The notes under the pieces were generated by a model. The model saw only the letters and a program-made list of their open reading frames with translations, was not told the origin of the DNA and searched no databases. From contig CAXXUA010000005.1 of assembly GCA_963663765.2 (NCBI GenBank), positions 576,001 to 640,000 of the forward strand: a stretch of 64,000 nt of DNA. Reading direction: 5' to 3'. The position numbers and the translations under genes are program-made. The stretch is from Candidatus Poribacteria bacterium. GTDB taxonomy: Bacteria > Poribacteria > WGA-4E > WGA-3G. Below, piece after piece: positions 1-64,000 of the stretch. Position 1 is the stretch's first letter. The number at the start of each line of letters is the position of its first letter.

Positions 1-435
1 CAACCCGTGAATTGTCGTTGGGGATTCTGGTGTTTTGTCGAATTGATAGGTCTTACCCTCAAATTCCCATTTACCATCCCGAATTCGATTTGGAAAAGGA
101 AATAGGATAGGATTACCATAAGCAGTTGGTCGTAGTTTGAGAGTCTCTATATCAGGTGGTTCGTCTATAATGTTTAACCATGTATTACCATCGGCAATTC
201 TAAACGAATAACAGTTATTTCCAAGTTCAGGGATGATCTTGGCAATTGCTTTTCCTTTTTGCTCAATGGAATAAATGTCGTAGTCATGCGAATGGGTAGA
301 TTTGCTTGCTAAATAGATTGTTTGCATTACTATATTCTCTTTATCAGAGTTTGTTTTCCTCTTTGGTAATAATAGAAGAACGCAGGCTGTCACAATACAA
401 AGAACGCATATAAAGGACAAAGCAATGTACTTCAT
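1..435 (-). CDS. Aldose 1-epimerase family protein, 5' part (runs off the window)
   Basis: Manual translation from ATG 435: MKYIALSF...GNPILFPFPNRIRDGKWEFEGKTYQF...TIHGL. The PxxNRI and HG motifs are typical of the galactose mutarotase fold. Possible alternative start at 328 (MQTI). Confidence 0.8.
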   Translation of the reverse strand, partial: MKYIALSFICVLCIVTACVLLLLPKRKTNSDKENIVMQTIYLASKSTHSHDYDIYSIEQKGKAIAKIIPELGNNCYSFRIADGNTWLNIIDEPPDIETLKLRPTAYGNPILFPFPNRIRDGKWEFEGKTYQFDKTPESPTTIHGL

Positions 436-453
436 CTTTCATTCTCTCAACTA

Positions 454-1065
454 TTATTTTCCACACCATAGAATACCGCGCCGCAACACTTCATGAAAAT
501 TCGGATGAGAATAGGTTCTGTTATCGTGTCCACTCTGTAGACAGAAAACTCGCGAATTTCCATATTCGCGAGTCCACCCTATAACTTTCATACTATTAGG
601 ATGATCTACAGTGAGAAGTATAGTACTGTCTTCACCCGTAGATTTCATCGTATAGGTTTCGTCAATCATTTCCCAATTAGATAGGTCTTTGGTGATAGTA
701 TGAGTAGGGTCTGTAACTTGCACTTGAAGTGTCTGCTTGTGGAAGTAGTCAAAATCAGCACGTTCAGATATTCCACACAACTCAGAATATGCATCCCAAT
801 CAGGAAACGCCAATATTGCATGATGTAAAATGACAATTCCTTGTCCACGAACAGTGAGATCCAGAATTGTCTTTGCTTGTGCTTCTGTTGGGTATGGACG
901 ATGGAAGTTGTAAAATACTACGGTATCATAATCTTGTTGATTAGGATCGTCTACAAAGTGGTCTAAATCTTCGCGAACATAAACTATTCCTTCCATACTT
1001 TTAAATAATGCATCAAAGTCCTTTTCACGGAACCCGTGTTCACCCGTTACAACTGCAATGTTCAT
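454..1065 (-). CDS. ThuA-like (trehalose utilisation / GATase1-like) domain protein
   Basis: GxVxLHHA, DETY, WTREYGxSRVF, GHD, LRRGILW motifs. Confidence 0.85.
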   Translation of the reverse strand: MNIAVVTGEHGFREKDFDALFKSMEGIVYVREDLDHFVDDPNQQDYDTVVFYNFHRPYPTEAQAKTILDLTVRGQGIVILHHAILAFPDWDAYSELCGISERADFDYFHKQTLQVQVTDPTHTITKDLSNWEMIDETYTMKSTGEDSTILLTVDHPNSMKVIGWTREYGNSRVFCLQSGHDNRTYSHPNFHEVLRRGILWCGK

Positions 1066-1114
1066 ATTTCTATGCTGCTCCTAAATGAAAACACTTTTAT
1101 GATATTTTAACTAA

Positions 1115-1248
1115 CAGGACTTTCGCACCCAACGGTAGGCGCGCTTTGTAAGCGCGCTTTGTAAGCGCGCTGGAAACACAAAAAATGTTGAAAATTACAT
1201 CATTTTCATCACAATTCTTGATTAAATCATGAAAACTGCGTAATCCTG
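1115..1248. mobile_element. MITE family A (TIR CAGGACTTACGCA), 5-bp target duplication ACTAA
   Basis: CAGGACTTTCGCA...TGCGTAATCCTG, flanked by ACTAA on both sides. Internal REP-like GTAGGCGCGCTTTGTAAGCGCGC. Other copies at 26356, 26516 and 55433. Confidence 0.85.
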
Positions 1249-1249
1249 A

Positions 1250-2422
1250 CTAATTAACAATTGCTTGATAAGCTAACACGCGAAATTGTGCGTGAAACGG
1301 ATTATCACCGATTAATTGTGTCATCAAAATAGCAACTAATTCCTCCGCAGGATCAATCCAAAATGTAGTACTCGCAAGACCACCCCAACTAAACGTGCCA
1401 ATAGAACCGAGAGTTTGGGTTGCAGCTACATCAGTGACGACTGCAAAACCCAGACCGAATCCGCATCCTGCCCTCCACAAAGGCTGCCAATCTTCGGATA
1501 TATGATTCATCGTCATCAGTTCAACTGTTTTGCGTCCAAGTAACCTCTCACCGTTGAATTCACCCTTGTTCAACAGCATTTGACAGAAACGTAGGTAGTC
1601 AGCAGCAGTTGACTGTAAACCTGCACCACCAGCATGGAAAAAACTCAATGGACCACTTGACACAGGTGGATTCGTTATCACTTGAATACCACCATCTTCT
1701 GTCGGCTCATATACTGATGCATATCTATCCGCCTTATCCTCTGGTACTGAAAAATCCGTATCAACCATGCCTAAGGGTTCAAAAATCCGCTTTTTCAAGA
1801 ACTCTGCAAACGGCATACCCGAAACAACCTCTACAAGATAGCCAAGTACATCTGTAGACATTCCATAATTCCAAGCATCTCCAGGGTGGTGCAAAAGGGG
1901 TATATCTCCAAGTTCCTTTACCATATCTACCAGACCACCGTCAAAGAACTTTGCTTCACGATAACGATCATTAATTGGGTGTTCCCAGTCGCCTCCATAA
2001 ATCAATCCAGAAGTGTGTGTTAGAAGGTGTTTGAAAGTCACCTCCCGTTCTGCCTCAACGATGGCATCCCCATGATTAGCATAAGCTTTCATATCTTTGA
2101 AGGCAGGTATAAATCGGGATATAGGAGAATTCAGTTGGAAATGTCCTTCTTCATATAACATCATAATTGCAACACTTGTAATCGGTTTCGTCATTGAATA
2201 GATTCTGAAAATAGTATCAAAGTCAATAGGTTTTTCAGTTGCTACATCCTGCATGCCGATTTTCTCAAAGTGTGCAAGTTTCCCTGCGCGAGCTATCATT
2301 GTTAATACGCCAGGGATTTTTCCATCATCTACCCATCGTTGCATAACTGGTGTAATCCTATTTAACCGCGTTGCAGACATGCCTACTTCTTCCGGTACTA
2401 CACGCGGTAGTCCATAGTCCAT
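1250..2422 (-). CDS. Serine hydrolase, beta-lactamase class C-like family
   Basis: FRIYSMTK (SxxK), LLTHTSGL, PGDAWNY, SWGG motifs. Confidence 0.9.
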   Translation of the reverse strand: MDYGLPRVVPEEVGMSATRLNRITPVMQRWVDDGKIPGVLTMIARAGKLAHFEKIGMQDVATEKPIDFDTIFRIYSMTKPITSVAIMMLYEEGHFQLNSPISRFIPAFKDMKAYANHGDAIVEAEREVTFKHLLTHTSGLIYGGDWEHPINDRYREAKFFDGGLVDMVKELGDIPLLHHPGDAWNYGMSTDVLGYLVEVVSGMPFAEFLKKRIFEPLGMVDTDFSVPEDKADRYASVYEPTEDGGIQVITNPPVSSGPLSFFHAGGAGLQSTAADYLRFCQMLLNKGEFNGERLLGRKTVELMTMNHISEDWQPLWRAGCGFGLGFAVVTDVAATQTLGSIGTFSWGGLASTTFWIDPAEELVAILMTQLIGDNPFHAQFRVLAYQAIVN

Positions 2423-2460
2423 AATGGTTTTTCTCCTATTACTATCTGAAGTGAATACCT

Positions 2461-3714
2461 TTAGTTGCTACTTGCTTCTGAATCTCTTAAAGCTTGATAT
2501 GTCAACTTCTCAAATTCTCCTGCAAATCCATAACGATTGTTGAGGAGTTGAGTCATTAGAATAGCAACAAGTTTTTCTTCTGGATCAATCCAAAATACAG
2601 TGCTGGCAGCACCTGCCCAACTATAGGTCCCTACAGACCTACCTTTATTGTTTTCACCAACTTTCGTAATTACATTGAAGCCGAGTCCAAAGGCAGCATT
2701 CTGTCTATATTGATGATGTGGATGTCGCATCAAATCAACTGTCTCATCTGATAGAATCCTCACACCATCTAACTCACCACCATTGAGTAGCATCTGACAG
2801 AAACGCAGATAATCTGCTGCGGTTGAGACGAGTCCACCTCCACCCGATGGAAAAAAGCTGAGTTCGTCGTTTGCAAGTGGTGCATTCCCAACAAGGCGTA
2901 ATCCACCTTCATTGTTTGGTCTATAGAGTGCCGCAAACCTATCCACCTTCTCTTTTGGAACAGAAAATCCGGTGTCCATCATACCAAGCTGTCCAAAGAT
3001 GCGCGTTTGGAGGAACTCCTCAAACGGCATGTCTGATACCACTTCTACAAGGTATCCGAGAACATCTGTAGCAACACCATAATTCCATCTTTCTCCTGGT
3101 TCGTGAACAAGTGGAATGTCCCCCAACTTCTCTGCCATTTCTGCTAATGTGGAATCTTGTTTGAAAATCTTCAGTTCACCATAGAGTTTTGATATGGGAT
3201 TGTTTCCCCATCCATAAGTCAAACCCGCAGTATGTGTTAAAAGATGTTTGATGGTCATCTTATTCTTTGCATCATGTGTTTCTGTTTGTTCCTTGTTAAA
3301 AACCTTCATGTCCTTAAATGCAGGAATATAATTCTCAACTGGGTCGTCAAGTTTGAAATGTCCATCTTGAAATAGGATCATCACAGCAACACTGGTAATT
3401 GGTTTTGACATTGAATAGATGCGAAATATGGTGTCAACTTCAACCGGTTTCTGATTTTCAACATCACGCATACCAAGTGGATTAAAATGCACTATATTTC
3501 CATCTTTTGCAATGACAGTCAAGAAGCCGGGTAGTTGTCCTTTATCAACATATTCCTGCAGTGCAGGTGCAATCTTATCAAGTGACTCTGTGGAAAGTCC
3601 TAAATCCTCAGGTGCTGCCTTCGGTAGACCCTGTTCATGAACTACTTTAGACTTTCCACAAGCAAGAACCAGAATGCAAATAATAAGAAAATAATAAATC
3701 CTTGGTATTTTCAA
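2461..3714 (-). CDS. Serine hydrolase, beta-lactamase family, probable lipoprotein; paralog of 1250-2422
   Basis: Signal peptide with lipobox VLAC; SMSK, LLTHTAGL, PGERWNY motifs. Confidence 0.88.
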   Translation of the reverse strand: MKIPRIYYFLIICILVLACGKSKVVHEQGLPKAAPEDLGLSTESLDKIAPALQEYVDKGQLPGFLTVIAKDGNIVHFNPLGMRDVENQKPVEVDTIFRIYSMSKPITSVAVMILFQDGHFKLDDPVENYIPAFKDMKVFNKEQTETHDAKNKMTIKHLLTHTAGLTYGWGNNPISKLYGELKIFKQDSTLAEMAEKLGDIPLVHEPGERWNYGVATDVLGYLVEVVSDMPFEEFLQTRIFGQLGMMDTGFSVPKEKVDRFAALYRPNNEGGLRLVGNAPLANDELSFFPSGGGGLVSTAADYLRFCQMLLNGGELDGVRILSDETVDLMRHPHHQYRQNAAFGLGFNVITKVGENNKGRSVGTYSWAGAASTVFWIDPEEKLVAILMTQLLNNRYGFAGEFEKLTYQALRDSEASSN

Positions 3715-3737
3715 ATTCCTCTCCTTCTATGTTTTTT

Positions 3738-4544
3738 CTATTGAACTTGTTTGATGTATCCCCATCGCGTAGTAAGTTTGCTTTCAGGGTCAACACTCAA
3801 TATTTGTGCTAATCCAACCGCCATAGCTTCCTTTATTTCGGCTTCGCTTCTTGCGATGTTAGAAATACGTATCTCTTCAATAATACCATATAATCCGGCA
3901 GTATTTCCTACATTCGCTACACCGATGGTAATCGGATCGTTGCTTTGGAAAGTATTAGAATTATCCTTTTCAAATTCTAATACACCGTCAACATATACAC
4001 GTCCCGTTTCCCCATCAAAAGTAAACGCGAGATAGTGCCAAACACTGTCTGTGATGTCGGTAGTTCCATTTAAATTGAATGCACAACCACCATTTGCTCC
4101 TATCTGTCCATGCAAAACCTTGCTCGTATTATGTACCCATATACCGTAGTTTCGATTATTACATCCCTGCATCTGTTTGCACACAATACCTTGCCAATTT
4201 CCTGCGTGTTCAGTTATTTTGACTAAGGCTTCAATGGTAAGAGTCTCTAACTCCAATTTGCTGGTCGAATCAACAACGATATAACCACTGCCATCCCCTG
4301 GAAACTGTATCCCTGTCCCAAATTTTGCTTTGACCCTATTTAGGTTACCGGTGAATTCACCTTCGTGTCCATTGCCCGAAGCATCTCTAACAACAGTACC
4401 GCTTTCCTCTTCAAAAAGCCAGACTGCTACAGTGTTTTCGTCTACTACAGCATCTGTTGAAATAATACTTGATAGCAGAAAAACTACAATTGCAAGAATA
4501 CTAATTTGTGTCATATATGATATTCTTAATTTTGAATCGCACAC
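3738..4544 (-). CDS. Secreted LamG-like jellyroll domain protein with Poribacteria-type C-terminal motif
   Basis: Signal peptide; WLFEE, WHYLAFTFDG, YVDG, GIIEEIRISN motifs; tail VDPESKLTTRWGYIK. Real start may be 4514. Confidence 0.85.
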   Translation of the reverse strand: MCDSKLRISYMTQISILAIVVFLLSSIISTDAVVDENTVAVWLFEEESGTVVRDASGNGHEGEFTGNLNRVKAKFGTGIQFPGDGSGYIVVDSTSKLELETLTIEALVKITEHAGNWQGIVCKQMQGCNNRNYGIWVHNTSKVLHGQIGANGGCAFNLNGTTDITDSVWHYLAFTFDGETGRVYVDGVLEFEKDNSNTFQSNDPITIGVANVGNTAGLYGIIEEIRISNIARSEAEIKEAMAVGLAQILSVDPESKLTTRWGYIKQVQ

Positions 4545-4694
4545 GATCTTTACTCCTCTATTTTGAAGGATTGAAAAACTAATCTATATTTACATTAAGA
4601 TCTTACCTTTAGAAACTGTTCTGTCTATACAATACACTTATGTTGTAATGTTATCATATAGCATTATTTGTGTCAATAGTGTATTAAACTTGGG

Positions 4695-4816
4695 CAAGGT
4701 TATTCAGTTTTCAATATTTTTGGCTTTTTGAAAAAAGAAACCCCGCGGTAGGAGCGACCTCCCGGTCGCGATTTTCTCACAAAAATGTGAAAAATGGTTA
4801 AAACTGAATAACCCTG
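4695..4816. mobile_element. MITE family B, short form (TIR CAGGGTTATTCAG)
   Basis: CAAGGTTATTCAG...CTGAATAACCCTG; flanks TAAACTTGGG / TATACTTGGG; internal REP GTAGGAGCGACCTCCCGGTCGCG. Confidence 0.8.
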
Positions 4817-4826
4817 TATACTTGGG

Positions 4827-5133
4827 CAGGGTTATTCAGATGTAGGTATTTTTGATAATTTTTTACTCTGACGTTAATTTTGTGTGTTGCCATCTTCTCC
4901 GTGTCTTTAGTCCCGTAGGGACGATATGTTTATAGATAAATGTTATCCACCTCTCTTGAGTTCCGTAGGAACGACATAGAAGAATAAATATATCGTCACT
5001 ACGGGACTAAAGAGCGAAGTTCATGTTTCAATAATCTAAAATTGATATATAAAGATCGGTTAGGAAACCGATCCCAGGTATTAACTTTCAGTAAATATCA
5101 ATAACAGAATACTCTTAAAACTGAATATCCCTG
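4827..5133. mobile_element. MITE family B, long form, 9-bp target duplication ATACTTGGG
   Basis: CAGGGTTATTCAG...CTGAATATCCCTG; internal TAGTCCCGTAGGGACG palindromes; inverted copy at 11642-12063. Confidence 0.85.
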
Positions 5134-5362
5134 ATACTTGGGTGTGTAAAGTTTTTACTTATGTCTGAACCAGGATATACAAAATCAAGGGTATGAATGC
5201 GCGTATGGTATTCATACCCTTGATTTGGACCTGGACAACGATGTCATATTACCGATTTTATTTCTTAATCTTCATTAAATTAATGAACTGTAGGAATGAA
5301 CTCCGATTCTTGATCGTTACATTGAAACGTAGAGAATCGGAGAACGTTCCTACAAACGGTTA

Positions 5363-8350
5363 CTATTCTTCAAGTGTAAATCGATGTACACCACTACCTA
5401 ATGTTCCAACATATAGTGTTTGACCATCAACATCAAAGCAGGCAATTTGATATGGAATCTCTGGTGTAACCTGCTTCCATTTACCTGTTTTTTCTTCTAT
5501 TTGAAATATTAACTTACCAACTTGACCGAATACCTTCGAGTCTTCAACAGCAAACCTATCTACAACGGGAGAAACCCCCTCTGTATCTGTGATAATCTGC
5601 CATTCAATTCCGTTTTTGGATCTCACAACACCCTTATCAGTTGCAACGTAGACGGTATTTCCGGCAATAGTAATATCATTGAATTGAACATCTGTAAATG
5701 GCAGTTTTGAAGTAACATCATTCCAGTTGTCTCCTTCATCAAAGGATAGCATAAGGTTTCCATCTCGTTTTCCAACATAAACAGTCTGACCGGAAACTGC
5801 AATTTTGAAACCGCTCGAATATGGATTAATGTTGTGATTATTATATATATCATAGTCAGTTTCATCTATCAGTTGCGTATTGTACCATTTAGATTCACCC
5901 GGCTTCCATCTTAAGAGTACCTTGCTGAATTCTATATAAACTGTAGAATTCTCTATAACGAAACTTCCAACCAGATATTTTATAGAATCATTTAGACTAT
6001 CTGGTATAATTTCGTTATATATTTCATTGAACTTTTCTGCATTGAAATGCATCGGATCAATCTTTTTTTCATTCTCAAGATTTTTCTTTCCATCTTCATG
6101 AAGAGTTTCAAGAAGTGCTTTGCTCATTTTTTTGCTTAACTCACTATTAAAGTCAGGAACACTAAAAGCAGGTATGTCAGGGACAGAACTCATACGATTT
6201 TCTTCGCTGAATTTGCGATATAAGTGAGGTGCAATGTCTCTTGTTCCTCTAGCATATAAAACACCGTTAGATTCAACTAAACTTATAATTTGTCCTGTTC
6301 TTCCTGCTATAGGCAACCAAGATTCCCCGCCATCTGAAGATGTTACCAGTTGATTACCATTGTTTGCATACAGGGAATCATTGACTGCAACTAAATTCTT
6401 CACATAACTATTTGCCATGCCTGTATTGAATTTTTGCCATGTTTTTCCAGCATTGTTGGTTCTGTACACTCCATCATTTCCCGCAGCATAGATTTGGTTA
6501 TCATTAAGAATTGCAACTGCAGGAGGAGTGTGTGTATTAACTAAACTTTCGGGAAAATTAATAATATTTCCTTTTCCATCATTTATGCAAAAACCGTATT
6601 CCGATTCACAAACCAAAAGATTGTCTTGGTATGAAGTTGTCTTGATCGTTGGAGATGTTTCTGTAACTGAGTTACTTGATACTGAATAACTACCTTTTCT
6701 TGGGTTCTTCATAGTCCTTTTCTCTAATTCAACTTTTTCCCAAGTCTTTCCTAAATTTGTGGAACAAAATATCAATAAGGACGGCTTAGCAGTCGTCATC
6801 ATTTGCATGAATTCTGAAGTTAATCTATTCTTTTCTTTTACACCTTCACCCACATAGAGTTTGTAATCCGCACTTGCCACAGAACGAATACTGTTGACTT
6901 TTCCATCTACAGGTATTAATTGCCATGTATCTGACTTTAGTCTATAGAGTCCAGAATCCGTCCCAATAAATACAGAGTTATCTATCGCGGTGATTGCGCG
7001 AATTTTCTTGTCCTTCAATTCCTTGCTCACAACATTCCATGTTTTTCCACTATCTTTGGATTGATATACACTTTTTTCCAATGCTAAATAAAGTGCTTTG
7101 TCAGTTAAAGCCATACCTGCAAACTTTCCTTCTGGTCGTGCACCTAATGAAATCCATGTCTTACCTTTGTCAATAGATGTAAATATTTCTTTGTATGATA
7201 CCACATAAAAGGTATCCTCACGTTCTATCATTTGCAACGCACTCTTAAAAGGCAGGTTAGAACTGATTAAATCCCATCTTTGTTCATCATTAGACAGTTT
7301 GTAGAGTGCCAAATCAGTTCCTGCATATAGCTCACCTTGTGTTGAATTGAAAAGTGTTCTTACAGGACCCCCTTCTGGTCCTTTTGTTTGAACCCAATCA
7401 CCTTTTATTCTTTGTGCTTCGTCTTCACTGGATTGTGCTGCAAATAGTGTCGTGTCTGAATTCTGATCAATACCGTTACCCTGTCCTATTTTAGTTAAGT
7501 TTCCACTTTGTGCTTGGACTGTCGGTTTTTCCGGATTGTCTATGACAAGTTGAGCTTCAGTAATTTCAATCGTCGGTGCAGTTTGTGCATTCAAACTATA
7601 GGGTTCTTGAAAATGAAACAAGTTTTGAGCACCAATACCAATCAGCAACAGGACGAAAATTGCAGATGCTGCAGAAATTGCTATGGGTAATAATGGCTTA
7701 GTTGTTGATGGAACAATTGGTTTTAGTTCGGTAATTTTCTGCATGATGTTTTCTGTGAGTTGTGTAGGCAGGTGGAAACTGCTCAAGTTTTCTTTAATCA
7801 TGGATTCCTCCTTCTTTAATCTATTGCGTGCGCGGTGTAGTCTACTCCGAACAGTATTTGGAGCTACACCTAAAAATTTACCAATATCTTCACATGTCAT
7901 TTCAGCAATGTAATAAAGATTTATTACCGTGCGTTCACTCTCTTTTAATTGACTGAGCAACTTCTGTACGATTGCACGTCGTTTATTGTTTACTGCATCT
8001 TCGCGTTGTTGTGTCATATATTCTGAGTAGTACACCTCCTCTAATTCAACTGGATCAGTATCTTCTAACGACCGTAGATTTAGCCTTTTCTTACGAAACC
8101 AGTTTTTACACTTTCTATCAGCGATAACATAAAGCCAACCCGCAAAGCGATTGTAGTGCTTGAGTGTCTCCAGCTTTTGATATGCTGTTAGGAAGGTATC
8201 CTGCGTAATTTCTTGCGCAACATGGAAATCACCAATTTTCTGCCAAGCTAATGCATGTATCTGTTTCTGGTATTTTTCCACAAGTGCAGCAAAAGCTTTA
8301 TCATTACCATCTATGGTTTGTTGAATCAAGTCAGCATCATTGCTTTTCAT
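5363..8350 (-). CDS. ECF sigma-70 factor fused via a TM helix to a large BNR/Asp-box beta-propeller domain
   Basis: Sigma2 (AFAALVEKY...AQEITQDTFL...FAGWLY) and sigma4 (TVRSRLHRARNRL); hydrophobic segment near aa 225-245; repeated SxDxGxTW motifs. Confidence 0.9.
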   Translation of the reverse strand: MKSNDADLIQQTIDGNDKAFAALVEKYQKQIHALAWQKIGDFHVAQEITQDTFLTAYQKLETLKHYNRFAGWLYVIADRKCKNWFRKKRLNLRSLEDTDPVELEEVYYSEYMTQQREDAVNNKRRAIVQKLLSQLKESERTVINLYYIAEMTCEDIGKFLGVAPNTVRSRLHRARNRLKKEESMIKENLSSFHLPTQLTENIMQKITELKPIVPSTTKPLLPIAISAASAIFVLLLIGIGAQNLFHFQEPYSLNAQTAPTIEITEAQLVIDNPEKPTVQAQSGNLTKIGQGNGIDQNSDTTLFAAQSSEDEAQRIKGDWVQTKGPEGGPVRTLFNSTQGELYAGTDLALYKLSNDEQRWDLISSNLPFKSALQMIEREDTFYVVSYKEIFTSIDKGKTWISLGARPEGKFAGMALTDKALYLALEKSVYQSKDSGKTWNVVSKELKDKKIRAITAIDNSVFIGTDSGLYRLKSDTWQLIPVDGKVNSIRSVASADYKLYVGEGVKEKNRLTSEFMQMMTTAKPSLLIFCSTNLGKTWEKVELEKRTMKNPRKGSYSVSSNSVTETSPTIKTTSYQDNLLVCESEYGFCINDGKGNIINFPESLVNTHTPPAVAILNDNQIYAAGNDGVYRTNNAGKTWQKFNTGMANSYVKNLVAVNDSLYANNGNQLVTSSDGGESWLPIAGRTGQIISLVESNGVLYARGTRDIAPHLYRKFSEENRMSSVPDIPAFSVPDFNSELSKKMSKALLETLHEDGKKNLENEKKIDPMHFNAEKFNEIYNEIIPDSLNDSIKYLVGSFVIENSTVYIEFSKVLLRWKPGESKWYNTQLIDETDYDIYNNHNINPYSSGFKIAVSGQTVYVGKRDGNLMLSFDEGDNWNDVTSKLPFTDVQFNDITIAGNTVYVATDKGVVRSKNGIEWQIITDTEGVSPVVDRFAVEDSKVFGQVGKLIFQIEEKTGKWKQVTPEIPYQIACFDVDGQTLYVGTLGSGVHRFTLEE

Positions 8351-8384
8351 TGCAAACCTCAAAACAAATTAGTCTTTAAATATA

Positions 8385-8413
8385 TAGACACAATTCTGGA
8401 GAAGATAATTGCA
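8385..8413 (-). promoter_or_regulatory. Putative ECF-type promoter TGCAAT-N17-TGTCTA
   Basis: Lies upstream of the ECF gene; similar motifs precede the other ECF loci in the window. Confidence 0.5.
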
Positions 8414-8532
8414 TAATTTGCAAAATAATGTTTTTGTGGGAGAGTGGGAGGAATTTGGAAATAAAATTCATTTTGCAAAATGATAGTTCAATTGGAATAG
8501 TATTTTTCATATTTAGATGTAATGAAAACAGA

Positions 8533-8569
8533 AAAACCCCTATGCCTTACAGCACAAGACATAGGGGTT
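8533..8569 (-). terminator. Rho-independent terminator after the sulfatase-like gene
   Basis: Inverted repeat AAACCCCTATG...CATAGGGGTTT followed by a T-run on the minus strand. Confidence 0.65.
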
Positions 8570-8594
8570 TGAATTATGAAAGGCCATTTAGCTG

Positions 8595-10043
8595 CTATTC
8601 CTTATCATCATCAGGATAATCAATTGCCCACTTACCGCGTCCCTCTCCGGTGGGAGGTTCTTGCCATAAAGCAAGGAAACGTTCTGGAGCGTTGTGTTCC
8701 AATAGATGCGCCATAAAAAGCTGATGAAGCTCAGTGATTAGGTCTGAATTATCTTCAGCAAGGTTATTCGTAGCAATTGGATCAACTGTCAGGTCAAACA
8801 ACTCAGGAGTTCCATAAGCACCAACAGGTGCATATCCCCATCGTTCAGTGACAAGGAACGGTGTCGTTGCTCGACGCGGGACAGTACCATTACGGGAACC
8901 TATATGTGTACCTGTAACAGCATATTCTCTGTGTTGACTTTCACCACTTAAGAGTGCTTCAGCAAATGACCGACCTTCAAAAGGTTTCGGTGGGTTAAGC
9001 GTAACACCTGCCAGATCACACAAAGATGGGAGTATATCCATGGGTTGTGCAATCATATCAAGCTGTTGACCTTGTGGAATATTATTTCCTGCTATCAAGA
9101 ACATCTGATGGTTGATTTCGGGATATGTAGGCCAAAACCGCGGATCTTCTGAATCAATGTTAGATTTTCCAGTTCTATCATGTTCTCCAATTGACATACC
9201 GTGGTCTGACATCACAACAACAATCGTGTCATCCCATAGTTCAAGGTCTTCCACCTTTTCAAGAATACGACCAATATGTCGGTCAACCATTTCTGATTCA
9301 CCAGCGTAGTGCGCCCAGAGGTTGTACAACTCTGCATCGGTGTAAATAGAGGAACGTCCATAGTTTGGATGAAGCATCGGTGCTCCAGAATAGTCAGGAT
9401 CATAACGTCTCACGATGTATTCGGGAGGATCCCACGGTTCGTGAGGATCAAAAAAGTCAACCCACAGGAAGAAAGGTCCTGAACGGTAGTTCTCTTCTAA
9501 GAATCGTATAGCGGTTTGTGATGTTCTCCCAGAAAACGTCTCCGCTTCATATTGATAATATCGGTTCGTCCAACGGTGCGTATTCGGTAAGGTGTTACCC
9601 CTAAAAGCTGGGTTTGGACGTGTCTTATTGTCAGGCATGATAGTCTGAATCTCATCGTTGAGATGTAGCAGAGGTTTGTCCCCCTCCTGCCCGCGATGTT
9701 GAAATGCAGCTTGAAAACCTTGTTGGAATCGTGCATTGAATAGATGCGGACAATCACAGATTAACTGTGTGGCATATCCCTGACCAGCCAAGAGTTTGGC
9801 GATATGGTTCGGTCCACTCAGGTCAATTGCTTGCCATCCATAGTGAGGCCACCCCAATGTACTGGTTGCGACATCCGTACGATGAGGAATTGTGGGGAAA
9901 CTGCTCATATAGAATTTATCTATAGCAGTAGCACGTTCAGCTTCAAATCTATCAAGCATCGGTGTTCGGATTGGCTTTTCTGCCCGTTCACCGAGGTTGT
10001 CATGACGAAATGTATCAGTAATTAGTAAGACGATATTTTTCAT
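8595..10043 (-). CDS. Sulfatase-like hydrolase (alkaline phosphatase superfamily) with Thr at the nucleophile position
   Basis: NIVLLITDT, PTIPHR, DPHEPW, SDHG, ELFDLxxDP motifs. Confidence 0.88.
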   Translation of the reverse strand: MKNIVLLITDTFRHDNLGERAEKPIRTPMLDRFEAERATAIDKFYMSSFPTIPHRTDVATSTLGWPHYGWQAIDLSGPNHIAKLLAGQGYATQLICDCPHLFNARFQQGFQAAFQHRGQEGDKPLLHLNDEIQTIMPDNKTRPNPAFRGNTLPNTHRWTNRYYQYEAETFSGRTSQTAIRFLEENYRSGPFFLWVDFFDPHEPWDPPEYIVRRYDPDYSGAPMLHPNYGRSSIYTDAELYNLWAHYAGESEMVDRHIGRILEKVEDLELWDDTIVVVMSDHGMSIGEHDRTGKSNIDSEDPRFWPTYPEINHQMFLIAGNNIPQGQQLDMIAQPMDILPSLCDLAGVTLNPPKPFEGRSFAEALLSGESQHREYAVTGTHIGSRNGTVPRRATTPFLVTERWGYAPVGAYGTPELFDLTVDPIATNNLAEDNSDLITELHQLFMAHLLEHNAPERFLALWQEPPTGEGRGKWAIDYPDDDKE

Positions 10044-10202
10044 GAATTATAATTCACCTATTAACAATTAATATTACTTATTTCTACCATGCTAAGATAA
10101 CTCCTCCTTTAAGTCAAATTAAATAAGAAAAGGCAGATACCTATAAAGATACCTGCCTGTCCACTATTCTGACGGTAAAGAGATTATTGCCACGGATGTC
10201 TT

Positions 10203-10433
10203 CTATAACGATTGCATACATCCACAACCACTTTCATTACAGAGATCACAAACAATGTATAAATTTCTCGCTGTGATAAGTGTCAAGGGAACCGACACCA
10301 CTTTGTGTTTTCCTCCGATCGCGTGTATTAAATGTTTCCCTGTTGCCTTCGCATGTGCGTTTGGGTTGCTACCCAACTCATAATCCCACCCCTCAACATC
10401 TATTTCAACAAGTTCATATCTTGATATAGTCAT
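10203..10433 (-). CDS. Hypothetical protein, possibly a fragment
   Basis: ORF only; may be the frameshifted continuation of 10493-10813. Confidence 0.3.
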   Translation of the reverse strand: MTISRYELVEIDVEGWDYELGSNPNAHAKATGKHLIHAIGGKHKVVSVPLTLITARNLYIVCDLCNESGCGCMQSL

Positions 10434-10492
10434 CAGCCTATTGCCAAAGATTCAATTGCTGACCATTTTCTTCATAAACAATCTGTCGTGCG

Positions 10493-10813
10493 TTACTTTC
10501 TAAGGCACCTCGTTCGCGTATATACGCGGGGAAATGGAATAGGTGTTTTCGTAGTAACCCAATCATACCACTCCGTGACAACATCATCCGTATAACCGAC
10601 CGAAGTATGTGTCATCGCAAACAAAGGGAAATCAGTATCAGTACCACTCTTCGACGAATCTGTAAAAGCTGGTGGATTATAGCGTGATCCGTATGTAGTA
10701 TTCAACGTTAGTTCCATATAAGATAAATACCTATTTAGGCAAAAACCATAATAAGCTGTTGCGCCCAACAACACGACTATTAAAATTGATAATATAAAAA
10801 ATCTAACTTTCAT
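10493..10813 (-). CDS. Hypothetical secreted or membrane-anchored protein
   Basis: GGAGG RBS upstream; N-terminal hydrophobic helix. Confidence 0.55.
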   Translation of the reverse strand: MKVRFFILSILIVVLLGATAYYGFCLNRYLSYMELTLNTTYGSRYNPPAFTDSSKSGTDTDFPLFAMTHTSVGYTDDVVTEWYDWVTTKTPIPFPRVYTRTRCLRK

Positions 10814-10825
10814 TTTTTAAGCCTC

Positions 10826-11007
10826 CTACGGTTCTTGTAGACCCAAATATTGATATGGGTCAATTGCTATCTCTTCTAAAGTATCAACTTTGACGTGTGT
10901 CGGAACTTCACTTTCATCTCTAAAAATCATTCCTGGTCGTAGCACATCAGGGTCACCTATTGCACCGACTACTATTTGCTCACCTTTTGAATTAGTAGCA
11001 TACTTAA
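10826..11007 (-). pseudogene. 3' remnant of an unknown gene, cut off by a MITE
   Basis: The N-terminal part of ORF 10826-11113 is translated repeat DNA; protein-like sequence starts at the MITE boundary (11008). Confidence 0.5.
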
Positions 11008-11135
11008 CAATACCTACGCCAATAATAGACATTCTGCCAGATTGTGCATGTAGTTGTAGCACATTCTGCCAGATTGTGCGGGTAGTTGTAGCACATTCTG
11101 CCAGATTGTGCATATAAATTATTCTGACAGATTGC
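11008..11135. mobile_element. Truncated copy of the MITE at 33068-33602, with about 2.6 copies of the 32-bp unit
   Basis: CAATACCTACGCCAATAATAG-ACATTCTGCCAGATTGTGC... has the same left end and 3' flank as the 33068 element. Confidence 0.8.
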
Positions 11136-11140
11136 TGATA

Positions 11141-11316
11141 TAACGACTTGTGCTAGTTAACTAAATGTTTATACTAAATTCACATATATTGGGTATGGTA
11201 TATAAACATTTCGTCCCTACGGGACTAAAGATCATCCAAAGCAAAAGAAGGACGGTTAAATCCTCTTGTCTATGTGAAGTAATTTTTAATAAATAGTTAT
11301 TTAGCACAAGTCGCTA
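11141..11316. mobile_element. MITE family C (TIR TAACGACTTGTGC)
   Basis: TAACGACTTGTGC...GCACAAGTCGCTA; internal CGTCCCTACGGGACTA. Confidence 0.75.
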
Positions 11317-11519
11317 CTTTCAGGCAATTGGTAATTTTTTCTGTACACGAATCTTGTCTATGACTGGGTTTTTCCGATCAAAAAAATACCAATTTTACCA
11401 ATTAGTGACTTAACGTAAATTGACTATAGTATGGACAATTTTCATCTTGTAGAAGTTGATTATTCAACAGAACGTCTATTTTTCTACGAGTTTCATATAT
11501 TTGTGAAACTGGAGAAAAT

Positions 11520-11622
11520 GATGTGCTCCAGCGGAGTGTTATGTGCGGCTCCAACATACCGCTCCGCTGGAGCGGTATGTTGGCTGACAATGTGACTATA
11601 AACATATCGCTCCGCTGGAGCA
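11520..11622. repeat. REP-like GC palindrome cluster (GCTCCAGCGGAG / CGCTCCGCTGGAGC)
   Basis: Three related palindromic units in direct and inverted orientation. Confidence 0.6.
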
Positions 11623-11641
11623 AAGAAAGTTCCGTTTTGGT

Positions 11642-12063
11642 CAGGGTTATTCAGTTTTAAAAGTATTCTGTTATTTTGATTTACTGAAAGTTAATACCCA
11701 AATGCAGTTTCCTAACTGCACCTTATACATCAATTTTAGATTATTGAAACCTGAACATCGGTCTTTAGTGGTTCACTCGCTAAACATTTATCATGTAGAG
11801 AACGGACGGAATAGATCCAAAAGTCCCTCCCCCTTGATAAGAGGGGCAGGGGGTTTGGAAATTTAGGAATTTCAAACATAGAATACTAAAATTACTTAGC
11901 GAGTAAACTATTTAGTCCAGTAGGGACGATTTGTTTATAGAAAACGAGTGTCCATCCCAGTTCTTTAGTCCCTACGGGACTAAAGAACTGGACAAGATGG
12001 CAACACATAATATTAACGTTATAGTAAAATATTATCAAAAAAACCTAAAACTAAATAACCCTA
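11642..12063. mobile_element. MITE family B (inverted copy of 4827-5133) containing a nested MITE at 11769-11910
   Basis: Outer CAGGGTTATTCAG...CTAAATAACCCTA. Inner TGGTTCACTCGCTAA...TTAGCGAGTAAACTA with 5-bp duplication TTTAG. Confidence 0.85.
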
Positions 12064-12097
12064 TGTTTATCCTCTTTCTTGGAATATTCTGTTTTTC

Positions 12098-13024
12098 TTA
12101 TACCTCTTGTTTTGATGTTCTTAATAAGAGCATTGTAACAAATAACAATGGCAAAATGATAGAGATAGAAATCAGTAAAGAAACTTGCGCTCCAATAAAG
12201 CACGGAAAAAAGAGTATTGAACCTATCATTGACCCTTTCAACGCAAAATATCCGTTTTTTTCATTCGGTTGCAAATACAATGGGATGCGGGTAATTACAG
12301 CAACAAGCAAACCGAGTATGACCCATACGCCATAAGTATTATGGATAAGTGTTTCTTCTATCCAATAAGGTAATAGGGCTACTATAAAAGCTGCTATCGT
12401 TGCCGCAGCAGACAAGAACAGAGCAGGACGGATACCGAGTTGAACAGGTGTCGTTGTAATTCCGTGCTCTTTATCTCGTGAGAGATCTTTAAATGTCGTG
12501 GCAATATGTGTACCGATGTCATATAGTGTTGTCGCACCGAATGCATACCAAACCAACCGTGGAACATTCCCACTCACAACTAACGCACCGAATACGTTCA
12601 ACAACCCTATTCCCAAAGGCAATGTAATACTTCCTAATATCCCTCGCTCTTTAAAAAAGGCATTATATAAATGCGAAATTGCAACTAATGCCATCACCAA
12701 CGCACCTGCTTTTACGTTTAGCAGAAAACCACATAAGACGCAGAGCGCATAAATAACGCTTGCAGGAACCAAGGCTTGTTTCGGAGTTAATCGGTTTGAA
12801 GGCAGTGGTCTTTGAGGATTGGTAAACGCATCAGTTTCCCGGTGGAAATAATCGTTCTTGATCATTCCAGCAAAATAACCAAACAGGGCGATGGTAAGTG
12901 CTGCAGCCACACGCCATGTCATTTTTCCTTCACTGGCAATCAGTGCACCTGGAAGTGTTGCTGCTATTGGCATACCAAATAACGGATAGCGGATGAGTTC
13001 AAGGTAGGTTTTGACTCTGTTCAT
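12098..13024 (-). CDS. UbiA family prenyltransferase (DGGGP-synthase-like)
   Basis: Multiple TM helices; YLELIR, NDYFHRETD...PQRPLPS, KDLSRDKEHG motifs. Confidence 0.85.
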   Translation of the reverse strand: MNRVKTYLELIRYPLFGMPIAATLPGALIASEGKMTWRVAAALTIALFGYFAGMIKNDYFHRETDAFTNPQRPLPSNRLTPKQALVPASVIYALCVLCGFLLNVKAGALVMALVAISHLYNAFFKERGILGSITLPLGIGLLNVFGALVVSGNVPRLVWYAFGATTLYDIGTHIATTFKDLSRDKEHGITTTPVQLGIRPALFLSAAATIAAFIVALLPYWIEETLIHNTYGVWVILGLLVAVITRIPLYLQPNEKNGYFALKGSMIGSILFFPCFIGAQVSLLISISIILPLLFVTMLLLRTSKQEV

Positions 13025-13027
13025 CGC

Positions 13028-14083
13028 TTAGTAGCTATCACTTGGTACCCCAGCCTCTGCAACTGGTGTGTTTCTTGGATCAAACACCTCATCCACTCCA
13101 TAAAACTGATCGCTCTGCGTTCCGATACTCAATTCAGTAACATTCGGTCCCAGTTGCTTGTTACCACTGATATAATTATCTCGCAATCTGCCACCGTCAT
13201 AGACTGCCCAACCGATATTCATAGTAATATTGTTGGACACAATTTCAGGAGATGAAGTGGAATAACAGATAATTGCATATTCGTAGTTTGAACGGATATT
13301 GTTGTGTTGTATACGGGGACGCGAATCGTCTTCACATACGACTCCATACCTGTTTGCATTGAATTCGTTGTATTCTACTTCGGGCGCAGAAGAACCGCGA
13401 AATTGTGCACCACTACCATTTCTATTGAATTCGTTAGCGGAAATTGTCGGATTGGTATTCTCACATAAAACACCGATGTTGTTCTCACTGAAGAGACTTC
13501 TCTCAATTTGCACAGAATCTGTTCCACATAAGATACCATTGACTGCATGCTGAATACGACAGTAAGTAAATCTACTATTCTGACTCTGTGCTTCAATTCT
13601 GATACCTTGCCAGTCTCCAGCTTTTGGCTGAGAAGTTTTCATGGCTTGGTTAGGTGAACTGTCGGTGATTGTGCCTTGTTGTTGTAAAATACTTCTGTTT
13701 TTTGATTGGGAAATTGCATTATTTGTATTAGACTGATTTGGTGTTAATAGTTTTTTACCTAAAGACCCAAAAACAATCATTCTGTCGGGAGCACCTTCAG
13801 CATATAACTCACCAAACACGACGATTGCACTAAGTTCATCGTTAGGTTCAAAACCAACTATCGTTCCTGAACGGATCGTTAATGTCTTGCCCTCTGGTAC
13901 AGTTACCGTTCCAGTCACATAGATTTGTCCATCCCATACTTCGTTTTCTGTAAGTTCCCCCGATTTTTCAATTATCCCAGTGGAAGAATCGCCACCAGAA
14001 TAATTGAATAACCCTCCCTGACAACCGAATAGCATGGATAAAAATATACAAATATAGAGTGTTCTTATTGTTGTGTTTTTCAT
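13028..14083 (-). CDS. Lipoprotein with right-handed parallel beta-helix (NosD/pectin lyase-like) repeats
   Basis: Lipobox LFGC; VPEGKTLTIxxG, GDWQGI motifs; repeated PxIxxNxFxxN. Confidence 0.8.
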   Translation of the reverse strand: MKNTTIRTLYICIFLSMLFGCQGGLFNYSGGDSSTGIIEKSGELTENEVWDGQIYVTGTVTVPEGKTLTIRSGTIVGFEPNDELSAIVVFGELYAEGAPDRMIVFGSLGKKLLTPNQSNTNNAISQSKNRSILQQQGTITDSSPNQAMKTSQPKAGDWQGIRIEAQSQNSRFTYCRIQHAVNGILCGTDSVQIERSLFSENNIGVLCENTNPTISANEFNRNGSGAQFRGSSAPEVEYNEFNANRYGVVCEDDSRPRIQHNNIRSNYEYAIICYSTSSPEIVSNNITMNIGWAVYDGGRLRDNYISGNKQLGPNVTELSIGTQSDQFYGVDEVFDPRNTPVAEAGVPSDSY

Positions 14084-14164
14084 ATCATGGTTTTATCATA
14101 GTTTTAGATATATGTCAAGGAAGGTCGCGCTTAAAGTCAGGGTCATTTTATTGTATTATGAAGA

Positions 14165-14339
14165 TAACGAGTTGTGCTATATAACTAATTGTAATATATT
14201 TCTTTACATAAACTGAACGTGTTATTGTGATTTCACTTATATTGACATACTCTATAGTCCCGTAGGCACGATATGTTATAGCACTAATGCGAATATATGT
14301 GAAAACCACAAAACAATATGTTAACTGGCACAAGTCGTG
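14165..14339. mobile_element. MITE family C, 4-bp target duplication AAGA
   Basis: TAACGAGTTGTGC...GCACAAGTCGTGA; internal AGTCCCGTAGGCACG. Confidence 0.75.
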
Positions 14340-14547
14340 AAGATTAAAAAATAATTCGGTAATCCAATCCATAAACTTTTTCGTAGGGACAGGGTTTTCC
14401 TGTCCGAATATTACCGAATTCATAAATTAACCTTCATACTACCATAGGAAAGAACACCTTGCAGTAATCACTTCAATTTAATGGACAACTTGTTATCAGA
14501 CCCATGGTAAACAGAAAGAAATTCTATACATCTGTACTCTATTACAA

Positions 14548-14701
14548 TACCAATTCAAATAAATCTTGTCTCATTAGGGAATTCTACTGTTTACTAGCAG
14601 GGGGTTACTCTCTTCGGTAGGAGCGACCTCCCGGTCGCGACCGGGAGGTCACTCCTACCAGATTTCCGCTGCTAATGAGACATTATCACATGAAAATGGT
14701 A
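14548..14701. mobile_element. MITE family D (TACCAATTC...GAAAATGGTA) carrying a REPIN
   Basis: Internal GGTAGGAGCGACCTCCCGGTCGCGACCGGGAGGTCACTCCTACC; near-identical inverted copy at 34520-34673. Confidence 0.85.
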
Positions 14702-14866
14702 TAACGTGAGTTTGAAAAATAGTATTGACTTCCACATTGCCTCTTAAAGTCCCCTTGATAAGGGGACTTAGGGGGTTAAATCACTGAAATAGCGACTTTT
14801 TAACCCCCCTAACCCCAATTATCAAGGGGGAATGCGTCTGTCCTGTATAATTATCAAACTCACGTT
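14702..14866. mobile_element. MITE family E (TIR TAACGTGAGTTTGA)
   Basis: Perfect 14-bp TIR; internal CCCCTTGATAAGGGG-type palindromes. Confidence 0.75.
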
Positions 14867-14880
14867 ATTATAACTAAAGT

Positions 14881-14927
14881 TGTTTACTATGTAGCACAAT
14901 CTAACAGATTGTGCTACATAGTAAACA
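14881..14927. repeat. Perfect 22-bp-stem palindrome (GTAG-type REP)
   Basis: TGTTTACTATGTAGCACAATCT-AAC-AGATTGTGCTACATAGTAAACA. Confidence 0.8.
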
Positions 14928-15030
14928 AACTGACAGTTTGCGCTACAAAAATCTTACGAAAATGTATTTTGCTCTATTGAAAACGGTGTCAACATGCGAA
15001 AAATCCAGAATGTTCTTGAAATATTTAATC

Positions 15031-17340
15031 TCAATCTATTATAATCTGGTTTACATCCCACAGAAGCACTGTACCATCTTTACAACCTGTCGCGATTAGT
15101 GTGCCATCTGACGAAAAAGCAAAACCGTAGACCCAATCAGAATGGTTTAATATCGCTTTGATTGTTCCACTATTAACATCCCACAAACGTACTGAGTTAT
15201 TGTACCCTCCAGCAATAGTCGCGCTATCTGGAGAATAAATATATGGGTATTTCCACCTAGTATGACCAGTATGTGCGTATTCTCGTCCTCGGGTTTTTCC
15301 TGTACTTAAGGAGACTATTTGGCTGCCATTGCGAGCATTCCAAACATTTAGAATTTCTGCATTACCATTCAAACAAGCTACAGTTGTTGCATCTGGTGAA
15401 TATGTAAAGTGATTAATAAAATAGTCTTGCTCTCCTTCAAGAGTGACCTTGCGTTCTCTTGTGAGAACGTCCCATAAATCCACTGTATTATCCTCATTTT
15501 TAAGCGCAACCATGATGTTTATTGGTGTGTAAACAAAGATAGAAATATCGTCTAAATCATGAAATACTCTTATGGGCAGTCCAGTTGTTGCATGCCATAG
15601 ACGCACCGTTTTATCATACGACGATCCACTAACGATAATGGTACCATCTGCAGAATATGCTATTGATCTAACCTGTTCTTTATGCCCTATTAGTGAATTC
15701 TTGAGTTTTCCTGTAGATGTATCCCATGACCGTAACGTTTTATCGGCACAGGCAGCAGTAATAGTAGTACCATCTGGAGAAAATACTACTGAACTAACCC
15801 AACAATTTGGTTTTATTATAACTTTGCGATCACCGGATGCAGTATCCCACAAAAATAACGAATAGTCATAGCCCCAACTGGCAAGTGTTGTACCATCGGG
15901 AGAATATAATAATGAATGAATCCGCTTTGTATGTCCTGTAAATGTAATTTTAAGGTCACCGTTAGCTGCATCCCATAAGATTACTTTCTTGTCTGATGTA
16001 CCAGTTGCTATAGTCTTATTATCCGGTGAATATGCAAGGCAATAAATAGCATCAATGTGTTCAACTATATGTCTAATCAGATTTCCAGTATTGGCATCCC
16101 ATAAGCGAACAGAATTGTCCTTAGTCCAACTGGTAAGTGTATTACTTTCTGATGAATACAAAAAAGAAACTATATCATCAGCATGTTTGAATGAAGCAAT
16201 CTGTCGTGCTGTTGACGTGTCCCAGAGATAGATTGTTCTGTCACTACAGTGACTAACGATTATTGTACCCTCCTTAGAATACATAAAGGACAAAATTTGA
16301 CTAGAATGATTCAGTGTACTTTTAAGTTCTCTGGAGGAAGAATCCCATAGACGTAAAGTCTTATCCCTACTTGCACTTGCGATAGTTTTACCATTTAGTG
16401 AATACAAGATTTCAGTAATCCAATCTGTATATTCTATTGAAGTTGTCTTGAGTTCACCCGATGCTGTATCCCAAAATTTCACAGTTTGATCAGTACTACC
16501 TGTAGCAATAATAGTACTATCAGGTGAATACGTTACAGAAGTTATCTGGTCCTTTTGTTCCAATGTCTTTTCAAGGTTTCCAGTTCCAGTGTCCCATAAA
16601 TACACCTTCTTATCAATGCTCAAAGTAGCAAGTGCGGAACTATCAGGTGAATATATTAAAGAAAAAATGTTGTATTTATGAGCAAGTGTAGCTATGAGTT
16701 TTCCACTGTTTACATCAATTAATTGTGCAGTTGCTGAGCGACTACTCTTACCTATAAGTGTGGTATTATCTGGTGAAAAAACTATAAAGTCAACCACGCG
16801 TTTTTTTGAAATAATTCTTGCTCTAAGTTTACCTGTCGTTGTATCCCATAAACGCAAAACACCAAATTTGGTACGACTTTCTGCTTGTATATAGTATCCT
16901 CCAGTAGCAACTGTTTTTCCATCGGATGAGAATACTACAATAATGTCTTGATACTTTCCATCAAAATCCATGTTTAGTGTGGTATATAGTTTTCCTGTGG
17001 TAGCATTCCACATTCTGACCTTACCATCACTACAAACACATGCAATATAATTTCCATCAGGTGTAAATTCTATTGATTTGACATCGTGTTTATCATCTGG
17101 AAAAAGGTTAACCTCTTTACCGTTCTTTGTATCGTAAATCCAAATACCAATTGAACTAGTTACTGCTAAGTGCAAACCATCTGGTGAATATTTAATATCA
17201 GAGATTGAACCTTTACCCATACGCATTTTAGCTCCTTTGGGTAAACTGAAATACTTATAATCCGATGAAAATACTGATGGTAAAACAACAAGCATTAGGA
17301 ATATCGTCAGACAGAGTTTAAAATATAGTATTGCTTTCAT
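15031..17340 (-). CDS. Secreted WD40-repeat protein
   Basis: Signal peptide; many xYSPDGxTIATGSxDxTVxLWD repeats. Confidence 0.92.
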   Translation of the reverse strand: MKAILYFKLCLTIFLMLVVLPSVFSSDYKYFSLPKGAKMRMGKGSISDIKYSPDGLHLAVTSSIGIWIYDTKNGKEVNLFPDDKHDVKSIEFTPDGNYIACVCSDGKVRMWNATTGKLYTTLNMDFDGKYQDIIVVFSSDGKTVATGGYYIQAESRTKFGVLRLWDTTTGKLRARIISKKRVVDFIVFSPDNTTLIGKSSRSATAQLIDVNSGKLIATLAHKYNIFSLIYSPDSSALATLSIDKKVYLWDTGTGNLEKTLEQKDQITSVTYSPDSTIIATGSTDQTVKFWDTASGELKTTSIEYTDWITEILYSLNGKTIASASRDKTLRLWDSSSRELKSTLNHSSQILSFMYSKEGTIIVSHCSDRTIYLWDTSTARQIASFKHADDIVSFLYSSESNTLTSWTKDNSVRLWDANTGNLIRHIVEHIDAIYCLAYSPDNKTIATGTSDKKVILWDAANGDLKITFTGHTKRIHSLLYSPDGTTLASWGYDYSLFLWDTASGDRKVIIKPNCWVSSVVFSPDGTTITAACADKTLRSWDTSTGKLKNSLIGHKEQVRSIAYSADGTIIVSGSSYDKTVRLWHATTGLPIRVFHDLDDISIFVYTPINIMVALKNEDNTVDLWDVLTRERKVTLEGEQDYFINHFTYSPDATTVACLNGNAEILNVWNARNGSQIVSLSTGKTRGREYAHTGHTRWKYPYIYSPDSATIAGGYNNSVRLWDVNSGTIKAILNHSDWVYGFAFSSDGTLIATGCKDGTVLLWDVNQIIID

Positions 17341-17782
17341 GGACAAATCCCGTTATAGGTGGAGTTTGAAGCACTTATTGAAATACTTAAATCATTTTCT
17401 TTTATAGTATACCATTAAAATGACAATTAGTATGGTTATATTCTTGGACCAAACATTGAACATGTCCAAAGCGCACTCACAAAGCGCGCCTACCGTGTGT
17501 TTGTATGGTGTGTGTAAATATTTTGGCATTAACCGTATTTTCAAGGGTAGGAATAACCCGCCAATTGCCATATATATTTGGGTGTTGATTCAAGGTCGTT
17601 CCTACAAGATCTCAGTAGCTAATGAGAAATAACAATTTCTTTTGTGAAATAAAATTTCATAGGTAGTTATTTAGCACAAGTCGTTGAAATGGTATTATTA
17701 TATTTCAAAGTATACACATTTTTCCAAAATTATTTGCATTTTCAAATAGAAAGCGTTATTATTTTTAAGCAAGGAGGAAACT

Positions 17783-18580
17783 ATGGTAAAACTTACGCAA
17801 GATGACATAGAGTTTTTCAAGAATGAAGGTTATTTAGTCAAACGCGACGTCCTAAACCCAGAACTAATGGAACGCGCACGAACAAGATTATGGGATGGAG
17901 CACCAGAGGGAAGACTTCGAGAGGACCCAGACACATGGGTTGGTCCCTTCAAAAAGGAAGAAGAGAACGAAGAAAACTCCAATCGGAGAAAAGGATTTAG
18001 ATGGAACTTCCGTGAACCCGGTGGGGAAGATTGGATGATAAAACTACTCGCTACCGATCCAAATGTCTGGCACATGGCAGAACAGTTCTTAGGTGAAGAA
18101 AACCTTGTGGAACCTAATCGCGTACGTGGAATCTATTGCACACTCCCTTATGGAAATGTCACAAAGAAATCAAGCGGATGTCATGTAGATGCACATCCAT
18201 TCCATCTTGGAGTTGTCGGTTATATTGATGACGTCCCCAAAGAAGGTGGCGGTTTTACAGTGTGGCCCGGAAGCCATAAGATCTTCTATTACGACTATAA
18301 ATCGCAGTATAAGAACGAACCGACACCACAATATGACATTGATCGTGAACGGCTTAGTAGAGAACTGGGTGTTGAATGTTATGGTAATGCAGGAGATATA
18401 GTCTTCTGGCATCATCGCATAGGACATGCAGCGGGACATAACTACTCCAGGCAGATACGGCAAGCCGTCATATACAGCTATAAAAAAACTGAATTGTCGG
18501 AAACACAAGAAGATCCACCCAACAAAGACATGTGGAGAGATTGGCCTGGTATAAAAGCGTTAGAGAAGACAGATACATAG
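17783..18580 (+). CDS. Phytanoyl-CoA dioxygenase (PhyH) family Fe(II)/2OG oxygenase
   Basis: LTQDDIEFFKNEGYLV, HVD, GGFTVWPGSH, AGDIVFWH, distal H and R. Confidence 0.9.
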   Translation: MVKLTQDDIEFFKNEGYLVKRDVLNPELMERARTRLWDGAPEGRLREDPDTWVGPFKKEEENEENSNRRKGFRWNFREPGGEDWMIKLLATDPNVWHMAEQFLGEENLVEPNRVRGIYCTLPYGNVTKKSSGCHVDAHPFHLGVVGYIDDVPKEGGGFTVWPGSHKIFYYDYKSQYKNEPTPQYDIDRERLSRELGVECYGNAGDIVFWHHRIGHAAGHNYSRQIRQAVIYSYKKTELSETQEDPPNKDMWRDWPGIKALEKTDT

Positions 18581-18595
18581 TCAAAAGTATTTATC

Positions 18596-18651
18596 AACTA
18601 ACATACAAGGTAGGCGTGGATCAGAACCCACACCTACCTTGTATGTTAGTT
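18596..18651. terminator. Long hairpin between convergent genes (bidirectional terminator); paralog at ~19875-19928
   Basis: AACTAACATACAAGGTAGG...CCTACCTTGTATGTTAGTT. Confidence 0.65.
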
Positions 18652-18686
18652 GATAAATACAAAGATGAAACCAGAATGTGTTAATG

Positions 18687-18845
18687 CTAATTCCGTCCCA
18701 GAACCTTCAGAAACTCAGGATCTTCTTTTACTTCTGAAAATTCAGGTGTTACAAGGAAGGCAGGATAGTATCTTGCTTCATTCCAATAATTTCCTATGTA
18801 GTTTGAAGCAAGTTTCAAATTGTGCAGAGTCTTCTCTCTATCCTT
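18687..18845 (-). pseudogene. 3' remnant of a duplicated ECF-TPR gene
   Basis: KDREKTLHNLKLASNYIGNYWNEARYYPAFL...FLKVLG matches the C-terminus of 19963-21657. Confidence 0.9.
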
Positions 18846-18980
18846 GTAATACTCACGACGACTAAAGTCGTGTGCTTCTTTGAAACACATAACTCTCCTC
18901 TGTGTAATTCCTGCTTCCGTCTCTCGTGCCTCTATCCTGAACTGTGTGAGGTCTTATTCGGACTCCACAATGCTTGTGAT
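18846..18980 (-). ncRNA. Orphan IS200/IS605 right end / TnpB omegaRNA scaffold remnant
   Basis: 18908-18969 aligns with 58432-58492 (3' end of tnpB); right-end hairpin CACGACGACTAAAGTCGTG at ~18854-18872. Confidence 0.7.
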
Positions 18981-19056
18981 TGTCAGTTAATTCCCTTCAA
19001 ATTTTATTTGCATTTTCAGATAGAAAGCGTTATTATTTTTAAGCAAGGAGGAAACT

Positions 19057-19854
19057 ATGGTAGAACTTACGCAAGATGACATTGAGTTTTTCAAGAATGA
19101 AGGTTATTTAGTCAAACGCAACGTCCTAAACTCAGAACTAATGGAACGCGCACGAACAAGATTATGGGATGGAGCACCAGAGGGAAGACTTCGAGAGGAC
19201 CCAGACACATGGGTTGGTCCCTTCAAAAAGGAAGAAGAGAACGAAGAAAACTCCAATCGGAGAAAAGGATTCAGATGGAACTTCCGTGAACCCGGTGGGG
19301 AAGATTGGATGATAAAACTACTCGCTACCGATCCAAATGTCTGGCACATGGCAGAACAGTTCTTAGGTGAAGGAAGCCTTGTGGAACCAAAACGCATCCG
19401 TGGAATCTATTGCACACTCCCCTATGGAGATGTCATAAAGAAATCAAGCGGATGTCATGTAGATGCACATCCATTCCATCTTGGAGTTGTCGGTTATATT
19501 GATGACGTCCCAAAAGAAGGTGGTGGTTTTACAGTGTGGCCCGGAAGCCATAAAATCTTCTATTACGATTACAAATCGCAGTATAAGAACGAACCGACAC
19601 CACAATATGACATTGATCGTGAACGACTCAGTAGAGAACCAGGAGTTGAATGCAATGGCAATGCAGGAGATATAGTCTTCTGGCATCATCGCATCGGACA
19701 TACAGCAGGACATAACTACTCCAGACAGATACGACAAGCTGTCCTGTACGACTTTAGAAAAACCGAATTGTCAGAAACACAAGAAGAACCACCTAACGAA
19801 GATATGTGGAGAGATTGGCCGGGAATAAAAGCTTTGGAGAAGTCAGATACTTAG
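19057..19854 (+). CDS. Phytanoyl-CoA dioxygenase (PhyH) family protein, duplicate copy
   Basis: Near-identical to 17783-18580; HVD...H facial triad. Confidence 0.9.
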   Translation: MVELTQDDIEFFKNEGYLVKRNVLNSELMERARTRLWDGAPEGRLREDPDTWVGPFKKEEENEENSNRRKGFRWNFREPGGEDWMIKLLATDPNVWHMAEQFLGEGSLVEPKRIRGIYCTLPYGDVIKKSSGCHVDAHPFHLGVVGYIDDVPKEGGGFTVWPGSHKIFYYDYKSQYKNEPTPQYDIDRERLSREPGVECNGNAGDIVFWHHRIGHTAGHNYSRQIRQAVLYDFRKTELSETQEEPPNEDMWRDWPGIKALEKSDT

Positions 19855-19962
19855 TCATTAGTATTTATACATAAACATTAAAAGGAAGGCGCGGATCAGA
19901 ACCCACACCTACCTTTGTTATAATGTTGATAAATACACAGATGAAACCAGAATGTGTTAATG

Positions 19963-21657
19963 CTAATTCTGTCCCAAAACCTTCAGAAACTCAGGATCTT
20001 CCTTTACTTCTGAAAATTCAGGTGTTTCAAGGAAGGCAGGATAGTATCTTGCTTCATTCCAATAATTTCCGATGTAGTTTGAAGCAAGTTTCAAATTGTG
20101 CAGAGTCTTCTCTCGATCTTTCTCAGTTACCCAGATTGCGACAGCGAGCATGAAATACGCCCAATCGTTCTTATTTTGCAGATCAAGAGAGGTTTTTAAG
20201 AAACGTTTTGCTTCCTCATACTTCTTTGACCAGACGAGGCAACACCCGAAGTCATGAGCAGCCCAGATAAGATCACCCGTATTGACAGGATAACCAGCTC
20301 CATGTTTTTCGACTTCCAATTCAATAAACTTACTGAGGTCCGAAAACACTGAATCAAAAAGTACCCAGTCTTCCTGTTTACTGTAAATCAAGACTTTATT
20401 CGTTCTAATAGCCAACCAGAATCGGAAATAATGTTTCCAATCCTGATCTTTGTTAGCATGTTCTAACTTATCTAAGCCAAGAAGTGCATCCTCAAAAAGA
20501 TCGTTGTTTCGTAATACCTCTGCTCCAATTTGCAGAAAATCACAGCGGGAGTAGTCACTCACATCTTGGTTGACTAAACGTTCGGATGCCTCATCATGAA
20601 GTTGAATCCATTCTTCAATTCGACCTTCATCTTTCCAACATCCGGCAGCGTTCAGATTAGACATCACCTCTAATACATGCTTATCTGACATGTGCTGGCA
20701 TGTCCAACGGTAAAGCCGTGTATGCTCTTCAATAGTTTCTCGGTTTCTTTCCAAACAAGCAAGACTATTCACTAAGTTCTGATGTGCCCAGAAACGTTCG
20801 TCATCACTTGGTGCTTTGTCTTGATAATTTCGGAGTAGTGCAATCCGACTTTCCATTCCGATTTTTCCATAATGCGCGTAAATATCATCCACAGCAAAAT
20901 GCACCAACTCTTTTGTGATTTTTCCCTTGAGTGCCTCTTCTACCTCAACATAAGCTTCCTTAAGGATTTCCTCTCCTGAGAGAATATCATTCTGCGTAAT
21001 GGGATAAGATTCTACCTTTTCCATATACGCATTAAATTTGCTGCGAATGTCTTCCAATTTAACAGACATAATATCTCCTTTGTAACCACTCCAAATCTCA
21101 CGAATTGTATATTCCTCCTTCAGTAGACGTTTACGGGCGCGATGGAGCCGACTCTTGACCGTATTCGTTGATACACCCAAAAAATCGCTAATATCTGCAC
21201 ACGTCATGTCTTCAAGATAGTGTAACCTGATAGTGGTACGTTCACCCACTGGTAACTTTTGAAGAAGGTGTTTAACAACTTCGCGTTGTTGTTCAAACGC
21301 AATTTCCTTTTGCTGTTTTTCGTGGTACTTTGTATAAGCCAGTTCCTCTAATTCCCCAGCAGGCATGGTATCTAAGGACGTCATTGGAATCCGCTTTTTT
21401 TCATACCAAGCGTAACAATAACGAGCTGCTATCACATAAAGCCACCCAACAAAACTATTCTGATTCTTCAATGTGTGAAGTTTCTGGTGGACTCTCAAGA
21501 ATATATCTTGCGTGACTTCTTCAGCGATGTGGTAGTCACCGATTTTCCGCCATACGAAAGTGTGAACGGGCTTTTGGTATTTTTGCACAAGTACGTTGAA
21601 AGCAGATTGGTCACCTGCCAATGTTCGTTGAATCAATTGTGCGTCATCGTTTTTCAT
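19963..21657 (-). CDS. ECF sigma-70 factor fused to a helical/TPR-like C-terminal domain
   Basis: Sigma2 (AFNVLVQKY...AEEVTQDIFL...FVGWLY), sigma4 (TVKSRLHRARKRL); C-terminus helical with TPR-like repeats. Confidence 0.88.
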   Translation of the reverse strand: MKNDDAQLIQRTLAGDQSAFNVLVQKYQKPVHTFVWRKIGDYHIAEEVTQDIFLRVHQKLHTLKNQNSFVGWLYVIAARYCYAWYEKKRIPMTSLDTMPAGELEELAYTKYHEKQQKEIAFEQQREVVKHLLQKLPVGERTTIRLHYLEDMTCADISDFLGVSTNTVKSRLHRARKRLLKEEYTIREIWSGYKGDIMSVKLEDIRSKFNAYMEKVESYPITQNDILSGEEILKEAYVEVEEALKGKITKELVHFAVDDIYAHYGKIGMESRIALLRNYQDKAPSDDERFWAHQNLVNSLACLERNRETIEEHTRLYRWTCQHMSDKHVLEVMSNLNAAGCWKDEGRIEEWIQLHDEASERLVNQDVSDYSRCDFLQIGAEVLRNNDLFEDALLGLDKLEHANKDQDWKHYFRFWLAIRTNKVLIYSKQEDWVLFDSVFSDLSKFIELEVEKHGAGYPVNTGDLIWAAHDFGCCLVWSKKYEEAKRFLKTSLDLQNKNDWAYFMLAVAIWVTEKDREKTLHNLKLASNYIGNYWNEARYYPAFLETPEFSEVKEDPEFLKVLGQN

Positions 21658-21694
21658 GTTTCAGCTCCAAAAACATATCGTCTTTCATAATGTT

Positions 21695-21724
21695 AAGATA
21701 GGTTATAGAAGCGGGAGGGTTGCA
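21695..21724 (-). promoter_or_regulatory. Putative ECF-type promoter TGCAAC-N18-TATCTT
   Basis: Upstream of the ECF gene; motif shared with other ECF loci. Confidence 0.45.
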
Positions 21725-21759
21725 CAAAGTGTGGAATTTTGGAGATGAGACATATATAA

Positions 21760-21918
21760 TACCATTTCTGATTGTTTATACAACAAAATATCTTAGGTCG
21801 GTGCAAGCATAACAACCTCCGACACATAAAATATTATTGAGTTTTCCGTGTCGGAGGTCGCAAACTCGTTCCGACCGACAAAATAGATATAATGGCTGTG
21901 TATGAATAAGAAATGTAT
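21760..21918. mobile_element. Degenerate D-type MITE with REPIN (GTCGGAGGT... palindromes)
   Basis: TACCATTTCTGATT...AATAAGAAATGTA; internal inverted pair ACCTCCGACAC / GTGTCGGAGGT. Confidence 0.55.
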
Positions 21919-22003
21919 AAAAACATTGATTTTTGGTTTGTGACGTTTGTCACCACGCAATTCATGTGAGATCTTGTTCAGTCAAAATTATGAATTTCAC
22001 ATA

Positions 22004-23706
22004 CTATTTTCCAAAAATATGCAGAAACTCTGGATCGTCCTTTATATCTGAAAACTCGTGTGTGCTACGAAAAGATGAATAGTAACTATCCATATAATTG
22101 TAGGCTTCTACTATATAGTAGTCCTGAGCAATTTTTAAATGATGCAAAGTTTTCTCGCGATCCTTCTTTGATGCCCAGATACTCACAGCGAGCATGAAGT
22201 GTCCATAATGATTGTTATTCCCCAAATCACTCGCAACCTGCAGGAATCGTGTTGCATCACTATACTTACCTAACCACACAAGGACACACCCTATATCATG
22301 AGTAAACCATATTAGATCACTAAGATCTACAGGTTGACCTGCTTCCATTTTTTCAACTCTACTTCCATATAGTAAGTAACTTCCGTAATAATTTCAATGT
22401 AACGTTCCCACTCCTTCTTTCTGGCATACAGTAGAAGTCGATTTGTTCTCACAGCCAACCAAAATCGAAAAAAATGTTTCCAATCTTGTTTAGTGTTCAC
22501 GCGTTCCAATTTCTCTATCTCTTGAAGTGCCTCATCAGTCCTACCGTTTGCACGTAAGACTTCTGCTCCCATTTGCAAAAAATCGCAGCGACTGTAGTAA
22601 CTCACTTCAGATTTATCTAAACGTTCAGATGCTTCAGTATATAGTTGGATCCAGTCATCAATTCTATTTTCAGCTGCCCAACATCCAGCACTATTTAGAT
22701 TAGAAATAATTTGCAAGACATCCTTATCAGGTAGGTTTTGGTGGCATGCCCACTTGTAAAGTCGAGTGTGTTCCTCAACAGCTTCTCGGTTCTTCCCGAG
22801 AATAGAGAGACTGATGACTAAATTCTCATGTGCCCAAAAACGTTCTGTATCATCTGGTGCATCATCCAAATATTTACGGAGTAAAGTCACACGTTTTTCT
22901 ATACCGAGTCTACCCATGTGTGGATACAAATTATCAACCACAAGATGTACTAATTCAGGTGTAATTTCGCCCTTAAGCGTATCTTCAATCTCTTTGGATG
23001 CATCCTTAAGAATACTCTCTCTTGATGTTGGATCAGATTTTACTTGTTCCATGAATGAATCGAACTTGCTGCGAAGTTGCTCTAATTGACTCATTATATT
23101 CTCCTTTAAATCATGGGGTATTTGTATTTGACCAAAGAATTCTTGATCTAACAGTTCCTGATCAGTTTGTAAACGTTTTCGTGCACGTTGGAGACGGCTG
23201 GTAATTGTATTTACCGACACTCCCATGAATTCACCAATCTCTTTTGTTGACATTTCGTCGAGATAGTAGTGTGTTACCACCGCGCGTTCTTCCTCTGGTA
23301 GTTTATCCAGTAGCTTTTGCACAAGCTCCTGGCAATACTCGTTTCTATCAGTTACCCACTGTTCCGCAATGTGATGAGTATAAGAGGCTTCCCCAATTTC
23401 TTCTGGATGAGTGGTCTCCAGAGATTGCATCACAGGCTTTTGCTTTCGTATCCAATCAATGCAAAGGTGTTTTGCGATGACATGAATCCATCCTGCAAAT
23501 TGGTCATGATCTTTGAGTGTAGACAATTTTTTATATGCCTTAAGGAATGTGTCTTGCATGATCTCTTCCGCATAGTGAAAGTCGTGTAACTTTCTCCATG
23601 CAAGCGCGTGAATGCTCTTTTGGTACCTTTCTACCAAGACACCAAACGCAGCCTCGTCCCCAGATAAGATTTTGCGTATCAATTTAACATCGTCATCTCT
23701 TTCCAC
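22004..23706 (-). pseudogene. ECF sigma + TPR-like fusion (paralog of 19963-21657), split by a 1-nt frameshift near 22350
   Basis: ORFs 22327-23706 and 22004-22348 together align end to end with the paralog; the shift lies at or near the A6 run in GAGTTGAAAAAATGG. Confidence 0.8.
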
Positions 23707-23718
23707 AAGATTTTCCCA

Positions 23719-26040
23719 TTATTTCAGATATTCGTCGAACCAGTTTAGCACTCGTTCCCAATAATCGGCAAGTTTTTCATTTGACCAGAAGCCATGCCAG
23801 TGGTCTGCCTCCTTGTATTTCAATAACACAACTTCTTTCTCAAGATTTGCAAGTCCAATGAACATTTCCTGTGCTTGTTCAAAGGGTATGAAATCTTGAT
23901 CTCCGTGAATCAAAAGCAAAGGAGTTTCAATCTTATCCAGATGGAACACTGGTGAACCATCAATATAACGTTGTGGAAATTCCCATAAGGAACCACCCAT
24001 TCCAGCTTGTCCCGTCTCGTGCCAACCGGTACCAAGTCCACTATATAGGTATCCACTGATTAAGTTGCCTACAGATGCAGAAGCGACTGCTGCTTTAAAT
24101 CGCGTTGTTTGTGTGATAAGCACATTTACAGTATATCCCCCGAAACTATGACCGATGACACCCAACCGTTCTGCATCTATCTTTTTAGTCGCAATTGCAG
24201 CGTCAATTCCTGGAAGAATGACACTGGAAAACTGCTTGAACGGTTCAATCTTCGGGACGGGGAAATCGGGCAAGAAAAGCGCATAGCCTCGTGAGACAAA
24301 CATACCCGGATGTGCCCCCCCTATGTTCTCCCCGAAAGCAAATCTGTTGAAGGCATGTGAATGGGTGCCTCCTGCATAAGTGTTTACGATCATCGGGACA
24401 GGATTTTTCTCAGATGCCTCAGATGGTAGGACGAGGATCCCTTTAATTCTTTGTCCATCATCAAGGGTCCACTCAATAAGTTCGCTTGTGCCCAAGTCAA
24501 TTGTCTTTAGGTGTGGATTAGTGTCAGTAATTTGCCGCGGTGATTCAAAATTAGCATCACTCATCCAGATATTCTGCGGTTCTTGACTATTTTCCATAAC
24601 ATAAACAAATTCTCCAGTTTTCTCTGCAACATCTTGATGAAAGCGGCCTGCGTGAACATTCCGATGTTCGTCTTTGTACAAAAGTGTTATTGTGTCATCC
24701 CTGAGGTTCAGGCGATAGAAACCGTTATCATAAGTGTTTATTATGATGGCGTTATCTACCGTCAAGGGTGTATATCCTTCGCTTGGGTAAAAAACATCAT
24801 GAGCAGAAAACTCAAATTTTTCTGTCAAGTTTCGTATAGCGTCACCGTTCAGAGGTACTTTCCATATTTCACCTTTCGCGATGCATAGGAGTGCCTCGCT
24901 TTCTGCTGTCCAGAGTGCGGGTTTATATAATCGTCCAAGGTCAACGTCAAGGTCTTCTGTGAGATTGCGGACAATACCTGTTTCTAATTCAACAACGTAT
25001 GCATTCCCTGATGCTAATTTACCCCCCTCACCGCCTGTTGTCCATGCAACGTGTTTTGAGTCTGGAGACCAATTGACAGTAATTCCGTACGCAAGACGTA
25101 TCTTCCGAACAAGAGGTTCAATTTCCGTGGTGGAAGACTCACTTAACTCCTTTGGTAGCGGTAAGATGTAGAGATCAAAGATACGTTGTTGCACATCAGG
25201 TCTTTCATTTCCCAAGTTAACCGTAACAGCAACATGTTCCCCGTTCGGAGCAATATCAAAACTTCTGATCTCATACTCCTTCATCAACGAGAATGTTTTC
25301 CCGGTTTTAGTGTCAGCTATAACAAGGTTTTTGTCCGCTCTTCCTCGTTCTTTTCTTTTAGGTTGTTCGTTTTCCTGTGTTGATTCATCTTCTCGTTTTT
25401 GAAATCGTTTTTTGGGCCAGTCCCAAATTTCAACAAAGGAAGGTTTAGGCGAAATTTCTGATTTGTCTTCGACAGATTCCTCTTTGTTGGGGGCCTCTAT
25501 AGCAGAAATGGATTTGAAAAGAACAAACCGTCCATCTGGGGTCCATTTCGGCACCTCGAAGCCAAAGAACGTCCGAACGGTTGCCGATGTAAACTCCTGC
25601 ATGTCGTCAGATTCTCGGTTCCAGACATATAGATAAGGCTTACCCATGCGATCCGAGAAAAAGGCAAGACACGTTCCATCAGGAGACCATCTCGGTGCCC
25701 AACTTGAACCCCAATTCTGAGTGAGATTGCGATGTTCACCCGTTCGTGTATTCGTTACCCAAACCGTTCCGTACGCCATTTCTATCATCACACCTGTTTT
25801 AGAATATGCTGAGTTTCCACCGCCACCTTCATACTGCTCACGGTTCTGCGTGTTGTAGGCAATCCAGTTTCCATCGGAGGTAATATCAATAGGGACTCTG
25901 AAAATAAACTCGTTAAATTTTAGCAAATCTTCAAGTGTTAAAGGATTCAGATCTTCTCCTTCGCTAATGGTTGTTGATGTAGATACCACAAAACATAAGA
26001 GTAAACCATAGCAAATGTTAACAATGTTTTTGAAATTCAT
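23719..26040 (-). CDS. Secreted S9 family peptidase (dipeptidyl aminopeptidase/acylaminoacyl peptidase)
   Basis: PD40-like WSPDG repeats; GHSFGG nucleophile; HGDQD and EADH catalytic residues. Confidence 0.92.
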   Translation of the reverse strand: MNFKNIVNICYGLLLCFVVSTSTTISEGEDLNPLTLEDLLKFNEFIFRVPIDITSDGNWIAYNTQNREQYEGGGGNSAYSKTGVMIEMAYGTVWVTNTRTGEHRNLTQNWGSSWAPRWSPDGTCLAFFSDRMGKPYLYVWNRESDDMQEFTSATVRTFFGFEVPKWTPDGRFVLFKSISAIEAPNKEESVEDKSEISPKPSFVEIWDWPKKRFQKREDESTQENEQPKRKERGRADKNLVIADTKTGKTFSLMKEYEIRSFDIAPNGEHVAVTVNLGNERPDVQQRIFDLYILPLPKELSESSTTEIEPLVRKIRLAYGITVNWSPDSKHVAWTTGGEGGKLASGNAYVVELETGIVRNLTEDLDVDLGRLYKPALWTAESEALLCIAKGEIWKVPLNGDAIRNLTEKFEFSAHDVFYPSEGYTPLTVDNAIIINTYDNGFYRLNLRDDTITLLYKDEHRNVHAGRFHQDVAEKTGEFVYVMENSQEPQNIWMSDANFESPRQITDTNPHLKTIDLGTSELIEWTLDDGQRIKGILVLPSEASEKNPVPMIVNTYAGGTHSHAFNRFAFGENIGGAHPGMFVSRGYALFLPDFPVPKIEPFKQFSSVILPGIDAAIATKKIDAERLGVIGHSFGGYTVNVLITQTTRFKAAVASASVGNLISGYLYSGLGTGWHETGQAGMGGSLWEFPQRYIDGSPVFHLDKIETPLLLIHGDQDFIPFEQAQEMFIGLANLEKEVVLLKYKEADHWHGFWSNEKLADYWERVLNWFDEYLK

Positions 26041-26096
26041 TCTATTCTTCTCCTTTACGTAAAATTATCAATACGGTTCACACTCTCTAATATTTA

Positions 26097-26125
26097 AAGA
26101 CGAAGTTTTGATCAAAAAACGTGCA
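26097..26125 (-). promoter_or_regulatory. Putative ECF-type promoter TGCACG-N17-CGTCTT for the S9 peptidase-ECF operon
   Basis: Resembles the TGnAAC-N17-CGTC type of ECF promoter. Confidence 0.5.
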
Positions 26126-26355
26126 ATATAGTTAAAAAGTGAAAAAAAGTTATTTATGGTAGAATTTTTGTGCGGAGAAATGATAAACCCGATTTCATAA
26201 TCTCAGGGTGAGAATAATTGAGATGTGTCTCAACGTATTTAATGGTGAAGCGGATGGTTCTCAATGGTATAAGTTTGTGCCTGATATAAGTGATCATGTA
26301 ATGCGCAAACTATTCCATAAATTATCTGTGATTTAATCACTTAGTTTTTTCTGTT

Positions 26356-26477
26356 CAGGACTTACGCACCTAACGGTAGGCGCGCTTTGAAAGCGCGCTG
26401 GAAACCAAAAAAATGCTGAAAATTACACCATTTTCGTCATAATTCTTCATCAAATCATGAAAACTGCGTAAGTCCTG
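26356..26477. mobile_element. MITE family A, 5-bp duplication CTGTT
   Basis: CAGGACTTACGCA...TGCGTAAGTCCTG, 122 bp. Confidence 0.9.
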
Positions 26478-26515
26478 CTGTTTATAGTTATTTCATAGAT
26501 GTTTCGTAGATTTTA

Positions 26516-26637
26516 CAGGACTTACGCACCCAACGGTAGGCGTGCTTTGTAAGCGCGCCGGAAACCTAAAATATGCTGAAAATTACATCGTTTTCGGCTT
26601 AAGTCTTGATTGGATCATGAAAACTGCGTAAGTCCTG
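26516..26637. mobile_element. MITE family A, 5-bp duplication TTTTA
   Basis: CAGGACTTACGCA...TGCGTAAGTCCTG, 122 bp. Confidence 0.9.
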
Positions 26638-26638
26638 T

Positions 26639-26767
26639 TTTATAATTGACTTGACATTTTGAATAGTAGGAGGTAACTCCGATTTCCGACTATCAAAAGG
26701 TTTGGTCATGATTCTGAGATCGCTCCTACAGAAGAACTGACAATATATTCTCTATAATTCACGATAA
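26639..26767. mobile_element. MITE family G carrying REP GTAGGAGG(G/T)AACTCCGATT(T/C)CCGAC
   Basis: Same left end (TTATAATTGACTTGACATTTTGA) as 27386-27515. Confidence 0.7.
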
Positions 26768-26778
26768 TTCTGTAATTT

Positions 26779-27390
26779 ATAGTAGAATCCGAAAATATAT
26801 TTACACTCCGAGATAGGATCTCACATAACACGTTTGTAGGTGTTGGGTAACCCAACCCCATAAGCGTCAATTTAAGGATTTTCACCTCTTGTGGGAGGGG
26901 TTTTCAACTTAAGGATTTTCACCTCTTGTAGGCTTACAATTACCCATAAGTTTTTGGGTATAGTCCGTTAAGTCTTTTGTGGGTGCCTATTGCTTAAAAA
27001 CACCTGAAAACTGACCAATATTTTAGATGTAGCATACCGTTATAGTCCTTTTAGACAAGTTTCACAAGATTTTTAGTTCTTATGACCAGTTTTCTGTAAT
27101 CTATCGGGGTTAGAAACCCCTCCTACAGCAGCATGTCGTGCCTTTGTACCTCCAATTTGACTTATGGGTAAAAGTAAGCTTGTGGGAGGGGTTTTCAACT
27201 TAAGGATTTTCACCTCTTGTGGGAGGGTTTTTCAACCCCGATGTTTTAGCGCATTTCCGCTCAAATCGAGGTTTAAAAACCCTCCCACAAGAGAAATGAA
27301 AACAATATTTTCTTAAATTGACGCCTATGGGGCGGGGAGACCCCGCCCCTACGTCCAGTAACCAAAACTTTACACACCCTAGATTTTATA
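26779..27390. mobile_element. Triple-nested MITE cluster: outer REPIN element > family H (26861-27327) > inner element (~26930-27181)
   Basis: H: TAAGCGTCAATTTAAG...CTTAAATTGACGCCTA. Inner: GCTTACAATTACCCATAAG...CTTATGGGTAAAAGTAAGC. Outer REP halves at ~26836 and ~27328. Confidence 0.75.
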
Positions 27391-27515
27391 ATTGACTTGA
27401 CATTTTGAGTTGTAGGAGGGAACTCCGATTTCCGACTGTCAAAGGGTTTGATAGTCGGGAATCGGAGTTCCCTCCTACAACTCAGGATGTAGATTTAATT
27501 GTATAATCCACCATA
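27386..27515. mobile_element. MITE family G with REPIN
   Basis: GTAGGAGGGAACTCCGATTTCCGAC...GTCGGGAATCGGAGTTCCCTCCTAC inverted pair. Confidence 0.75.
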
Positions 27516-27525
27516 AACGCGAAAA

Positions 27526-28746
27526 CTAAGTGTCTCTGAACATAGTTTTGGAATGAAATTCAGAGATGCTTTCAACACCATGGAGCAACATTTCATCGCT
27601 TAGACCGAACACCTCAGCTACTTTCAATGGACGATCTACCGTGTCAAGAAGCCTTTGGTTCGGCATAACAAGAACAGAATCAGCATTTTCGCGAAGTTCC
27701 TGCAGTCCTTGTTCTGCGCGTTCGGCGCGCCGTTCCCCTTCAAACATAAACGGACAAGTGACAATGCCAACAGTTAGAGCCCCTTGTTCTCGCGCAAGGG
27801 ATGCAATCAGAGGTGCAGCACCTGTTCCTGTCCCACCACCCATGCCAGCGGTAATGAAGACCATGTCCGCGTCCGCAACAATGTTATGGAGCGTTTCTCT
27901 GTCTTCCTCAGCGGCTTTTTTACCTATCTCTGGATTTGCGCCACAACCAAGTCCTTGCGTGGTGTTCGCACCGATCTGAACCGGTGTTGCGTCAGCGCAT
28001 GTATCCAATGCTTGTTGATCTGTGTTTACAACGTAGAATTCAATATCTGTCAAACCGGCACCTATCATTCGTTTGACAGCGTTCCCTCCCGCTCCACCGA
28101 CGCCAATAACTTTAATTTTCGTTCGGGTGCGTTTGGATTTATCTTGTTTAGATGACATAACTTTACCTCTTTCAGGTTCAACGTTGAACTCCTTACGTAG
28201 GAGTTCACGTGCCTGTCTTAATTTGGTTTTGATTGTTCCTATCGCTAATTCGAGTTCAGCGTGGATCTCTTTGACACTCCACAATTCCAGATAGTATAAC
28301 TCCGCGACGCGGCGCACTTTTTCTGGAAGATGATGCACTGCTTCATTTACTGCCTCACGAAGTTCTGTTTCTTGGAAACGTGTAACTGCGTTCTGATCAA
28401 TTTGATCGGTTAAGTAAGCATCACTGCACAGAATTTCACCCTTTGAATGGTGGCGAGAAACGTAGTACCTCTTGCAGGCGTTGTAAGCAATGCGGTGCAG
28501 CCATCCACCAAAACTCTCAAGGTTTTGCAGTCCGCTGATGTTTTCCCAAACAGAACGCCAGACATCCATGAGAATTTCTTCAGCGTCGCGGCGTTGTCTC
28601 GAATTTGTGATAATCACTTTCCAGATGCGTGGACTATAACGCAACATCAGTTCTGTCAATGCTGATTCATCTCCGATTTGTGTAAACTGGATGAGTTCTT
28701 CATCTGTCAGATCTGTGTACGTTGATAGATTGTCTCGCATAAACAT
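27526..28746 (-). CDS. ECF sigma-70 factor fused to the N-terminal GTPase domain of FtsZ
   Basis: Sigma2/4 in aa ~10-185. Then KIKVIGVGGAGGNAV, NTD, GLGCGANPEIG, AGMGGGTGTG, PFMFEG, PNQRL. Ends before the T7 loop. Confidence 0.92.
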   Translation of the reverse strand: MFMRDNLSTYTDLTDEELIQFTQIGDESALTELMLRYSPRIWKVIITNSRQRRDAEEILMDVWRSVWENISGLQNLESFGGWLHRIAYNACKRYYVSRHHSKGEILCSDAYLTDQIDQNAVTRFQETELREAVNEAVHHLPEKVRRVAELYYLELWSVKEIHAELELAIGTIKTKLRQARELLRKEFNVEPERGKVMSSKQDKSKRTRTKIKVIGVGGAGGNAVKRMIGAGLTDIEFYVVNTDQQALDTCADATPVQIGANTTQGLGCGANPEIGKKAAEEDRETLHNIVADADMVFITAGMGGGTGTGAAPLIASLAREQGALTVGIVTCPFMFEGERRAERAEQGLQELRENADSVLVMPNQRLLDTVDRPLKVAEVFGLSDEMLLHGVESISEFHSKTMFRDT

Positions 28747-28767
28747 TTTCCAATTAGATTTAACCTA

Positions 28768-28796
28768 TAGAGTTATCTTTTTCGGTAGGGGGTTTA
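28768..28796 (-). promoter_or_regulatory. Putative ECF-type promoter TAAACC-N17-ACTCTA
   Basis: Position and spacing match the other ECF loci; weaker sequence match. Confidence 0.35.
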
Positions 28797-28853
28797 AAAA
28801 AAGCAAAATTTTTAAGAATTTAGAATCTTCCATTCTGAATTTCAGTTATTTCA

Positions 28854-29636
28854 TTAATTAGTTTTTTCCGATTTTAGATATTTTAATGTGTTTTCGACAA
28901 TGTAGTCCCCTGAATCTTCAAGAAACTGCTGAACCAGAAATGCATGCCCAGCACCGATAATCAGCAAAATTCGATCATTGGCAGATTCGGTGATGCGTGT
29001 CAGATTCACAAAGATTTTAAGATTTCTCTCGTACCAGCCCAATAACCAATCCAATCCGACATATTGGTCTGCTACACCGATTTGGGCGAGTGTGAACTGT
29101 GGAAGCATGTTAATCTCATGTATAACACGAATGGTTTCTTTCTGATTGAGAAAATGGAGCATATCAATCACACTCCCAGTTTTTTGGAGCTCTATGAGGG
29201 TGGCGAGAGGCTTCTGTACTATAGATTGAAGTCTGGTATCTGCTTTTTCCAGCAATCGGCATTGGTTATGCGTCTTTGCAAATGCATCAACATCCACTAT
29301 TTTTTCCTTGTCTGATCTCCCAAAGTAGTCAACACAGTAAATCTTTGGATGTTGCATCTCTTTTGCCAGTGGAAAACTGACTTGATCGCCTTCACTCCGT
29401 CCCGGTTTATATACTTCATTTAGATAATCTTGATACTGAGCGTTGACTTCAGCATCAAGACTGGTATCTGCCTCAACTGCTATCTTATCTGGGTTAAATT
29501 GCGCAAGTTGTTTGACAAGTTGCTGAAGTTCACGCTGCATTTTAGGAGCCAACACATCATCTGATTCAAAGTTGACAGCATCCGCTCCTGGGTTGTCCAT
29601 GTGATAAGTGCCAAGAATCATGATAGTTGGTTTCAT
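28854..29636 (-). CDS. DUF5694-like protein (TraB/erythromycin esterase-like fold)
   Basis: IMILGTYH, PDKIAVE, WYERN, LLIIGAGH motifs; AAAGGAG RBS before MKPT. Confidence 0.75.
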   Translation of the reverse strand: MKPTIMILGTYHMDNPGADAVNFESDDVLAPKMQRELQQLVKQLAQFNPDKIAVEADTSLDAEVNAQYQDYLNEVYKPGRSEGDQVSFPLAKEMQHPKIYCVDYFGRSDKEKIVDVDAFAKTHNQCRLLEKADTRLQSIVQKPLATLIELQKTGSVIDMLHFLNQKETIRVIHEINMLPQFTLAQIGVADQYVGLDWLLGWYERNLKIFVNLTRITESANDRILLIIGAGHAFLVQQFLEDSGDYIVENTLKYLKSEKTN

Positions 29637-29693
29637 TGATGTGTTTTCTCCTTTACGCACTGTAGGTTTGCATAAGAAATGGAATTATTGACA

Positions 29694-29865
29694 TTATAGT
29701 GAAATATACAATTAAGTTTACACGTTTTCTGTAGGCGGGGAATGCCAATAGGCATTCATACCGTTGATTTCGATCTCCGAATCGCGACTAAACGCCTTGA
29801 TAGTCGGGAATCGGAGTTCCCTCCTACACCTGAAAGTGTAAAAATAATTCTACAATCCACTATAA
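29694..29865. mobile_element. MITE family G with REPIN; inverted partial copy at 63890-64000
   Basis: TTATAGTG...CCACTATAA; internal GTCGGGAATCGGAGTTCCCTCCTAC. Confidence 0.75.
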
Positions 29866-29890
29866 CCACTGATTGTTTGAATTTACGCGA

Positions 29891-29927
29891 GTGATGCAGC
29901 AAGCACAGATGGCTTGCTGCATCACTT
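29891..29927. terminator. Strong hairpin downstream of the DUF4252 operon
   Basis: GTGATGCAGCAAGC...GCTTGCTGCATCAC. Confidence 0.55.
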
Positions 29928-30017
29928 GGTGGGAGATAGATCCGAGTCCTTATCTGTCAAGATCTTAGTGATATTATAGAGACATAGACAACTAACATAT
30001 TTGCATATATGATAGAT

Positions 30018-31232
30018 TTATTGTGGTAACACTTTCAACCAATTTCCATCGTTGGTGTATTGTTTCTCAACACGGACATTTGACCACCAAGAGTGTTCAC
30101 CTGTCCGTTGGTGTTTCCTGCTGAAGTTAATTCCCATCTGGACCGGTTTGGTAGTTTTAGGATGACCCAACATATTCCATGGGATTTCCATCTCAACGAT
30201 CCATCCATCATCAACGATCTTGGCTGAAGCTTTCCAACGGTCAACCAATTCAGATGCATTCAAAGTCTTATCTGCAAATTGGACATATTTTTTTCCAAGT
30301 GGGTTTACCATGAATTTTGTACGCATTTTTGAATTATCTGTATACATTGTGTCAATGCTAAAACAAACTGAATCTTCTTTTTCAAAAGGCACTTGATCTT
30401 TCTTTTGACGAGATACTATTTTCTTCGGTTCTGAATCGTAGTTATACCATGCTAAATAGATTGCTTTATCGGTATATACCATTTTGACCGTGGTTTGATC
30501 TTTTACCTGTTCCTGAGTGCTTATATGTGTGAAATTGTCAGCTTGTGGTGCAGTCTTCCAGCATATATCATCAAGCTGCCCATCAATTTCAGGTGGGTTT
30601 TCGACTTTCGCTGCAATCAAGTCTTTTTTGGCAATGTTTCCAATCGGATTTCCCTCTACTTTTAATTCCAACGTATCAAATATATCTAACTCTTTCATAC
30701 CGATTTTCATTATGTCTTCAAGCAATTCACTAATTCGTTCTGACGCGAGTGATCCCACTATATTAACAAATATGACTTCCTCAGGTTTTTCAGGTATGAT
30801 GATAGCAAATACTCCGTAGGCTACATCCTGATCAATAAAAAGACTGATTTCAACAAATTCATCTGAATCTTTAACTTTGACAAGAACTTCCCACTTGTCT
30901 TTTTTTAGTCTCTCTTGGTAGTATTGAACAATCTCATCTTCATTAACATCACGTCGATCATAGGATCGGACAAAAATACCAGTAATCATTTTTGCTATTT
31001 CTGATTCTTCTGATGTAGTTTTCATGGATTTGGTTAACAGACTGATTAGTTTCTCTGTCAAATTTACTTCAATCTTCGCTTCGGGAGCATTTGGAAAATC
31101 AAAGTCAATAAGACCTTTTTGCTCTGTTTCATCAGGCAACTCTTTTTCTGCTACTGCCTGATCAATAGGTATAATCCACAACGTTAATAAGCAGGACATT
31201 AGCATCAGAGTAAAGTGTCTATGCAGTTTCAT
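30018..31232 (-). CDS. Secreted DUF4252-like domain + CBM9-like carbohydrate-binding domain protein
   Basis: KWEVLVKVKD, IFVNIVG (DUF4252-like); PEIDGQLDD..W, GWIVEMEIPW, MGINFSR (CBM9-like). Confidence 0.75.
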   Translation of the reverse strand: MKLHRHFTLMLMSCLLTLWIIPIDQAVAEKELPDETEQKGLIDFDFPNAPEAKIEVNLTEKLISLLTKSMKTTSEESEIAKMITGIFVRSYDRRDVNEDEIVQYYQERLKKDKWEVLVKVKDSDEFVEISLFIDQDVAYGVFAIIIPEKPEEVIFVNIVGSLASERISELLEDIMKIGMKELDIFDTLELKVEGNPIGNIAKKDLIAAKVENPPEIDGQLDDICWKTAPQADNFTHISTQEQVKDQTTVKMVYTDKAIYLAWYNYDSEPKKIVSRQKKDQVPFEKEDSVCFSIDTMYTDNSKMRTKFMVNPLGKKYVQFADKTLNASELVDRWKASAKIVDDGWIVEMEIPWNMLGHPKTTKPVQMGINFSRKHQRTGEHSWWSNVRVEKQYTNDGNWLKVLPQ

Positions 31233-31246
31233 GCTGTTTCTCCTTT

Positions 31247-31768
31247 TTATATATCTTCCATGAATTCTGGTGCGGATTCTATGATTTTTCCCATGAGAGT
31301 ACCCAGTTTTTCAAAATCAATCTTACCGTAAACATTTGCATAAGCAGTAAGATGTTGATCAGTGTATGAAATAAAAACTCCATTTACTATTCCGGGAGCA
31401 TCCGCGAAGAGAAGGCTGACACTGAATTTGTCCTTGATCTTGAGTAGATCCTCCCATTTTTCCATCTTGAGGACGTTTTTATAATGATCCGCCATATTAG
31501 TTGAGTTTATAGCCTTATTGTCATAAATACGGATAAAAACACCATCTATCATATCCGTATATTTAGCATACTCAACAATTGCAGTATTATTTTCATGAGA
31601 ACTGATAAGAAGGTTGAAAAATGTTTTGTTTAAGTTGAGTTCAAGAGTAGGTTTCGGAGTGTTTTGCAGGCTCATCTCTATTTTGCCACGTATTGTTTCA
31701 TTCCCAGCTATTCCGCTGCTAAAAATGCAGAATACTAAAGTTAGGGTGATAAGGTTAAGCCGTTTCAT
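31247..31768 (-). CDS. Secreted DUF4252-like protein
   Basis: Signal peptide; WEDLLKIKD, YANVYGKID motifs; lies in the ECF/anti-sigma operon. Confidence 0.7.
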   Translation of the reverse strand: MKRLNLITLTLVFCIFSSGIAGNETIRGKIEMSLQNTPKPTLELNLNKTFFNLLISSHENNTAIVEYAKYTDMIDGVFIRIYDNKAINSTNMADHYKNVLKMEKWEDLLKIKDKFSVSLLFADAPGIVNGVFISYTDQHLTAYANVYGKIDFEKLGTLMGKIIESAPEFMEDI

Positions 31769-32445
31769 TGTGTTTTATCTCCTTGTTTTGGTAAGTTAGG
31801 TTTATTAGAATAATTAGAATGACCATTGGTGTTAGTCATAATTGTATCTGAATTCAGAACATCACCAGTAAGACGATTTAGTATGCCTAAACTCATATTG
31901 ATTGCTGATGAAATTTTTGATGTCGATTGTATAGCACGACGTTGCACTTCATCTAACTTGATAGAATCGATTCTTTCGTTAACAGCAATACCAGTTTTTT
32001 GAACCGCATACTGCATTTGACTCATTGCATAGTTGAAATCGCTTTTTGCTTGTTCTATTTCAACATGCTTTTGATGTTGGTGAATACCAAATATCATCAT
32101 CGCTATAAGAGATGCAATTGCACTGACACGCAGAATCAGTAGACGCGGATTCTGCCAAACAAAAGTACTTACAAAACGATCAAGCCAATTATCGTTGTCA
32201 GGATTTTCCTGAACATAAGCTGTAATCTCTCGTAACACATCAGGTGGTGTCGTTGGTTTAGGAAGATCATCCAACACCGTATCAATTGCTTGTGCCAAAT
32301 GTAGTTCGTTTTGACACATTTCACATGTTGTAAGATGAGAGGCAATTGCGGATTCAGTGGCAGTATCCAATTCACCTGAGATGTATTCTTCAATTTGAGA
32401 TTGGTAGTCAATGCAAGTCATTTTGTGTGATGTATTTTGCGTCAT
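31765..32445 (-). CDS. Zinc-finger (zf-HC2) transmembrane anti-sigma factor
   Basis: YISGEL...HLTTCEMC, TM helix; starts 3 bp after the ECF gene. Confidence 0.88.
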   Translation of the reverse strand: MTQNTSHKMTCIDYQSQIEEYISGELDTATESAIASHLTTCEMCQNELHLAQAIDTVLDDLPKPTTPPDVLREITAYVQENPDNDNWLDRFVSTFVWQNPRLLILRVSAIASLIAMMIFGIHQHQKHVEIEQAKSDFNYAMSQMQYAVQKTGIAVNERIDSIKLDEVQRRAIQSTSKISSAINMSLGILNRLTGDVLNSDTIMTNTNGHSNYSNKPNLPKQGDKTQ

Positions 32446-32448
32446 CGG

Positions 32449-32976
32449 TTATGTCTCCATAAGACGGTGCAATATCTCCCGCAATTTCTTACGAGCACGG
32501 AATACTGTGGATTTAACACTGTTTACTGGTTGGTTCAAGACCTTTGCGATTTCTTTATAACTCATTTCTTCTAATTCACACATGACGATAATTGAACGCA
32601 TGTTCGGTGGTAATTCGTCAATTGCACGATGCACCAACTGCTTGAGTTCCTGTTTAATTGCTATCTCATCTGGCGATGGATTTGACTTGTATGAATGTGC
32701 ATGTAACAGGTCTTCAAGTGTCACACCATCATCCTCAGATAAATGCACCTGAAATTTTCGTTTTTTGAGTACGTTGAAACACAGATTTTGTGCAACTTTC
32801 AACAACCATGAATGTGCTGTTTTTCGCCTTATTTTATTGCGGTGTTGCCATGCTTTGATAAAAGTTTCTTGTGTCATATCCTTTGCGTCTTCACTGTTTT
32901 TGAGTAGGTAGAATGCATGCCGATAAACTTTATCTTGATGCATACGGACTATTTCAAGGAATTCTTTTTCATTCAT
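32449..32976 (-). CDS. ECF sigma-70 factor (stand-alone)
   Basis: DAKDMTQETFIKAW, SWLLKVA, SYKEIA, VKSTVFRARKKL motifs. Confidence 0.93.
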   Translation of the reverse strand: MNEKEFLEIVRMHQDKVYRHAFYLLKNSEDAKDMTQETFIKAWQHRNKIRRKTAHSWLLKVAQNLCFNVLKKRKFQVHLSEDDGVTLEDLLHAHSYKSNPSPDEIAIKQELKQLVHRAIDELPPNMRSIIVMCELEEMSYKEIAKVLNQPVNSVKSTVFRARKKLREILHRLMET

Positions 32977-33008
32977 AGAGCAACTCCGCGCGCATTGAAG
33001 TTAATGCT

Positions 33009-33036
33009 ACTACAAATAAGTTTCAAAAAAGTTGCA
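33009..33036 (-). promoter_or_regulatory. Putative ECF promoter TGCAAC-N16-TGTAGT
   Basis: Upstream of the ECF/anti-sigma operon. Confidence 0.5.
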
Positions 33037-33067
33037 TCTATTATTAGAAATGGTATTAGTTTAGTTT

Positions 33068-33602
33068 CAATACCTTCGCCAATAATAGACATTCTTCCAG
33101 ATTGTGCGGTCAGTTGTAGCACATTCTTCCGGATTGTGCGGTCAGTTGTAGCACATTCTTCCAGATTGTGCGGTCAGTTGTAGCACATTCTTCCAGATTG
33201 TGCGGTCAGTTGTAGCACATTCTTCCAGATTGTGCGGTCAGTTGTAGCACATTCTTCCAGATTGTGTGGTCAGTTGTAGCACATTCTGCCAGATTGTGCG
33301 GTCAGTTGTAGCACATTCTTCCAGATTGTGCGGTCAGTTGTAGCACATTCTTCCAGATTGTGCGGTCAGTTGTAGCACATTCTGCCAGATTGTGCGGTCA
33401 GTTGTAGCACATTCTGCCAGATTGTGCATATAAATTATTCTGTCAGATTCTATCGTCAAATTAGACACTATGATAATTAAAATACTTCAACGAAAACCTG
33501 AAGTTATTTTTATTTATGTAATCCTAACAATATCACAGAGCAATGGTAGATCAACACTATATACTCATTCAACTGAAGCACTCAAAAATGGCGAAGGTAT
33601 TG
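33068..33602. mobile_element. MITE with perfect 14-bp TIR CAATACCTTCGCCA and 8-bp target duplication TTTAGTTT
   Basis: TTTAGTTT-CAATACCTTCGCCA...TGGCGAAGGTATTG-TTTAGTTT. Confidence 0.9.
33089..33428. repeat. Tandem array of ten full and one partial 32-bp palindromic units
   Basis: Unit ACATTCT(T/G)CCAGATTGTGCGGTCAGTTGTAGC, with no spacers. Confidence 0.95.
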
Positions 33603-33938
33603 TTTAGTTTAAAAGGGGAAATTTATTGAAAACATATAATTTTCTATGTTAGCGTGTGTGATTTTTTGACAATTGAATGCTTCTAATTGAGCACTCTTTC
33701 CCTATCGTGGAATTTTTTAGTTGTTTTTTTCGTGTTTTTTGCATTTTTTTCAAAAGTGTTCTCGATCCTATCGTGGTTTGGGTTTCTGAAGGTTATTGAA
33801 ATTTACGAATTTTTAAAAAACAACTAAATGGGTTTTTTGTCGTTTTTTTATTGTGTATTTTTGTATCTGTTCTGGAGTTACCAGCTGCATTTGTGTTCTC
33901 TGATTTGTCTGTCATTTTGGTGCTTCATGTTTATATAA

Positions 33939-34702
33939 TACCATTTCAAAATGACAAATTAGCATAATAAACTGCAGGTCCAAATCAATGGTATGAATCA
34001 TGGGTAATGCCATGCGTGCATTCGCACAATGGCATTACCCGGGTAGAGTTTGCGAAACCGGACATGGGAAACTTCCATTTAATCATACATGTCGGGATTC
34101 GCAAACTCTACCCATAGGCGTCAATTTAAGGCAGCTAATCCTCGTACACATCGTAGGGGTAAGGTCGCCTCGCCCGTGTAAATGAACTTTCAATCGTGCG
34201 GGGAAACCCCGCCCTACAATAAAGGTGCCATCTAAAGGAATTAGAACATACAAGGTTTCACTTACACAAGAATAGAGAACTTCTTACTTAAATTGACAGC
34301 TATAACGAGTTGTGCTAAATAACTATATGTTAATCATTGTTTCACATAACCATGACGTTTTGCAGGTGTCCTTCATAGTTTGAAACGATCTTCAGTCCCG
34401 TAGGGACGATATGTGTGCATTATAAACCTAATATATGTAAAAACTTTGAAAACAATGGGTTAACTGGCACAAGTCGTAGCTATAGGGTATCGCTTTGCTC
34501 TACCCGACCTACGAAATAATACCATTTTCATGTGATAATGTCTCATTATCACATGAAAACTGGTAGGAGCGATCTCACTGTCGCGACCGGGAGGTCGCTC
34601 CTACCGAAGAGAGTAACCCCCTGCCAGTAAACAGTGGAATTCCTTAATGAGACAAGATTTATTTGAATTGGTATAATGTCACATCATCATTTAGAAATGG
34701 TA
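33939..34702. mobile_element. Nested MITE cluster: outer D-type element containing family H (34116-34302), C (34303-34478) and D (34520-34673)
   Basis: Outer TACCATTTCAAAATGA...TCATTTAGAAATGGTA. H: TAGGCGTCAATTTAAG. C has 4-bp duplication GCTA. D is the inverse of 14548-14701. Confidence 0.8.
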
Positions 34703-35050
34703 TAAGACTAAAAGTTTGGATTTTCTAACAGCGAATCTCATAAATGCTTTTTTATCCATAGTAACGAATTGTGTGTCCAGAATTTCAGGGTTAGAAACCC
34801 CTCCTACGATTTTTGAGATAAGTTGTAGTAATATTATACATCATGCGGTGTTAGGATAGTTTGTTTTTGTATTTAGTTATGGAGATTTCCAATAAGTTTA
34901 ATGTGTATTTGGAATTTTGGGACGGCATTTCTATACATATAATTTATACATGCCAAAAAAGAAAACCTTAATATCAAGTCATTAGGTTATAAAACCTATA
35001 CAACCGACATTAAGGTAATGATTTACTTTTTGTGAATTGGTGATGTTTAG

Positions 35051-36514
35051 TTATAACACAACATTTTGTGCGGGATTGATCAGTAGCGATGGCAAAATAC
35101 CGATAAGTAAAACACCAATTGCTGCAAGGACTAAGCCGATGACTAATGTAGAGGGATACGGATTGAAATCCAATTCTTCTTCCGGTTCACGCATATACAT
35201 CGTGACGACTACGCGGAGGTAGTAGAACGCTGAAATCGCAGTATTGACGGCACCAAAAATTACAAGCCAATTGTGTCCTGCACCGATTGCGGATTTGAAG
35301 ATATAGAACTTACCAACAAATCCTGCAGTGGGCGGAAAACCTGCCAAAGACAGCAGCATTAACGTTAAAAATCCACCAAGTAAAGGTTTTCGGAAACCGA
35401 GTCCTGTGTAATCGGAAATCATCAAACTTTCACCATCAGCAGTTCTCGCCAAGATTACCGCACCAAATGCGCCGATATTCATAACGCAATAAACAAGAAG
35501 ATATATCATTGCACTGGAGACACCTTCATTTCTAATTGCTTCCACTGTGCTACTGGCTGCTGCCAAGCCGATGAGAACGTAACCAGCGTGTGCAATACTT
35601 GAATAAGCAAGCATTCGTTTGATGTTTGTTTGTGCAATAGCAATGACGTTTCCAACCGTCATGGTCAGCATTGCGATTAGAATGATAACCCCACTCCATT
35701 CAGTGTTTAGGTTCGGTAATGCTTCTGTGAATATTCTGATAAAGGCTGCAAAACCTGCTGCTTTTGGACCTGCCGAGATGAAAGCAGCGATGGTCGTAGG
35801 TGCACCTTCATAAACATCAGGTGCCCATTGATGGAATGGTACTACTGCGACTTTAAAACCGAAGCCCACAACGAGTAGGAATATACCTGCTAAGAGAAGG
35901 GGTGATTGACTCTCAGTGGTGAGTTTTTCGGCAATTCCTGGAATACTTGTAGTGCCTGTGGCACCGTAAATTAGAGCGATTCCGTAAAGGAAAAATGCAC
36001 TTGCGAACGCACCGAGTAACAGATACTTCATACCCGCTTCGCTTGATGCTGGACTATCTCGGAAATAACCTGCTAACACATACAACGATAGCGACATCAG
36101 TTCTAAACCGAGGAAAACGATAATCAACTCATTCCCGGCAGCCATCAACATCATGCCAAGTGTTGCTAACAGGATAAGTAGGTAGTAGGGTCCCTGTTTT
36201 TTGTCGTCTCTCCCTAAATAACTGATTGAGAATAACGCAACCAAAATGGTTGAAACGAGAAAAATGATATTGAAAAAGAGGGAAAAACTATCAATCCTGA
36301 ACATATCGTTGAATTGGGTTATATCAGTACCTGCATTTAGTAGATTTATTGATGACCATAGGGCAATCCCCGACCCAACGATTGTCATCCATGCATGCAT
36401 CTTTTTGGATATTGAATCAAACATGTCAAAAACAAGCACAAGAAACAACGTTGTCACTATGACAAGTTGTGGCATCAATAATGACCAATCTATATCAGGC
36501 ATCTCAACTGGCAT
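35051..36514 (-). CDS. nuoN: NADH-quinone oxidoreductase subunit N
   Basis: LGLELMSL, EAGMKY, FKVAVVPFHQWAPDVYEG, KRMLAYSSIAH motifs. Confidence 0.95.
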   Translation of the reverse strand: MPVEMPDIDWSLLMPQLVIVTTLFLVLVFDMFDSISKKMHAWMTIVGSGIALWSSINLLNAGTDITQFNDMFRIDSFSLFFNIIFLVSTILVALFSISYLGRDDKKQGPYYLLILLATLGMMLMAAGNELIIVFLGLELMSLSLYVLAGYFRDSPASSEAGMKYLLLGAFASAFFLYGIALIYGATGTTSIPGIAEKLTTESQSPLLLAGIFLLVVGFGFKVAVVPFHQWAPDVYEGAPTTIAAFISAGPKAAGFAAFIRIFTEALPNLNTEWSGVIILIAMLTMTVGNVIAIAQTNIKRMLAYSSIAHAGYVLIGLAAASSTVEAIRNEGVSSAMIYLLVYCVMNIGAFGAVILARTADGESLMISDYTGLGFRKPLLGGFLTLMLLSLAGFPPTAGFVGKFYIFKSAIGAGHNWLVIFGAVNTAISAFYYLRVVVTMYMREPEEELDFNPYPSTLVIGLVLAAIGVLLIGILPSLLINPAQNVVL

Positions 36515-36587
36515 TCAAAACCTCCATTTTCAAACTCAGTAATTCTCTTTAAATTGAACTTAGAACTATAGATAGAACTCCTATTTC

Positions 36588-38075
36588 CTATCTCAAAAAC
36601 ACAAAGGTCACAACAACAAAAAGCGGTACTAAAATCACTATGGACCATAACATATATCCGAAGAAACTTGGCATACGAATTCCGCTCTGTTCAGCAATCG
36701 CTTTGACCATGAAATTTGGTGCGTTGCCGATATAGGTATTTGCCCCCATAAAAACTGCGCCGACTGATATTGCTGTTAGCAGTCTAATAAACTCAAGATG
36801 ATGTGGTTCAGTTAATTGTCCAGTCAATATCATTGGTACATCTGCTTCAGTAAGATGTAATTTTCCAAGTGCTGTATTGAAGAACGTCAAATAGGTCGGT
36901 GCGTTGTCTAAGAAACTGGATAAGATACCGGTAGTCCAGAAATAGTGAAATGGTTCTTGCATTGCACCAATTAATCCAGCTAAGGCACCTTTTTCTCCTG
37001 CTTTTAGAATTGCCAATGCTGGAATAATCGTCATAAAGATTCCGGCGAAAACTTTTGCGACTTCTTCAATTGGCTCCCATGAGAATTCGTTCGTTTTCCG
37101 TAATTCACCGCTAAAGGGTGTAAATAGGAGTGAAAATACCCCCATTGCGACAATCAATAATTCACGAGCGATATTCTGCCAATACACATGGACACCAAGG
37201 ATGTTTACTTCCCCCCATTTGAACTTTCCACTCATTAATACTGCACCGATGATACCGAGAAGGAAGACAAGGTTGAATAGTCCATCTACCCGGAGTGGTT
37301 CTTTTGCTCCATCATCGGGGACAACACCACCCTCACGTCTGAACATAAATGTGTCAACAACAAAGAAGAGGGCAATCAATATCACACTGATAAATAACAT
37401 GTGTGGGAAGAGTGCAGCAGTTGTCCAGAAAAATGGCACCCCGCGCAGGAAACCGAGGAATAGTGGTGGATCTCCTATAGGTGTTAATGAACCACCGATA
37501 TTACTCACAAGAATAATGAAAAAGACAATTAAGTGTACCTTGTTCTTCCTATATTCATTTGCACGAATTAAGGGACGAATCAGAAGCATGGATGCTCCAG
37601 TTGTTCCCACCCAAGACGCTATCACAGTACCGAACAACAACAACAAGGTATTGACGACTGGTGTACCTCGTAACGATCCGCGAACAAGGATACCCCCTGC
37701 AACAGTAAACAAACCCCATAACAGAATGATGAATGGGATATAATCTAAAAGGTAAATATGGAGAATATCGTAGAATGCTTCACCTTTGAAAACTGCAAGA
37801 TATGGAATTGCAAAAACTAACGCCCACACTAATGACATCTTCCCACCATGATGGACGAGAAAATGTGAATCGAATACAAGCGGCAGAATTGCAATTGATA
37901 ATAGGATACCAACAAATGGAATGATACTCCAGATAGGTAATTTGGATCCGTCTACACCGTGGTGTGCAGCTTCTCCATTCTGTGTTTCATCAGCTCCGAA
38001 ACTATCCAGAGATACGGATAGTGTAAGTCCTACAATGATAGTAAGTATAATACAACAAGCGAGTCTTGATTTCAC
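36588..38075 (-). CDS. Putative sodium:proton antiporter (IT superfamily)
   Basis: Multiple TM helices; GTTGASMLLIRP, SNIGGSLTPIGDPPL, LSSFLDNAPTY, GANTYIGNAPNFMVK motifs. Confidence 0.85.
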   Translation of the reverse strand: MKSRLACCIILTIIVGLTLSVSLDSFGADETQNGEAAHHGVDGSKLPIWSIIPFVGILLSIAILPLVFDSHFLVHHGGKMSLVWALVFAIPYLAVFKGEAFYDILHIYLLDYIPFIILLWGLFTVAGGILVRGSLRGTPVVNTLLLLFGTVIASWVGTTGASMLLIRPLIRANEYRKNKVHLIVFFIILVSNIGGSLTPIGDPPLFLGFLRGVPFFWTTAALFPHMLFISVILIALFFVVDTFMFRREGGVVPDDGAKEPLRVDGLFNLVFLLGIIGAVLMSGKFKWGEVNILGVHVYWQNIARELLIVAMGVFSLLFTPFSGELRKTNEFSWEPIEEVAKVFAGIFMTIIPALAILKAGEKGALAGLIGAMQEPFHYFWTTGILSSFLDNAPTYLTFFNTALGKLHLTEADVPMILTGQLTEPHHLEFIRLLTAISVGAVFMGANTYIGNAPNFMVKAIAEQSGIRMPSFFGYMLWSIVILVPLFVVVTFVFLR

Positions 38076-39691
38076 TATTTCGTCTCTGCCTCCTCATCTT
38101 CTATCATTTCCTCTTTTGTAGTTTCGACTTTCGGTATAGATGAGTGTCTTGTTTCATCATCAAGTATAACTTGTCCGACTTCAGGGTTTTCATTATTTGT
38201 ATCTTTTACCTTTACAACGATTGCATCCACAGACTTTTCCATTGGTTCCATAAATGTTTTTGGAAACACCCCGATCCAGACGATGAAAAGCAGTATAGGT
38301 ACAAGTACAGCGATTTCTCTTGGTTTCAGGTCAGGTAACGAAGCATTCTTTTCGTCCGGTGTACCGAACATAACACGTTGGAACATCCAGAGCATATAAA
38401 CTGCTGCCAAAATCACTCCCGTTGTTGCGAACACCACATACCATATAGGTATTGCACCACCGACAAAACTACCCAGTAGAATCATAAACTCACCGACAAA
38501 TCCGTTCAGACCTGGTAATCCAATGGATGACAGCGTGACAATCAAGAAGATGGTAGCGAAAACAGGCATATTCTTTGCTAACCCCCCGAAATCAACTATC
38601 ATTCGGCTATGTCTACGTTCATAGATCATACCGACCAATAGGAACAAAGCCCCTGTGCTTAGACCGTGATTGACCATCTGAATAACACTGCCCTGAATTC
38701 CAATTTGGTCCTGAGAAAAGAGTCCCAAAACAACAAAACCGAGATGACTCACACTGGAATATGCAACTAATTTCTTCAAATCCGGTTGCACCATTGCGAC
38801 TAATGCCCCATAGATGATACCAATTACTGCAAGTGGGACTATCCATGGTGTCGCGTTTGCTGCTGCTTCTGGGAAAAGTGGTAGGCAGAAGCGGACTATA
38901 CCATACGTACCCATCTTGAGCAGCACGCCTGCAAGGATGACACTGCCGACTGTGGGTGCTTCAACGTGTGCATCTGGTAGCCAAGTATGGAATGGAAAGA
39001 GTGGGACTTTAATTGCGAATGCAATAAAAAATGCAAGGAATAAGAGCATGGAATGGTCAAATTCAAATCCTTCAGCAGACGTTTGCGCGAGGAGTGTCGT
39101 GAGATCAAAACCATTATCCCCGTTTTGGAAGTATAGTGCCAAAATGCCGACTAACATGAGCGCACTGCCAGCCATAGTATAAAGTACGAACTTCACAGTA
39201 GCATATATTCGACGTTCTCCACCCCATATTCCGATGAGGAAATACATTGGGATTAACATTGCTTCCCAGAACACGAAGAACAGGAATAGGTCTAATGCAC
39301 AGAATACGCCTAACATGCCGGTTTCCAGAGCAAGTAGTGACATCATAAAACCGCTGAGACCTTTCTCTACGGAATTCCACGAGGCAAGGATACATATTGG
39401 CGTTAGGAAAGTTGTTAAAAGCACCAACCACAACGAAATACCATCAATGCCGATGTGGTAACTGATACCTAAACCTTCAATCCAATCCTGTTTCTGGTAG
39501 AGTTCTGAGTTTTCGGTTTGGAACCCGGCAGCATCCGATTCAAATTCTGTGTAAAGGCGTATTGAAATAATAAAGGTAAGTAGACCAATACCCAGTGCAA
39601 TCCATTTAACTGCGTTTGCTCCTAAACCTCTAAACAATGCAATTGCTATCACACCCAGTAGTGGTAAAAAGATAACTATTGAAAGTAACAA
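38075..39691 (-). CDS. nuoM: NADH-quinone oxidoreductase subunit M
   Basis: FWEAMLIPMY, PFHTWLPDAHVEAPT, LLKMGTYG motifs. Confidence 0.95.
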   Translation of the reverse strand: MLLSIVIFLPLLGVIAIALFRGLGANAVKWIALGIGLLTFIISIRLYTEFESDAAGFQTENSELYQKQDWIEGLGISYHIGIDGISLWLVLLTTFLTPICILASWNSVEKGLSGFMMSLLALETGMLGVFCALDLFLFFVFWEAMLIPMYFLIGIWGGERRIYATVKFVLYTMAGSALMLVGILALYFQNGDNGFDLTTLLAQTSAEGFEFDHSMLLFLAFFIAFAIKVPLFPFHTWLPDAHVEAPTVGSVILAGVLLKMGTYGIVRFCLPLFPEAAANATPWIVPLAVIGIIYGALVAMVQPDLKKLVAYSSVSHLGFVVLGLFSQDQIGIQGSVIQMVNHGLSTGALFLLVGMIYERRHSRMIVDFGGLAKNMPVFATIFLIVTLSSIGLPGLNGFVGEFMILLGSFVGGAIPIWYVVFATTGVILAAVYMLWMFQRVMFGTPDEKNASLPDLKPREIAVLVPILLFIVWIGVFPKTFMEPMEKSVDAIVVKVKDTNNENPEVGQVILDDETRHSSIPKVETTKEEMIEDEEAETK

Positions 39692-39820
39692 AAAGAACTC
39701 CTTAGATTTACGGTGCTACCTTAGCACCAAAAAAAGTCATTGCGAATATCTTATGTAAATTACAAAGTAACATGTCTGTTCCCTAAATACACATCCTTTT
39801 CAATAATTCTAAAACAAGGA

Positions 39821-40255
39821 CTAACTGAACCAAATAAACAACCAATCCCAAAAAGTAGGTGCTAAATCAGGTTGTTCCCGTGCTAATTGTCGTCTACGTT
39901 TAGAAAAATAATTTCGTGGTGTGTTCGTCTTCCACCAAGACAACAATTGCTGATTAAACTTAGAAATTTCTTCCTCTGATTTCTTACAGTTATCCAGAAC
40001 CCATGCCCCCAGTCTAACGTCATTTGTAATTCTAACTGCTGCTTCTTGAAAAGCGTCTGCAGAAATTCCCAAGAAAGTCAATATCCGTTTATCCTGCTGT
40101 GAGTCATTGCCGTACTTGTATTCACCAATCTGTCCAGTATACGCGGCGCGTGCTTTGTCCGACATTCTAGCGACACCACAGATTCCAGCAACCTCTTTGC
40201 TAACCAAATTGCGCGGTTGAAATTTATTCTGTTTCATTTCTTCCTCCGTTAGCAT
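39821..40255 (-). CDS. DUF5069-like hypothetical protein
   Basis: PR...VARMSDKARA...GEYKYG...D..ILTFLGI pattern. Confidence 0.65.
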   Translation of the reverse strand: MLTEEEMKQNKFQPRNLVSKEVAGICGVARMSDKARAAYTGQIGEYKYGNDSQQDKRILTFLGISADAFQEAAVRITNDVRLGAWVLDNCKKSEEEISKFNQQLLSWWKTNTPRNYFSKRRRQLAREQPDLAPTFWDWLFIWFS

Positions 40256-40274
40256 TCCTTATAATAGGAAAAAA

Positions 40275-41432
40275 TTAGAATCTTTTGTATATCGGGTTAC
40301 ATTTTTGGTGTTTTCCTAACAGTTCTTTGAAATACATCTCTACTTTAGTCTCCACCACCTTCTCCTCAATCGGATCTATATGAAAGTGATTTTGCAAATA
40401 AGGGTGGTGTCTAATAGTATCACTTACGAAATAGTGTTTATATTGCTTGAACAACTTATCATCTATTGGCACATCACAGTTTCCAAAATAGAAGGGAAGC
40501 CTATATATGTTTCTTTTAAACACATCTACATAAGCGTAATAATCCAGTTTTGTTTTGTCAAGGACAATCGTGTTTGTGCTATATTCTTGGACAAAAGTGC
40601 GATTACGTTTTAATGCGTTAATATCCCGCATTGTCCAGAAAAACAGAGAATCATCAGGGACCGGTAGTTGCTGCTTGCTGGGATATTTGCGAACATAACT
40701 TGTGATATAGTCAAAATCACTCAAACAGAAACGATCCTTGTCCGCTATTTTAAAATGAAATGAACGGATATAATCGTATTCCATTCCATTTACATCTCGT
40801 TGATAAAAAGCAATAATGATTGGAAAATGTGTATGTTTAGCTGATTCTGGGAATTCACCACTACTAATCAATATTCCATCTATCAGTTTATAATTTGCAG
40901 TAAACTCCTTTAAGTGTTTGAAATTTGTTTGCTTTATCAAGTAAGATAATGGATGTAACACACATATATAATCCGCTTTCAGTTTATTATAGGAACGGAG
41001 AAATGAAATTCCTAAGTCCCGACTTACTATATCTTCATCAACGTCAAAGTCGACATTTTTTATCTTGTGTCGTATTTGCGATGTTCTATCATTATAGGGT
41101 GGGTTTCCTACGACAATCAATCTTTCTGTCTGCTGAGGAATCCCAAATTTTTCTCTTGAAACGTTCTGCAAGGAATTCGTCCGCAAGAATTGAACGCTAT
41201 CCGTGTTCTTTTTTGCTCTATCTATCGCATCTTCGTCAATATCACATCCGATTGTGTGTAGTTGTCCATAGTGCTTTAGAAAATCTCCATAACCGCAAGC
41301 AGTGTCAATTATGGTCGTCTGTGTTTCAATGTATTCCTCAATTAATTCCCATGCAAGTTGTACAATTTTAGGTGGTGTATAATAACTTCCTAAGTTGACT
41401 CTGTCTTCATAGACTAAATGTTTTTGGCTCAT
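40275..41432 (-). CDS. Orphan N6-adenine DNA methyltransferase (gamma class)
   Basis: GSYYTP, IDTACGYGDF (motif I), VGNPPY (motif IV). Confidence 0.9.
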   Translation of the reverse strand: MSQKHLVYEDRVNLGSYYTPPKIVQLAWELIEEYIETQTTIIDTACGYGDFLKHYGQLHTIGCDIDEDAIDRAKKNTDSVQFLRTNSLQNVSREKFGIPQQTERLIVVGNPPYNDRTSQIRHKIKNVDFDVDEDIVSRDLGISFLRSYNKLKADYICVLHPLSYLIKQTNFKHLKEFTANYKLIDGILISSGEFPESAKHTHFPIIIAFYQRDVNGMEYDYIRSFHFKIADKDRFCLSDFDYITSYVRKYPSKQQLPVPDDSLFFWTMRDINALKRNRTFVQEYSTNTIVLDKTKLDYYAYVDVFKRNIYRLPFYFGNCDVPIDDKLFKQYKHYFVSDTIRHHPYLQNHFHIDPIEEKVVETKVEMYFKELLGKHQKCNPIYKRF

Positions 41433-41460
41433 TTTTCTGCCATTAAATCTTTACAATCAC

Positions 41461-43416
41461 CTATGCAAAAAACAGGTAATACGCAAGGAACAACACAATG
41501 CCAATGACCATTGACACGATATATGCTTGTACAAGACCTGTTTGTAGACGTCGCAATGTCCCACCTATCACTCTAATAATCACAGCAACAGCATTGACAA
41601 TCCCATCAACAATGAGTGTATCAAACACTTTCCACAAGAGAAAATGAGAGATGTTCTTGATAGGTTGAACAATAAAAGTATTATATACCTCATCAATATA
41701 GAACTTGTTTGCAACAAGCCGTTGTAGTGCGTTTGTTGGTTCTGCAGCAGGTACGCGATCTTTATAACGTGTCCAGGCAAATGCGATTCCAAGCAAACCG
41801 ACAATAGACGAAACAATCATAAACGGTATTGCACTACCCAATTCTTTAACGTGTCCATCTTCTGCATGTCCAGCAGAAAAAACGTTTTCAGTGAAGTGGT
41901 GAAAGACACTATCATGTCCATCCCAACCAATTAACAAACCGATAATTGCCGATGGAACCGCAAGAATTACCAAGGGTAACCACATGACTGCAGGTGATTC
42001 ATGGAGGTGTGAGGCAACTTCAGATTCAACGCGAGATTTGCCGTAAAAAGTTACAAAAATGAGGCGGAACATATAGAATGCTGTCAGGAATGCTGTAATT
42101 AATCCGATGATATAAATTGCTTTTGAACTTCCCCAGGCACTATGCAGTATTTCATCCTTACTCCAGAAACCACTCAGGAATGGTGCACCTGCAATTGCTA
42201 ACGCACCAACCAAAAATGTTGCATGTGTTATGGGAAGTTTGTTCCGTAACCCTCCCATTTTTCGTATATCTAATTCATTTGCCATTGCATGCATCACACT
42301 ACCAGCAGTCAGGAACATCAACCCTTTAAAGAATGCATGTGTGACCAAGTGGAAAATGCCGGAAGCATACGCACCGACACCAACACCAACAAACATGTAA
42401 CCCAATTGGCTTACAGTGGAATATGCGAGAATTCGTTTGATGTCGTTCTGTTTGAGGGCTATTATTGCGGCAAAGAAAGCGGTTAATACCCCAATCCATG
42501 CTACAACAGCACCTGTATGTGCCAGATTATACAGCACTGCGGAACGTGCAATCATATAGACACCCGCGGTAACCATAGTGGCAGCGTGTATCAACGCACT
42601 AACAGGAGTTGGACCTTCCATTGCGTCCGGAAGCCAGACATACAAGGGGATTTGTGCAGATTTTCCAATTGCACCGACGAATAGTAACATTGTTGCAATT
42701 ACAAGAGTACTGGCTCCGAAAATTTGCTTGAAATTGTCTGTTTCAACAAAACCCACCCCATCTGCTGCTGGTTGTAATTCCTTAGCAGTTTCAAAGATGC
42801 TACCAAAATCAAGACTACCAAAGGCTGCGAATAGCGTAAACATACCTAACAGGAAACCGAAATCACCGATTCTGTTGACAATAAACGCCTTTTTACCTGC
42901 ATCTGTAGCAGACTGCTTCTCATACCAGAATCCAATTAGCAGATAGGAACACAATCCAACACCTTCCCAACCCACAAACATCATCAGATAGTTGTTTCCG
43001 AGTACGAGGATAAGCATAGCAAAGACAAACAGATTTAAGTATGCAAAATAACGCGTGTATCCTTCATCACCGTGCATGTAGCCTATAGAATATACGTGTA
43101 TAAGAAATCCGACACCTGTGATAACTAACAACATCACGGTCGTCAGTGCGTCAACATGGAAACCGATGTTGAAACTGAACGGTCCTGCTGAAATCCATTC
43201 ATAAATTATGCCATCTTCTTCGGGGTTAGGAAGTACGTTTCCACCACTTACCTTTATAAAGGCGATGATTGAACAGATTAGAGAGATGAAAACTGTTAGT
43301 GAACCGATCGTCCCGCTCAGTTTTTCCTGACCCTTTAACCATTTGCCAAACAATCCGTTAATCAAGAACCCAACAAGTGGGGAAATCAATAAGATAACAA
43401 TTAACTCTTTTGACAT
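41461..43416 (-). CDS. nuoL: NADH-quinone oxidoreductase subunit L
   Basis: GWEGVGLCSY, NRIGD, GKSAQIPLYVWLPDAMEGPTPVSALIHAATMV motifs. Confidence 0.96.
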   Translation of the reverse strand: MSKELIVILLISPLVGFLINGLFGKWLKGQEKLSGTIGSLTVFISLICSIIAFIKVSGGNVLPNPEEDGIIYEWISAGPFSFNIGFHVDALTTVMLLVITGVGFLIHVYSIGYMHGDEGYTRYFAYLNLFVFAMLILVLGNNYLMMFVGWEGVGLCSYLLIGFWYEKQSATDAGKKAFIVNRIGDFGFLLGMFTLFAAFGSLDFGSIFETAKELQPAADGVGFVETDNFKQIFGASTLVIATMLLFVGAIGKSAQIPLYVWLPDAMEGPTPVSALIHAATMVTAGVYMIARSAVLYNLAHTGAVVAWIGVLTAFFAAIIALKQNDIKRILAYSTVSQLGYMFVGVGVGAYASGIFHLVTHAFFKGLMFLTAGSVMHAMANELDIRKMGGLRNKLPITHATFLVGALAIAGAPFLSGFWSKDEILHSAWGSSKAIYIIGLITAFLTAFYMFRLIFVTFYGKSRVESEVASHLHESPAVMWLPLVILAVPSAIIGLLIGWDGHDSVFHHFTENVFSAGHAEDGHVKELGSAIPFMIVSSIVGLLGIAFAWTRYKDRVPAAEPTNALQRLVANKFYIDEVYNTFIVQPIKNISHFLLWKVFDTLIVDGIVNAVAVIIRVIGGTLRRLQTGLVQAYIVSMVIGIVLFLAYYLFFA

Positions 43417-43418
43417 TT

Positions 43419-43724
43419 TTATCCTTTCAGCGAATTAACTTCATCTACATTAATTGTTTCTTTATGCTTGAATACACTCACGATAATAGCTAATCCGATA
43501 GCGACTTCAGCAGCAGCAACTGCCATTACGAAAAAGACAAACAATTGTCCCTCTGCTTGTCCCAAACTACGACTGATTGCAACAAAGGCAAGATTCGCTG
43601 CATTTAGCATCAGTTCAATACACATAAACATGATAATTGCGTTTCTACGGATGAGGACACCGAGGACACCTATTGTAAACAGAAGCGCACTTAATACGAG
43701 ATAATATTCTAAACCTAATGCCAT
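43419..43724 (-). CDS. nuoK: NADH-quinone oxidoreductase subunit K
   Basis: RRN...[18 protein letters not shown] motifs. Confidence 0.95.
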
Positions 43725-43765
43725 ATATTAATCCTTTTCTACAAAATATATTATTGGTTTTTTCA

Positions 43766-44308
43766 TTAGTTATGAGTTTGGTTTTCACGTTTTACCAAGA
43801 CAATTACACCAATCAATGCTGCCAATAAAATGAGCGATGTTACCTCAAATGGTAGAAGATACTTACTAAATAACAATTCACCAATATTGTAGGTTGTTAC
43901 GGATTTTTCAGCAAATGCTGCTGCAGCTTCTCTTGTAGTTTCAGATCCTACCTCAGTATCATTCATCGCACTGATAGCGATAAAGATTACTTCCGCTGCC
44001 AATAAGACACCGAAAACGACAGCAATGCTTTTCATTTTCCCAGTAAGAGCACTCTTTGCAGGTAATGTGCCAAGGTTTAGCAACATAATTACAAAAAGGA
44101 AGAGCACCATAATTGCCCCAGCATATACAATCACTTGTACAGCAGCGACGAAGTGTGCCCCTAACAACACAAACAATCCGGCTTGTGCAAAAAATGTCAC
44201 AATAAGTGATAGAGCACTATAGATTGGATGCTTAAATGAGATAACAGAGATAGCACCTATCAGCGAAACTGCACCAAAGATAAAAAAGAGAACGTGTTCT
44301 GCAGTCAT
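43766..44308 (-). CDS. nuoJ: NADH-quinone oxidoreductase subunit J
   Basis: QVIVYAGAIMVLFLFVIMLL, YLLPFE motifs. Confidence 0.95.
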   Translation of the reverse strand: MTAEHVLFFIFGAVSLIGAISVISFKHPIYSALSLIVTFFAQAGLFVLLGAHFVAAVQVIVYAGAIMVLFLFVIMLLNLGTLPAKSALTGKMKSIAVVFGVLLAAEVIFIAISAMNDTEVGSETTREAAAAFAEKSVTTYNIGELLFSKYLLPFEVTSLILLAALIGVIVLVKRENQTHN

Positions 44309-44318
44309 ATTGTAACTC

Positions 44319-45509
44319 CTATTCTATAGCTTCCAAGCCGCGTAGTGGTGGTGCAGCAAGTGTATCCTGTCCCACTGATTTGCTGTTAGTGTCTAATGCT
44401 AAAATCCCCGCTACAATTGCAACAACGATGAATGCAGCAACCAAATTACCAATACCAATCCAAAGTCGGCTACCATTCGTTACTATCCAGAGTGTTCCAG
44501 TAACAACGATTGATGTCAATGTAACCGGTAACAGGAATTTCCAACCGAAATTCATGAGTTGATCGTAGCGGAAACGTGGAAGTGTCCACCGAACCCAGAT
44601 AAACACAAACAGGAAGATACCAGTTTTTATAAAGAAGATTGCAAACGAGATAATTCCACTCCAGATTGGTCCTCCCATTGTTTCCAAACCGAAGAAGTGC
44701 CACCCTCCTAAGAACAATGTTACAACGACCCCTGAACCGACAATCATGTTCATATATTCTGCCATGAAGAAAATAGCGAATTTCATACTGCTGTATTCAG
44801 TGTGGTAACCTGCGACAAGTTCCTGTTCTGCTTCGGCAAGGTCAAAAGGCAATCGGTTTGTTTCTGCGAACATTGCAGTGGTAAATGCAAGGAACGCTGG
44901 GAAGTGTATGAAAAAATTCCATTGCCAGGGATTTGCCCCTTGTTCTATTGCAATTGTACGAAGACTGAGCGAACCAGATAACATGAGCACGCCAATAATT
45001 GCTAAACCCAAAGTCAATTCGTAACTTATCATTTGTGCAGATGAACGTAAACCCCCCAGAAGTGAGTACTTGTTATTTGATGCCCAAGCACCTATAACAA
45101 CACCATATACACCGAGAGAGGTAATCGCTAAGATATACAATATACCAATGTTTATGTCTGCGATCTGGAGAGGAATTTCAATATCAGCAATCGTGATAGT
45201 GCCTCCAAATGGAACGACTGCGACGGCAATCATCGCAGGTATTAAAAGCATGGCTGGAGCAAGCACATATAACGGTTTATCAACATGATTGGGGATAAGG
45301 TCTTCTTTAAAAAGGAACTTGATTCCATCTGCTATCGGTTGCAAGAGTCCTTGCGGTCCCACGCGATTCGGTCCTAAACGATCCTGCATCCATCCACTTA
45401 CACGTCGTTCAGACCAGATCATCGCCATCACTCCGATAATCAACAAATGGGCAATGAAGAGTATTTTTATAATTGGAATAATTAACTGTTGTAATATATC
45501 TATTTCCAT
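44319..45509 (-). CDS. nuoH: NADH-quinone oxidoreductase subunit H
   Basis: QDRLGPNRVGP, AETNRLPFDL, PRFRYDQL motifs. Confidence 0.96.
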   Translation of the reverse strand: MEIDILQQLIIPIIKILFIAHLLIIGVMAMIWSERRVSGWMQDRLGPNRVGPQGLLQPIADGIKFLFKEDLIPNHVDKPLYVLAPAMLLIPAMIAVAVVPFGGTITIADIEIPLQIADINIGILYILAITSLGVYGVVIGAWASNNKYSLLGGLRSSAQMISYELTLGLAIIGVLMLSGSLSLRTIAIEQGANPWQWNFFIHFPAFLAFTTAMFAETNRLPFDLAEAEQELVAGYHTEYSSMKFAIFFMAEYMNMIVGSGVVVTLFLGGWHFFGLETMGGPIWSGIISFAIFFIKTGIFLFVFIWVRWTLPRFRYDQLMNFGWKFLLPVTLTSIVVTGTLWIVTNGSRLWIGIGNLVAAFIVVAIVAGILALDTNSKSVGQDTLAAPPLRGLEAIE

Positions 45510-45551
45510 GTATTCTCCTTCTTGATGACGCTGCTTAATTAAGATATGCGG

Positions 45552-47192
45552 TTAGTCCAACTTAACTCCCGAATCTCCAATATTTTGATGTGTTGCGTCA
45601 CCGTAACCTTGAACATTATCTGAAATCGCAATTGCAATTTCACCTGCAAAGTGATAATCAATTTCACCACCGAGTTGCTTTGCAAGTTGCTGTGTAATTT
45701 CCCAATCTGGTTGTGCTTCACCGGGTGGGTTGATCGTTTTCCGAATACGTTGAACCCATCCAGTTGAGTTGGTGAAAGTGCCATCTTTCTCAGCGAAGGT
45801 TGTTCCCGGCAGTACAACATCTGCTAATTCTGCTACCTCTGAATGCAAAATGTCCTGTACTATGAGAAAATCAACATTTTCTAATGCATCTTTTTCCGCA
45901 TCTGTAAGAGACCGTTCCGGCACACCGCTAACGAGATAAACAACTTTTGAACCAGAGACCATATCCCAAAGTGCATCGCCTTCTAAAACAACGTTTCCAT
46001 TAGCAGAACCGAGTATTGTTCGTGCACCTGTCGTATTTGGATTCTTGTCTGCTTCAATCGTGAATTGTGGGAACTTATGTTCTTCACCCGGTTGTTGACC
46101 AAAGAGTCCAAGTTGTGTTGTTTTCAGGACATCGTGTGCAAACTGCTGTAAAACGTAGTTGTCTTCATTTGTGCCTTGAGCAGAACCGATTACAACAATA
46201 TCTTCTTCTGTCTCAACTTCCGAGATCTTTTCAGTTATCAATGACAACACATCTGACCACTGCGTTGTAGAGAGTTCACCATCAACCCGTTTCAGTGGAA
46301 GTTGTAACCGATCATCACTGTTAACAAAGTGATATCCAAGCCTACCATCATCACACATCCAATGCTGGTTTATATCTTCATGAAAACGCGGTTTGATTCG
46401 ATACAATCCATCTTCCTTAAACTCAACAGTAATATTACAACCGACACTACAACCCGAACAGATGCTATTTTGCTTTTTCATGAACCAGGGACGTGATTTG
46501 AACAGGAAATCTTTACTAACCAACGCACCGACGGGACATATATCAACGACATTCCCAGCAAGTTTGTTATCAAGGAGTTGTATAGGCGTTCCCTCGTGAC
46601 TTCTCGGTATATCAATCTCATCGTGTGAACCACGATTGATGAGGCCAAGCTCACCACTACCTGATACTTCTTCACAGAAACGAATACACCGCGTGCAGAC
46701 TATACACCGCGTAGAATAAAGAAGTACATCCGGTCCTAAGTCCTTCTTCGGCGGCACGTTTTTTACTTCAACATAGCGACTCTTATCGTGTCCATGCCGA
46801 TAACTAAAGTCTTGCAAATCGCATTCACCTGCTTGGTCACAGACAGGACAATCAAGTGGGTGATGCACCAAAAGAAATTCAAGTATATCCTCACGTGCTT
46901 TTATGACACGGGGACTATCTGTGCGGACGATTACGTCATACTTTCCATCCAGTTTTCTTTCTGGTGGCGCGGATCGGACAGTCGTTGTGCAGCCCGTCGC
47001 TAATTGCTGTTCAGGCATCTCTGAACTTCTAAGGTAAAGGTCAATGAGACACATCCTACAGTTTGCAGGACGACTCAAACCCGGGTGGTAGCAGTAGTGA
47101 GGCACTTCAATACCGTGTTGCCGTGCTGCCTCTACTACATTCGTTCCATCTTCAACCTCAATTTCAAGGTCATTTAGTTTAATGAATGCCAT
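45552..47192 (-). CDS. nuoG: NADH-quinone oxidoreductase subunit G (short form)
   Basis: CYHPGL..NCRMC, HPLDCPVCDQAGEC, CIVCTRC, CSGCSVGC motifs. Confidence 0.92.
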   Translation of the reverse strand: MAFIKLNDLEIEVEDGTNVVEAARQHGIEVPHYCYHPGLSRPANCRMCLIDLYLRSSEMPEQQLATGCTTTVRSAPPERKLDGKYDVIVRTDSPRVIKAREDILEFLLVHHPLDCPVCDQAGECDLQDFSYRHGHDKSRYVEVKNVPPKKDLGPDVLLYSTRCIVCTRCIRFCEEVSGSGELGLINRGSHDEIDIPRSHEGTPIQLLDNKLAGNVVDICPVGALVSKDFLFKSRPWFMKKQNSICSGCSVGCNITVEFKEDGLYRIKPRFHEDINQHWMCDDGRLGYHFVNSDDRLQLPLKRVDGELSTTQWSDVLSLITEKISEVETEEDIVVIGSAQGTNEDNYVLQQFAHDVLKTTQLGLFGQQPGEEHKFPQFTIEADKNPNTTGARTILGSANGNVVLEGDALWDMVSGSKVVYLVSGVPERSLTDAEKDALENVDFLIVQDILHSEVAELADVVLPGTTFAEKDGTFTNSTGWVQRIRKTINPPGEAQPDWEITQQLAKQLGGEIDYHFAGEIAIAISDNVQGYGDATHQNIGDSGVKLD

Positions 47193-47225
47193 AAATATAA
47201 CTCCAAATAGCTTCAGTATTCCATT

Positions 47226-48701
47226 CTACAAGTCAGACATCTCTTTCGGAATAATCCGCTGTTGAAATGCGTAGTTTTCCTCAGGTGGTACTGTTGCTTC
47301 AGCAACAGGCAATGTCACAAGTTTACCTTCTCGGATAGCAGCTTCAAATTCAGGCATGAACTTTCGCAAATAACTGACTGCGGGCCACGAAACAGCAATA
47401 CCGAATACACAGATAGTGTTCCATGTCATTGTATCCACATTCGCAATGTTGTTAGCAACGTTTTCTAACAGTTCAAGATCTTCGTAGACTTCCTCTGTTT
47501 CACCAGTATCACCCCATCTACCACTTTCAGTAACACCAAACTTTGGTCGTGTGATAATGGTCTGTCTGCCATTGCCATCAGCAATACGTTGAACAATATC
47601 ACGTACCCACGGTGTTCCCCATCTGCACGGAGTGCACTGTCCACAAGATTCATGTGCATAGAACTTCATGATATTAAGCAAGCAATCCACGATATTTCGA
47701 GTCTCATTCATCACAATGATACCGCCAGAACCTAACATGGATTTGGCAAGCCTAAGTGACGTAAAATCGAGTCGTGTATCTAATTCGTAATGTGTCAAGA
47801 TCGGTGCGGAACTACCACCGGGGATAACTGCTTTAACCTCTTCACCCCGCAAACCGCCTGCAACTTCTATGAGTTCAGTACATGTCAAACCGAGATCCAA
47901 CTCGTACACACCCGGTTCGTTGACATCCCCACTGATACAGTAAAGTTTTGTACCGGTGTTGGGATCGGGTGTTGGTGGGTCGTTTCGCATATCTGCATAG
48001 ATTGGTCCCATCTTGGTATACCATTCAACACCATTACCGATAATAAATGGTAAATTACATAAGGTTTCCACATTCTGTACAACAGTGGGTTTCATGAACA
48101 CACCTTCAACCGCAGGAAATGGTGGTTTGTTGCGAGGTTGTCCACGTTTTCCTTCAAGCGATTCAATCAATCCTGTCTCTTCACCACAGATATAAGCACC
48201 AGCACCAGGATGTGTATAGATGTTTATGTTTAATCCCGTGTCACGAACATTTTCTCCAAGGTATCCTTGTTCGTAAGCCTCTTTGATGGCTGCATCTAAC
48301 ATTTTCTTACCCAGAGTGAACTCACCACGAATGTATACATACGTGGTCTCAATTCCCATCGCATAACAACAGATGAGGATACCTTCAATCAGCAGATGCG
48401 GATTTTTCTCTAAGACGTAGCGATTACTGAACGTCCCAGGTTCGCTCTCATCAGCGTTGCAACATAGGTAACGCGGCTCAATATCCCTTGGGACATAACT
48501 CCATTTTAACCCAGTAGAAAAACCAGCACCACCTCTGCCTTTCAGTCCAGAATCCTTCACCATTTTGGCGATGTCGTCCGGTTCATAATCAGCAACAGCC
48601 TTTTCAAAACCGGTGTAACCGTCATGTTGTCGATAAACATCAAAGGTGTTTATTTCGGGAACATCCAGATGTTCGTAGAGTATCCGTCTTTCTTGAACCA
48701 T
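47226..48701 (-). CDS. nuoF: NADH-quinone oxidoreductase subunit F
   Basis: GRGGAGF, NADESEPG, GAGAYICGEETGL, ESCGQCTPCR motifs. Confidence 0.96.
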   Translation of the reverse strand: MVQERRILYEHLDVPEINTFDVYRQHDGYTGFEKAVADYEPDDIAKMVKDSGLKGRGGAGFSTGLKWSYVPRDIEPRYLCCNADESEPGTFSNRYVLEKNPHLLIEGILICCYAMGIETTYVYIRGEFTLGKKMLDAAIKEAYEQGYLGENVRDTGLNINIYTHPGAGAYICGEETGLIESLEGKRGQPRNKPPFPAVEGVFMKPTVVQNVETLCNLPFIIGNGVEWYTKMGPIYADMRNDPPTPDPNTGTKLYCISGDVNEPGVYELDLGLTCTELIEVAGGLRGEEVKAVIPGGSSAPILTHYELDTRLDFTSLRLAKSMLGSGGIIVMNETRNIVDCLLNIMKFYAHESCGQCTPCRWGTPWVRDIVQRIADGNGRQTIITRPKFGVTESGRWGDTGETEEVYEDLELLENVANNIANVDTMTWNTICVFGIAVSWPAVSYLRKFMPEFEAAIREGKLVTLPVAEATVPPEENYAFQQRIIPKEMSDL

Positions 48702-48711
48702 ATATTATCCT

Positions 48712-49230
48712 TTACAAATTTGCCAAAATCTCATCTAACTTTTCTGGTGTCAAATTCTTATGTAAATCGTCATTTACCATAATTACAGGGGCAACATCAC
48801 ACGATGCCAAACATTCAACTTTCATCAATGTGAACTTACCATCATCAGTTGTTCCTTTTGCAAGATTCGTTTCAGAAGCAATGTCTGTACCGAGTTTCGC
48901 TTTGAGATGCTCCAAAACCACTTTACAGTCTCGCAATGCACAAGGCAATGTATGACAAACGCGGATAACATATTTACCCACCGGTTCCTCAAAGAACATC
49001 GGATAGAAGGTCACCACGTCTTTTACCTTCATCACGGAAAGCTCCAACAGTTCTGCGACATACTTCATCACTGCAGGACTAATGTAACCCGCCTGCTTTT
49101 GTGCAAGGTGTAGTGTGGGCAGCATCGCTGCCTCTTTAATAGGATACCGACCAATCAGTTCGTCAAATTCTTGTTTGTTTTCTTCGTTAAACTGAAATGG
49201 TGTTTCTATTTGGACAATTTCATCTGACAT
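48712..49230 (-). CDS. nuoE: NADH-quinone oxidoreductase subunit E
   Basis: VCHTLPC...ECLASC [2Fe-2S] motif. Confidence 0.94.
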   Translation of the reverse strand: MSDEIVQIETPFQFNEENKQEFDELIGRYPIKEAAMLPTLHLAQKQAGYISPAVMKYVAELLELSVMKVKDVVTFYPMFFEEPVGKYVIRVCHTLPCALRDCKVVLEHLKAKLGTDIASETNLAKGTTDDGKFTLMKVECLASCDVAPVIMVNDDLHKNLTPEKLDEILANL

Positions 49231-49305
49231 CTATGTTTTCCTTTTCTTCGCTATCGGCAGTCAGTAATTAGCAGTCTATATGAGATTTGGAACTAATGTT
49301 AAGTC

Positions 49306-49500
49306 CTATTTTTTAAATCCAAATCGCCAGATTAAATAGGCAATAACGGCTATCAGAAGTATAGTGTTTAGGACCAGAAATTGTAAAATAATGGAGAACA
49401 GTAACGTGTCAGTTCCAAGACATCCACTAAAAGTTAAACATATACAAACTATACCCAATAAATTCAGTGCTATCTTGCCTAAATGTCTTATATTTTTCAT
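49306..49500 (-). CDS. Small hypothetical membrane protein or lipoprotein
   Basis: MKNIRH..., lipobox FSGC, C-terminal TM helix. Confidence 0.5.
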   Translation of the reverse strand: MKNIRHLGKIALNLLGIVCICLTFSGCLGTDTLLFSIILQFLVLNTILLIAVIAYLIWRFGFKK

Positions 49501-49554
49501 GTGAAACAACTTATAGTAAATTTGCAAATTGTTTGAAGACTTAAACTAAACTCT

Positions 49555-49783
49555 TATCTTTCTGCTATGAATGCCTCCTGAACTTTGTGTGGCAGTTCAA
49601 CAAATATGAAATAAGATTCGGGATACAAATAATCTTCCTGAGATTCATCAACGACACGCAGATATCCTTCACAGACTGCATCTTCGTCATGCAGAATTTG
49701 ATAGAATTTTCGTTTCTCTTATGTCTTCACAACCGTTGTTTTGAATGCAAAGCGCAAATCGGGTTATTATAAAGCTTACTCCA
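49555..49783 (-). pseudogene. Frameshifted remnant of a small conserved hypothetical protein
   Basis: Manual translation across frames: RFALCIQNNGCED / RKFYQIL...GYLRVVDESQEDYLYPESYF. Confidence 0.5.
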
Positions 49784-49827
49784 TTATTATAAATCCTTCT
49801 CACAAATTATACTTTTCCAAGTGTAAT

Positions 49828-50130
49828 TCAATTTAGAATGTTAAGCAAGATTCCAAAGATGACAACTCCAGTTACAGCAAAAAGTGCAATCACCATTCCA
49901 GTTGAAGATTCTTGATTATTTTCTCCAACAACTTCAGAGTGTATTAGTGGTGAAGCAAAAGTGAGTCCATCACTAACATTTTGTCCTTGCAATATCATGT
50001 GAACAGGCACGGAGATTCGTCCCGGGATACCGTTTTTGGCATAAATGTAGTGGCTGCCTTTAATTCGCTTTAACTGCCAATTGTGCTTTTCTAATAAACG
50101 ACAAAACGCTTTACCGGTTAACACTTTCAA
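49828..50130 (-). pseudogene. hicA: HicA toxin, C-terminally truncated and fused to unrelated sequence
   Basis: RIKGSHYIY...ISVPVH, then a non-HicA hydrophobic tail. Confidence 0.7.
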
Positions 50131-50330
50131 ACAGCTATCTCCATCACTCTGTCATTTTCTGTAATATCCAGTGTGTCAACATCCACAGACAAACACCCTT
50201 CAATTGCTTCATAGATGTTTTCAAGCAATTCTTCAAAAGTGTCACCTTGTGTAGCACAACCGACGATTGATGGCACTCCCGCCCAATATCCACCTTCTTC
50301 AGCTTCATGAATAACAACTTTTAGTTTCAT
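50127..50330 (-). CDS. hicB: HicB family antitoxin
   Basis: [33 protein letters not shown]. Confidence 0.88.
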
Positions 50331-50437
50331 AAATTGAAATCCATTTCTTCAAAGTTAATTTATCCTATTATGTTGAAAAACGCACCCTCTCTAAACTTCA
50401 ATTGTACCCGTACTAATGCAGAAACAGGATAATTTTC

Positions 50438-50854
50438 TTATGGACTTTGTATCCGTTTTTTTTCTAAAGCTTCGATTTTCTGTGTGAGTGTTTCTACCTG
50501 TTTTTCAAGTGTGCGATCTTTCTTGCTGCGCCATAAGACCACGACTTGTGGGATACCGACAATTGCCACGATGATGACCATAAGCCATGTGATCAGTTTT
50601 TCAACGCCATCCAACCGTCCACTGAGCGATGCGACATCTTCTTTTACAGACGCGATTTCTCCTTTGAGTTCCGATCTTACAGATGTGATTTCACTTTTGA
50701 GTTCCGTTTTTAAGGTTTGTATTTCCTTTTGAATTGGCTTAAGTTCCTCGGCTATGAGCAACCTAATTTTATTAAGATCGTTTTGGTCCAACTGACTGAT
50801 TGCTGGCGTGCTGATGAGCACGATTAACATGAGGGCAATTGTAAAGTATTTCAT
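50438..50854 (-). CDS. Signal peptide + coiled-coil + TM hypothetical protein
   Basis: ELKSEI repeats, C-terminal TM helix; paralog at 51824-52249. Confidence 0.75.
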   Translation of the reverse strand: MKYFTIALMLIVLISTPAISQLDQNDLNKIRLLIAEELKPIQKEIQTLKTELKSEITSVRSELKGEIASVKEDVASLSGRLDGVEKLITWLMVIIVAIVGIPQVVVLWRSKKDRTLEKQVETLTQKIEALEKKRIQSP

Positions 50855-50890
50855 TTTGTCTTCTTGTGCATCTTGTTAGAATGCAGTGTG

Positions 50891-51706
50891 TTAACTACTT
50901 GTTTTCAAACGTGCTAATTCTTCACGGAGTAGTGCGACTTCTGCTTCTGCGTTTTCAGCACGTGCAGATTCTTGTTCAGCGCGGGCAGCTTCTTGTTCAG
51001 CGCGGGCAGCTTCTTGTTCAGCGCGGGCAGCTTCTTGTTCAGCGCGGGCAGATTCTTGTTCGGCGCGTGCAGATTCTTGTTCGGCGCGGGCAGATTCTTG
51101 TTCGGCAAATGTCCTAACCCAGTCGTCAGCAATAGGATCAAAAATCCTTATTTCTGGTCCTTCAAGACGAAAATCCAAACCCAAAACAGATGATTGAATC
51201 CCACCATCATCATCATCGGGGGAAATCGCTTCATAGGCACCATCTACTAAAGTAAATCCCATCAGCGGAGATGGTAAATACAAACCCTCTGCATCGTATA
51301 AGAAATAATCTTGTATCTCCAATGAAGCGTAAATATCCATTTTCTCATTTAAGTCTTTCTTATAAGTACTTTCACTGGAAAACTCCATCACGAAATCGGG
51401 TGCTTTTCCTTCTTCCCATGTTTTATATGTAAGACGCATCTTTGGGTTTATGCCAAAACAGACGAGTACGTCTGGAGATATTGACTTCCGGGGATCCCCT
51501 TCCCTATAATACATCATGATGTCACCAGAGATATAAACTTCCGACTCTGGTGCGAAATGTGCCTCAAGTGCTTGCAGCGTCCATATTAGTAATTTTAAAT
51601 GATAATCGCTTGCTGCCATCGGCTTTCCATCTTCTGTAGGGTATAGGTCTACATCACCAGCTGGGACATAAGAAATAAAGGTGTCTTTTGAATATGGGTG
51701 TGACAT
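50891..51706 (-). CDS. Uma2 (DUF820) family PD-(D/E)xK endonuclease-like protein with coiled-coil tail
   Basis: YPTEDGKPMA, SPDVLV, PDFVMEFSS, DYFLYD motifs. Confidence 0.9.
   Translation of the reverse strand: MSHPYSKDTFISYVPAGDVDLYPTEDGKPMAASDYHLKLLIWTLQALEAHFAPESEVYISGDIMMYYREGDPRKSISPDVLVCFGINPKMRLTYKTWEEGKAPDFVMEFSSESTYKKDLNEKMDIYASLEIQDYFLYDAEGLYLPSPLMGFTLVDGAYEAISPDDDDGGIQSSVLGLDFRLEGPEIRIFDPIADDWVRTFAEQESARAEQESARAEQESARAEQEAARAEQEAARAEQEAARAEQESARAENAEAEVALLREELARLKTSS
50961..51107 (-). repeat. Seven coding 21-bp repeats (AEQE[S/A]AR)
   Basis: GCGCGGGCAG(C/A)TTCTTGTTC(A/G) units. Confidence 0.9.
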
Positions 51707-51823
51707 TATATTTTTCCTCAAAGTTTAGAATATTTTCGTCTCCTATTACCCAACATTTATGATAAATTGTATTCCGTTTAATTATAATTTATTTATCCTA
51801 TTATGTTGCAAAACGCTCTATCA

Positions 51824-52249
51824 CTAAACTTCAATTGTACCTTTATTAAAGCAGAAACAGGGTAATTTTATTATGGACTTTGTATCCGTTTTTTTTCTAA
51901 AGTATTTCTGTGTGAGTGTTTCTACCTGCTTTTCAAGCGTGCGATCTTTCTTGTTGCACCATAAGACAACGACTTGTGGGATACCGACAATTGCTACAAT
52001 GATGACCATTAGCCATGTGATCAGTTTTTCCACACCATCCACCCGCCCGCTGAGCGATGCAACATCTTCTTTTACAGATGCAATCTCACCTTTGAGTTCC
52101 GTTTTTATGGTTTGTATGTCATTTTGAATTGGCTTAAGTTCATCGGCTATGAGCAATCTAATTTTATTAAGATCGTATTGGTCCAGCTGACTGACTGCTG
52201 GTGTGCTGATGATAGCGATCAACATGAAGGCAATTGTAAAGTATTTCAT
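51824..52249 (-). CDS. Paralog of 50438-50854 with a frameshifted C-terminus
   Basis: Near-identical up to TLTQK, then a small deletion. Confidence 0.7.
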   Translation of the reverse strand: MKYFTIAFMLIAIISTPAVSQLDQYDLNKIRLLIADELKPIQNDIQTIKTELKGEIASVKEDVASLSGRVDGVEKLITWLMVIIVAIVGIPQVVVLWCNKKDRTLEKQVETLTQKYFRKKTDTKSIIKLPCFCFNKGTIEV

Positions 52250-52285
52250 TTTGTCTTCTTGTGCGTCTTGTTAGAATGTAGTGTG

Positions 52286-53011
52286 TTAGATACTTGTTTT
52301 CAAACGTGCAATTTCTTCACGGAGTAGTGCTGCTTCTGCTTCTGCGTTTTCAGCACGTGCTTCTGCGTTTACTCGTGCCATGGTTTCCTGTTCAGCGCGT
52401 GCTTCTGCAATTTCGGCGCGTGTCTGAACCCAGTCGTTCGCTATAGGATCAAAAATCGCTATCTCTGTATTCCGAAGACGGAAATCCAAACCCAAAATAG
52501 ATGATCGAATCCCATCATCATCGGGGGGAATCGCTTCATAGGCACCATCCACTAAAGTAAATCCCATCAGCGGAGATGGTAAATACAAACCCTCTGCATC
52601 ATATAAGAAATATTCTTGGATCTCCAATGAAGCGTAGACATCCATTTTCTCTCCCAAGTCTTTATTATAAGTGGTTTTACTTGAAAACTCCATCACGAAA
52701 TCCGGTGCTTTTCCTTCTTCCCATGTTTTATACGTCAGACGCATCTTTGGGTTTATACCAAAACAGACAAGTACATCTGGAGATATTGACTTCCGGGGGT
52801 CCCCTTCTCTATAATACATCATGATGTCACCGGAGATATAAACATCCGGGTTTTGTGCAAAATGTGCCTCAAGAGCCTGCAACGTCCATATTAGTAGTTT
52901 TAAATGATAATCACTTGCTGCCATAGGTTCGCCGTCCTCAGCAGGATAGTGAATTGCACCATCTGTAGGGACATAAGAAACAAAGGTATCTTTTGTATAT
53001 GGATGTGTCAT
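52286..53011 (-). CDS. Uma2 (DUF820) family protein, paralog
   Basis: Same motifs as 50891-51706. Confidence 0.9.
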   Translation of the reverse strand: MTHPYTKDTFVSYVPTDGAIHYPAEDGEPMAASDYHLKLLIWTLQALEAHFAQNPDVYISGDIMMYYREGDPRKSISPDVLVCFGINPKMRLTYKTWEEGKAPDFVMEFSSKTTYNKDLGEKMDVYASLEIQEYFLYDAEGLYLPSPLMGFTLVDGAYEAIPPDDDGIRSSILGLDFRLRNTEIAIFDPIANDWVQTRAEIAEARAEQETMARVNAEARAENAEAEAALLREEIARLKTSI

Positions 53012-53075
53012 TGTGTTTCTCCTTTGTTGTCCGATGCGTGAAAACGGAGATAATCAACTTCATGTAATTTCGGTA

Positions 53076-53726
53076 TCACTTTTTCTTGAGAACCATTTCC
53101 TGATCAGAATAAGTCAGTGTTAACGTATCTTCTGTAGCATCCCATGTATATTCAATGCGACTATCGAATATAAAATTCGATGGATGTGGTGTTAATCCGC
53201 TTTTCGATTCTGCTGCCAAATCTGCTTCTAATTCTTCTACAGTTTTATTTACCAATTGTGCTGCCCATACCTCTTCAGGCTCAAGCGTTACTTCAACATC
53301 CAGTTTGACATCTTCTGTAGTGATTGTTATGGTGTTTCCTTCTACAGTATACATCCCTATTATCGTGTAAGTTATTTCCTGCGTCATTGAGTGAATAGGT
53401 GGGCCCGGGTATTTCTCTGATAACTCAAACATTAAGCTGCCCGATAACGAACCATTAGCTTCAAAAACCCAATTATTTGAAATGAGCGTGTACGCTGGTT
53501 GATCTTCCATGTCTTCCGGTTGTACCGTTTCGAATTGCCTGGGGAAAAAGATCTCAAACATTTCACCATTAATTGAGGCAATTTCCCAAGAAACTCCAAC
53601 AAAACTTAATTCAACATTAATCTGATCATCATCATCCTGATTTTCATCATTTTCACCACAACCGATCAAGGAAATCGAGAGTAGTGCTAACAAAACCATA
53701 GCAAAGGTTCCATAAAGTAATTTCAT
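53076..53726 (-). CDS. Acidic lipoprotein, lipocalin-like
   Basis: Lipobox LIGC; GVSW, YTVEGNTITI, DTLTL motifs. Confidence 0.65.
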   Translation of the reverse strand: MKLLYGTFAMVLLALLSISLIGCGENDENQDDDDQINVELSFVGVSWEIASINGEMFEIFFPRQFETVQPEDMEDQPAYTLISNNWVFEANGSLSGSLMFELSEKYPGPPIHSMTQEITYTIIGMYTVEGNTITITTEDVKLDVEVTLEPEEVWAAQLVNKTVEELEADLAAESKSGLTPHPSNFIFDSRIEYTWDATEDTLTLTYSDQEMVLKKK

Positions 53727-53792
53727 GTGTAAGTTCTCTCCTACAATAAGATTACATTGCTTTTGCGACTGTTTCTAAGCTTCAGTTTTAAG

Positions 53793-54149
53793 TTAGTATT
53801 TTCCCCAAAACTGGATCCGATTTTTCTCTGGGTCTCTAACGTCAAAACACGCTAACCCTTTTTCATTCTCTAATGGTCTCAACCGCAATCCTTTCGCTTT
53901 CAAGTCCTGATGAACAGCGCTCACACTTTCAACGTGAAGGATTAACTTTTGCCTACCCTCATTTGGCTTACTTGCACTATGGAGACACAGTTTACACTCA
54001 CCTGTATCAAACCGGTAAAAACGATTAGCTGGAAATGGTTGATCTTCATCCGGTGTCAATCCGATTACATCACTATAAAATGCAATGACTTTTTTCATAT
54101 CTTTTACAAAAAGCATTACTCCGCCAAGACTAACTGTCATTTCTGACAT
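53793..54149 (-). CDS. VOC/glyoxalase family protein
   Basis: VKDMKKVIAFYSDVIG, VRDPEKNRIQF motifs. Confidence 0.85.
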   Translation of the reverse strand: MSEMTVSLGGVMLFVKDMKKVIAFYSDVIGLTPDEDQPFPANRFYRFDTGECKLCLHSASKPNEGRQKLILHVESVSAVHQDLKAKGLRLRPLENEKGLACFDVRDPEKNRIQFWGKY

Positions 54150-54200
54150 ATCTCTACCATTTAAGGTGCGATCCAATTTCCCTACTATGTAAGGGAATTA

Positions 54201-55397
54201 TTACCTATCCAACTCCCCTGCAATCACGTTTAAACTCCCTAACACAGCCACCGTATCCGATACCATGCCGCCTTCCAACATGTGCGGTAGTGCTTGGAAG
54301 TGGAAGAAACTCGGTGGACGTATCCTAATCCGATAGGCAGTTCCACTACCATCACTCACAATGTAGAAACCCAATTCACCATTTGGTGATTCTGTGGCAC
54401 AATAATGATCACCTAATGGCGGTTGTACACCATGCCCATCCATCACAATCTTAAAATGATGAATTAATCCCTCAATATGTCCATACGCATCCGATTTTTC
54501 TGGCATCATGATTTTGTTGTCTTCTACACAATACGGACCATCAGGCAAATTATCCAACGCCTGTTGGACGATACTACAACTCTGTATCATCTCCTCCATT
54601 CGCACTAAATAGCGGTCATAGGCATCCCCGTTGGTACCAACCGGTACTTCAAATTTCATTTCATTGTAAGACGAGTACGGTTCCGCTTTACGAATATCGT
54701 GTGAAACACCAGTTGCACGCAAACAGGGACCGGTTAACCCATAATTTATCGCTTCTTCAGAAGAAATTGCCCCAACGTCTTTTGTCCTATCCATCCAAAT
54801 TCTATTGCGGGTTAGCAATGTATGGGTTTCCTTCAGTGCCTTCGGTAAATTGGTAATGAAATCCCGAGCATCAGTTTCGAACCCATCATAGAGGTCACGG
54901 AATACACCTCCGACACGCGTGTAACTTGTTGTCAACCGCGCGCCAGTTGTCTTTTCAAAAATGCTATAGAGTTTTTCGCGCTCACGGAAACTGTACAAGA
55001 AGACTGAAAACGCTCCTAAATCCAATGCAGCAGTACCAAGCCACAATAAATGGTCTGCCAAACGAGAAAGTTCTGCCATCAAAATACGGATATATTGACA
55101 ACGTTTTGGCACTTCAATACCGAGCAATTGTTCCACCGCAAGCACATAACCGAAATTGTTAGACAACGGTGACAGATAATTCATCCTATCCGTTACGACT
55201 ATGTATTGGTTATAATCCAGATGCTCACCCAGTTTTTCAAAACCAGTATGTAAGTAACCAGCATGGGGTGTCGCCTTCAAAACGGTTTCACCATCAAGTT
55301 CTAAGACTATCCGAAGTGTACCGTGCGTTGCAGGGTGTTGTGGTCCGAAGTTGAGAACCATCCTCTCGCCTGTCGTGCGTTCCATCCCAGCTTGCAT
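54201..55397 (-). CDS. nuoD: NADH-quinone oxidoreductase subunit D
   Basis: GPQHPATHGTLR, ESPNGELG, GELDR motifs. Confidence 0.96.
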   Translation of the reverse strand: MQAGMERTTGERMVLNFGPQHPATHGTLRIVLELDGETVLKATPHAGYLHTGFEKLGEHLDYNQYIVVTDRMNYLSPLSNNFGYVLAVEQLLGIEVPKRCQYIRILMAELSRLADHLLWLGTAALDLGAFSVFLYSFREREKLYSIFEKTTGARLTTSYTRVGGVFRDLYDGFETDARDFITNLPKALKETHTLLTRNRIWMDRTKDVGAISSEEAINYGLTGPCLRATGVSHDIRKAEPYSSYNEMKFEVPVGTNGDAYDRYLVRMEEMIQSCSIVQQALDNLPDGPYCVEDNKIMMPEKSDAYGHIEGLIHHFKIVMDGHGVQPPLGDHYCATESPNGELGFYIVSDGSGTAYRIRIRPPSFFHFQALPHMLEGGMVSDTVAVLGSLNVIAGELDR

Positions 55398-55432
55398 ATA
55401 AAACTCCTTTTATATATAAATGTTACTTACTC

Positions 55433-55554
55433 CAAGACCTGCGCAGTTTTCATGATTAAATCAAGAATTGTGATGAAAATGATGTAATTTTCAACATTAT
55501 TTGTGTTTCCAGCGCGCTTACAAAGCACGTCTACCGTTGGGTACGTAAGTCCTC
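55433..55554. mobile_element. MITE family A, inverted and diverged, between nuoC and nuoD
   Basis: CAAGACCTGCGCAG...TACGTAAGTCCT, flanked by TTACTC on both sides. Confidence 0.8.
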
Positions 55555-55732
55555 TTACTCTTGACTATCTTTAAGTTGTTGCTTGAGATGTTTATATTTA
55601 GTGTTGATGTGTTGAAATATATTTTGAACAAGTCCCAATAAGAAACATACAATGCTTACATAAACACAAATGAGAAACGTTAAAGAAATTACATTCATAA
55701 TCCTAACCGTATTATAATTAATTATTTACAAA

Positions 55733-56278
55733 TTAGGCATTCTGCTTATCAAAATTAAATCTTTCACGTTCACCACGACCCCGAAGCGGATAATCCTTAC
55801 GAAGCGGATGTCCATCAAAATCATCGGGCATCAAAATCCGCTGCAAATCAGGATGTCCTTCAAAGTCTATGCCAAACATATCATAAGTTTCACGTTCCAA
55901 CCAATTCGCACCCTTCCATAACTTCGTCACAGATTGAACTTTCAGGTCCTTTTCATGCACAGGTACTTTGACACGTATACGTTGCGTTTCACCTTCAAAA
56001 GTGTATAGTTGATAGACAACCATGTATCTTGCGTAGTCATATTTTATCAATTCTGATTCTAAATTAGAATTGTCAACCGCTGTGATATCAACAAGAAATG
56101 TATATGCAAGTTCCGTTTTGAGATATGCTAATAATGCGAAAATATTTTCTTTATTAACTACAACAGAAACGCCATTACTGACTTCTACATCAGCCAATAG
56201 TGCATCAGGAAACTTTTCTCGTAATCTTTTAAGCACCAACGGTTGTGTCTCTTCAGTTATCTCTTTTTCTTCACTCAT
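55733..56278 (-). CDS. nuoC: NADH-quinone oxidoreductase subunit C
   Basis: [24 protein letters not shown] motifs; likely start MSEE. Confidence 0.95.
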
Positions 56279-56798
56279 TATAAGCAACCTCAGAACCTTT
56301 GGGTAATGTGCCTTTGTCAATTTTACGTTGCACCTGCATCACCGCATCAATCAAATCTTCAGGTCGTGGTGGACAACCAGGAATGTAGACATCCACAGGA
56401 AGAAACTGATCAACGCCTTGTATTAACGTATATGTATCAAAAACACCGCCACAAGACGCACATGCTCCCATTGAAATAACCCACTTCGGTTCAGGCATCT
56501 GGTCATAGATTCGCTTCAACACCGGCATCATTTTGATTGAGATACGACCAGAAACAATCAAAAGATCGGATTGACGCGGAGAAAAACGAATCGCTTCAGA
56601 ACCGAAACGTGATAGATCGTATTTAGATGCCAAAGTTGCCATCATCTCAATCGCACAGCAAGCCGTACCAAAAGGCATCGGCCACAGTGAATTTCTGCGT
56701 CCCCAATTCACAACTTTGTCAATTGTCGTTGTTAAGATATTGCCATCTGTAGGTTCAGCGCGATGACCATTTTGTATATCTGTTTTGGCTAATCCCAT
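56271..56798 (-). CDS. nuoB: NADH-quinone oxidoreductase subunit B
   Basis: [21 protein letters not shown] motifs. Confidence 0.96.
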
Positions 56799-57163
56799 GT
56801 TAATCCTCCTTTTCTCCAAGCATAAATATAACCAAGCAGCAGAATGCCGATAAATACAAACATCTCAATTAAAAAAAACAATCCAATCCCTTCTGTTCCA
56901 GCAAAATCTTTAAAAACCACCGCCCAAGGATAAAGAAAAACCACCTCAATATCAAAAATGATAAAAAGCATCGCTATAAGGTCAAACCGGATAGAGAACC
57001 TTTGTCGGGCATCTCCGACAGGTTGCACACCAGATTCGTAGACAGATAGTTTAACACGTGTGGGTTTTTTGGGTCCAAGAAGATGGGTAAGGGAAAGGTT
57101 GACTGCCGCAAACAATACAGCAAATAAACCTAAAAACAGTATCGGAAGATAATCTATTAACAT
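56789..57163 (-). CDS. nuoA: NADH-quinone oxidoreductase subunit A
   Basis: [27 protein letters not shown] motifs. Confidence 0.95.
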
Positions 57164-57463
57164 AAGCTCAATTCTACTTTAAGCCTTCAGCAACAAAAAT
57201 AATGAGTAATCATCTAATTATCGGTCAATATTCAATTTAATTCTCTGTTGCCCAAAGTAATTTTGACTGTTTGATTAAAATTCGCAACCAAATTAGTCAT
57301 ATTTCTCTATAATTTTACATATTTAGAGAAAAGTGTCAAGTTTTTTTCCAAGAATTATATGATTTTTTTGAAAAGTTGTTGAAAAAATGTGATGAGACTA
57401 TTCATGTAGACTTGTAAGATTCTTATAGAATGCGTAACATTTTCATCTATTCAGTTGTGAGCT

Positions 57464-57844
57464 TCACCATCGCCGATAATATGATGAAATTATAACAAAG
57501 ATACCAAGCGTATTATCAAGATATTGGTAACCGCTACAATCTGGTTCTGTAAAGCGGTGTAATAATGCTAATGAAAATTCCCAAGATTTGCGTGTCAACT
57601 TCCAAGTGAAATGGTTTTTTGTGTTGTCTATCAAAACTGCACCAATATCTTCATCACTAATCTGCGCTGAAAGTATACAACCCTCTAACGGAGATATAAA
57701 TGGCAAAGTGTGAATATCAAGTGTTTTCCCAGAACCCAAAATGATATCGTGTATCGCTTTGTGTAATTGTTCTGCCTTGGCAGGTGTAATTGGAGACATA
57801 AGTATCACCGGGTCTTCAGATAGTGGAAAATATTCAAGTTCCAT
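57464..57844 (-). CDS. Hypothetical protein
   Basis: GAGGAGG RBS; 126-aa ORF. Confidence 0.6.
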   Translation of the reverse strand: MELEYFPLSEDPVILMSPITPAKAEQLHKAIHDIILGSGKTLDIHTLPFISPLEGCILSAQISDEDIGAVLIDNTKNHFTWKLTRKSWEFSLALLHRFTEPDCSGYQYLDNTLGIFVIISSYYRRW

Positions 57845-58205
57845 AAATCCTCCTCAAAATATTCAACTTGTCAGTCTTCGGTTTGGCACGCGAAAATATT
57901 TCCTATACAAACAATCTTAGTATAAGACCAAAAATTCCATTTTGATAAATTCTACATGGATATTCTTCTATTTGCAAGTATTTCAGCAAAAAACGGGTGT
58001 ATAAGGTTTTAATTATCAGAACCAGAATTTTCAGGATTGGTAGATTATTTGATTAGAGTTTACCCATCAAGAACCAATGTTTAATGTGTAGTTCTCTTGG
58101 TACAAAATCAAGAAAGTTCGTATTTATGGTGAAATTTGAAAATAAGTATACATTTCTACAATTTACGATATTGGCTATCATGTTTAGTATTCTATTCTTT
58201 TATTT

Positions 58206-58282
58206 GGTAGGAGCGACCTCCTGGTCGCGACTGTTTTGATACATGGTCTCTATACGGTCGCGACCAGGAGGTCGCGCCTACC
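58206..58282. repeat. REPIN (inverted pair of GTAGGAGCGACCTCCTGGTCGCG)
   Basis: Same REP as at ~4747, 14616 and 34562. Confidence 0.8.
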
Positions 58283-58353
58283 TTTGCAAGTGTGTAATTA
58301 TTTCCATAACTTACCAAAAATTGGAATGCTCAAGCATCGTTCGCTTATCCTAC

Positions 58354-59774
58354 TGACATACTCCCCAAGCTAAAGCATGGGGGTTCTTAGTTCTTATATT
58401 GGAAACAGTTTGAGTTGTTTCCAAACGACTTTTCCTGCTTCCGTGTCTCGTGCCCTTTCCTGAACAGCTTTGGGTCTTATTTGCACTCCACAGGCGTGAC
58501 TTTCGGTGTGTCCCACCGTAGTTGGTTTCAAGTTTATTGCAGCGTTGACATCTCTATCTATAGACATATCACATTGACTGCAGTGATACATTCTTTCTGA
58601 AAGTGTTAGGTCTTTCTTTTTGTGTCCACAACCGGAACAGGTTTTACTACTTGCAAAGAACATATCTGCTTCTTTGACAGGTATACCGTGCACTTCTGCT
58701 TTTGTCTTGAGTTTTAGCAGGAAACCGCCTAATGCCGTATCTGACAATGCTTTTGCGAGGTTTCTGTTCTTCAGCATATTCGTAACCTTGAGTGTCTCAA
58801 TACCGATCGCAGATGCGAGGTTGACAATCTCTGTAGTTGCTTTATGATGTGCATCGTTTCGGATACAAGCGATACGATAGTAGATACGTTCTAACTTGTG
58901 TTTTTGTTTGAACCAGTTGTTAGACTTGAAAACTTTTCTACTTAATCTACGTTGTTCTCTTGCTAACTTCTTTTCATATCGTTTCAGGGGTCTTGGATTA
59001 TCATATTTCGTGCCATCACTCAATGTGGCAAGTGTGTTTATGCCTACATCTATACCAATCACAGGGTGCGTTGAATTATCAACTGCTTCGGTGTCCTCTG
59101 TTTCTATGGTGATAGATACAAACCAACGATGTGCTGTCCTTGAGATCGTCACTTTCATAATCTTACCCACAAAACGCAATGATTCAAACATGCTAATCCA
59201 ACCAATCTTAGGAAGTTTGATACGCTTACCTTCAACTTCTACAGATTGATTATTTGTGGTGAATGCGTCCTTTTTGCCACGCTTCTTGAACTTCGGAAAC
59301 TTCGCACGCTTACCAACCCAATTCGCAAGCGCAGCAGACAAGTTACCAAATATGCTTTTATTGGCTACAACCTGATCCATATCTTTAGTCCAAGCATGTG
59401 CTTTCTTAGCAATATTAAATCGAGTGTTTAACTTTGCAGCGGTTAAGAACTCATCATTTGCCAATGCAGACTTGAAATCTGCCAATGCATGATTATATGC
59501 AAATCTCGCATAGCCACACTGTTGTGCAAACCATTTTCGTTGATTGTTATTTGGATTCAATGCAATCTTATGTGTTTTTAGCATGATGATATTCCAGTCC
59601 TATGAAGACGTCAGTTCCCTCTACTAAAGGTGTGTAGGTGTTAGTAGCACCTACACTGAACTGGTATAATGAGTATCTCATGTTTTAAACCAAAAATCAA
59701 GTTTTTTCTTGACACAAGCACTTAGCACGACTACATCCCACTACCTAAAGGTAGGGGTTTTGTCGTGATTCTTG
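58354..59774 (-). mobile_element. tnpB-only IS200/IS605-family element (IS1341-like)
   Basis: Left end TTAT|CAAGAATC...CCCCTACCTTTAGGTAGTGGG; right end CCCCCATGCTTTAGCTTGGGGAGTATGTCA; no tnpA. Confidence 0.85.
58394..59584 (-). CDS. tnpB: TnpB RNA-guided endonuclease
   Basis: N-terminal HTH; RuvC motifs GIDVG, GIETL, DRDVNAA; Zn finger CSGC...CSQC. Confidence 0.95.
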   Translation of the reverse strand: MLKTHKIALNPNNNQRKWFAQQCGYARFAYNHALADFKSALANDEFLTAAKLNTRFNIAKKAHAWTKDMDQVVANKSIFGNLSAALANWVGKRAKFPKFKKRGKKDAFTTNNQSVEVEGKRIKLPKIGWISMFESLRFVGKIMKVTISRTAHRWFVSITIETEDTEAVDNSTHPVIGIDVGINTLATLSDGTKYDNPRPLKRYEKKLAREQRRLSRKVFKSNNWFKQKHKLERIYYRIACIRNDAHHKATTEIVNLASAIGIETLKVTNMLKNRNLAKALSDTALGGFLLKLKTKAEVHGIPVKEADMFFASSKTCSGCGHKKKDLTLSERMYHCSQCDMSIDRDVNAAINLKPTTVGHTESHACGVQIRPKAVQERARDTEAGKVVWKQLKLFPI

Positions 59775-59813
59775 ATAATCTTATAAGCTTGAAAATCTTA
59801 GTTCAGTGAAATA

Positions 59814-61469
59814 TTACGGTTTAACATCCTTCACACAACGAAATCCCAGTACAGATTCCGTTCGATCCGGAAGATAATAACCTCGATCATATACGGTTAT
59901 ATGTCTTTTCGTATCATTCCATGATCCACCACGTGTTGACCGATGGTATCCTTTATCATCTGTTTCAAAATTAGATACAATTTCCGTAATACTGCCACCT
60001 TCAATAGGATTTTTGTACGGTGATTTACGATAAAATTCCCAATTAATTTCATCAAGACACCACTCCGAAACGTTGCCTGACATATCATAGAGACCGAAAC
60101 CATTCTCAAGAGATGCACCAACAGGAACTGTATCTCCAATATTACTACTACGGTAGTTTGCTTTATTCGCATCAATTGAATCACCCCACGGATAATGTTT
60201 ACCGTTCAACCCACCCCTTGCAGCTATTTCCCATTCCGCCTCTGTTGGCAAACGTTTACCTGCCCATTTTGCGTAAGCCATGGCAGCATACCAACTTACG
60301 TATGTAACTGGATGGTTTTCTTCCCCATGTGGGTAGTTATTCCCATACCAGTCGTATAAGTAATCGCCATCATGGAATTTTGGGTCAATCTTTGATTTAC
60401 GCCATTGTGGATTTGCAAGGATAAACTTCTTATATTGTGCGTTTGTCACCTCAAACTTGTCAATGTAAAATGCATCTACATAAACTTTATGTTCTGGTAT
60501 AGTATATTTATATGCGTTCTTACCTTCATATCCCATATTAAATTCACTTGCGGGAATCATGACCATTCTATCATTTTCAATTAAATCTACCGCACACCGA
60601 AAACCAGTATCCGGACTTGTTGTATTTGCCGAATCGCTGCCGCGCCCATCCACAGAAATCTCTCTTGGACTACTGATCCAGCCGCCTCCACGTTTTACTC
60701 GTGGACCGTTCATCAAATCTGCAGGGGGAATATTTTCAAAATTTAATATAATCTCGGTAATGCTTTCAGCACCTGCAATGGGATTATTTACAGGTCTACC
60801 ACGTGGATAAACCTTATAGTAAATACTAATATATTCATCAAGACACCACTCGGAGACATTTCCAGATACTTCATACAGTCCATACCCATTCTCGGGATAA
60901 GTGCCAACAGGTACAGTATCACCTATGATATCATGATCAATACCAATACGATAATTTGCTTTATTTTCGTCGTTCACATTGCCCCATGGAAAATATTGAT
61001 CTTTTGTGCCACCTCGCGCGGCTTTTTCCCATTCTGCTTCAGTCGGTAGGCGTTTCCCTGCCCACTTCGCGTAAGCTACCGCAGCATACCAACTGACATT
61101 AGTTACAGGGTGGTTTTCTTTATCGGGAGGGTAATTATTGTCAGTCCAATGGTGTAAGTATTTACCATCATGAAACTTTTTGTTGATGTTCTTTTTCTGC
61201 CATTCTGGATTCGCGAGGATAAATTTCTTATATTGACCATTAGTCACTTCGTATTTGTCCATGTAGAAGGCATCAACATAAACTATGTGTGCGGGTTTTG
61301 TAGATTTCAATGCTCCCGCATCATCATTTCCCATCTTAAATTCACCTGCAGGAATTAGTGCCATATCTTTCAGATTAGGTTTTTCTTCTTCGTTAGGATA
61401 ACAGTGAAATGATGCAATAGTGAATAAACATAATAGTATCAAAAACAGTGTGAAACATCTCTTTGTCAT
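59814..61469 (-). CDS. Secreted protein with two FGE-sulfatase (SUMF1-like) domains
   Basis: Two copies of EVTNxQY...RLPTEAEWExAARGG...GNVSEWC...RGGxW...GFRC; no catalytic Cys pair. Confidence 0.92.
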   Translation of the reverse strand: MTKRCFTLFLILLCLFTIASFHCYPNEEEKPNLKDMALIPAGEFKMGNDDAGALKSTKPAHIVYVDAFYMDKYEVTNGQYKKFILANPEWQKKNINKKFHDGKYLHHWTDNNYPPDKENHPVTNVSWYAAVAYAKWAGKRLPTEAEWEKAARGGTKDQYFPWGNVNDENKANYRIGIDHDIIGDTVPVGTYPENGYGLYEVSGNVSEWCLDEYISIYYKVYPRGRPVNNPIAGAESITEIILNFENIPPADLMNGPRVKRGGGWISSPREISVDGRGSDSANTTSPDTGFRCAVDLIENDRMVMIPASEFNMGYEGKNAYKYTIPEHKVYVDAFYIDKFEVTNAQYKKFILANPQWRKSKIDPKFHDGDYLYDWYGNNYPHGEENHPVTYVSWYAAMAYAKWAGKRLPTEAEWEIAARGGLNGKHYPWGDSIDANKANYRSSNIGDTVPVGASLENGFGLYDMSGNVSEWCLDEINWEFYRKSPYKNPIEGGSITEIVSNFETDDKGYHRSTRGGSWNDTKRHITVYDRGYYLPDRTESVLGFRCVKDVKP

Positions 61470-61535
61470 TGCTTATACCTCAATAGTCTTATCAACTAAG
61501 TGATCTAAAACTGTGTATTACAGTTTAGTATTGTC

Positions 61536-62174
61536 TTAGGGTGATAGTCTATTAATTACCCAACTACCCTCTTTCAAATTATAACGAATGCGATCATGCA
61601 GACGACTTGGACAACCTTGCCAGAATTCATACATGTTTGGAATCAGTCTGTAGCCACCCCAATGTGGTGGGCGCGGAATTTCAGCACTTGTATACTTCTC
61701 TTTAGCTATTTCAAAGTTTTTTACCAGATGTTCCCGTTCAGGTATTACGATACTTTGACGTTCTGCCCATACTGCAAGTTGACTATCAATCGGACGACTG
61801 GCAAAATAGGCATCTGATTCCGCTGCTGTCATCTTTTCAACTATGCCGTTAATCCTTACCTGGCGATCAAGTTCCCGCCAATAGAATACCAGTGAGGCAT
61901 GCGGATTTATCGCTATCTCTTTCCCTTTTTGACTGTCATAGTCTGTATAAAAACAATATCCGTTTTGATCGTACCCTCTGAGCACAACCATACGCGCAGA
62001 CGGGATGCCCTCAAGTGTTGCTGTTGCAAGTGTCATCGCATCAGGCAGGTCAATCTCTGCTGTTATCGCCTCATTAAACCATATTTCAAATTGGTCAACA
62101 GGATTTTCCGCAATGTTACTTTCAGCCAATCCTTCACGAGCTTGATATTCCCTTCGAAGTTTATTATTGTCCAT
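61536..62174 (-). CDS. pdxH: Pyridoxamine 5'-phosphate oxidase
   Basis: PSARMVVL, RQVRING, EFWQG..SRLHDR, RLSP motifs. Confidence 0.95.
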   Translation of the reverse strand: MDNNKLRREYQAREGLAESNIAENPVDQFEIWFNEAITAEIDLPDAMTLATATLEGIPSARMVVLRGYDQNGYCFYTDYDSQKGKEIAINPHASLVFYWRELDRQVRINGIVEKMTAAESDAYFASRPIDSQLAVWAERQSIVIPEREHLVKNFEIAKEKYTSAEIPRPPHWGGYRLIPNMYEFWQGCPSRLHDRIRYNLKEGSWVINRLSP

Positions 62175-62175
62175 T

Positions 62176-63693
62176 TTATTTCTTCCAGTAATTCGGATAA
62201 AAAAGAATAAGCACAGTATAAAGTTCTAAACGACCCAGCAACATGCAGAAAGTTAATACAAATTTACCAGCAGCATGGATATGCGCATAATTATCTAAGG
62301 GACCAACATCACCAAGACCAGGACCGATGTTACCCATCGTAGCAATAGTGCAACCCGCAGCAGTCACTAAATCTAAACCCAAGGTCGACATGATACATGT
62401 TACTATAGCAAATATTCCTATAAAAAAGAAAAAGAATCCGAGAACATGTGTGAGAACTTCAGACGACACAACTTTGTCGTTAACACGAACCGGCAATACT
62501 GCATGCGGAAAAATTAACCTCTTGATTTCCGCACCACTTTGCTTAATAAGAAGTAGGAAACGCAACTGTTTCATACCACCACCCGTTGATCCAGCGCACC
62601 CACCATAGAACATCAGCGTGACTAAAATAAACTGCGACAACGCTGGCCACATTTCAAAATCTGCTGACCCGTATCCAGTTGTTGTTGTGATTGACAGAAC
62701 TTGGAAAGATGCATGACGTATAGAATCCCATACGGAATCATACACAATTTCACCTGCTTCGTTTGCAAAACGAACTGTATTCCAAGATACAAGTAAAATA
62801 CTTGCAAGAATCACGCTACAATAGAATCGGAATTCGGTATCTCTAAAGTAACTTTTGACATCACCACGGAGCGCACGATAATGCAATGCAAAATTGGTGC
62901 CAGCAAGAAACATAAAAATAATGATGACGACTTCAATATACACACTATTGTAATGTGCTATGCTGCCGTTTTTCGTAGAAAATCCTCCAGTCGCCATTGT
63001 CCCAAACGTATGGCATAGTGCATCAAAAAGGGTCATGTCCCCCAGCCATAACAACAATGTTTCCAGTACTGATAAAAGGATATAGACTCCCCAAAGTAAT
63101 TTTGCTGTTTGTGCAATACGGGGCGTGAGTCGATCTGTCTGCGGTCCTGGTGCCTCCGCACGAAACAGCTGCATACCTCCAACACCCAGCATCGGAAGAA
63201 TCGCTACTGCAAGCACAACAATTCCCATGCCACCCAACCAATGACTGAAACTACGCCAAAACAGCATTACATGTGATAAGTGTTCAATCTCCGTGAGAAC
63301 TGTCGCTCCAGTAGTAGAAAAACCGGACATAGACTCAAAATAGCAGAAAGAAAATTCCACCCACGAAGTGCGTCCGGTTTCTGAGAAAACTCCTGCAAAT
63401 AGATATGGAAATGAACCAAACAAAGCAACTACAACCCATCCTAAAGCAACAATTGCAAAACCTTCACGTATCCCCAGTTCGTGTTCAGCAGGCCTCACAG
63501 TGAACCGAAGTATCAAACCAGCACATAAGGTTAATACAGCCGTGTATATAAAAGCAAATAGGTCTTCTTTCGGTTCACCCGCATTGAAATAGTAGTATAA
63601 TGCAATCCCTAACGGTAAAAGCATTGTACCCGATAAGAATATCAATAGGTTACCAAGTGTGTGAAAAATCAGTTTTCGACTCATAAGGGCCAA
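62176..63693 (-). CDS. trkH: TrkH family potassium uptake protein
   Basis: SGFSTTGAT, TGGFS, TTTGY, GGCAGSTGGG, GNIGPG, GRLE motifs. Confidence 0.95.
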   Translation of the reverse strand: MALMSRKLIFHTLGNLLIFLSGTMLLPLGIALYYYFNAGEPKEDLFAFIYTAVLTLCAGLILRFTVRPAEHELGIREGFAIVALGWVVVALFGSFPYLFAGVFSETGRTSWVEFSFCYFESMSGFSTTGATVLTEIEHLSHVMLFWRSFSHWLGGMGIVVLAVAILPMLGVGGMQLFRAEAPGPQTDRLTPRIAQTAKLLWGVYILLSVLETLLLWLGDMTLFDALCHTFGTMATGGFSTKNGSIAHYNSVYIEVVIIIFMFLAGTNFALHYRALRGDVKSYFRDTEFRFYCSVILASILLVSWNTVRFANEAGEIVYDSVWDSIRHASFQVLSITTTTGYGSADFEMWPALSQFILVTLMFYGGCAGSTGGGMKQLRFLLLIKQSGAEIKRLIFPHAVLPVRVNDKVVSSEVLTHVLGFFFFFIGIFAIVTCIMSTLGLDLVTAAGCTIATMGNIGPGLGDVGPLDNYAHIHAAGKFVLTFCMLLGRLELYTVLILFYPNYWKK

Positions 63694-63889
63694 CTTAAGT
63701 ATAAATTTTAGTCACAGGACTGATGTAATATCTGATAGACATATACACAAGGTAGGAAATAAGAAAACATAAACACGTTATATAACAAGACTTTAAAAAT
63801 GTCATAGAATATAATCATATCAAAATATGAAAAAATGTCAATTCAATTCTCTATTTGGGGTGTGTAAAGTTTTTGTAGAAACCCTGATA

Positions 63890-64000
63890 TTATAGTGGAT
63901 TTTAGAATTATTTTTACACTTTCAGGTGTAGGAGGGAACTCCGATTCCCGACTATCAAGGTGTTCAGTCGCGATTCGGAGATCGCTCCTACAGAAAAAGT
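63890..64000. mobile_element. MITE family G, partial (runs off the window)
   Basis: Reverse complement of the right part of 29694-29865. Confidence 0.75.

Follow-up and report, generated by a model that had tools for sequence, protein, structure and literature searches.

Conserved candidate internal translation starts at the sigma/extension junction of fused ECF sigma factor genes in Poribacteria

ECF sigma factor genes and their C-terminal extensions

The window, the whole stretch of DNA analyzed here, comprises 64,000 nt from Candidatus Poribacteria (GCA_963663765.2, contig CAXXUA010000005.1, positions 576,001–640,000, forward strand). The Poribacteria concerned are uncultured organisms. 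A Pfam search identifies four fused ECF genes and one unfused ECF gene in the window, and no further ECF genes were found in it.

5363–8350, minus strand: propeller fusion (995 aa), consisting of an ECF sigma, a linker, a hydrophobic (transmembrane-like) segment and a BNR/sortilin-type beta-propeller (Pfam Sigma70_r2, r4_2, Sortilin-Vps10, DUF6242 and BNR)
19963–21657, minus strand: TPR fusion 1 (564 aa), consisting of an ECF sigma and a cytosolic 368-aa TPR-like helical domain (Pfam sigma domains, relatives)
22327–23706, minus strand: TPR fusion 2 (459 aa as an ORF, shortened by a frameshift), with the remainder of the domain in ORF 22004–22348
27526–28746, minus strand: FtsZ fusion (406 aa), consisting of an ECF sigma and the N-terminal GTPase half of FtsZ (Pfam Tubulin, residues 210–370)
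31765–32976, minus strand: unfused ECF sigma gene (32449–32976) and zf-HC2 anti-sigma gene (31765–32445), assigned by Pfam

Each of the four fusions contains the Sigma70_r2 and Sigma70_r4_2/r4 domains of an ECF (group 4) sigma-70 factor, and none has a Pfam match to region 3. All of them, including the propeller fusion, exceed the cut-off of NCBIfam TIGR02937 (sigma70-ECF; 70.7–103.1 bits against a cut-off of 42.9). Region 4 is followed in frame by C-terminal extensions of ∼210–812 aa (>50 aa being required of an extension). The fused architecture is conserved in at least 120 protein clusters per family, and the four architectures are old and conserved. The Pfam search detected neither zf-HC2 nor any other anti-sigma domain in the four fusions. 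In the unfused pair, the SD of the anti-sigma gene (GGAG, 32458–32455) sits within the 3′ end of the sigma gene and is followed by the TAA stop (32451–32449) and the ATG (32445). Reading positions 32458–32445 confirms the layout proposed in the first-pass annotation, in which GGAG precedes the ATG across the sigma stop.

The propeller fusion contains one hydrophobic stretch (approximately residues 222–240, from a by-eye reading of the translation), after which the BNR/sortilin domains are located. Its family comprises at least 120 fused clusters with 43–85% identity. Assignment as an IutY-like or ECF52-like sigma/anti-sigma hybrid lacks Pfam support, as no zf-HC2- or RskA-type match occurs between the sigma part and the putative membrane segment, whereas the unfused neighbor (31765–32445) matches zf-HC2 in the same search. 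The propeller fusion may nevertheless contain a short, unclassified anti-sigma-like stretch.

The TPR label originally given to two fusions is not upheld by Pfam, which yields no TPR match above threshold in either protein. Distant free-standing homologues show weak Pfam TPR matches, two of which lie just above the cut-off, and an Atlas structure search with the TPR-like domain returned TPR proteins only (TM 0.55–0.68 by query). A TPR-like fold of the extension is thus suggested as a lead only. TPR fusions 1 and 2 share 49% identity, and family members go down to 54%. TPR fusion 2 is frameshifted in this window; ORF 22004–22348 is 69% identical to residues 453–565 of the ortholog P0098.

The FtsZ part does not represent a complete FtsZ with a GTPase domain and a C-terminal domain containing the T7 loop. 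It matches only positions 8–205 of the 353-position TIGR00065 model, with a score (269.2 bits) below the cut-off (295.2), and aligns to solved FtsZ chains only up to approximately chain residue 192–200, in helix H7. The nucleotide-binding motif GGGTGTG is present. At least 120 clusters of relatives exhibit 72–87% identity, lengths of 399–443 aa and a conserved C-terminal end, and the FtsZ fusion is, as judged from these relatives, a conserved gene and not a pseudogene.

Internal SD–ATG sites in the window

An in-frame SD and ATG had been noted after sigma region 4 in each fusion, and all four sites are confirmed on the minus strand with the sequence and position claimed.

7799–7816, minus strand: propeller-fusion site, AAGAAGGAGG-AATCC-ATG (ATG 7801–7799, residue 184, 5-nt spacer, +5 after the sigma4 motif)
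21067–21081, minus strand: TPR fusion 1 site, AAAGGAG-ATATT-ATG (ATG 21069–21067, residue 197, 5-nt spacer)
23092–23107, minus strand: TPR fusion 2 site, AAAGGAG-AATATA-ATG (ATG 23094–23092, residue 205, 6-nt spacer)
28156–28173, minus strand: FtsZ-fusion site, SD-like, GAAAGAGGT-AAAGTT-ATG (ATG 28158–28156, residue 197, 6-nt spacer)

The internal ATGs are located 4–25 residues downstream of the Pfam Sigma70_r4/r4_2 match. Their SDs were ranked among those of the 313 internal in-frame ATGs from the 40 window ORFs of at least 150 aa, using a duplex energy of −7 kcal/mol or lower as the definition of a strong SD. A strong SD is observed at just 10 of the 313 ATGs (3.2%), and these include the propeller-fusion (−12.2, rank 1), TPR fusion 1 (−8.9, rank 4), TPR fusion 2 (−8.8, rank 5) and FtsZ-fusion (−7.1, rank 10) sites; ranks 2 and 3 are G-runs. 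Of the six ATGs in the junction zones, four rank among the first 10 (hypergeometric P = 7.8e-6). Because the two TPR fusions are paralogs, the sites represent approximately three independent cases rather than four. The organism uses SD sequences, with an energy of −7 or lower at 15 of the 40 most-upstream ORF starts in the window (hand count).

The internal SD is stronger than that of the gene's own start in all four window fusions (propeller, −12.2 versus −6.3; TPR fusion 1, −8.9 versus −5.6; TPR fusion 2, −8.8 versus −4.2; FtsZ, −7.1 versus −0.9). The proposal that the internal SD surpasses the gene's own ribosome-binding site therefore holds in the window but extends to just 51 of 83 genes across relatives, a comparison in which the own start was chosen deliberately generously. 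Codon resampling with the peptide fixed gives P values of 0.027, 0.107, 0.055 and 0.322 in the window (Fisher combined 0.011). These weak values indicate that part of the signal stems from K/E/G/R-rich peptides, and the strong evidence is provided by orthologs, not by the window-only codon test.

Conservation of the junction in related fusions

The survey drew on 1.29 Mb of related DNA. This ECF clade is represented by 110 sigma4 ends, of which 74 Poribacteria loci supply 107 and the window 3. The ORF remains open for more than 80 codons beyond sigma4 in 109 of the 110. Of the 109 fused genes, 84 have a strong SD (−7 or lower) with an in-frame start no more than 40 codons past sigma region 4, and 25 do not; the site, although present in 4/4 window fusions, is thus not universal. 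The anticipated enrichment at the sigma4/extension junction is borne out. A strong SD accompanies 75, 94 and 38% of the in-frame ATGs located 0–10, 10–20 and 20–30 codons past sigma4, respectively, compared with 0–4.5% of the ATGs elsewhere downstream in the same ORFs. Local mRNA folding is weaker at the sites (mean dG −6.95, n = 83) than at 1306 control ATGs (−10.9) or GC-matched controls (−9.8).

The SD–ATG position varies among the 60 non-TPR fusions: 24 have it at +5 only, 12 at +22 to +26 only, none at both positions and 24 at neither. A strong SD at +5 is present in 24 of 30 genes with an ATG there versus 14 of 79 without, and a K-E pair is encoded by AAG GAG in 22/25 genes with Met at +5 versus 2/14 without (Fisher 8.5e-6, kinship ignored). 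This association at +5 comprises just three phylogenetically independent contrasts, two agreeing and none opposite, and is not significant at that level. The position states of the site changed at least 14 times on the sigma-domain tree, and many different codon arrangements are observed at the junction across relatives. The Met residue at approximately +24 is part of L-T-E-N-I-M, a conserved peptide motif that many membrane-type fusions keep without an SD; protein-level constraint therefore acts on this Met as well. In the propeller family, AAG GAG GAA NNN ATG recurs in paralogs, and Met at +5 occurs in 75 and is missing in 45 of the 120 clusters among the matches listed.

Codon use at the junction was analyzed in 49 TPR-family genes. 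In the TPR2 clade, Glu is encoded by GAG in 32/32 cases (family usage 0.33) and Lys by AAG in 30/30 (usage 0.36). Lys is replaced in this clade by Arg via AGG or by Met via ATG, which keeps GGAG. In the TPR1 clade, Gly is GGA in 17/17 cases (usage 0.28) and Lys is AAA in 15/15. The hexamer AAGGAG is held in two codon phases that specify different residues (KGD versus KEN), while adjacent synonymous sites vary and the flanking linker has diverged around the unchanged motif. Columns fixed for the same codons are rare (Glu, 1/30; Lys, 2/14; Gly, 1/8), and the junction column is included each time. The start codon is ATG in 45 genes and GTG in 3, which are TPR2-clade orthologs, and is shifted by one codon in 1. 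At the protein level, Val is the sole substitute for the internal Met of the TPR family (3 of 122 sequences); Met is missing at this site in distant fused TPR homologues. The TPR1 clade also keeps an SD-like GAG GAA directly after sigma4 (E=GAG in 15/16) with Thr (ACG/ACA) instead of Met at +5, and conserved SD-like motifs are therefore not always paired with a start codon.

In the FtsZ clade, 120 of 121 aligned proteins have the internal Met, and 7 of the 9 ORFs with DNA reach an SD energy of −7 or lower; a divergent member, the L002 FtsZ fusion, lacks the internal SD and start site. The SD persists although the residues differ (ERGR, IREG and KKGR), and Arg codons before Met are AGR in 9/11 cases versus 24% elsewhere in the same ORFs. 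The predicted conservation in orthologs is thus observed at the nucleotide level. An SD located 5–10 nt before an in-frame start is conserved beyond peptide need in the TPR family and partially so in the propeller and FtsZ clades. Judged by these codon comparisons, selection acts on nucleotides at the junction.

Internal initiation and its alternatives

The best reading of the junction, to which we assign a probability of roughly 0.65, is internal initiation that yields a second, free C-terminal protein. On this reading, each of the four sites would be a genuine translation start, maintained by selection, within the linker that joins sigma region 4 to the C-terminal domain. The linker may alternatively need Lys, Glu, Gly or Arg followed by Met for protein reasons, such as the end of the sigma4 helix or the L-x-E-N-I-M motif, the SD-like nucleotides being a by-product of those residues at which no initiation occurs. 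The retention of Met in LTENIM without an SD and the window-only resampling (P 0.03–0.32) are consistent with this explanation, and the K/E/G-rich peptides alone still give a mean of −4.6 to −4.7 at +0 to +22 after codon resampling, versus a background of approximately −1.7. It is nonetheless unlikely, given the minority codons fixed at the junction (32/32, 30/30 and 17/17) with almost no other conserved column, the occurrence of one hexamer in two codon phases with different residues, and the constancy of the purine motif in the FtsZ clade while residues vary. The motif could also make elongating ribosomes pause or stand by between the two domains, serving, for example, sigma-part folding or membrane-insertion timing rather than initiation. 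Pausing of bacterial ribosomes by SD-like sequences is disputed. The motifs do always lie at the domain boundary, and the TPR1-clade GAG GAA lacks a start codon, but the retained 5–8-nt spacing to an in-frame ATG or GTG, the association of the strong SD at +5 with an ATG and the mutual exclusion of the two site positions make a pause site very unlikely.

A functionless relic, in which the SD and ATG are left from a former downstream gene after sigma–partner fusion, is quite unlikely as well. Free-standing homologues begin at this position, the site was lost or never present in 25/109 genes, and passages of PMC7671368 describe fusion with a downstream gene as a route to C-terminal extensions. 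However, the fusions are old, as reflected by the TPR identities, the linker diverged around the motif while the motif did not, and the site shifted several times, yet one site was usually retained. That the sigma and partner genes are separate, with stops or frameshifts lost in metagenome assembly, is hardly credible. TPR fusion 2 does have a frameshift further downstream, but the reading frame continues through 109/110 junctions, the 74 loci come from many separate assemblies, closed chromosomes among them, and the fused length recurs in hundreds of protein clusters.

The Poribacteria genes resemble ECF sigmas with a C-terminal extension, in which a sigma2–sigma4 core carries an in-frame domain and no separate anti-sigma gene is adjacent. 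According to PMC8999054, ECF42 requires its TPR extension for activity. That extension spans ∼200 aa, compared with 368 aa for the TPR-like extension here. The Poribacteria genes differ from the extended ECFs described in having a conserved SD and start codon within the linker. The term "internal translation" does not occur in the ECF papers searched, "internal start" has 0 occurrences in PMC7826278, and "start codon" has 0 in PMC7671368. The Pseudomonas putida IutY/ECF48/52/53 hybrids combine a cytosolic sigma domain, a single membrane segment and an extracytoplasmic domain in one polypeptide. The propeller fusion, with its putative membrane segment, may have a comparable layout, but the window's fusions lack an anti-sigma Pfam domain. 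IutY is activated by regulated proteolysis according to PMC5411451 and PMC8999054, and "start codon" and "internal" have 0 occurrences in PMC5411451. In-frame internal initiation is described for type I-D Cas10d, giving large and small subunits (10.1101/2020.04.18.045682), and for alternative starts mapped with retapamulin (10.1101/520783). As in those cases, an SD and start lie inside the ORF, and the C-terminal part would be made as a protein of its own and act together with the full-length product. Those cases are experimental, whereas the Poribacteria case consists of comparative sequence evidence in a transcription factor family.

The predicted second product resembles the natural free-standing form of each domain. 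Free-standing TPR homologues (350–390 aa) span the whole TPR-like domain and start ∼0–10 residues from the internal Met, and the alignment of full-length FtsZ chains is shifted by approximately one residue (query 14 to chain 13–15). For the propeller, the supplementary text of PMC7826278 describes an actinobacterial group, ECF128, with an unfused transmembrane BNR/sortilin/Ycf48 partner at +1. The N-terminus of this partner is cytoplasmic, short and conserved but matches no Pfam domain; the partner also has a membrane segment and carries BNR/sortilin/Ycf48 outside, an arrangement like the one predicted for the free propeller product. ECF128 consists of two genes in Actinobacteria, whereas one ORF is found in Poribacteria, and the likeness noted concerns the partner domains.

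The junction is organized like an ordinary sigma/anti-sigma operon, as in the unfused pair (GGAG, 9 nt including TAA, and ATG), minus the stop. The lack of a stop in 109 of 110 relatives sets it apart from such an operon and indicates that the read-through product itself is under selection. Derivation from sigma–partner operons that lost the stop, as first proposed, agrees with homologues that start at the internal Met, but separate stop loss in each gene is unnecessary. The FtsZ fusion has its junction, VEPxRGxxMS, in common with a WD40 fusion, which suggests an exchange of domains downstream of an internal start that was already there. On sequence grounds, the junction enrichment, the nucleotide conservation, the free-standing homologues and the two-gene ECF128 parallel make it reasonable to think of "one gene, two proteins" and of an origin by fusion.

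Because the SD and start at the junction are conserved at the DNA level in relatives, each gene probably makes both a fusion and a free domain. Ribosomes initiating at the gene's start would produce the full-length sigma-domain fusion, and those initiating at the internal site would produce a free C-terminal protein beginning at the internal Met. The free propeller product would cross the membrane once and have a BNR/sortilin propeller and a short tail in the cytoplasm, the free TPR product would be a cytosolic TPR-like protein and the free FtsZ product would be the GTPase half of FtsZ. The first proposal added that the free protein might be made in excess and might serve as an anti-sigma or decoy. 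The free domain may compete for the sigma core, the signal or partner proteins and so modulate the tethered sigma.

ECF fusion genes and their putative junction starts

Four genes of the window encode an ECF sigma factor with a fused C-terminal domain, and the NCBIfam ECF superfamily model recognises every one of them.

ECF fusion genes of the window
5363-8350, minus strand: propeller fusion (995 aa), an ECF sigma, a hydrophobic segment and then a BNR/sortilin propeller
19963-21657, minus strand: TPR fusion 1 (564 aa), an ECF sigma and a 368-aa helical domain
22327-23706, minus strand: TPR fusion 2 (459 aa), an ECF sigma and a domain; paralog of TPR fusion 1
27526-28746, minus strand: FtsZ fusion (406 aa), an ECF sigma and a Tubulin/FtsZ GTPase domain

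One unfused ECF sigma gene (32449-32976), followed by a zf-HC2 anti-sigma gene, is also present, and no further ECF gene was found in the window. Relatives in the databases bear names that assign the window to Candidatus Poribacteria. The first-pass annotation proposed that each fusion gene carries a ribosome-binding site and an ATG just past sigma region 4, such that one gene would yield two proteins. All four Shine–Dalgarno (SD) and ATG strings occur exactly where it placed them, in frame, at residues 184, 197, 205 and 197. Every internal in-frame ATG in the 40 long ORFs (313 sites) was scored by its anti-SD duplex energy. Ten sites score -7 kcal/mol or lower, and the four junction sites rank 1, 4, 5 and 10. 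The junction zones contribute four of their six ATGs to the top ten (P=7.8e-6), with two of the genes being paralogs and the cases not fully independent. SD sequences are in use by the organism, as 15 of the 40 ORF starts score -7 kcal/mol or lower. When codons of the window genes were resampled with the peptide fixed, the result was only mildly significant (combined P=0.011), so data from the window by itself do not tell a constraint on the peptide from one on the nucleotides. A sigma-70 promoter scan of the four genes detected no promoter-like site on the minus strand within the parts that encode sigma, with counts not above those of shuffles.

In the FtsZ fusion, FtsZ is represented by its N-terminal GTPase half alone. 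The protein stops in helix H7, without the T7 loop and the C-terminal domain, and retains the GGGTGTG motif. Its FtsZ part is short and the 1.4 kb that follow are poor in ORFs, which might suggest a pseudogene; this reading is rejected because at least 120 clusters (72-87% identity, 399-443 aa) share its length and C-terminal end, as expected of a gene conserved in Poribacteria. The downstream stretch (26040-27526) is full of dispersed direct and palindromic repeats, which recur in other intergenic regions (copies near 1128, 29771, 55433 and 63890).

Several other features were observed in the window. A frameshift near 22330-22348 interrupts TPR fusion 2, and the ORF at 22004-22348 (minus strand) is 69% identical to residues 453-565 of P0098, a full-length TPR-family ortholog; the split reflects either a pseudogene or an assembly error. 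A tandem duplication (17722-18845 and 18996-20121, 96-97% identity) comprises two PhyH dioxygenase genes; the boundary between the copies and the 3' end of TPR fusion 1 overlap. A tandem array (33089-33427; 32-nt unit, 10.6 copies, 97% match) sits immediately upstream of the unfused ECF gene, with a related stretch at 11029-11133. An Rfam scan of the window, including the array, returned no matches. Within a run of NADH dehydrogenase (nuo) genes are two diverged tandem copies (50329-53011, 86-92%) of a unit that includes a Uma2-family gene, itself containing an array of 21-nt repeats. A TnpB/IS605 OrfB gene is located at 58394-59584. The WD40 gene (ORF 15031-17346, minus strand) probably starts at ATG 17226 or 17220 (SD AAAGGAG, -8.1/-7.8 kcal/mol), not at the most upstream TTG.

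Conservation and codon-level selection at the junction

The TPR-like and propeller fusions are likewise conserved in fused form, each in at least 120 clusters, at 54-87% and 43-85% identity, respectively. A genome scan provided 1.29 Mb of DNA of relatives from 74 Poribacteria loci. Junctions were located with a regular expression for the sigma region 4 end, which matched 107 times in the loci and three times in the window (110 in all); the sigma of the FtsZ clade does not fit this expression and was handled separately. The reading frame stays open for more than 80 codons past sigma region 4 at 109 of the 110 junctions, which indicates that the read-through protein is selected and excludes an assembly artefact or a recent accident as the source of the fusions. 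Degraded copies were also observed (L027; L004, 14697-15889; L023, 6318-6952). A TPR fusion 2-type copy has two stop codons directly after sigma region 4, and of two FtsZ fusions, one is frameshifted and the other is a fragment.

Strong SDs (-7 kcal/mol or lower) precede 75% of the in-frame ATGs 0-10 codons past the sigma4 motif, 94% of those at 10-20 codons and 38% of those at 20-30 codons. Elsewhere downstream in the same ORFs, the proportion is 0-4.5%, and the bin with the genes' own starts reaches 21%. A junction site with a strong SD is present at 84 of the 110 junctions, corresponding to 84 of the 109 fused genes, and is absent in a quarter of the fusions. Of 120 propeller-family clusters, 45 lack the Met at codon +5 after the motif. 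The internal SD had also been described as stronger than that of the gene's own start. This relationship applies to each gene of the window but to only 51 of 83 genes across relatives when the best own-start candidate is used, and the proposed excess of free domain is therefore not established.

Junction codons were compared in 49 TPR-family genes, of which 40 share no more than 90% identity. One clade has AAA GGA GAT (ATH) ATH ATG at the junction and the other AAG GAG AAY ATH ATG, and AAGGAG is kept in two codon phases that encode different residues. The junction codons are fixed (GGA, 17/17; GAG, 32/32; AAG, 30/30) and are minority codons in the family (usage of 0.28, 0.33 and 0.36, respectively). 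Rare replacements of the Lys retain a G (AGG or ATG), and the Asn and Ile codons beside the SD vary freely. In control columns of the same residues, GAG is fixed at 1 of 30 conserved Glu columns and GGA at 1 of 8 conserved Gly columns, in both cases the junction column, and AAG is fixed at 2 of 14 Lys columns, one of which is the junction. An ATG serves as the candidate internal start in 45 genes and a GTG in three genes of one clade; in one gene the start is shifted by one codon. Among 122 aligned TPR-family proteins, the internal Met is replaced only by Val, three times.

In the FtsZ clade, the residues preceding the Met vary (ERGR, ERGT, IREG and KKGR), and a purine-rich SD is kept in seven of nine ORFs. 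Arg before the Met is encoded by AGR in 9 of 11 cases, compared with 24% elsewhere in the same genes. A divergent FtsZ fusion in locus L002 lacks the SD. A sliding-window scan for synonymous conservation on the TPR codon alignment was not discriminating, with windows just upstream of the SD ranking approximately 5th-12th of 547 (ratio of 1.22-1.25); codons are already highly identical at baseline (0.47-0.79), and the clades differ in codon phase. The mRNA folds more weakly at the junction sites (-6.95 kcal/mol) than at other in-frame ATGs (-10.9 kcal/mol) or GC-matched sites (-9.8 kcal/mol), a descriptive comparison of related sequences. On this comparative evidence, the SD and start codon at the domain boundary are selected, within a fusion ORF that is itself selected.

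Turnover of the site and origin of the fusions

Among 60 non-TPR fusions, the site is located at +5 in 24 (AAG GAG GAA NNN ATG) and at approximately +24 in 12 (ATG GAG GAY RTY ATG or ACG GAG GAT ATT ATG); none has both positions and 24 have neither. On a sigma-domain tree built without the junction, the four position states require at least 14 changes, and presence or absence requires at least eight. AAG GAG accompanies the Met at +5 (22 of 25 with Met, 2 of 14 without), with only three phylogenetically independent contrasts, which provide no power. The Met at approximately +24 belongs to a peptide motif that is also conserved without an SD. In the TPR fusion 1 clade (loci L002-L026; window 21100-21125, minus strand), a second SD-like GAG GAA directly follows sigma region 4 (GAG in 15 of 16), often as AAG GAG GAA. 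No start codon stands behind it, and Thr (ACG/ACA) occupies the position at which the paralogs have Met. This motif may be left over from a former +5 start, since a single base separates ACG from ATG, or it may be a standby site or reflect some other codon constraint.

The fusions had been interpreted as sigma and partner operons that lost a stop codon. A search with the 368-aa domain of TPR fusion 1 returned many free-standing proteins of 350-390 aa that cover the domain end to end, and the N-termini of free-standing TPR-like homologues lie within approximately 10 residues of the internal Met position. More distant fused TPR-like forms lack the internal Met. In alignments with full-length FtsZ structures, the first residue of the structures falls beside the internal Met of the FtsZ fusion. 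In ECF128 of Actinobacteria, the +1 gene is separate and its product is a membrane protein whose cytoplasmic N-terminus is short and which carries BNR/sortilin/Ycf48 domains (PMC7826278, supplementary text), the same shape as the predicted free product of the Poribacteria propeller fusion. Fusion with a downstream gene is also a published route to ECF extensions (PMC7671368 and PMC8999054). These observations make an operon-fusion origin reasonable, but a separate stop loss for each fusion may not be required. At locus L073 (7080-9791, plus strand), a 903-codon ORF joins WD40 repeats to a sigma from the clade of the FtsZ fusions (55% identity across residues 1-204). Its junction (VEPIRGGVMST; AGAGGAGGAGTT ATG; SD of -11.9 kcal/mol) closely matches the VEPxRGxxMS of the FtsZ fusions. 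Given these closely similar junctions and the +5 and +24 sites common to families with different extensions, new domains may have been placed behind a pre-existing internal start.

Predicted products and significance

Precedents exist separately for ECF extensions, for sigma/anti-sigma hybrids and for internal in-frame starts, and no paper bringing them together was found. The literature search found no paper joining ECF sigma factors with internal translation, none linking internal translation initiation to anti-sigma factors or Poribacteria to sigma factors in this sense, and none on an ECF sigma fused to FtsZ. The accessible portions of PMC7826278 and one supplementary file never mention Poribacteria, FtsZ or tubulin; 'internal start' is likewise absent from the main text and 'start codon' from the supplement.

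Ribosomes probably initiate at the internal sites (probability of roughly 0.65), in which case each gene would yield a tethered sigma and a free domain. That the free domain tunes the sigma is a more tentative proposal. The free product of the membrane type would serve as an untethered sensor or in an anti-sigma-like role, competing for signal, proteases or oligomer partners. The free TPR-like domain would be a trans competitor for the sigma core or an activating partner, and the free FtsZ half, together with the tethered sigma, would cap or decorate FtsZ filaments. A broader and rather unlikely scheme extends two-protein output to every gene of a large Poribacteria ECF family. One conserved linker cassette (sigma4 end, SD and start codon) would serve as both a domain attachment point and a second ribosome entry for membrane-anchored propellers, TPR-like domains, WD40 repeats and half FtsZ. 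Each gene would then combine a sigma tethered to its sensor with a free sensor copy that sets the threshold, at a ratio that the strength and position of the SD could tune. In the same scheme, the fusion to half of FtsZ would couple a transcription programme to the division ring and its state.

At present, ECF sigma factors that carry fused extensions are regarded as one-protein signalling devices. If most ECF fusions of a phylum also make the free extension, regulation models based on cis inhibition, partner activation or release by proteolysis would need a second component. The family would also provide a concrete picture of how sigma/partner operons become fusions without losing the partner. 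A transcription-factor family would thereby join the few known bacterial cases of conserved in-frame dual coding.

Follow-up and report, generated by a model that had tools for sequence, protein, structure and literature searches.

A poribacterial ECF-type sigma factor fused to the nucleotide-binding half of FtsZ

Introduction

ECF sigma factors that carry an extension are a known route of signalling within one protein, and the extensions known to us bind small molecules, metals or unknown partners. Late transcription in phage T4 couples a sigma-like protein to the sliding clamp; the two are separate proteins that are connected through a short clamp-binding motif. FtsZ mutants with an altered bottom face are toxic and, to our knowledge, one-faced FtsZ subunits have so far come only from laboratory mutation or truncation.

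ECF57, as described in PMC8999054, combines a WD40-like C-terminal extension with two conserved cysteines that link sigma2 and sigma4. An FtsZ monomer joins the T7-exposing growing end of a filament by its GTP-bound top face; on the side of the nucleotide-binding domain, the longitudinal interface consists of the H6-H7 loop, T5, T3 and H1/H2, with R67 of S. aureus FtsZ reported as an interface salt-bridge residue (10.1101/2021.11.29.470395). MciZ is a filament capper that binds interface sites, as cited in PMC9245647.

Here, we describe a gene, sigma-FtsZN, from a 64,000-nucleotide stretch (the window) of contig CAXXUA010000005.1 of Candidatus Poribacteria, a sponge-symbiont-type bacterium. 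It resembles other extension-bearing ECF sigma factors in its sigma2 and sigma4 core, its fused C-terminal domain, its own promoter and the lack of an adjacent anti-sigma gene. What sets it apart is the extension, a duplicated portion of the bacterium's own division GTPase and not a small-molecule or repeat domain. The WD40 extension of ECF57 (PMC8999054) has its counterpart on the nearest paralogues of sigma-FtsZN; the protein itself departs from the ECF57 description, since its extension is FtsZ-derived and it contains only one invariant cysteine (C91). With canonical FtsZ it shares the nucleotide-binding domain and all signatures of the GTP pocket, but everything beyond, from the GTPase-activating domain through the linker to the C-terminal peptide, is missing, and a sigma factor is attached. 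By analogy with FtsZ in which the T7 loop or bottom face is disabled, a subunit whose top face is intact and whose bottom face is missing would be expected to join and block a growing end. The effect that we propose is, as for MciZ, the occupation of a longitudinal interface. However, MciZ is a miniprotein that binds bottom-side sites of FtsZ and has no sequence or fold relation to the FtsZ half, whereas here an FtsZ domain would use its native top face. Among precedents for a sigma factor physically tied to part of the replication machine, phage T4 late transcription comes closest, and it bears on the sigma-DnaN and sigma-FtsZ-DnaE relatives described below; unlike the T4 proteins, these are covalently joined and encoded by a cellular genome. 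The gene in the window carries FtsZ, not a clamp.

The initial annotation, made from the sequence of the window, knew of no described FtsZ extension, and we found no description of a sigma-FtsZ fusion in the literature searched. The words "FtsZ" and "tubulin" are absent from the main texts of PMC8999054 and PMC7826278, and the supplementary tables of PMC7826278 could list such an architecture. The combination of an ECF sigma factor with half of an FtsZ seems to be undescribed, and ECF extensions are more varied than current classification texts describe. The extension in this case is a recognisable, strongly conserved half of a central division protein, and sister genes carry parts of the replisome.

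Results and Discussion

Domain structure of sigma-FtsZN

From N- to C-terminus, the encoded protein consists of an ECF sigma factor (sigma2 and sigma4), a linker predicted to be disordered, and the nucleotide-binding domain of FtsZ, which stops where helix H7 ends (Table 1). The in-frame fusion to an FtsZ N-terminal domain with intact GTP signatures, and the stop right after H7, had both been read correctly in the initial annotation, as indicated by the domain searches, the translation and the comparison with host FtsZ given below.

Table 1. Features of the sigma-FtsZN locus in window coordinates.
Feature	Position	Strand	Basis
Whole ORF, sigma-FtsZN	27526..28746	-	Open frame, 406 aa + stop
Sigma part, residues 1-190 (sigma2 + sigma4, ECF-type)	28177..28746	-	Pfam and NCBIfam; PDB ECF chains; dN/dS
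Linker, residues 191-208, Lys/Arg/Ser-rich, predicted disordered	28123..28176	-	AF2 pLDDT; dN/dS
FtsZ nucleotide-binding domain through H7, residues 209-401	27544..28122	-	PF00091; TIGR00065; S. aureus FtsZ chains; AF2; dN/dS
Short tail and stop codon	27526..27543	-	Translation; orthologue comparison
Candidate ECF-type promoter	28760..28803	-	Conserved motif; PWM
Promoter parts: T-tract; -35 AAACC; 18-nt spacer; -10 CTCTATA	28802-28796; 28795-28791; (spacer); 28772-28766	-
Internal Shine-Dalgarno-like AGAGG (28170-28166) and putative start ATG (28158-28156, Met197) at the sigma|FtsZ junction	28156..28170	-	Conservation
MITE-like palindromic repeat just past the stop codon	27382..27508	.	Inverted repeat; genome BLAST

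In the N-terminal part, Pfam identifies Sigma70_r2 (residues 34–97) and Sigma70_r4_2 (residues 131–183), with an additional match to Sigma70_ECF, and the NCBIfam sigma70-ECF model TIGR02937 scores 70.7 bits, above its cut-off of 42.9. The presence of sigma2 and sigma4 only, without sigma1.1 or sigma3, places this part among the ECF (group 4) sigma-70 factors, and ECF sigma chains solved in the PDB align to residues 8–195.

The C-terminal part matches the Tubulin/FtsZ GTPase domain PF00091 at residues 210–370 (E 8e-48) over profile positions 1–189 of 190. It has the Rossmann-type organisation of this domain, with GGGTG(T/S)G and loops T1–T6, and the signatures GVGGAGGN, NTD, GGGTGTG, PFxFEG and PN are all present in the translation. 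Across 86 aligned homologues, G215, G217, G220, N222, G301, G305, G307, P332 and E336 are invariant, and N241, N363, Q364 and D384 are nearly so. The FtsZ half is 66% identical to host FtsZ over about 200 residues. The NCBIfam ftsZ model TIGR00065 is matched only at positions 8–205 of 353, with a score of 269.2 bits that lies under the cut-off of 295.2, so that the protein is not a full-length FtsZ equivalog. Pfam gives no match to FtsZ_C (PF12327) in the 406-aa protein, and the T7 synergy loop (N.DFAD) is absent. Solved FtsZ chains (S. aureus) align up to residue 397 ("...SISEF"), past which host FtsZ carries on with IIRETGEINVDFAD. The C-terminus of sigma-FtsZN is SISEFHSKTMFRDT, followed directly by the stop codon, compared to SISEIIRETGEINVDFAD at the same place in host FtsZ.

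In the AF2 model, pLDDT is mostly 89–97 over residues 211–360 and 73–85 over residues 361–400 (the H7 region, with a helix at 376–401), and falls below 50 for residues 190–207 in the linker. The monomer has a pTM of 0.52, without confident relative placement of the domains; given this value and the disordered linker, AF2 says nothing about how the extension would act on sigma. Logan contigs from three runs in two studies (X1, 27456–29000; X3, 27456–28638; X4, 27451–28575), one of which may be the sample behind the window's own assembly, show 0 differences across the stop codon and the sigma|FtsZ junction.

Conservation, phylogeny and selection

More than 120 protein clusters, with 72–87% identity, share the three Pfam domains; nearly all are 397–416 aa in length, and two are 443 aa. 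By our reading of the search table, an open frame of ~400–464 aa that covers the whole query is present in 68 of the 151 genomes of the phylum, all in one family, with carriers in 15/38 genomes of one genus (g1) and 53/57 of another (g2). The best E-values in families f2–f9 (51 genomes), 1e-41 to 4e-78, are at the level expected from FtsZ alone. Thus, the fusion is not a peculiarity of this assembly, a possibility that the initial annotation had raised. All 17 fetched orthologues finish with "...SISEFH(S/A).." and then a few residues, and the motif EFH(S/A)(S/N)T, which spans the helix end and the tail, is common to orthologues. The architecture search suggested by that annotation returned proteins with the same three domains, and the orthologues share the same end point. 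In the phylogeny that it also suggested, built here from the FtsZ N-domain only (61 rows), the fused copies fall into one clade (47/47, SH-aLRT 97), and the 30 short forms form one clade (SH-aLRT 99) in which 5 sequences from g1 and 25 from g2 group separately.

Median dN/dS (NG86; 430/435 pairs used) is 0.150 for sigma, 0.155 for FtsZN (maximum 0.29) and 0.556 for the linker. The FtsZ part is under purifying selection, and does not evolve neutrally as the initial annotation had allowed. Fixed differences separate the short forms from canonical FtsZ at only three positions. The residue equivalent to R67 of S. aureus FtsZ is a glutamine in the short forms. We conclude that sigma-FtsZN is a genuine gene inherited vertically within one poribacterial family, and that its truncation after H7 is native and conserved.

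The repeat downstream of the gene, called a MITE in the initial annotation, is an inverted repeat with 62-nt arms (27382–27443 and 27447–27508) and has roughly 180–360 BLAST matches in the genome. MITE damage was considered first because the same genome contains two 594-aa paralogues with full FtsZ. It is scarcely credible that sigma-FtsZN is a decaying remnant, a full-length sigma-FtsZ(-DnaE) paralogue cut by the downstream repeat nest and heading for loss. Full-length paralogues do exist in this genome, the nest of MITE-like repeats starts about 10 bp past the stop codon, and tblastn finds no leftover FtsZ C-terminal sequence in the window. However, this reading is already contradicted by the orthologues of two genera, which have the same end point and tail motif, by those of other genomes that stop at the same place despite different downstream sequence, by the monophyly of the short forms and by the low dN/dS of FtsZN. 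Thus, the end of the gene cannot be attributed to the MITE on the ground that homologues are full-length; orthologues end alike, though paralogues carry full FtsZ. Truncation by the MITE and pseudogene status were both rejected in view of orthologue length, monophyly and dN/dS.

Paralogues of the same sigma clade

The gene belongs to a larger paralogue family, which the initial annotation had missed. Other members of the same sigma clade carry full FtsZ together with a truncated DnaE, DnaE on its own, DnaN, or WD40 repeats. The DnaE of the sigma-FtsZ-DnaE fusion is without its last ~295 residues, and the DnaN fusions contain either full DnaN or DnaN domains 2–3. The extension varies at one single locus, behind the same ABC permease gene. 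The paralogues closest in sigma sequence (54–59% identity) bear WD40 repeats, and a family search of this genome yields only four FtsZ-like places. These sister fusions widen the range of explanations for sigma-FtsZN, and those to DnaE and DnaN take the theme beyond FtsZ.

Promoter and genomic neighbourhood

Ahead of the gene lies a candidate group-specific promoter whose -35 element contains AAC, as expected of an ECF sigma factor. Of 44 fusion loci from other genomes, 42 have the consensus, TTTTTTTAAACC-N18-CTC(T/A)(T/A)TA, 13–42 nt ahead of the start codon; it is kept ahead of orthologues and of mid-length and long paralogues. With a PWM trained on the motif sites of these loci, the promoter in the window scores 39.9 bits; exactly six sites in the 6.35-Mb genome exceed the threshold of 18 bits, each directly ahead of a sigma paralogue of this clade. 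GCAACC..CGTC takes the place of this motif in another sigma clade encoded on the same contig. From this distribution, we infer that the promoter is used by the sigma factor itself (autoregulation), and the sigma factor looks functional.

A loose core pattern has 52 matches in the genome, versus about 25 expected from composition, and the T-tract is present on none of those outside the paralogues. Neither the PWM (>18 bits) nor the loose pattern revealed a regulon beyond the sigma paralogues in this genome. In other genomes, the exact motif is also found ahead of a MacB/FtsX-like permease and a secreted WD40 protein, and there is therefore some further regulon. The neighbours of sigma-FtsZN encode DUF5694, an S9 peptidase, CBM9-like proteins and other ECF sigma factors; no division genes are near it, no anti-sigma gene adjoins it, and no defence genes were seen beside it.

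Internal start and free-standing FtsZ halves

A candidate internal ribosome-binding site and ATG, noted in the initial annotation as a possible source of free FtsZ-like domain, are indeed present at the junction (Table 1). The ATG and an upstream purine-rich GGAG/GAGG motif are conserved in 30/30 short forms while the linker evolves fast, and M197 is nearly invariant in 86 sequences. Three relatives (L088, L089 and L092) have lost the sigma part from the syntenic locus and retain an FtsZ half of 212–222 aa that starts at the equivalent of Met197; dN/dS between L088 and L089 is 0.24. The T3 loop is altered in these free-standing halves, one of which (L092) is interrupted by a frameshift. A free FtsZ half is probably also made from the conserved internal start of sigma-FtsZN.

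Possible docking on FtsZ

We tentatively favor a reading in which sigma-FtsZN is an autoregulated ECF-type sigma factor whose polymerisation-incompetent FtsZ half docks on FtsZ, caps it and tethers the sigma. The FtsZ half would still bind GTP and appears to keep all elements of the "top" (nucleotide) face that are used to join a filament or a free subunit; the H6-H7 loop, T5, T3 and H1/H2 all lie within residues 209–401. This face would dock either on the growing filament end, where T7 is exposed, or on a free FtsZ subunit, and the partner could be host FtsZ or the sigma-FtsZ paralogues. As the half has no T7 loop and no C-terminal domain, nothing could add behind it. Docking would then cap the partner and tether or sequester sigma, and we propose that the availability of sigma for RNA polymerase would, as a result, track FtsZ assembly and the GTP state.

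Modeling of the complex with FtsZ, as the initial annotation had advised, goes some way in this direction. FtsZN with the host FtsZ core scores 0.40, compared to 0.00 for the best of three controls, and passes a mark that is reached by 58/80 solved complexes and 2/110 mismatched pairs; among scores of 0.60 or less, those reaching the mark are only 7 of the 80 solved complexes plus both passing mismatches. At least 92% of contacts are common to the runs, and the pLDDT of the partner is at least 81. Since FtsZ filaments have already been solved, the pass may stem from likeness to them. The prediction thus weakly suggests that FtsZN may dock on the host FtsZ core. Points that we counted against docking and capping are the pTM of 0.52, the lack of nearby division genes and of a regulon beyond the paralogues in this genome, the altered T3 loop of the free halves, the L092 frameshift and the change of R67 to Q. 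Filament capping also does not account for the DnaE and DnaN sister fusions. If the half-FtsZ does dock on FtsZ, the division apparatus would be in direct physical contact with a transcription factor, and the half would be a natural example of a one-faced FtsZ subunit.

Alternative explanations

The FtsZ half might never meet FtsZ, and could instead act in cis as a nucleotide sensor whose bound GTP or GDP switches sigma on or off, a read-out of energy or growth state akin to the SnoaL or Cys-rich ECF extensions. The residues of the GTP pocket are strictly conserved, no anti-sigma gene is adjacent, and, without a T7 loop, the half should be incapable of GTP hydrolysis on its own and could therefore hold its nucleotide. 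PMC8999054 describes ECF extensions whose action depends on a conformational change driven by a ligand. We nevertheless consider this unlikely: the 18-residue linker is predicted to be disordered and the domains have no confident placement, there are only three fixed differences from canonical FtsZ, and the FtsZ half remains under purifying selection where sigma has been lost, which would not be expected of a purely cis-regulatory domain. The FtsZ half might instead be the output, such that a sigma factor in positive feedback would have a division inhibitor as its main product, both as fusion and as free domain, for a self-amplifying division stop. Free-standing halves do begin at the internal Met. 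The confinement of above-threshold promoter motifs to sigma paralogues (6/6 sites in this genome), the internal start motif kept in 30/30 short forms and the growth inhibition of E. coli by longitudinal-interface FtsZ fragments reported in PMC9245647 are in line with such a role. It is unlikely all the same, as a free-running loop that makes a division poison needs a brake, and none was found; the sigma-WD40 paralogues have the same promoter without an inhibitor-like domain, and the permease and secreted WD40 genes of other genomes constitute a further regulon.

The variety of extensions on one sigma clade, and their variation at one locus behind the same ABC permease gene, would suit copies or half-copies of FtsZ, DnaE and DnaN that serve as integrated bait, with binding of a phage protein or toxin freeing or activating sigma for a defence or stress programme. 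The defence protein CapRel-Ebc is switched on by FtsZ to which phage T7 Gp0.4 has bound (PMC13423816). We regard this as improbable for sigma-FtsZN, given that no defence genes were seen beside it, that no effector output was identified, and that the fusions are vertically inherited and slow-evolving, unlike most arms-race sensors. A broader reading, which we hold to be rather unlikely, is that one poribacterial ECF clade has repeatedly taken copies or half-copies of FtsZ, DnaE and DnaN, often with only one working interface, and thereby wired sigma directly to how far these machines are assembled, or to phage or toxin proteins that attack them. sigma-FtsZN would then be the FtsZ-reading member and a filament capper at once, and the clade would be the bacterial equivalent of integrated decoys, or a cellular form of clamp-coupled transcription. 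As the protein, its FtsZ and the promoter can all be expressed heterologously, sigma-FtsZN is a simple test system.

Domain architecture

The uninterrupted reading frame of sigma-FtsZN encodes 406 residues, in which Pfam recognizes Sigma70_r2 (residues 34–97), Sigma70_r4_2 (131–183) and the Tubulin/FtsZ GTPase domain (210–370, E 8e-48); an FtsZ_C domain was absent in this search. The protein scores 70.7 bits against the general ECF model of NCBIfam (cut-off 42.9), and the ftsZ model matches at its positions 8–205 of 353 only, with 269.2 bits against a cut-off of 295.2. Alignment to solved S. aureus FtsZ chains stops at residue 397 (...SISEF), where the host FtsZ (447 residues, its gene adjoining ftsA) runs on with SISEIIRETGEINVDFAD.... 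In an AF2 model built from an 86-row alignment, the FtsZ domain is confident (block pLDDT mostly 89–97 for residues 211–360 and 73–85 for 361–400), the last helix is long (376–401) and the linker (190–207) is disordered. As the overall pTM is 0.52, the sigma and FtsZ domains are not positioned relative to each other. The initial annotation, made from the sequence alone, had described a sigma-FtsZ fusion without a T7 loop, and these analyses bear out its description of the architecture throughout.

The same alignment shows that the GTP pocket is retained in the short forms (the ~400-residue proteins), which differ from canonical FtsZ at only three fixed positions. Sigma-FtsZN keeps this pocket but lacks T7, H8, S9 and H10 and falls below the ftsZ cut-off; failing the defining features of the FtsZ family, it is outside that family. 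We file it as an extension-bearing ECF sigma of a new variety. The extensions named in an ECF review (PMC8999054) are SnoaL, TPR, WD40-like, Cys-rich and anti-sigma-like; that of sigma-FtsZN is likewise fused, but derives from FtsZ and is outside this list. "FtsZ" and "tubulin" are absent from the main texts of this review and of the ECF re-classification (PMC7826278), and full-text literature searches found no sigma-FtsZ paper, in line with the earlier remark that no described FtsZ extension was known.

Coordinates of sigma-FtsZN, its relatives and neighbouring features
Feature	Locus	Coordinates	Strand
sigma-FtsZN	window	27526..28746	-
Met197 ATG, candidate internal start	window	28158-28156	
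nest of short repeats	window	26330-27520	
palindromic element within the nest	window	27382-27508	
ECF sigma with C-terminal extension	window	19963-21657	-
ECF sigma with C-terminal extension	window	22327-23706	-
PhyH-family dioxygenase	window	17783-18580	+
PhyH-family dioxygenase	window	19057-19854	+
sigma + full FtsZ	L002	1504-3288	
sigma + full FtsZ	L003	1504-3288	
sigma + full FtsZ + DnaE (long paralogue)	L044	597-4904	+
sigma + full FtsZ + DnaE (long paralogue)	L046	575-4618	+
sigma + full FtsZ + DnaE (long paralogue)	L058	556-5787	+
sigma-DnaN	L168	1492-2901	-
sigma-DnaN	L169	460-2202	-
sigma-DnaN	L170	1501-3243	+
sigma-DnaN	L171, L172		
same sigma clade fused to DnaN or DnaE	proteins P0135, P0136, P0281		
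free-standing half-FtsZ	L088	3001-3639	
free-standing half-FtsZ	L089	2974-3642	
free-standing half-FtsZ	L092	2974-3638	
second ftsZ-like copy	L078	1501-2748	+
sigma-WD40 genes	L064, L065 (contig 11)	44000-84000	

A native end shared by two genera

Damage was suspected first as the origin of the end: two 594-residue paralogues in the same genome carry sigma and a full FtsZ core with an S/NVDLED T7-like loop, a repeat nest lies beyond the stop, and no FtsZ C-terminal remnant was found in the 64-kb window. Short repeats of at least four types make up the nest, several of them palindromic (one with 62-nt arms); genome-wide, each type has from tens to hundreds of BLAST matches, up to ~500. The orthologues contradict this origin, and with it the possibility named in the initial annotation of damage from a MITE, as those of two genera stop at the same point. 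All 17 fetched orthologues end on a shared ...SISEFH(S/A).. followed by a few residues. At least 120 protein clusters found in a word-index search resemble sigma-FtsZN at 72–87% identity with the same three domains, so the architecture is not confined to one assembly; nearly all are 397–416 residues long, two have 443, and a few name Candidatus Poribacteria as source. By our count, a whole-query open frame (398–464 residues) is present in 68 of 151 phylum genomes, namely 15 of 38 in g1 and 53 of 57 in g2, two genera of one family; the same scan gave E-values of only 1e-41 to 4e-78, the level of FtsZ alone, in the other eight families (51 genomes).

A tree of the FtsZ N-domain was built from 61 rows: 30 short forms, 17 mid (sigma and full FtsZ) or long (with DnaE in addition) forms, and 14 canonical FtsZs including five outgroups. 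All fused copies form one clade (SH-aLRT 97), as do the short forms (99), which divide by genus, with 5 rows in g1 and 25 in g2; since the short-form clade holds both genera, the truncation is older than their split. Median pairwise dN/dS among the 30 short orthologues (NG86, 430 of 435 pairs kept) is nearly equal in sigma (0.150) and in the FtsZ half (0.155), which is thus not neutral, and higher in the linker (0.556). Three public runs of two studies, one possibly the source sample, yielded contigs that span both the stop and the junction and show no differences there.

Synonymous divergence from the loci L015 and L018 of close relatives is 0.16–0.23 in the sigma part (28177–28746), about one third of that in the FtsZ part (27544–28122; 0.60), which may stem from gene conversion among sigma paralogues or from another constraint. 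The ftsZ-like second copy of one related genome (L078) has an in-frame TAG.

Candidate promoter and sigma function

The block TTTTTTTAAACC-N18-CTC(T/A)TTA is kept upstream of the 30 orthologues, the remaining spacer drifting, and is also found ahead of both the mid and the long paralogues and of three contig-11 genes for sigma-WD40 fusions, whose sigma parts are 54–59% identical to that of sigma-FtsZN; a different sigma clade on this contig has GCAACC...CGTC in its place. A weight matrix was trained only on sites of other genomes, where 42 of 44 loci had one, 13–42 nt before the start codon. It finds only six sites above 18 bits in the 6.35-Mb genome, each directly before one of the six sigma genes of this clade; the window site scores 39.9 bits. 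A looser core pattern gave 52 matches against ~25 expected and no convincing further target in this genome. In five other genomes the exact pattern occurs 12 times, its reversed control once; nine of the 12 belong to the fusions themselves as their promoters, and the remaining ones lie ahead of a MacB/FtsX-like permease gene, a gene for a secreted WD40 protein and one place without assignment. From these sequence patterns, the sigma part looks like a working ECF sigma, and we infer that it uses the TTTTTTTAAACC promoter.

On contig 11, at least seven sigma-WD40 fusion genes of two sigma clades are interleaved with WD40-repeat proteins, each clade with its own upstream motif. Two more ECF sigmas are encoded in the window itself; their C-terminal extensions, ~280 and ~380 residues long, gave no match to Pfam at E 0.001. 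The window also has a pair of 265-residue PhyH-family dioxygenase genes spaced by ~1.3 kb, apparently from a tandem duplication.

Candidate internal start and free half-FtsZ

The internal ribosome-binding site and ATG pointed out in the initial annotation recur in all 30 short forms, as Met197 with a GGAG/GAGG-type motif 6–11 nt upstream, kept though the linker is the fastest-evolving part; across the 86 aligned rows, seven mid forms included, Met197 is almost invariant. In three loci of other assemblies (L088, L089 and L092), the gene sits at the syntenic place, between DUF5694 copies, which follow a small ECF sigma, and either a CBM9-like protein or an extension-bearing ECF sigma; there, repeats occupy the place of the sigma part and only a 212–222-residue FtsZ half remains, starting at the equivalent of Met197. 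Of the three genes, one is broken by a frameshift and the other two are intact; the T3 loop of these halves is altered. Given the conserved start motif, the persistence of free halves and their dN/dS (0.14/0.58, ratio 0.24, L088 versus L089), the half-FtsZ retains some function without sigma, and use of the internal start is plausible.

Possible modes of action

According to a preprint (10.1101/2021.11.29.470395), the nucleotide-domain side of the interface comprises the H6-H7 loop, T5, T3 and H1/H2, and an incoming GTP-bound monomer adds via this face to the growing end, which exposes T7. Sigma-FtsZN has all of these nucleotide-face elements and none of the opposite face (T7, H8, S9, H10). 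In the simplest reading, the FtsZ half would dock on FtsZ as a one-faced subunit and, once docked, would end the filament and carry sigma along. Complex prediction for the FtsZ half with the host FtsZ core (both entered as alignments) lends this slight support, with a score of 0.40 versus 0.00 for the best of three controls, which may show likeness only, because FtsZ filaments are already solved. Of 80 solved complexes, 58 reached the mark used, as did two of 110 mismatches; with scores of 0.60 or less, only seven of the 80 and both of those mismatches reached it. At least 92% of contacts coincide between runs, with partner pLDDT of at least 81.

We consider docking on FtsZ with tethering of sigma somewhat less than an even bet. 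The remaining weight is divided among a nucleotide sensor acting in cis, an inhibitor of division that amplifies itself, an integrated bait and a gene remnant in decay; against the last stand the end shared by orthologues of two genera, the single short-form clade and the low dN/dS of the FtsZ half.

Paralogues and sister fusions

Long paralogues (~1350–1450 residues, with lengths up to 1750 among the related genomes), in 50 of the 151 genomes by our count, join sigma, full FtsZ and DnaE (PHP, polymerase core, fingers, HhH) in one frame. Their DnaE part stops at about residue 882 of the 1177-residue host DnaE, without the C-terminal part, in L044, L045 and L049, and near 806 in L046; that of L058 aligns to ~861–881. 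Mid forms, the two of this genome included, look like long forms minus DnaE, because in the tree they are interspersed with the long ones and one retains half a PHP domain. The near-identical 594-residue genes L002 and L003, on contigs 6 and 13, have altered T7-like loops (SVDLED/NVDLED) and long branches; no DnaE follows either.

Representatives of a 1.84-billion-protein library join sigma to DnaN domains 2–3 (469 residues) or directly to DnaE (502 and 1084 residues). Sigma-DnaN is present in at least 10 genomes in a scan of 101 family genomes, with full DnaN and 574–583 residues in L169–L172 where the frame was read, and 469 residues in L168. The sigma-DnaN and sigma-DnaE fusions have the same promoter and upstream ABC permease gene as the long FtsZ-DnaE forms, so the extension was swapped at one locus. 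These sister fusions argue that the logic of the sigma fusions, whatever its form, concerns replication and division machines generally. Two clusters represent a further sigma-FtsZ family, which is rare and has a different sigma. Four proteins of 730–840 residues (P0127, P0138, P0141 and P0142) carry two complete FtsZ units in tandem.
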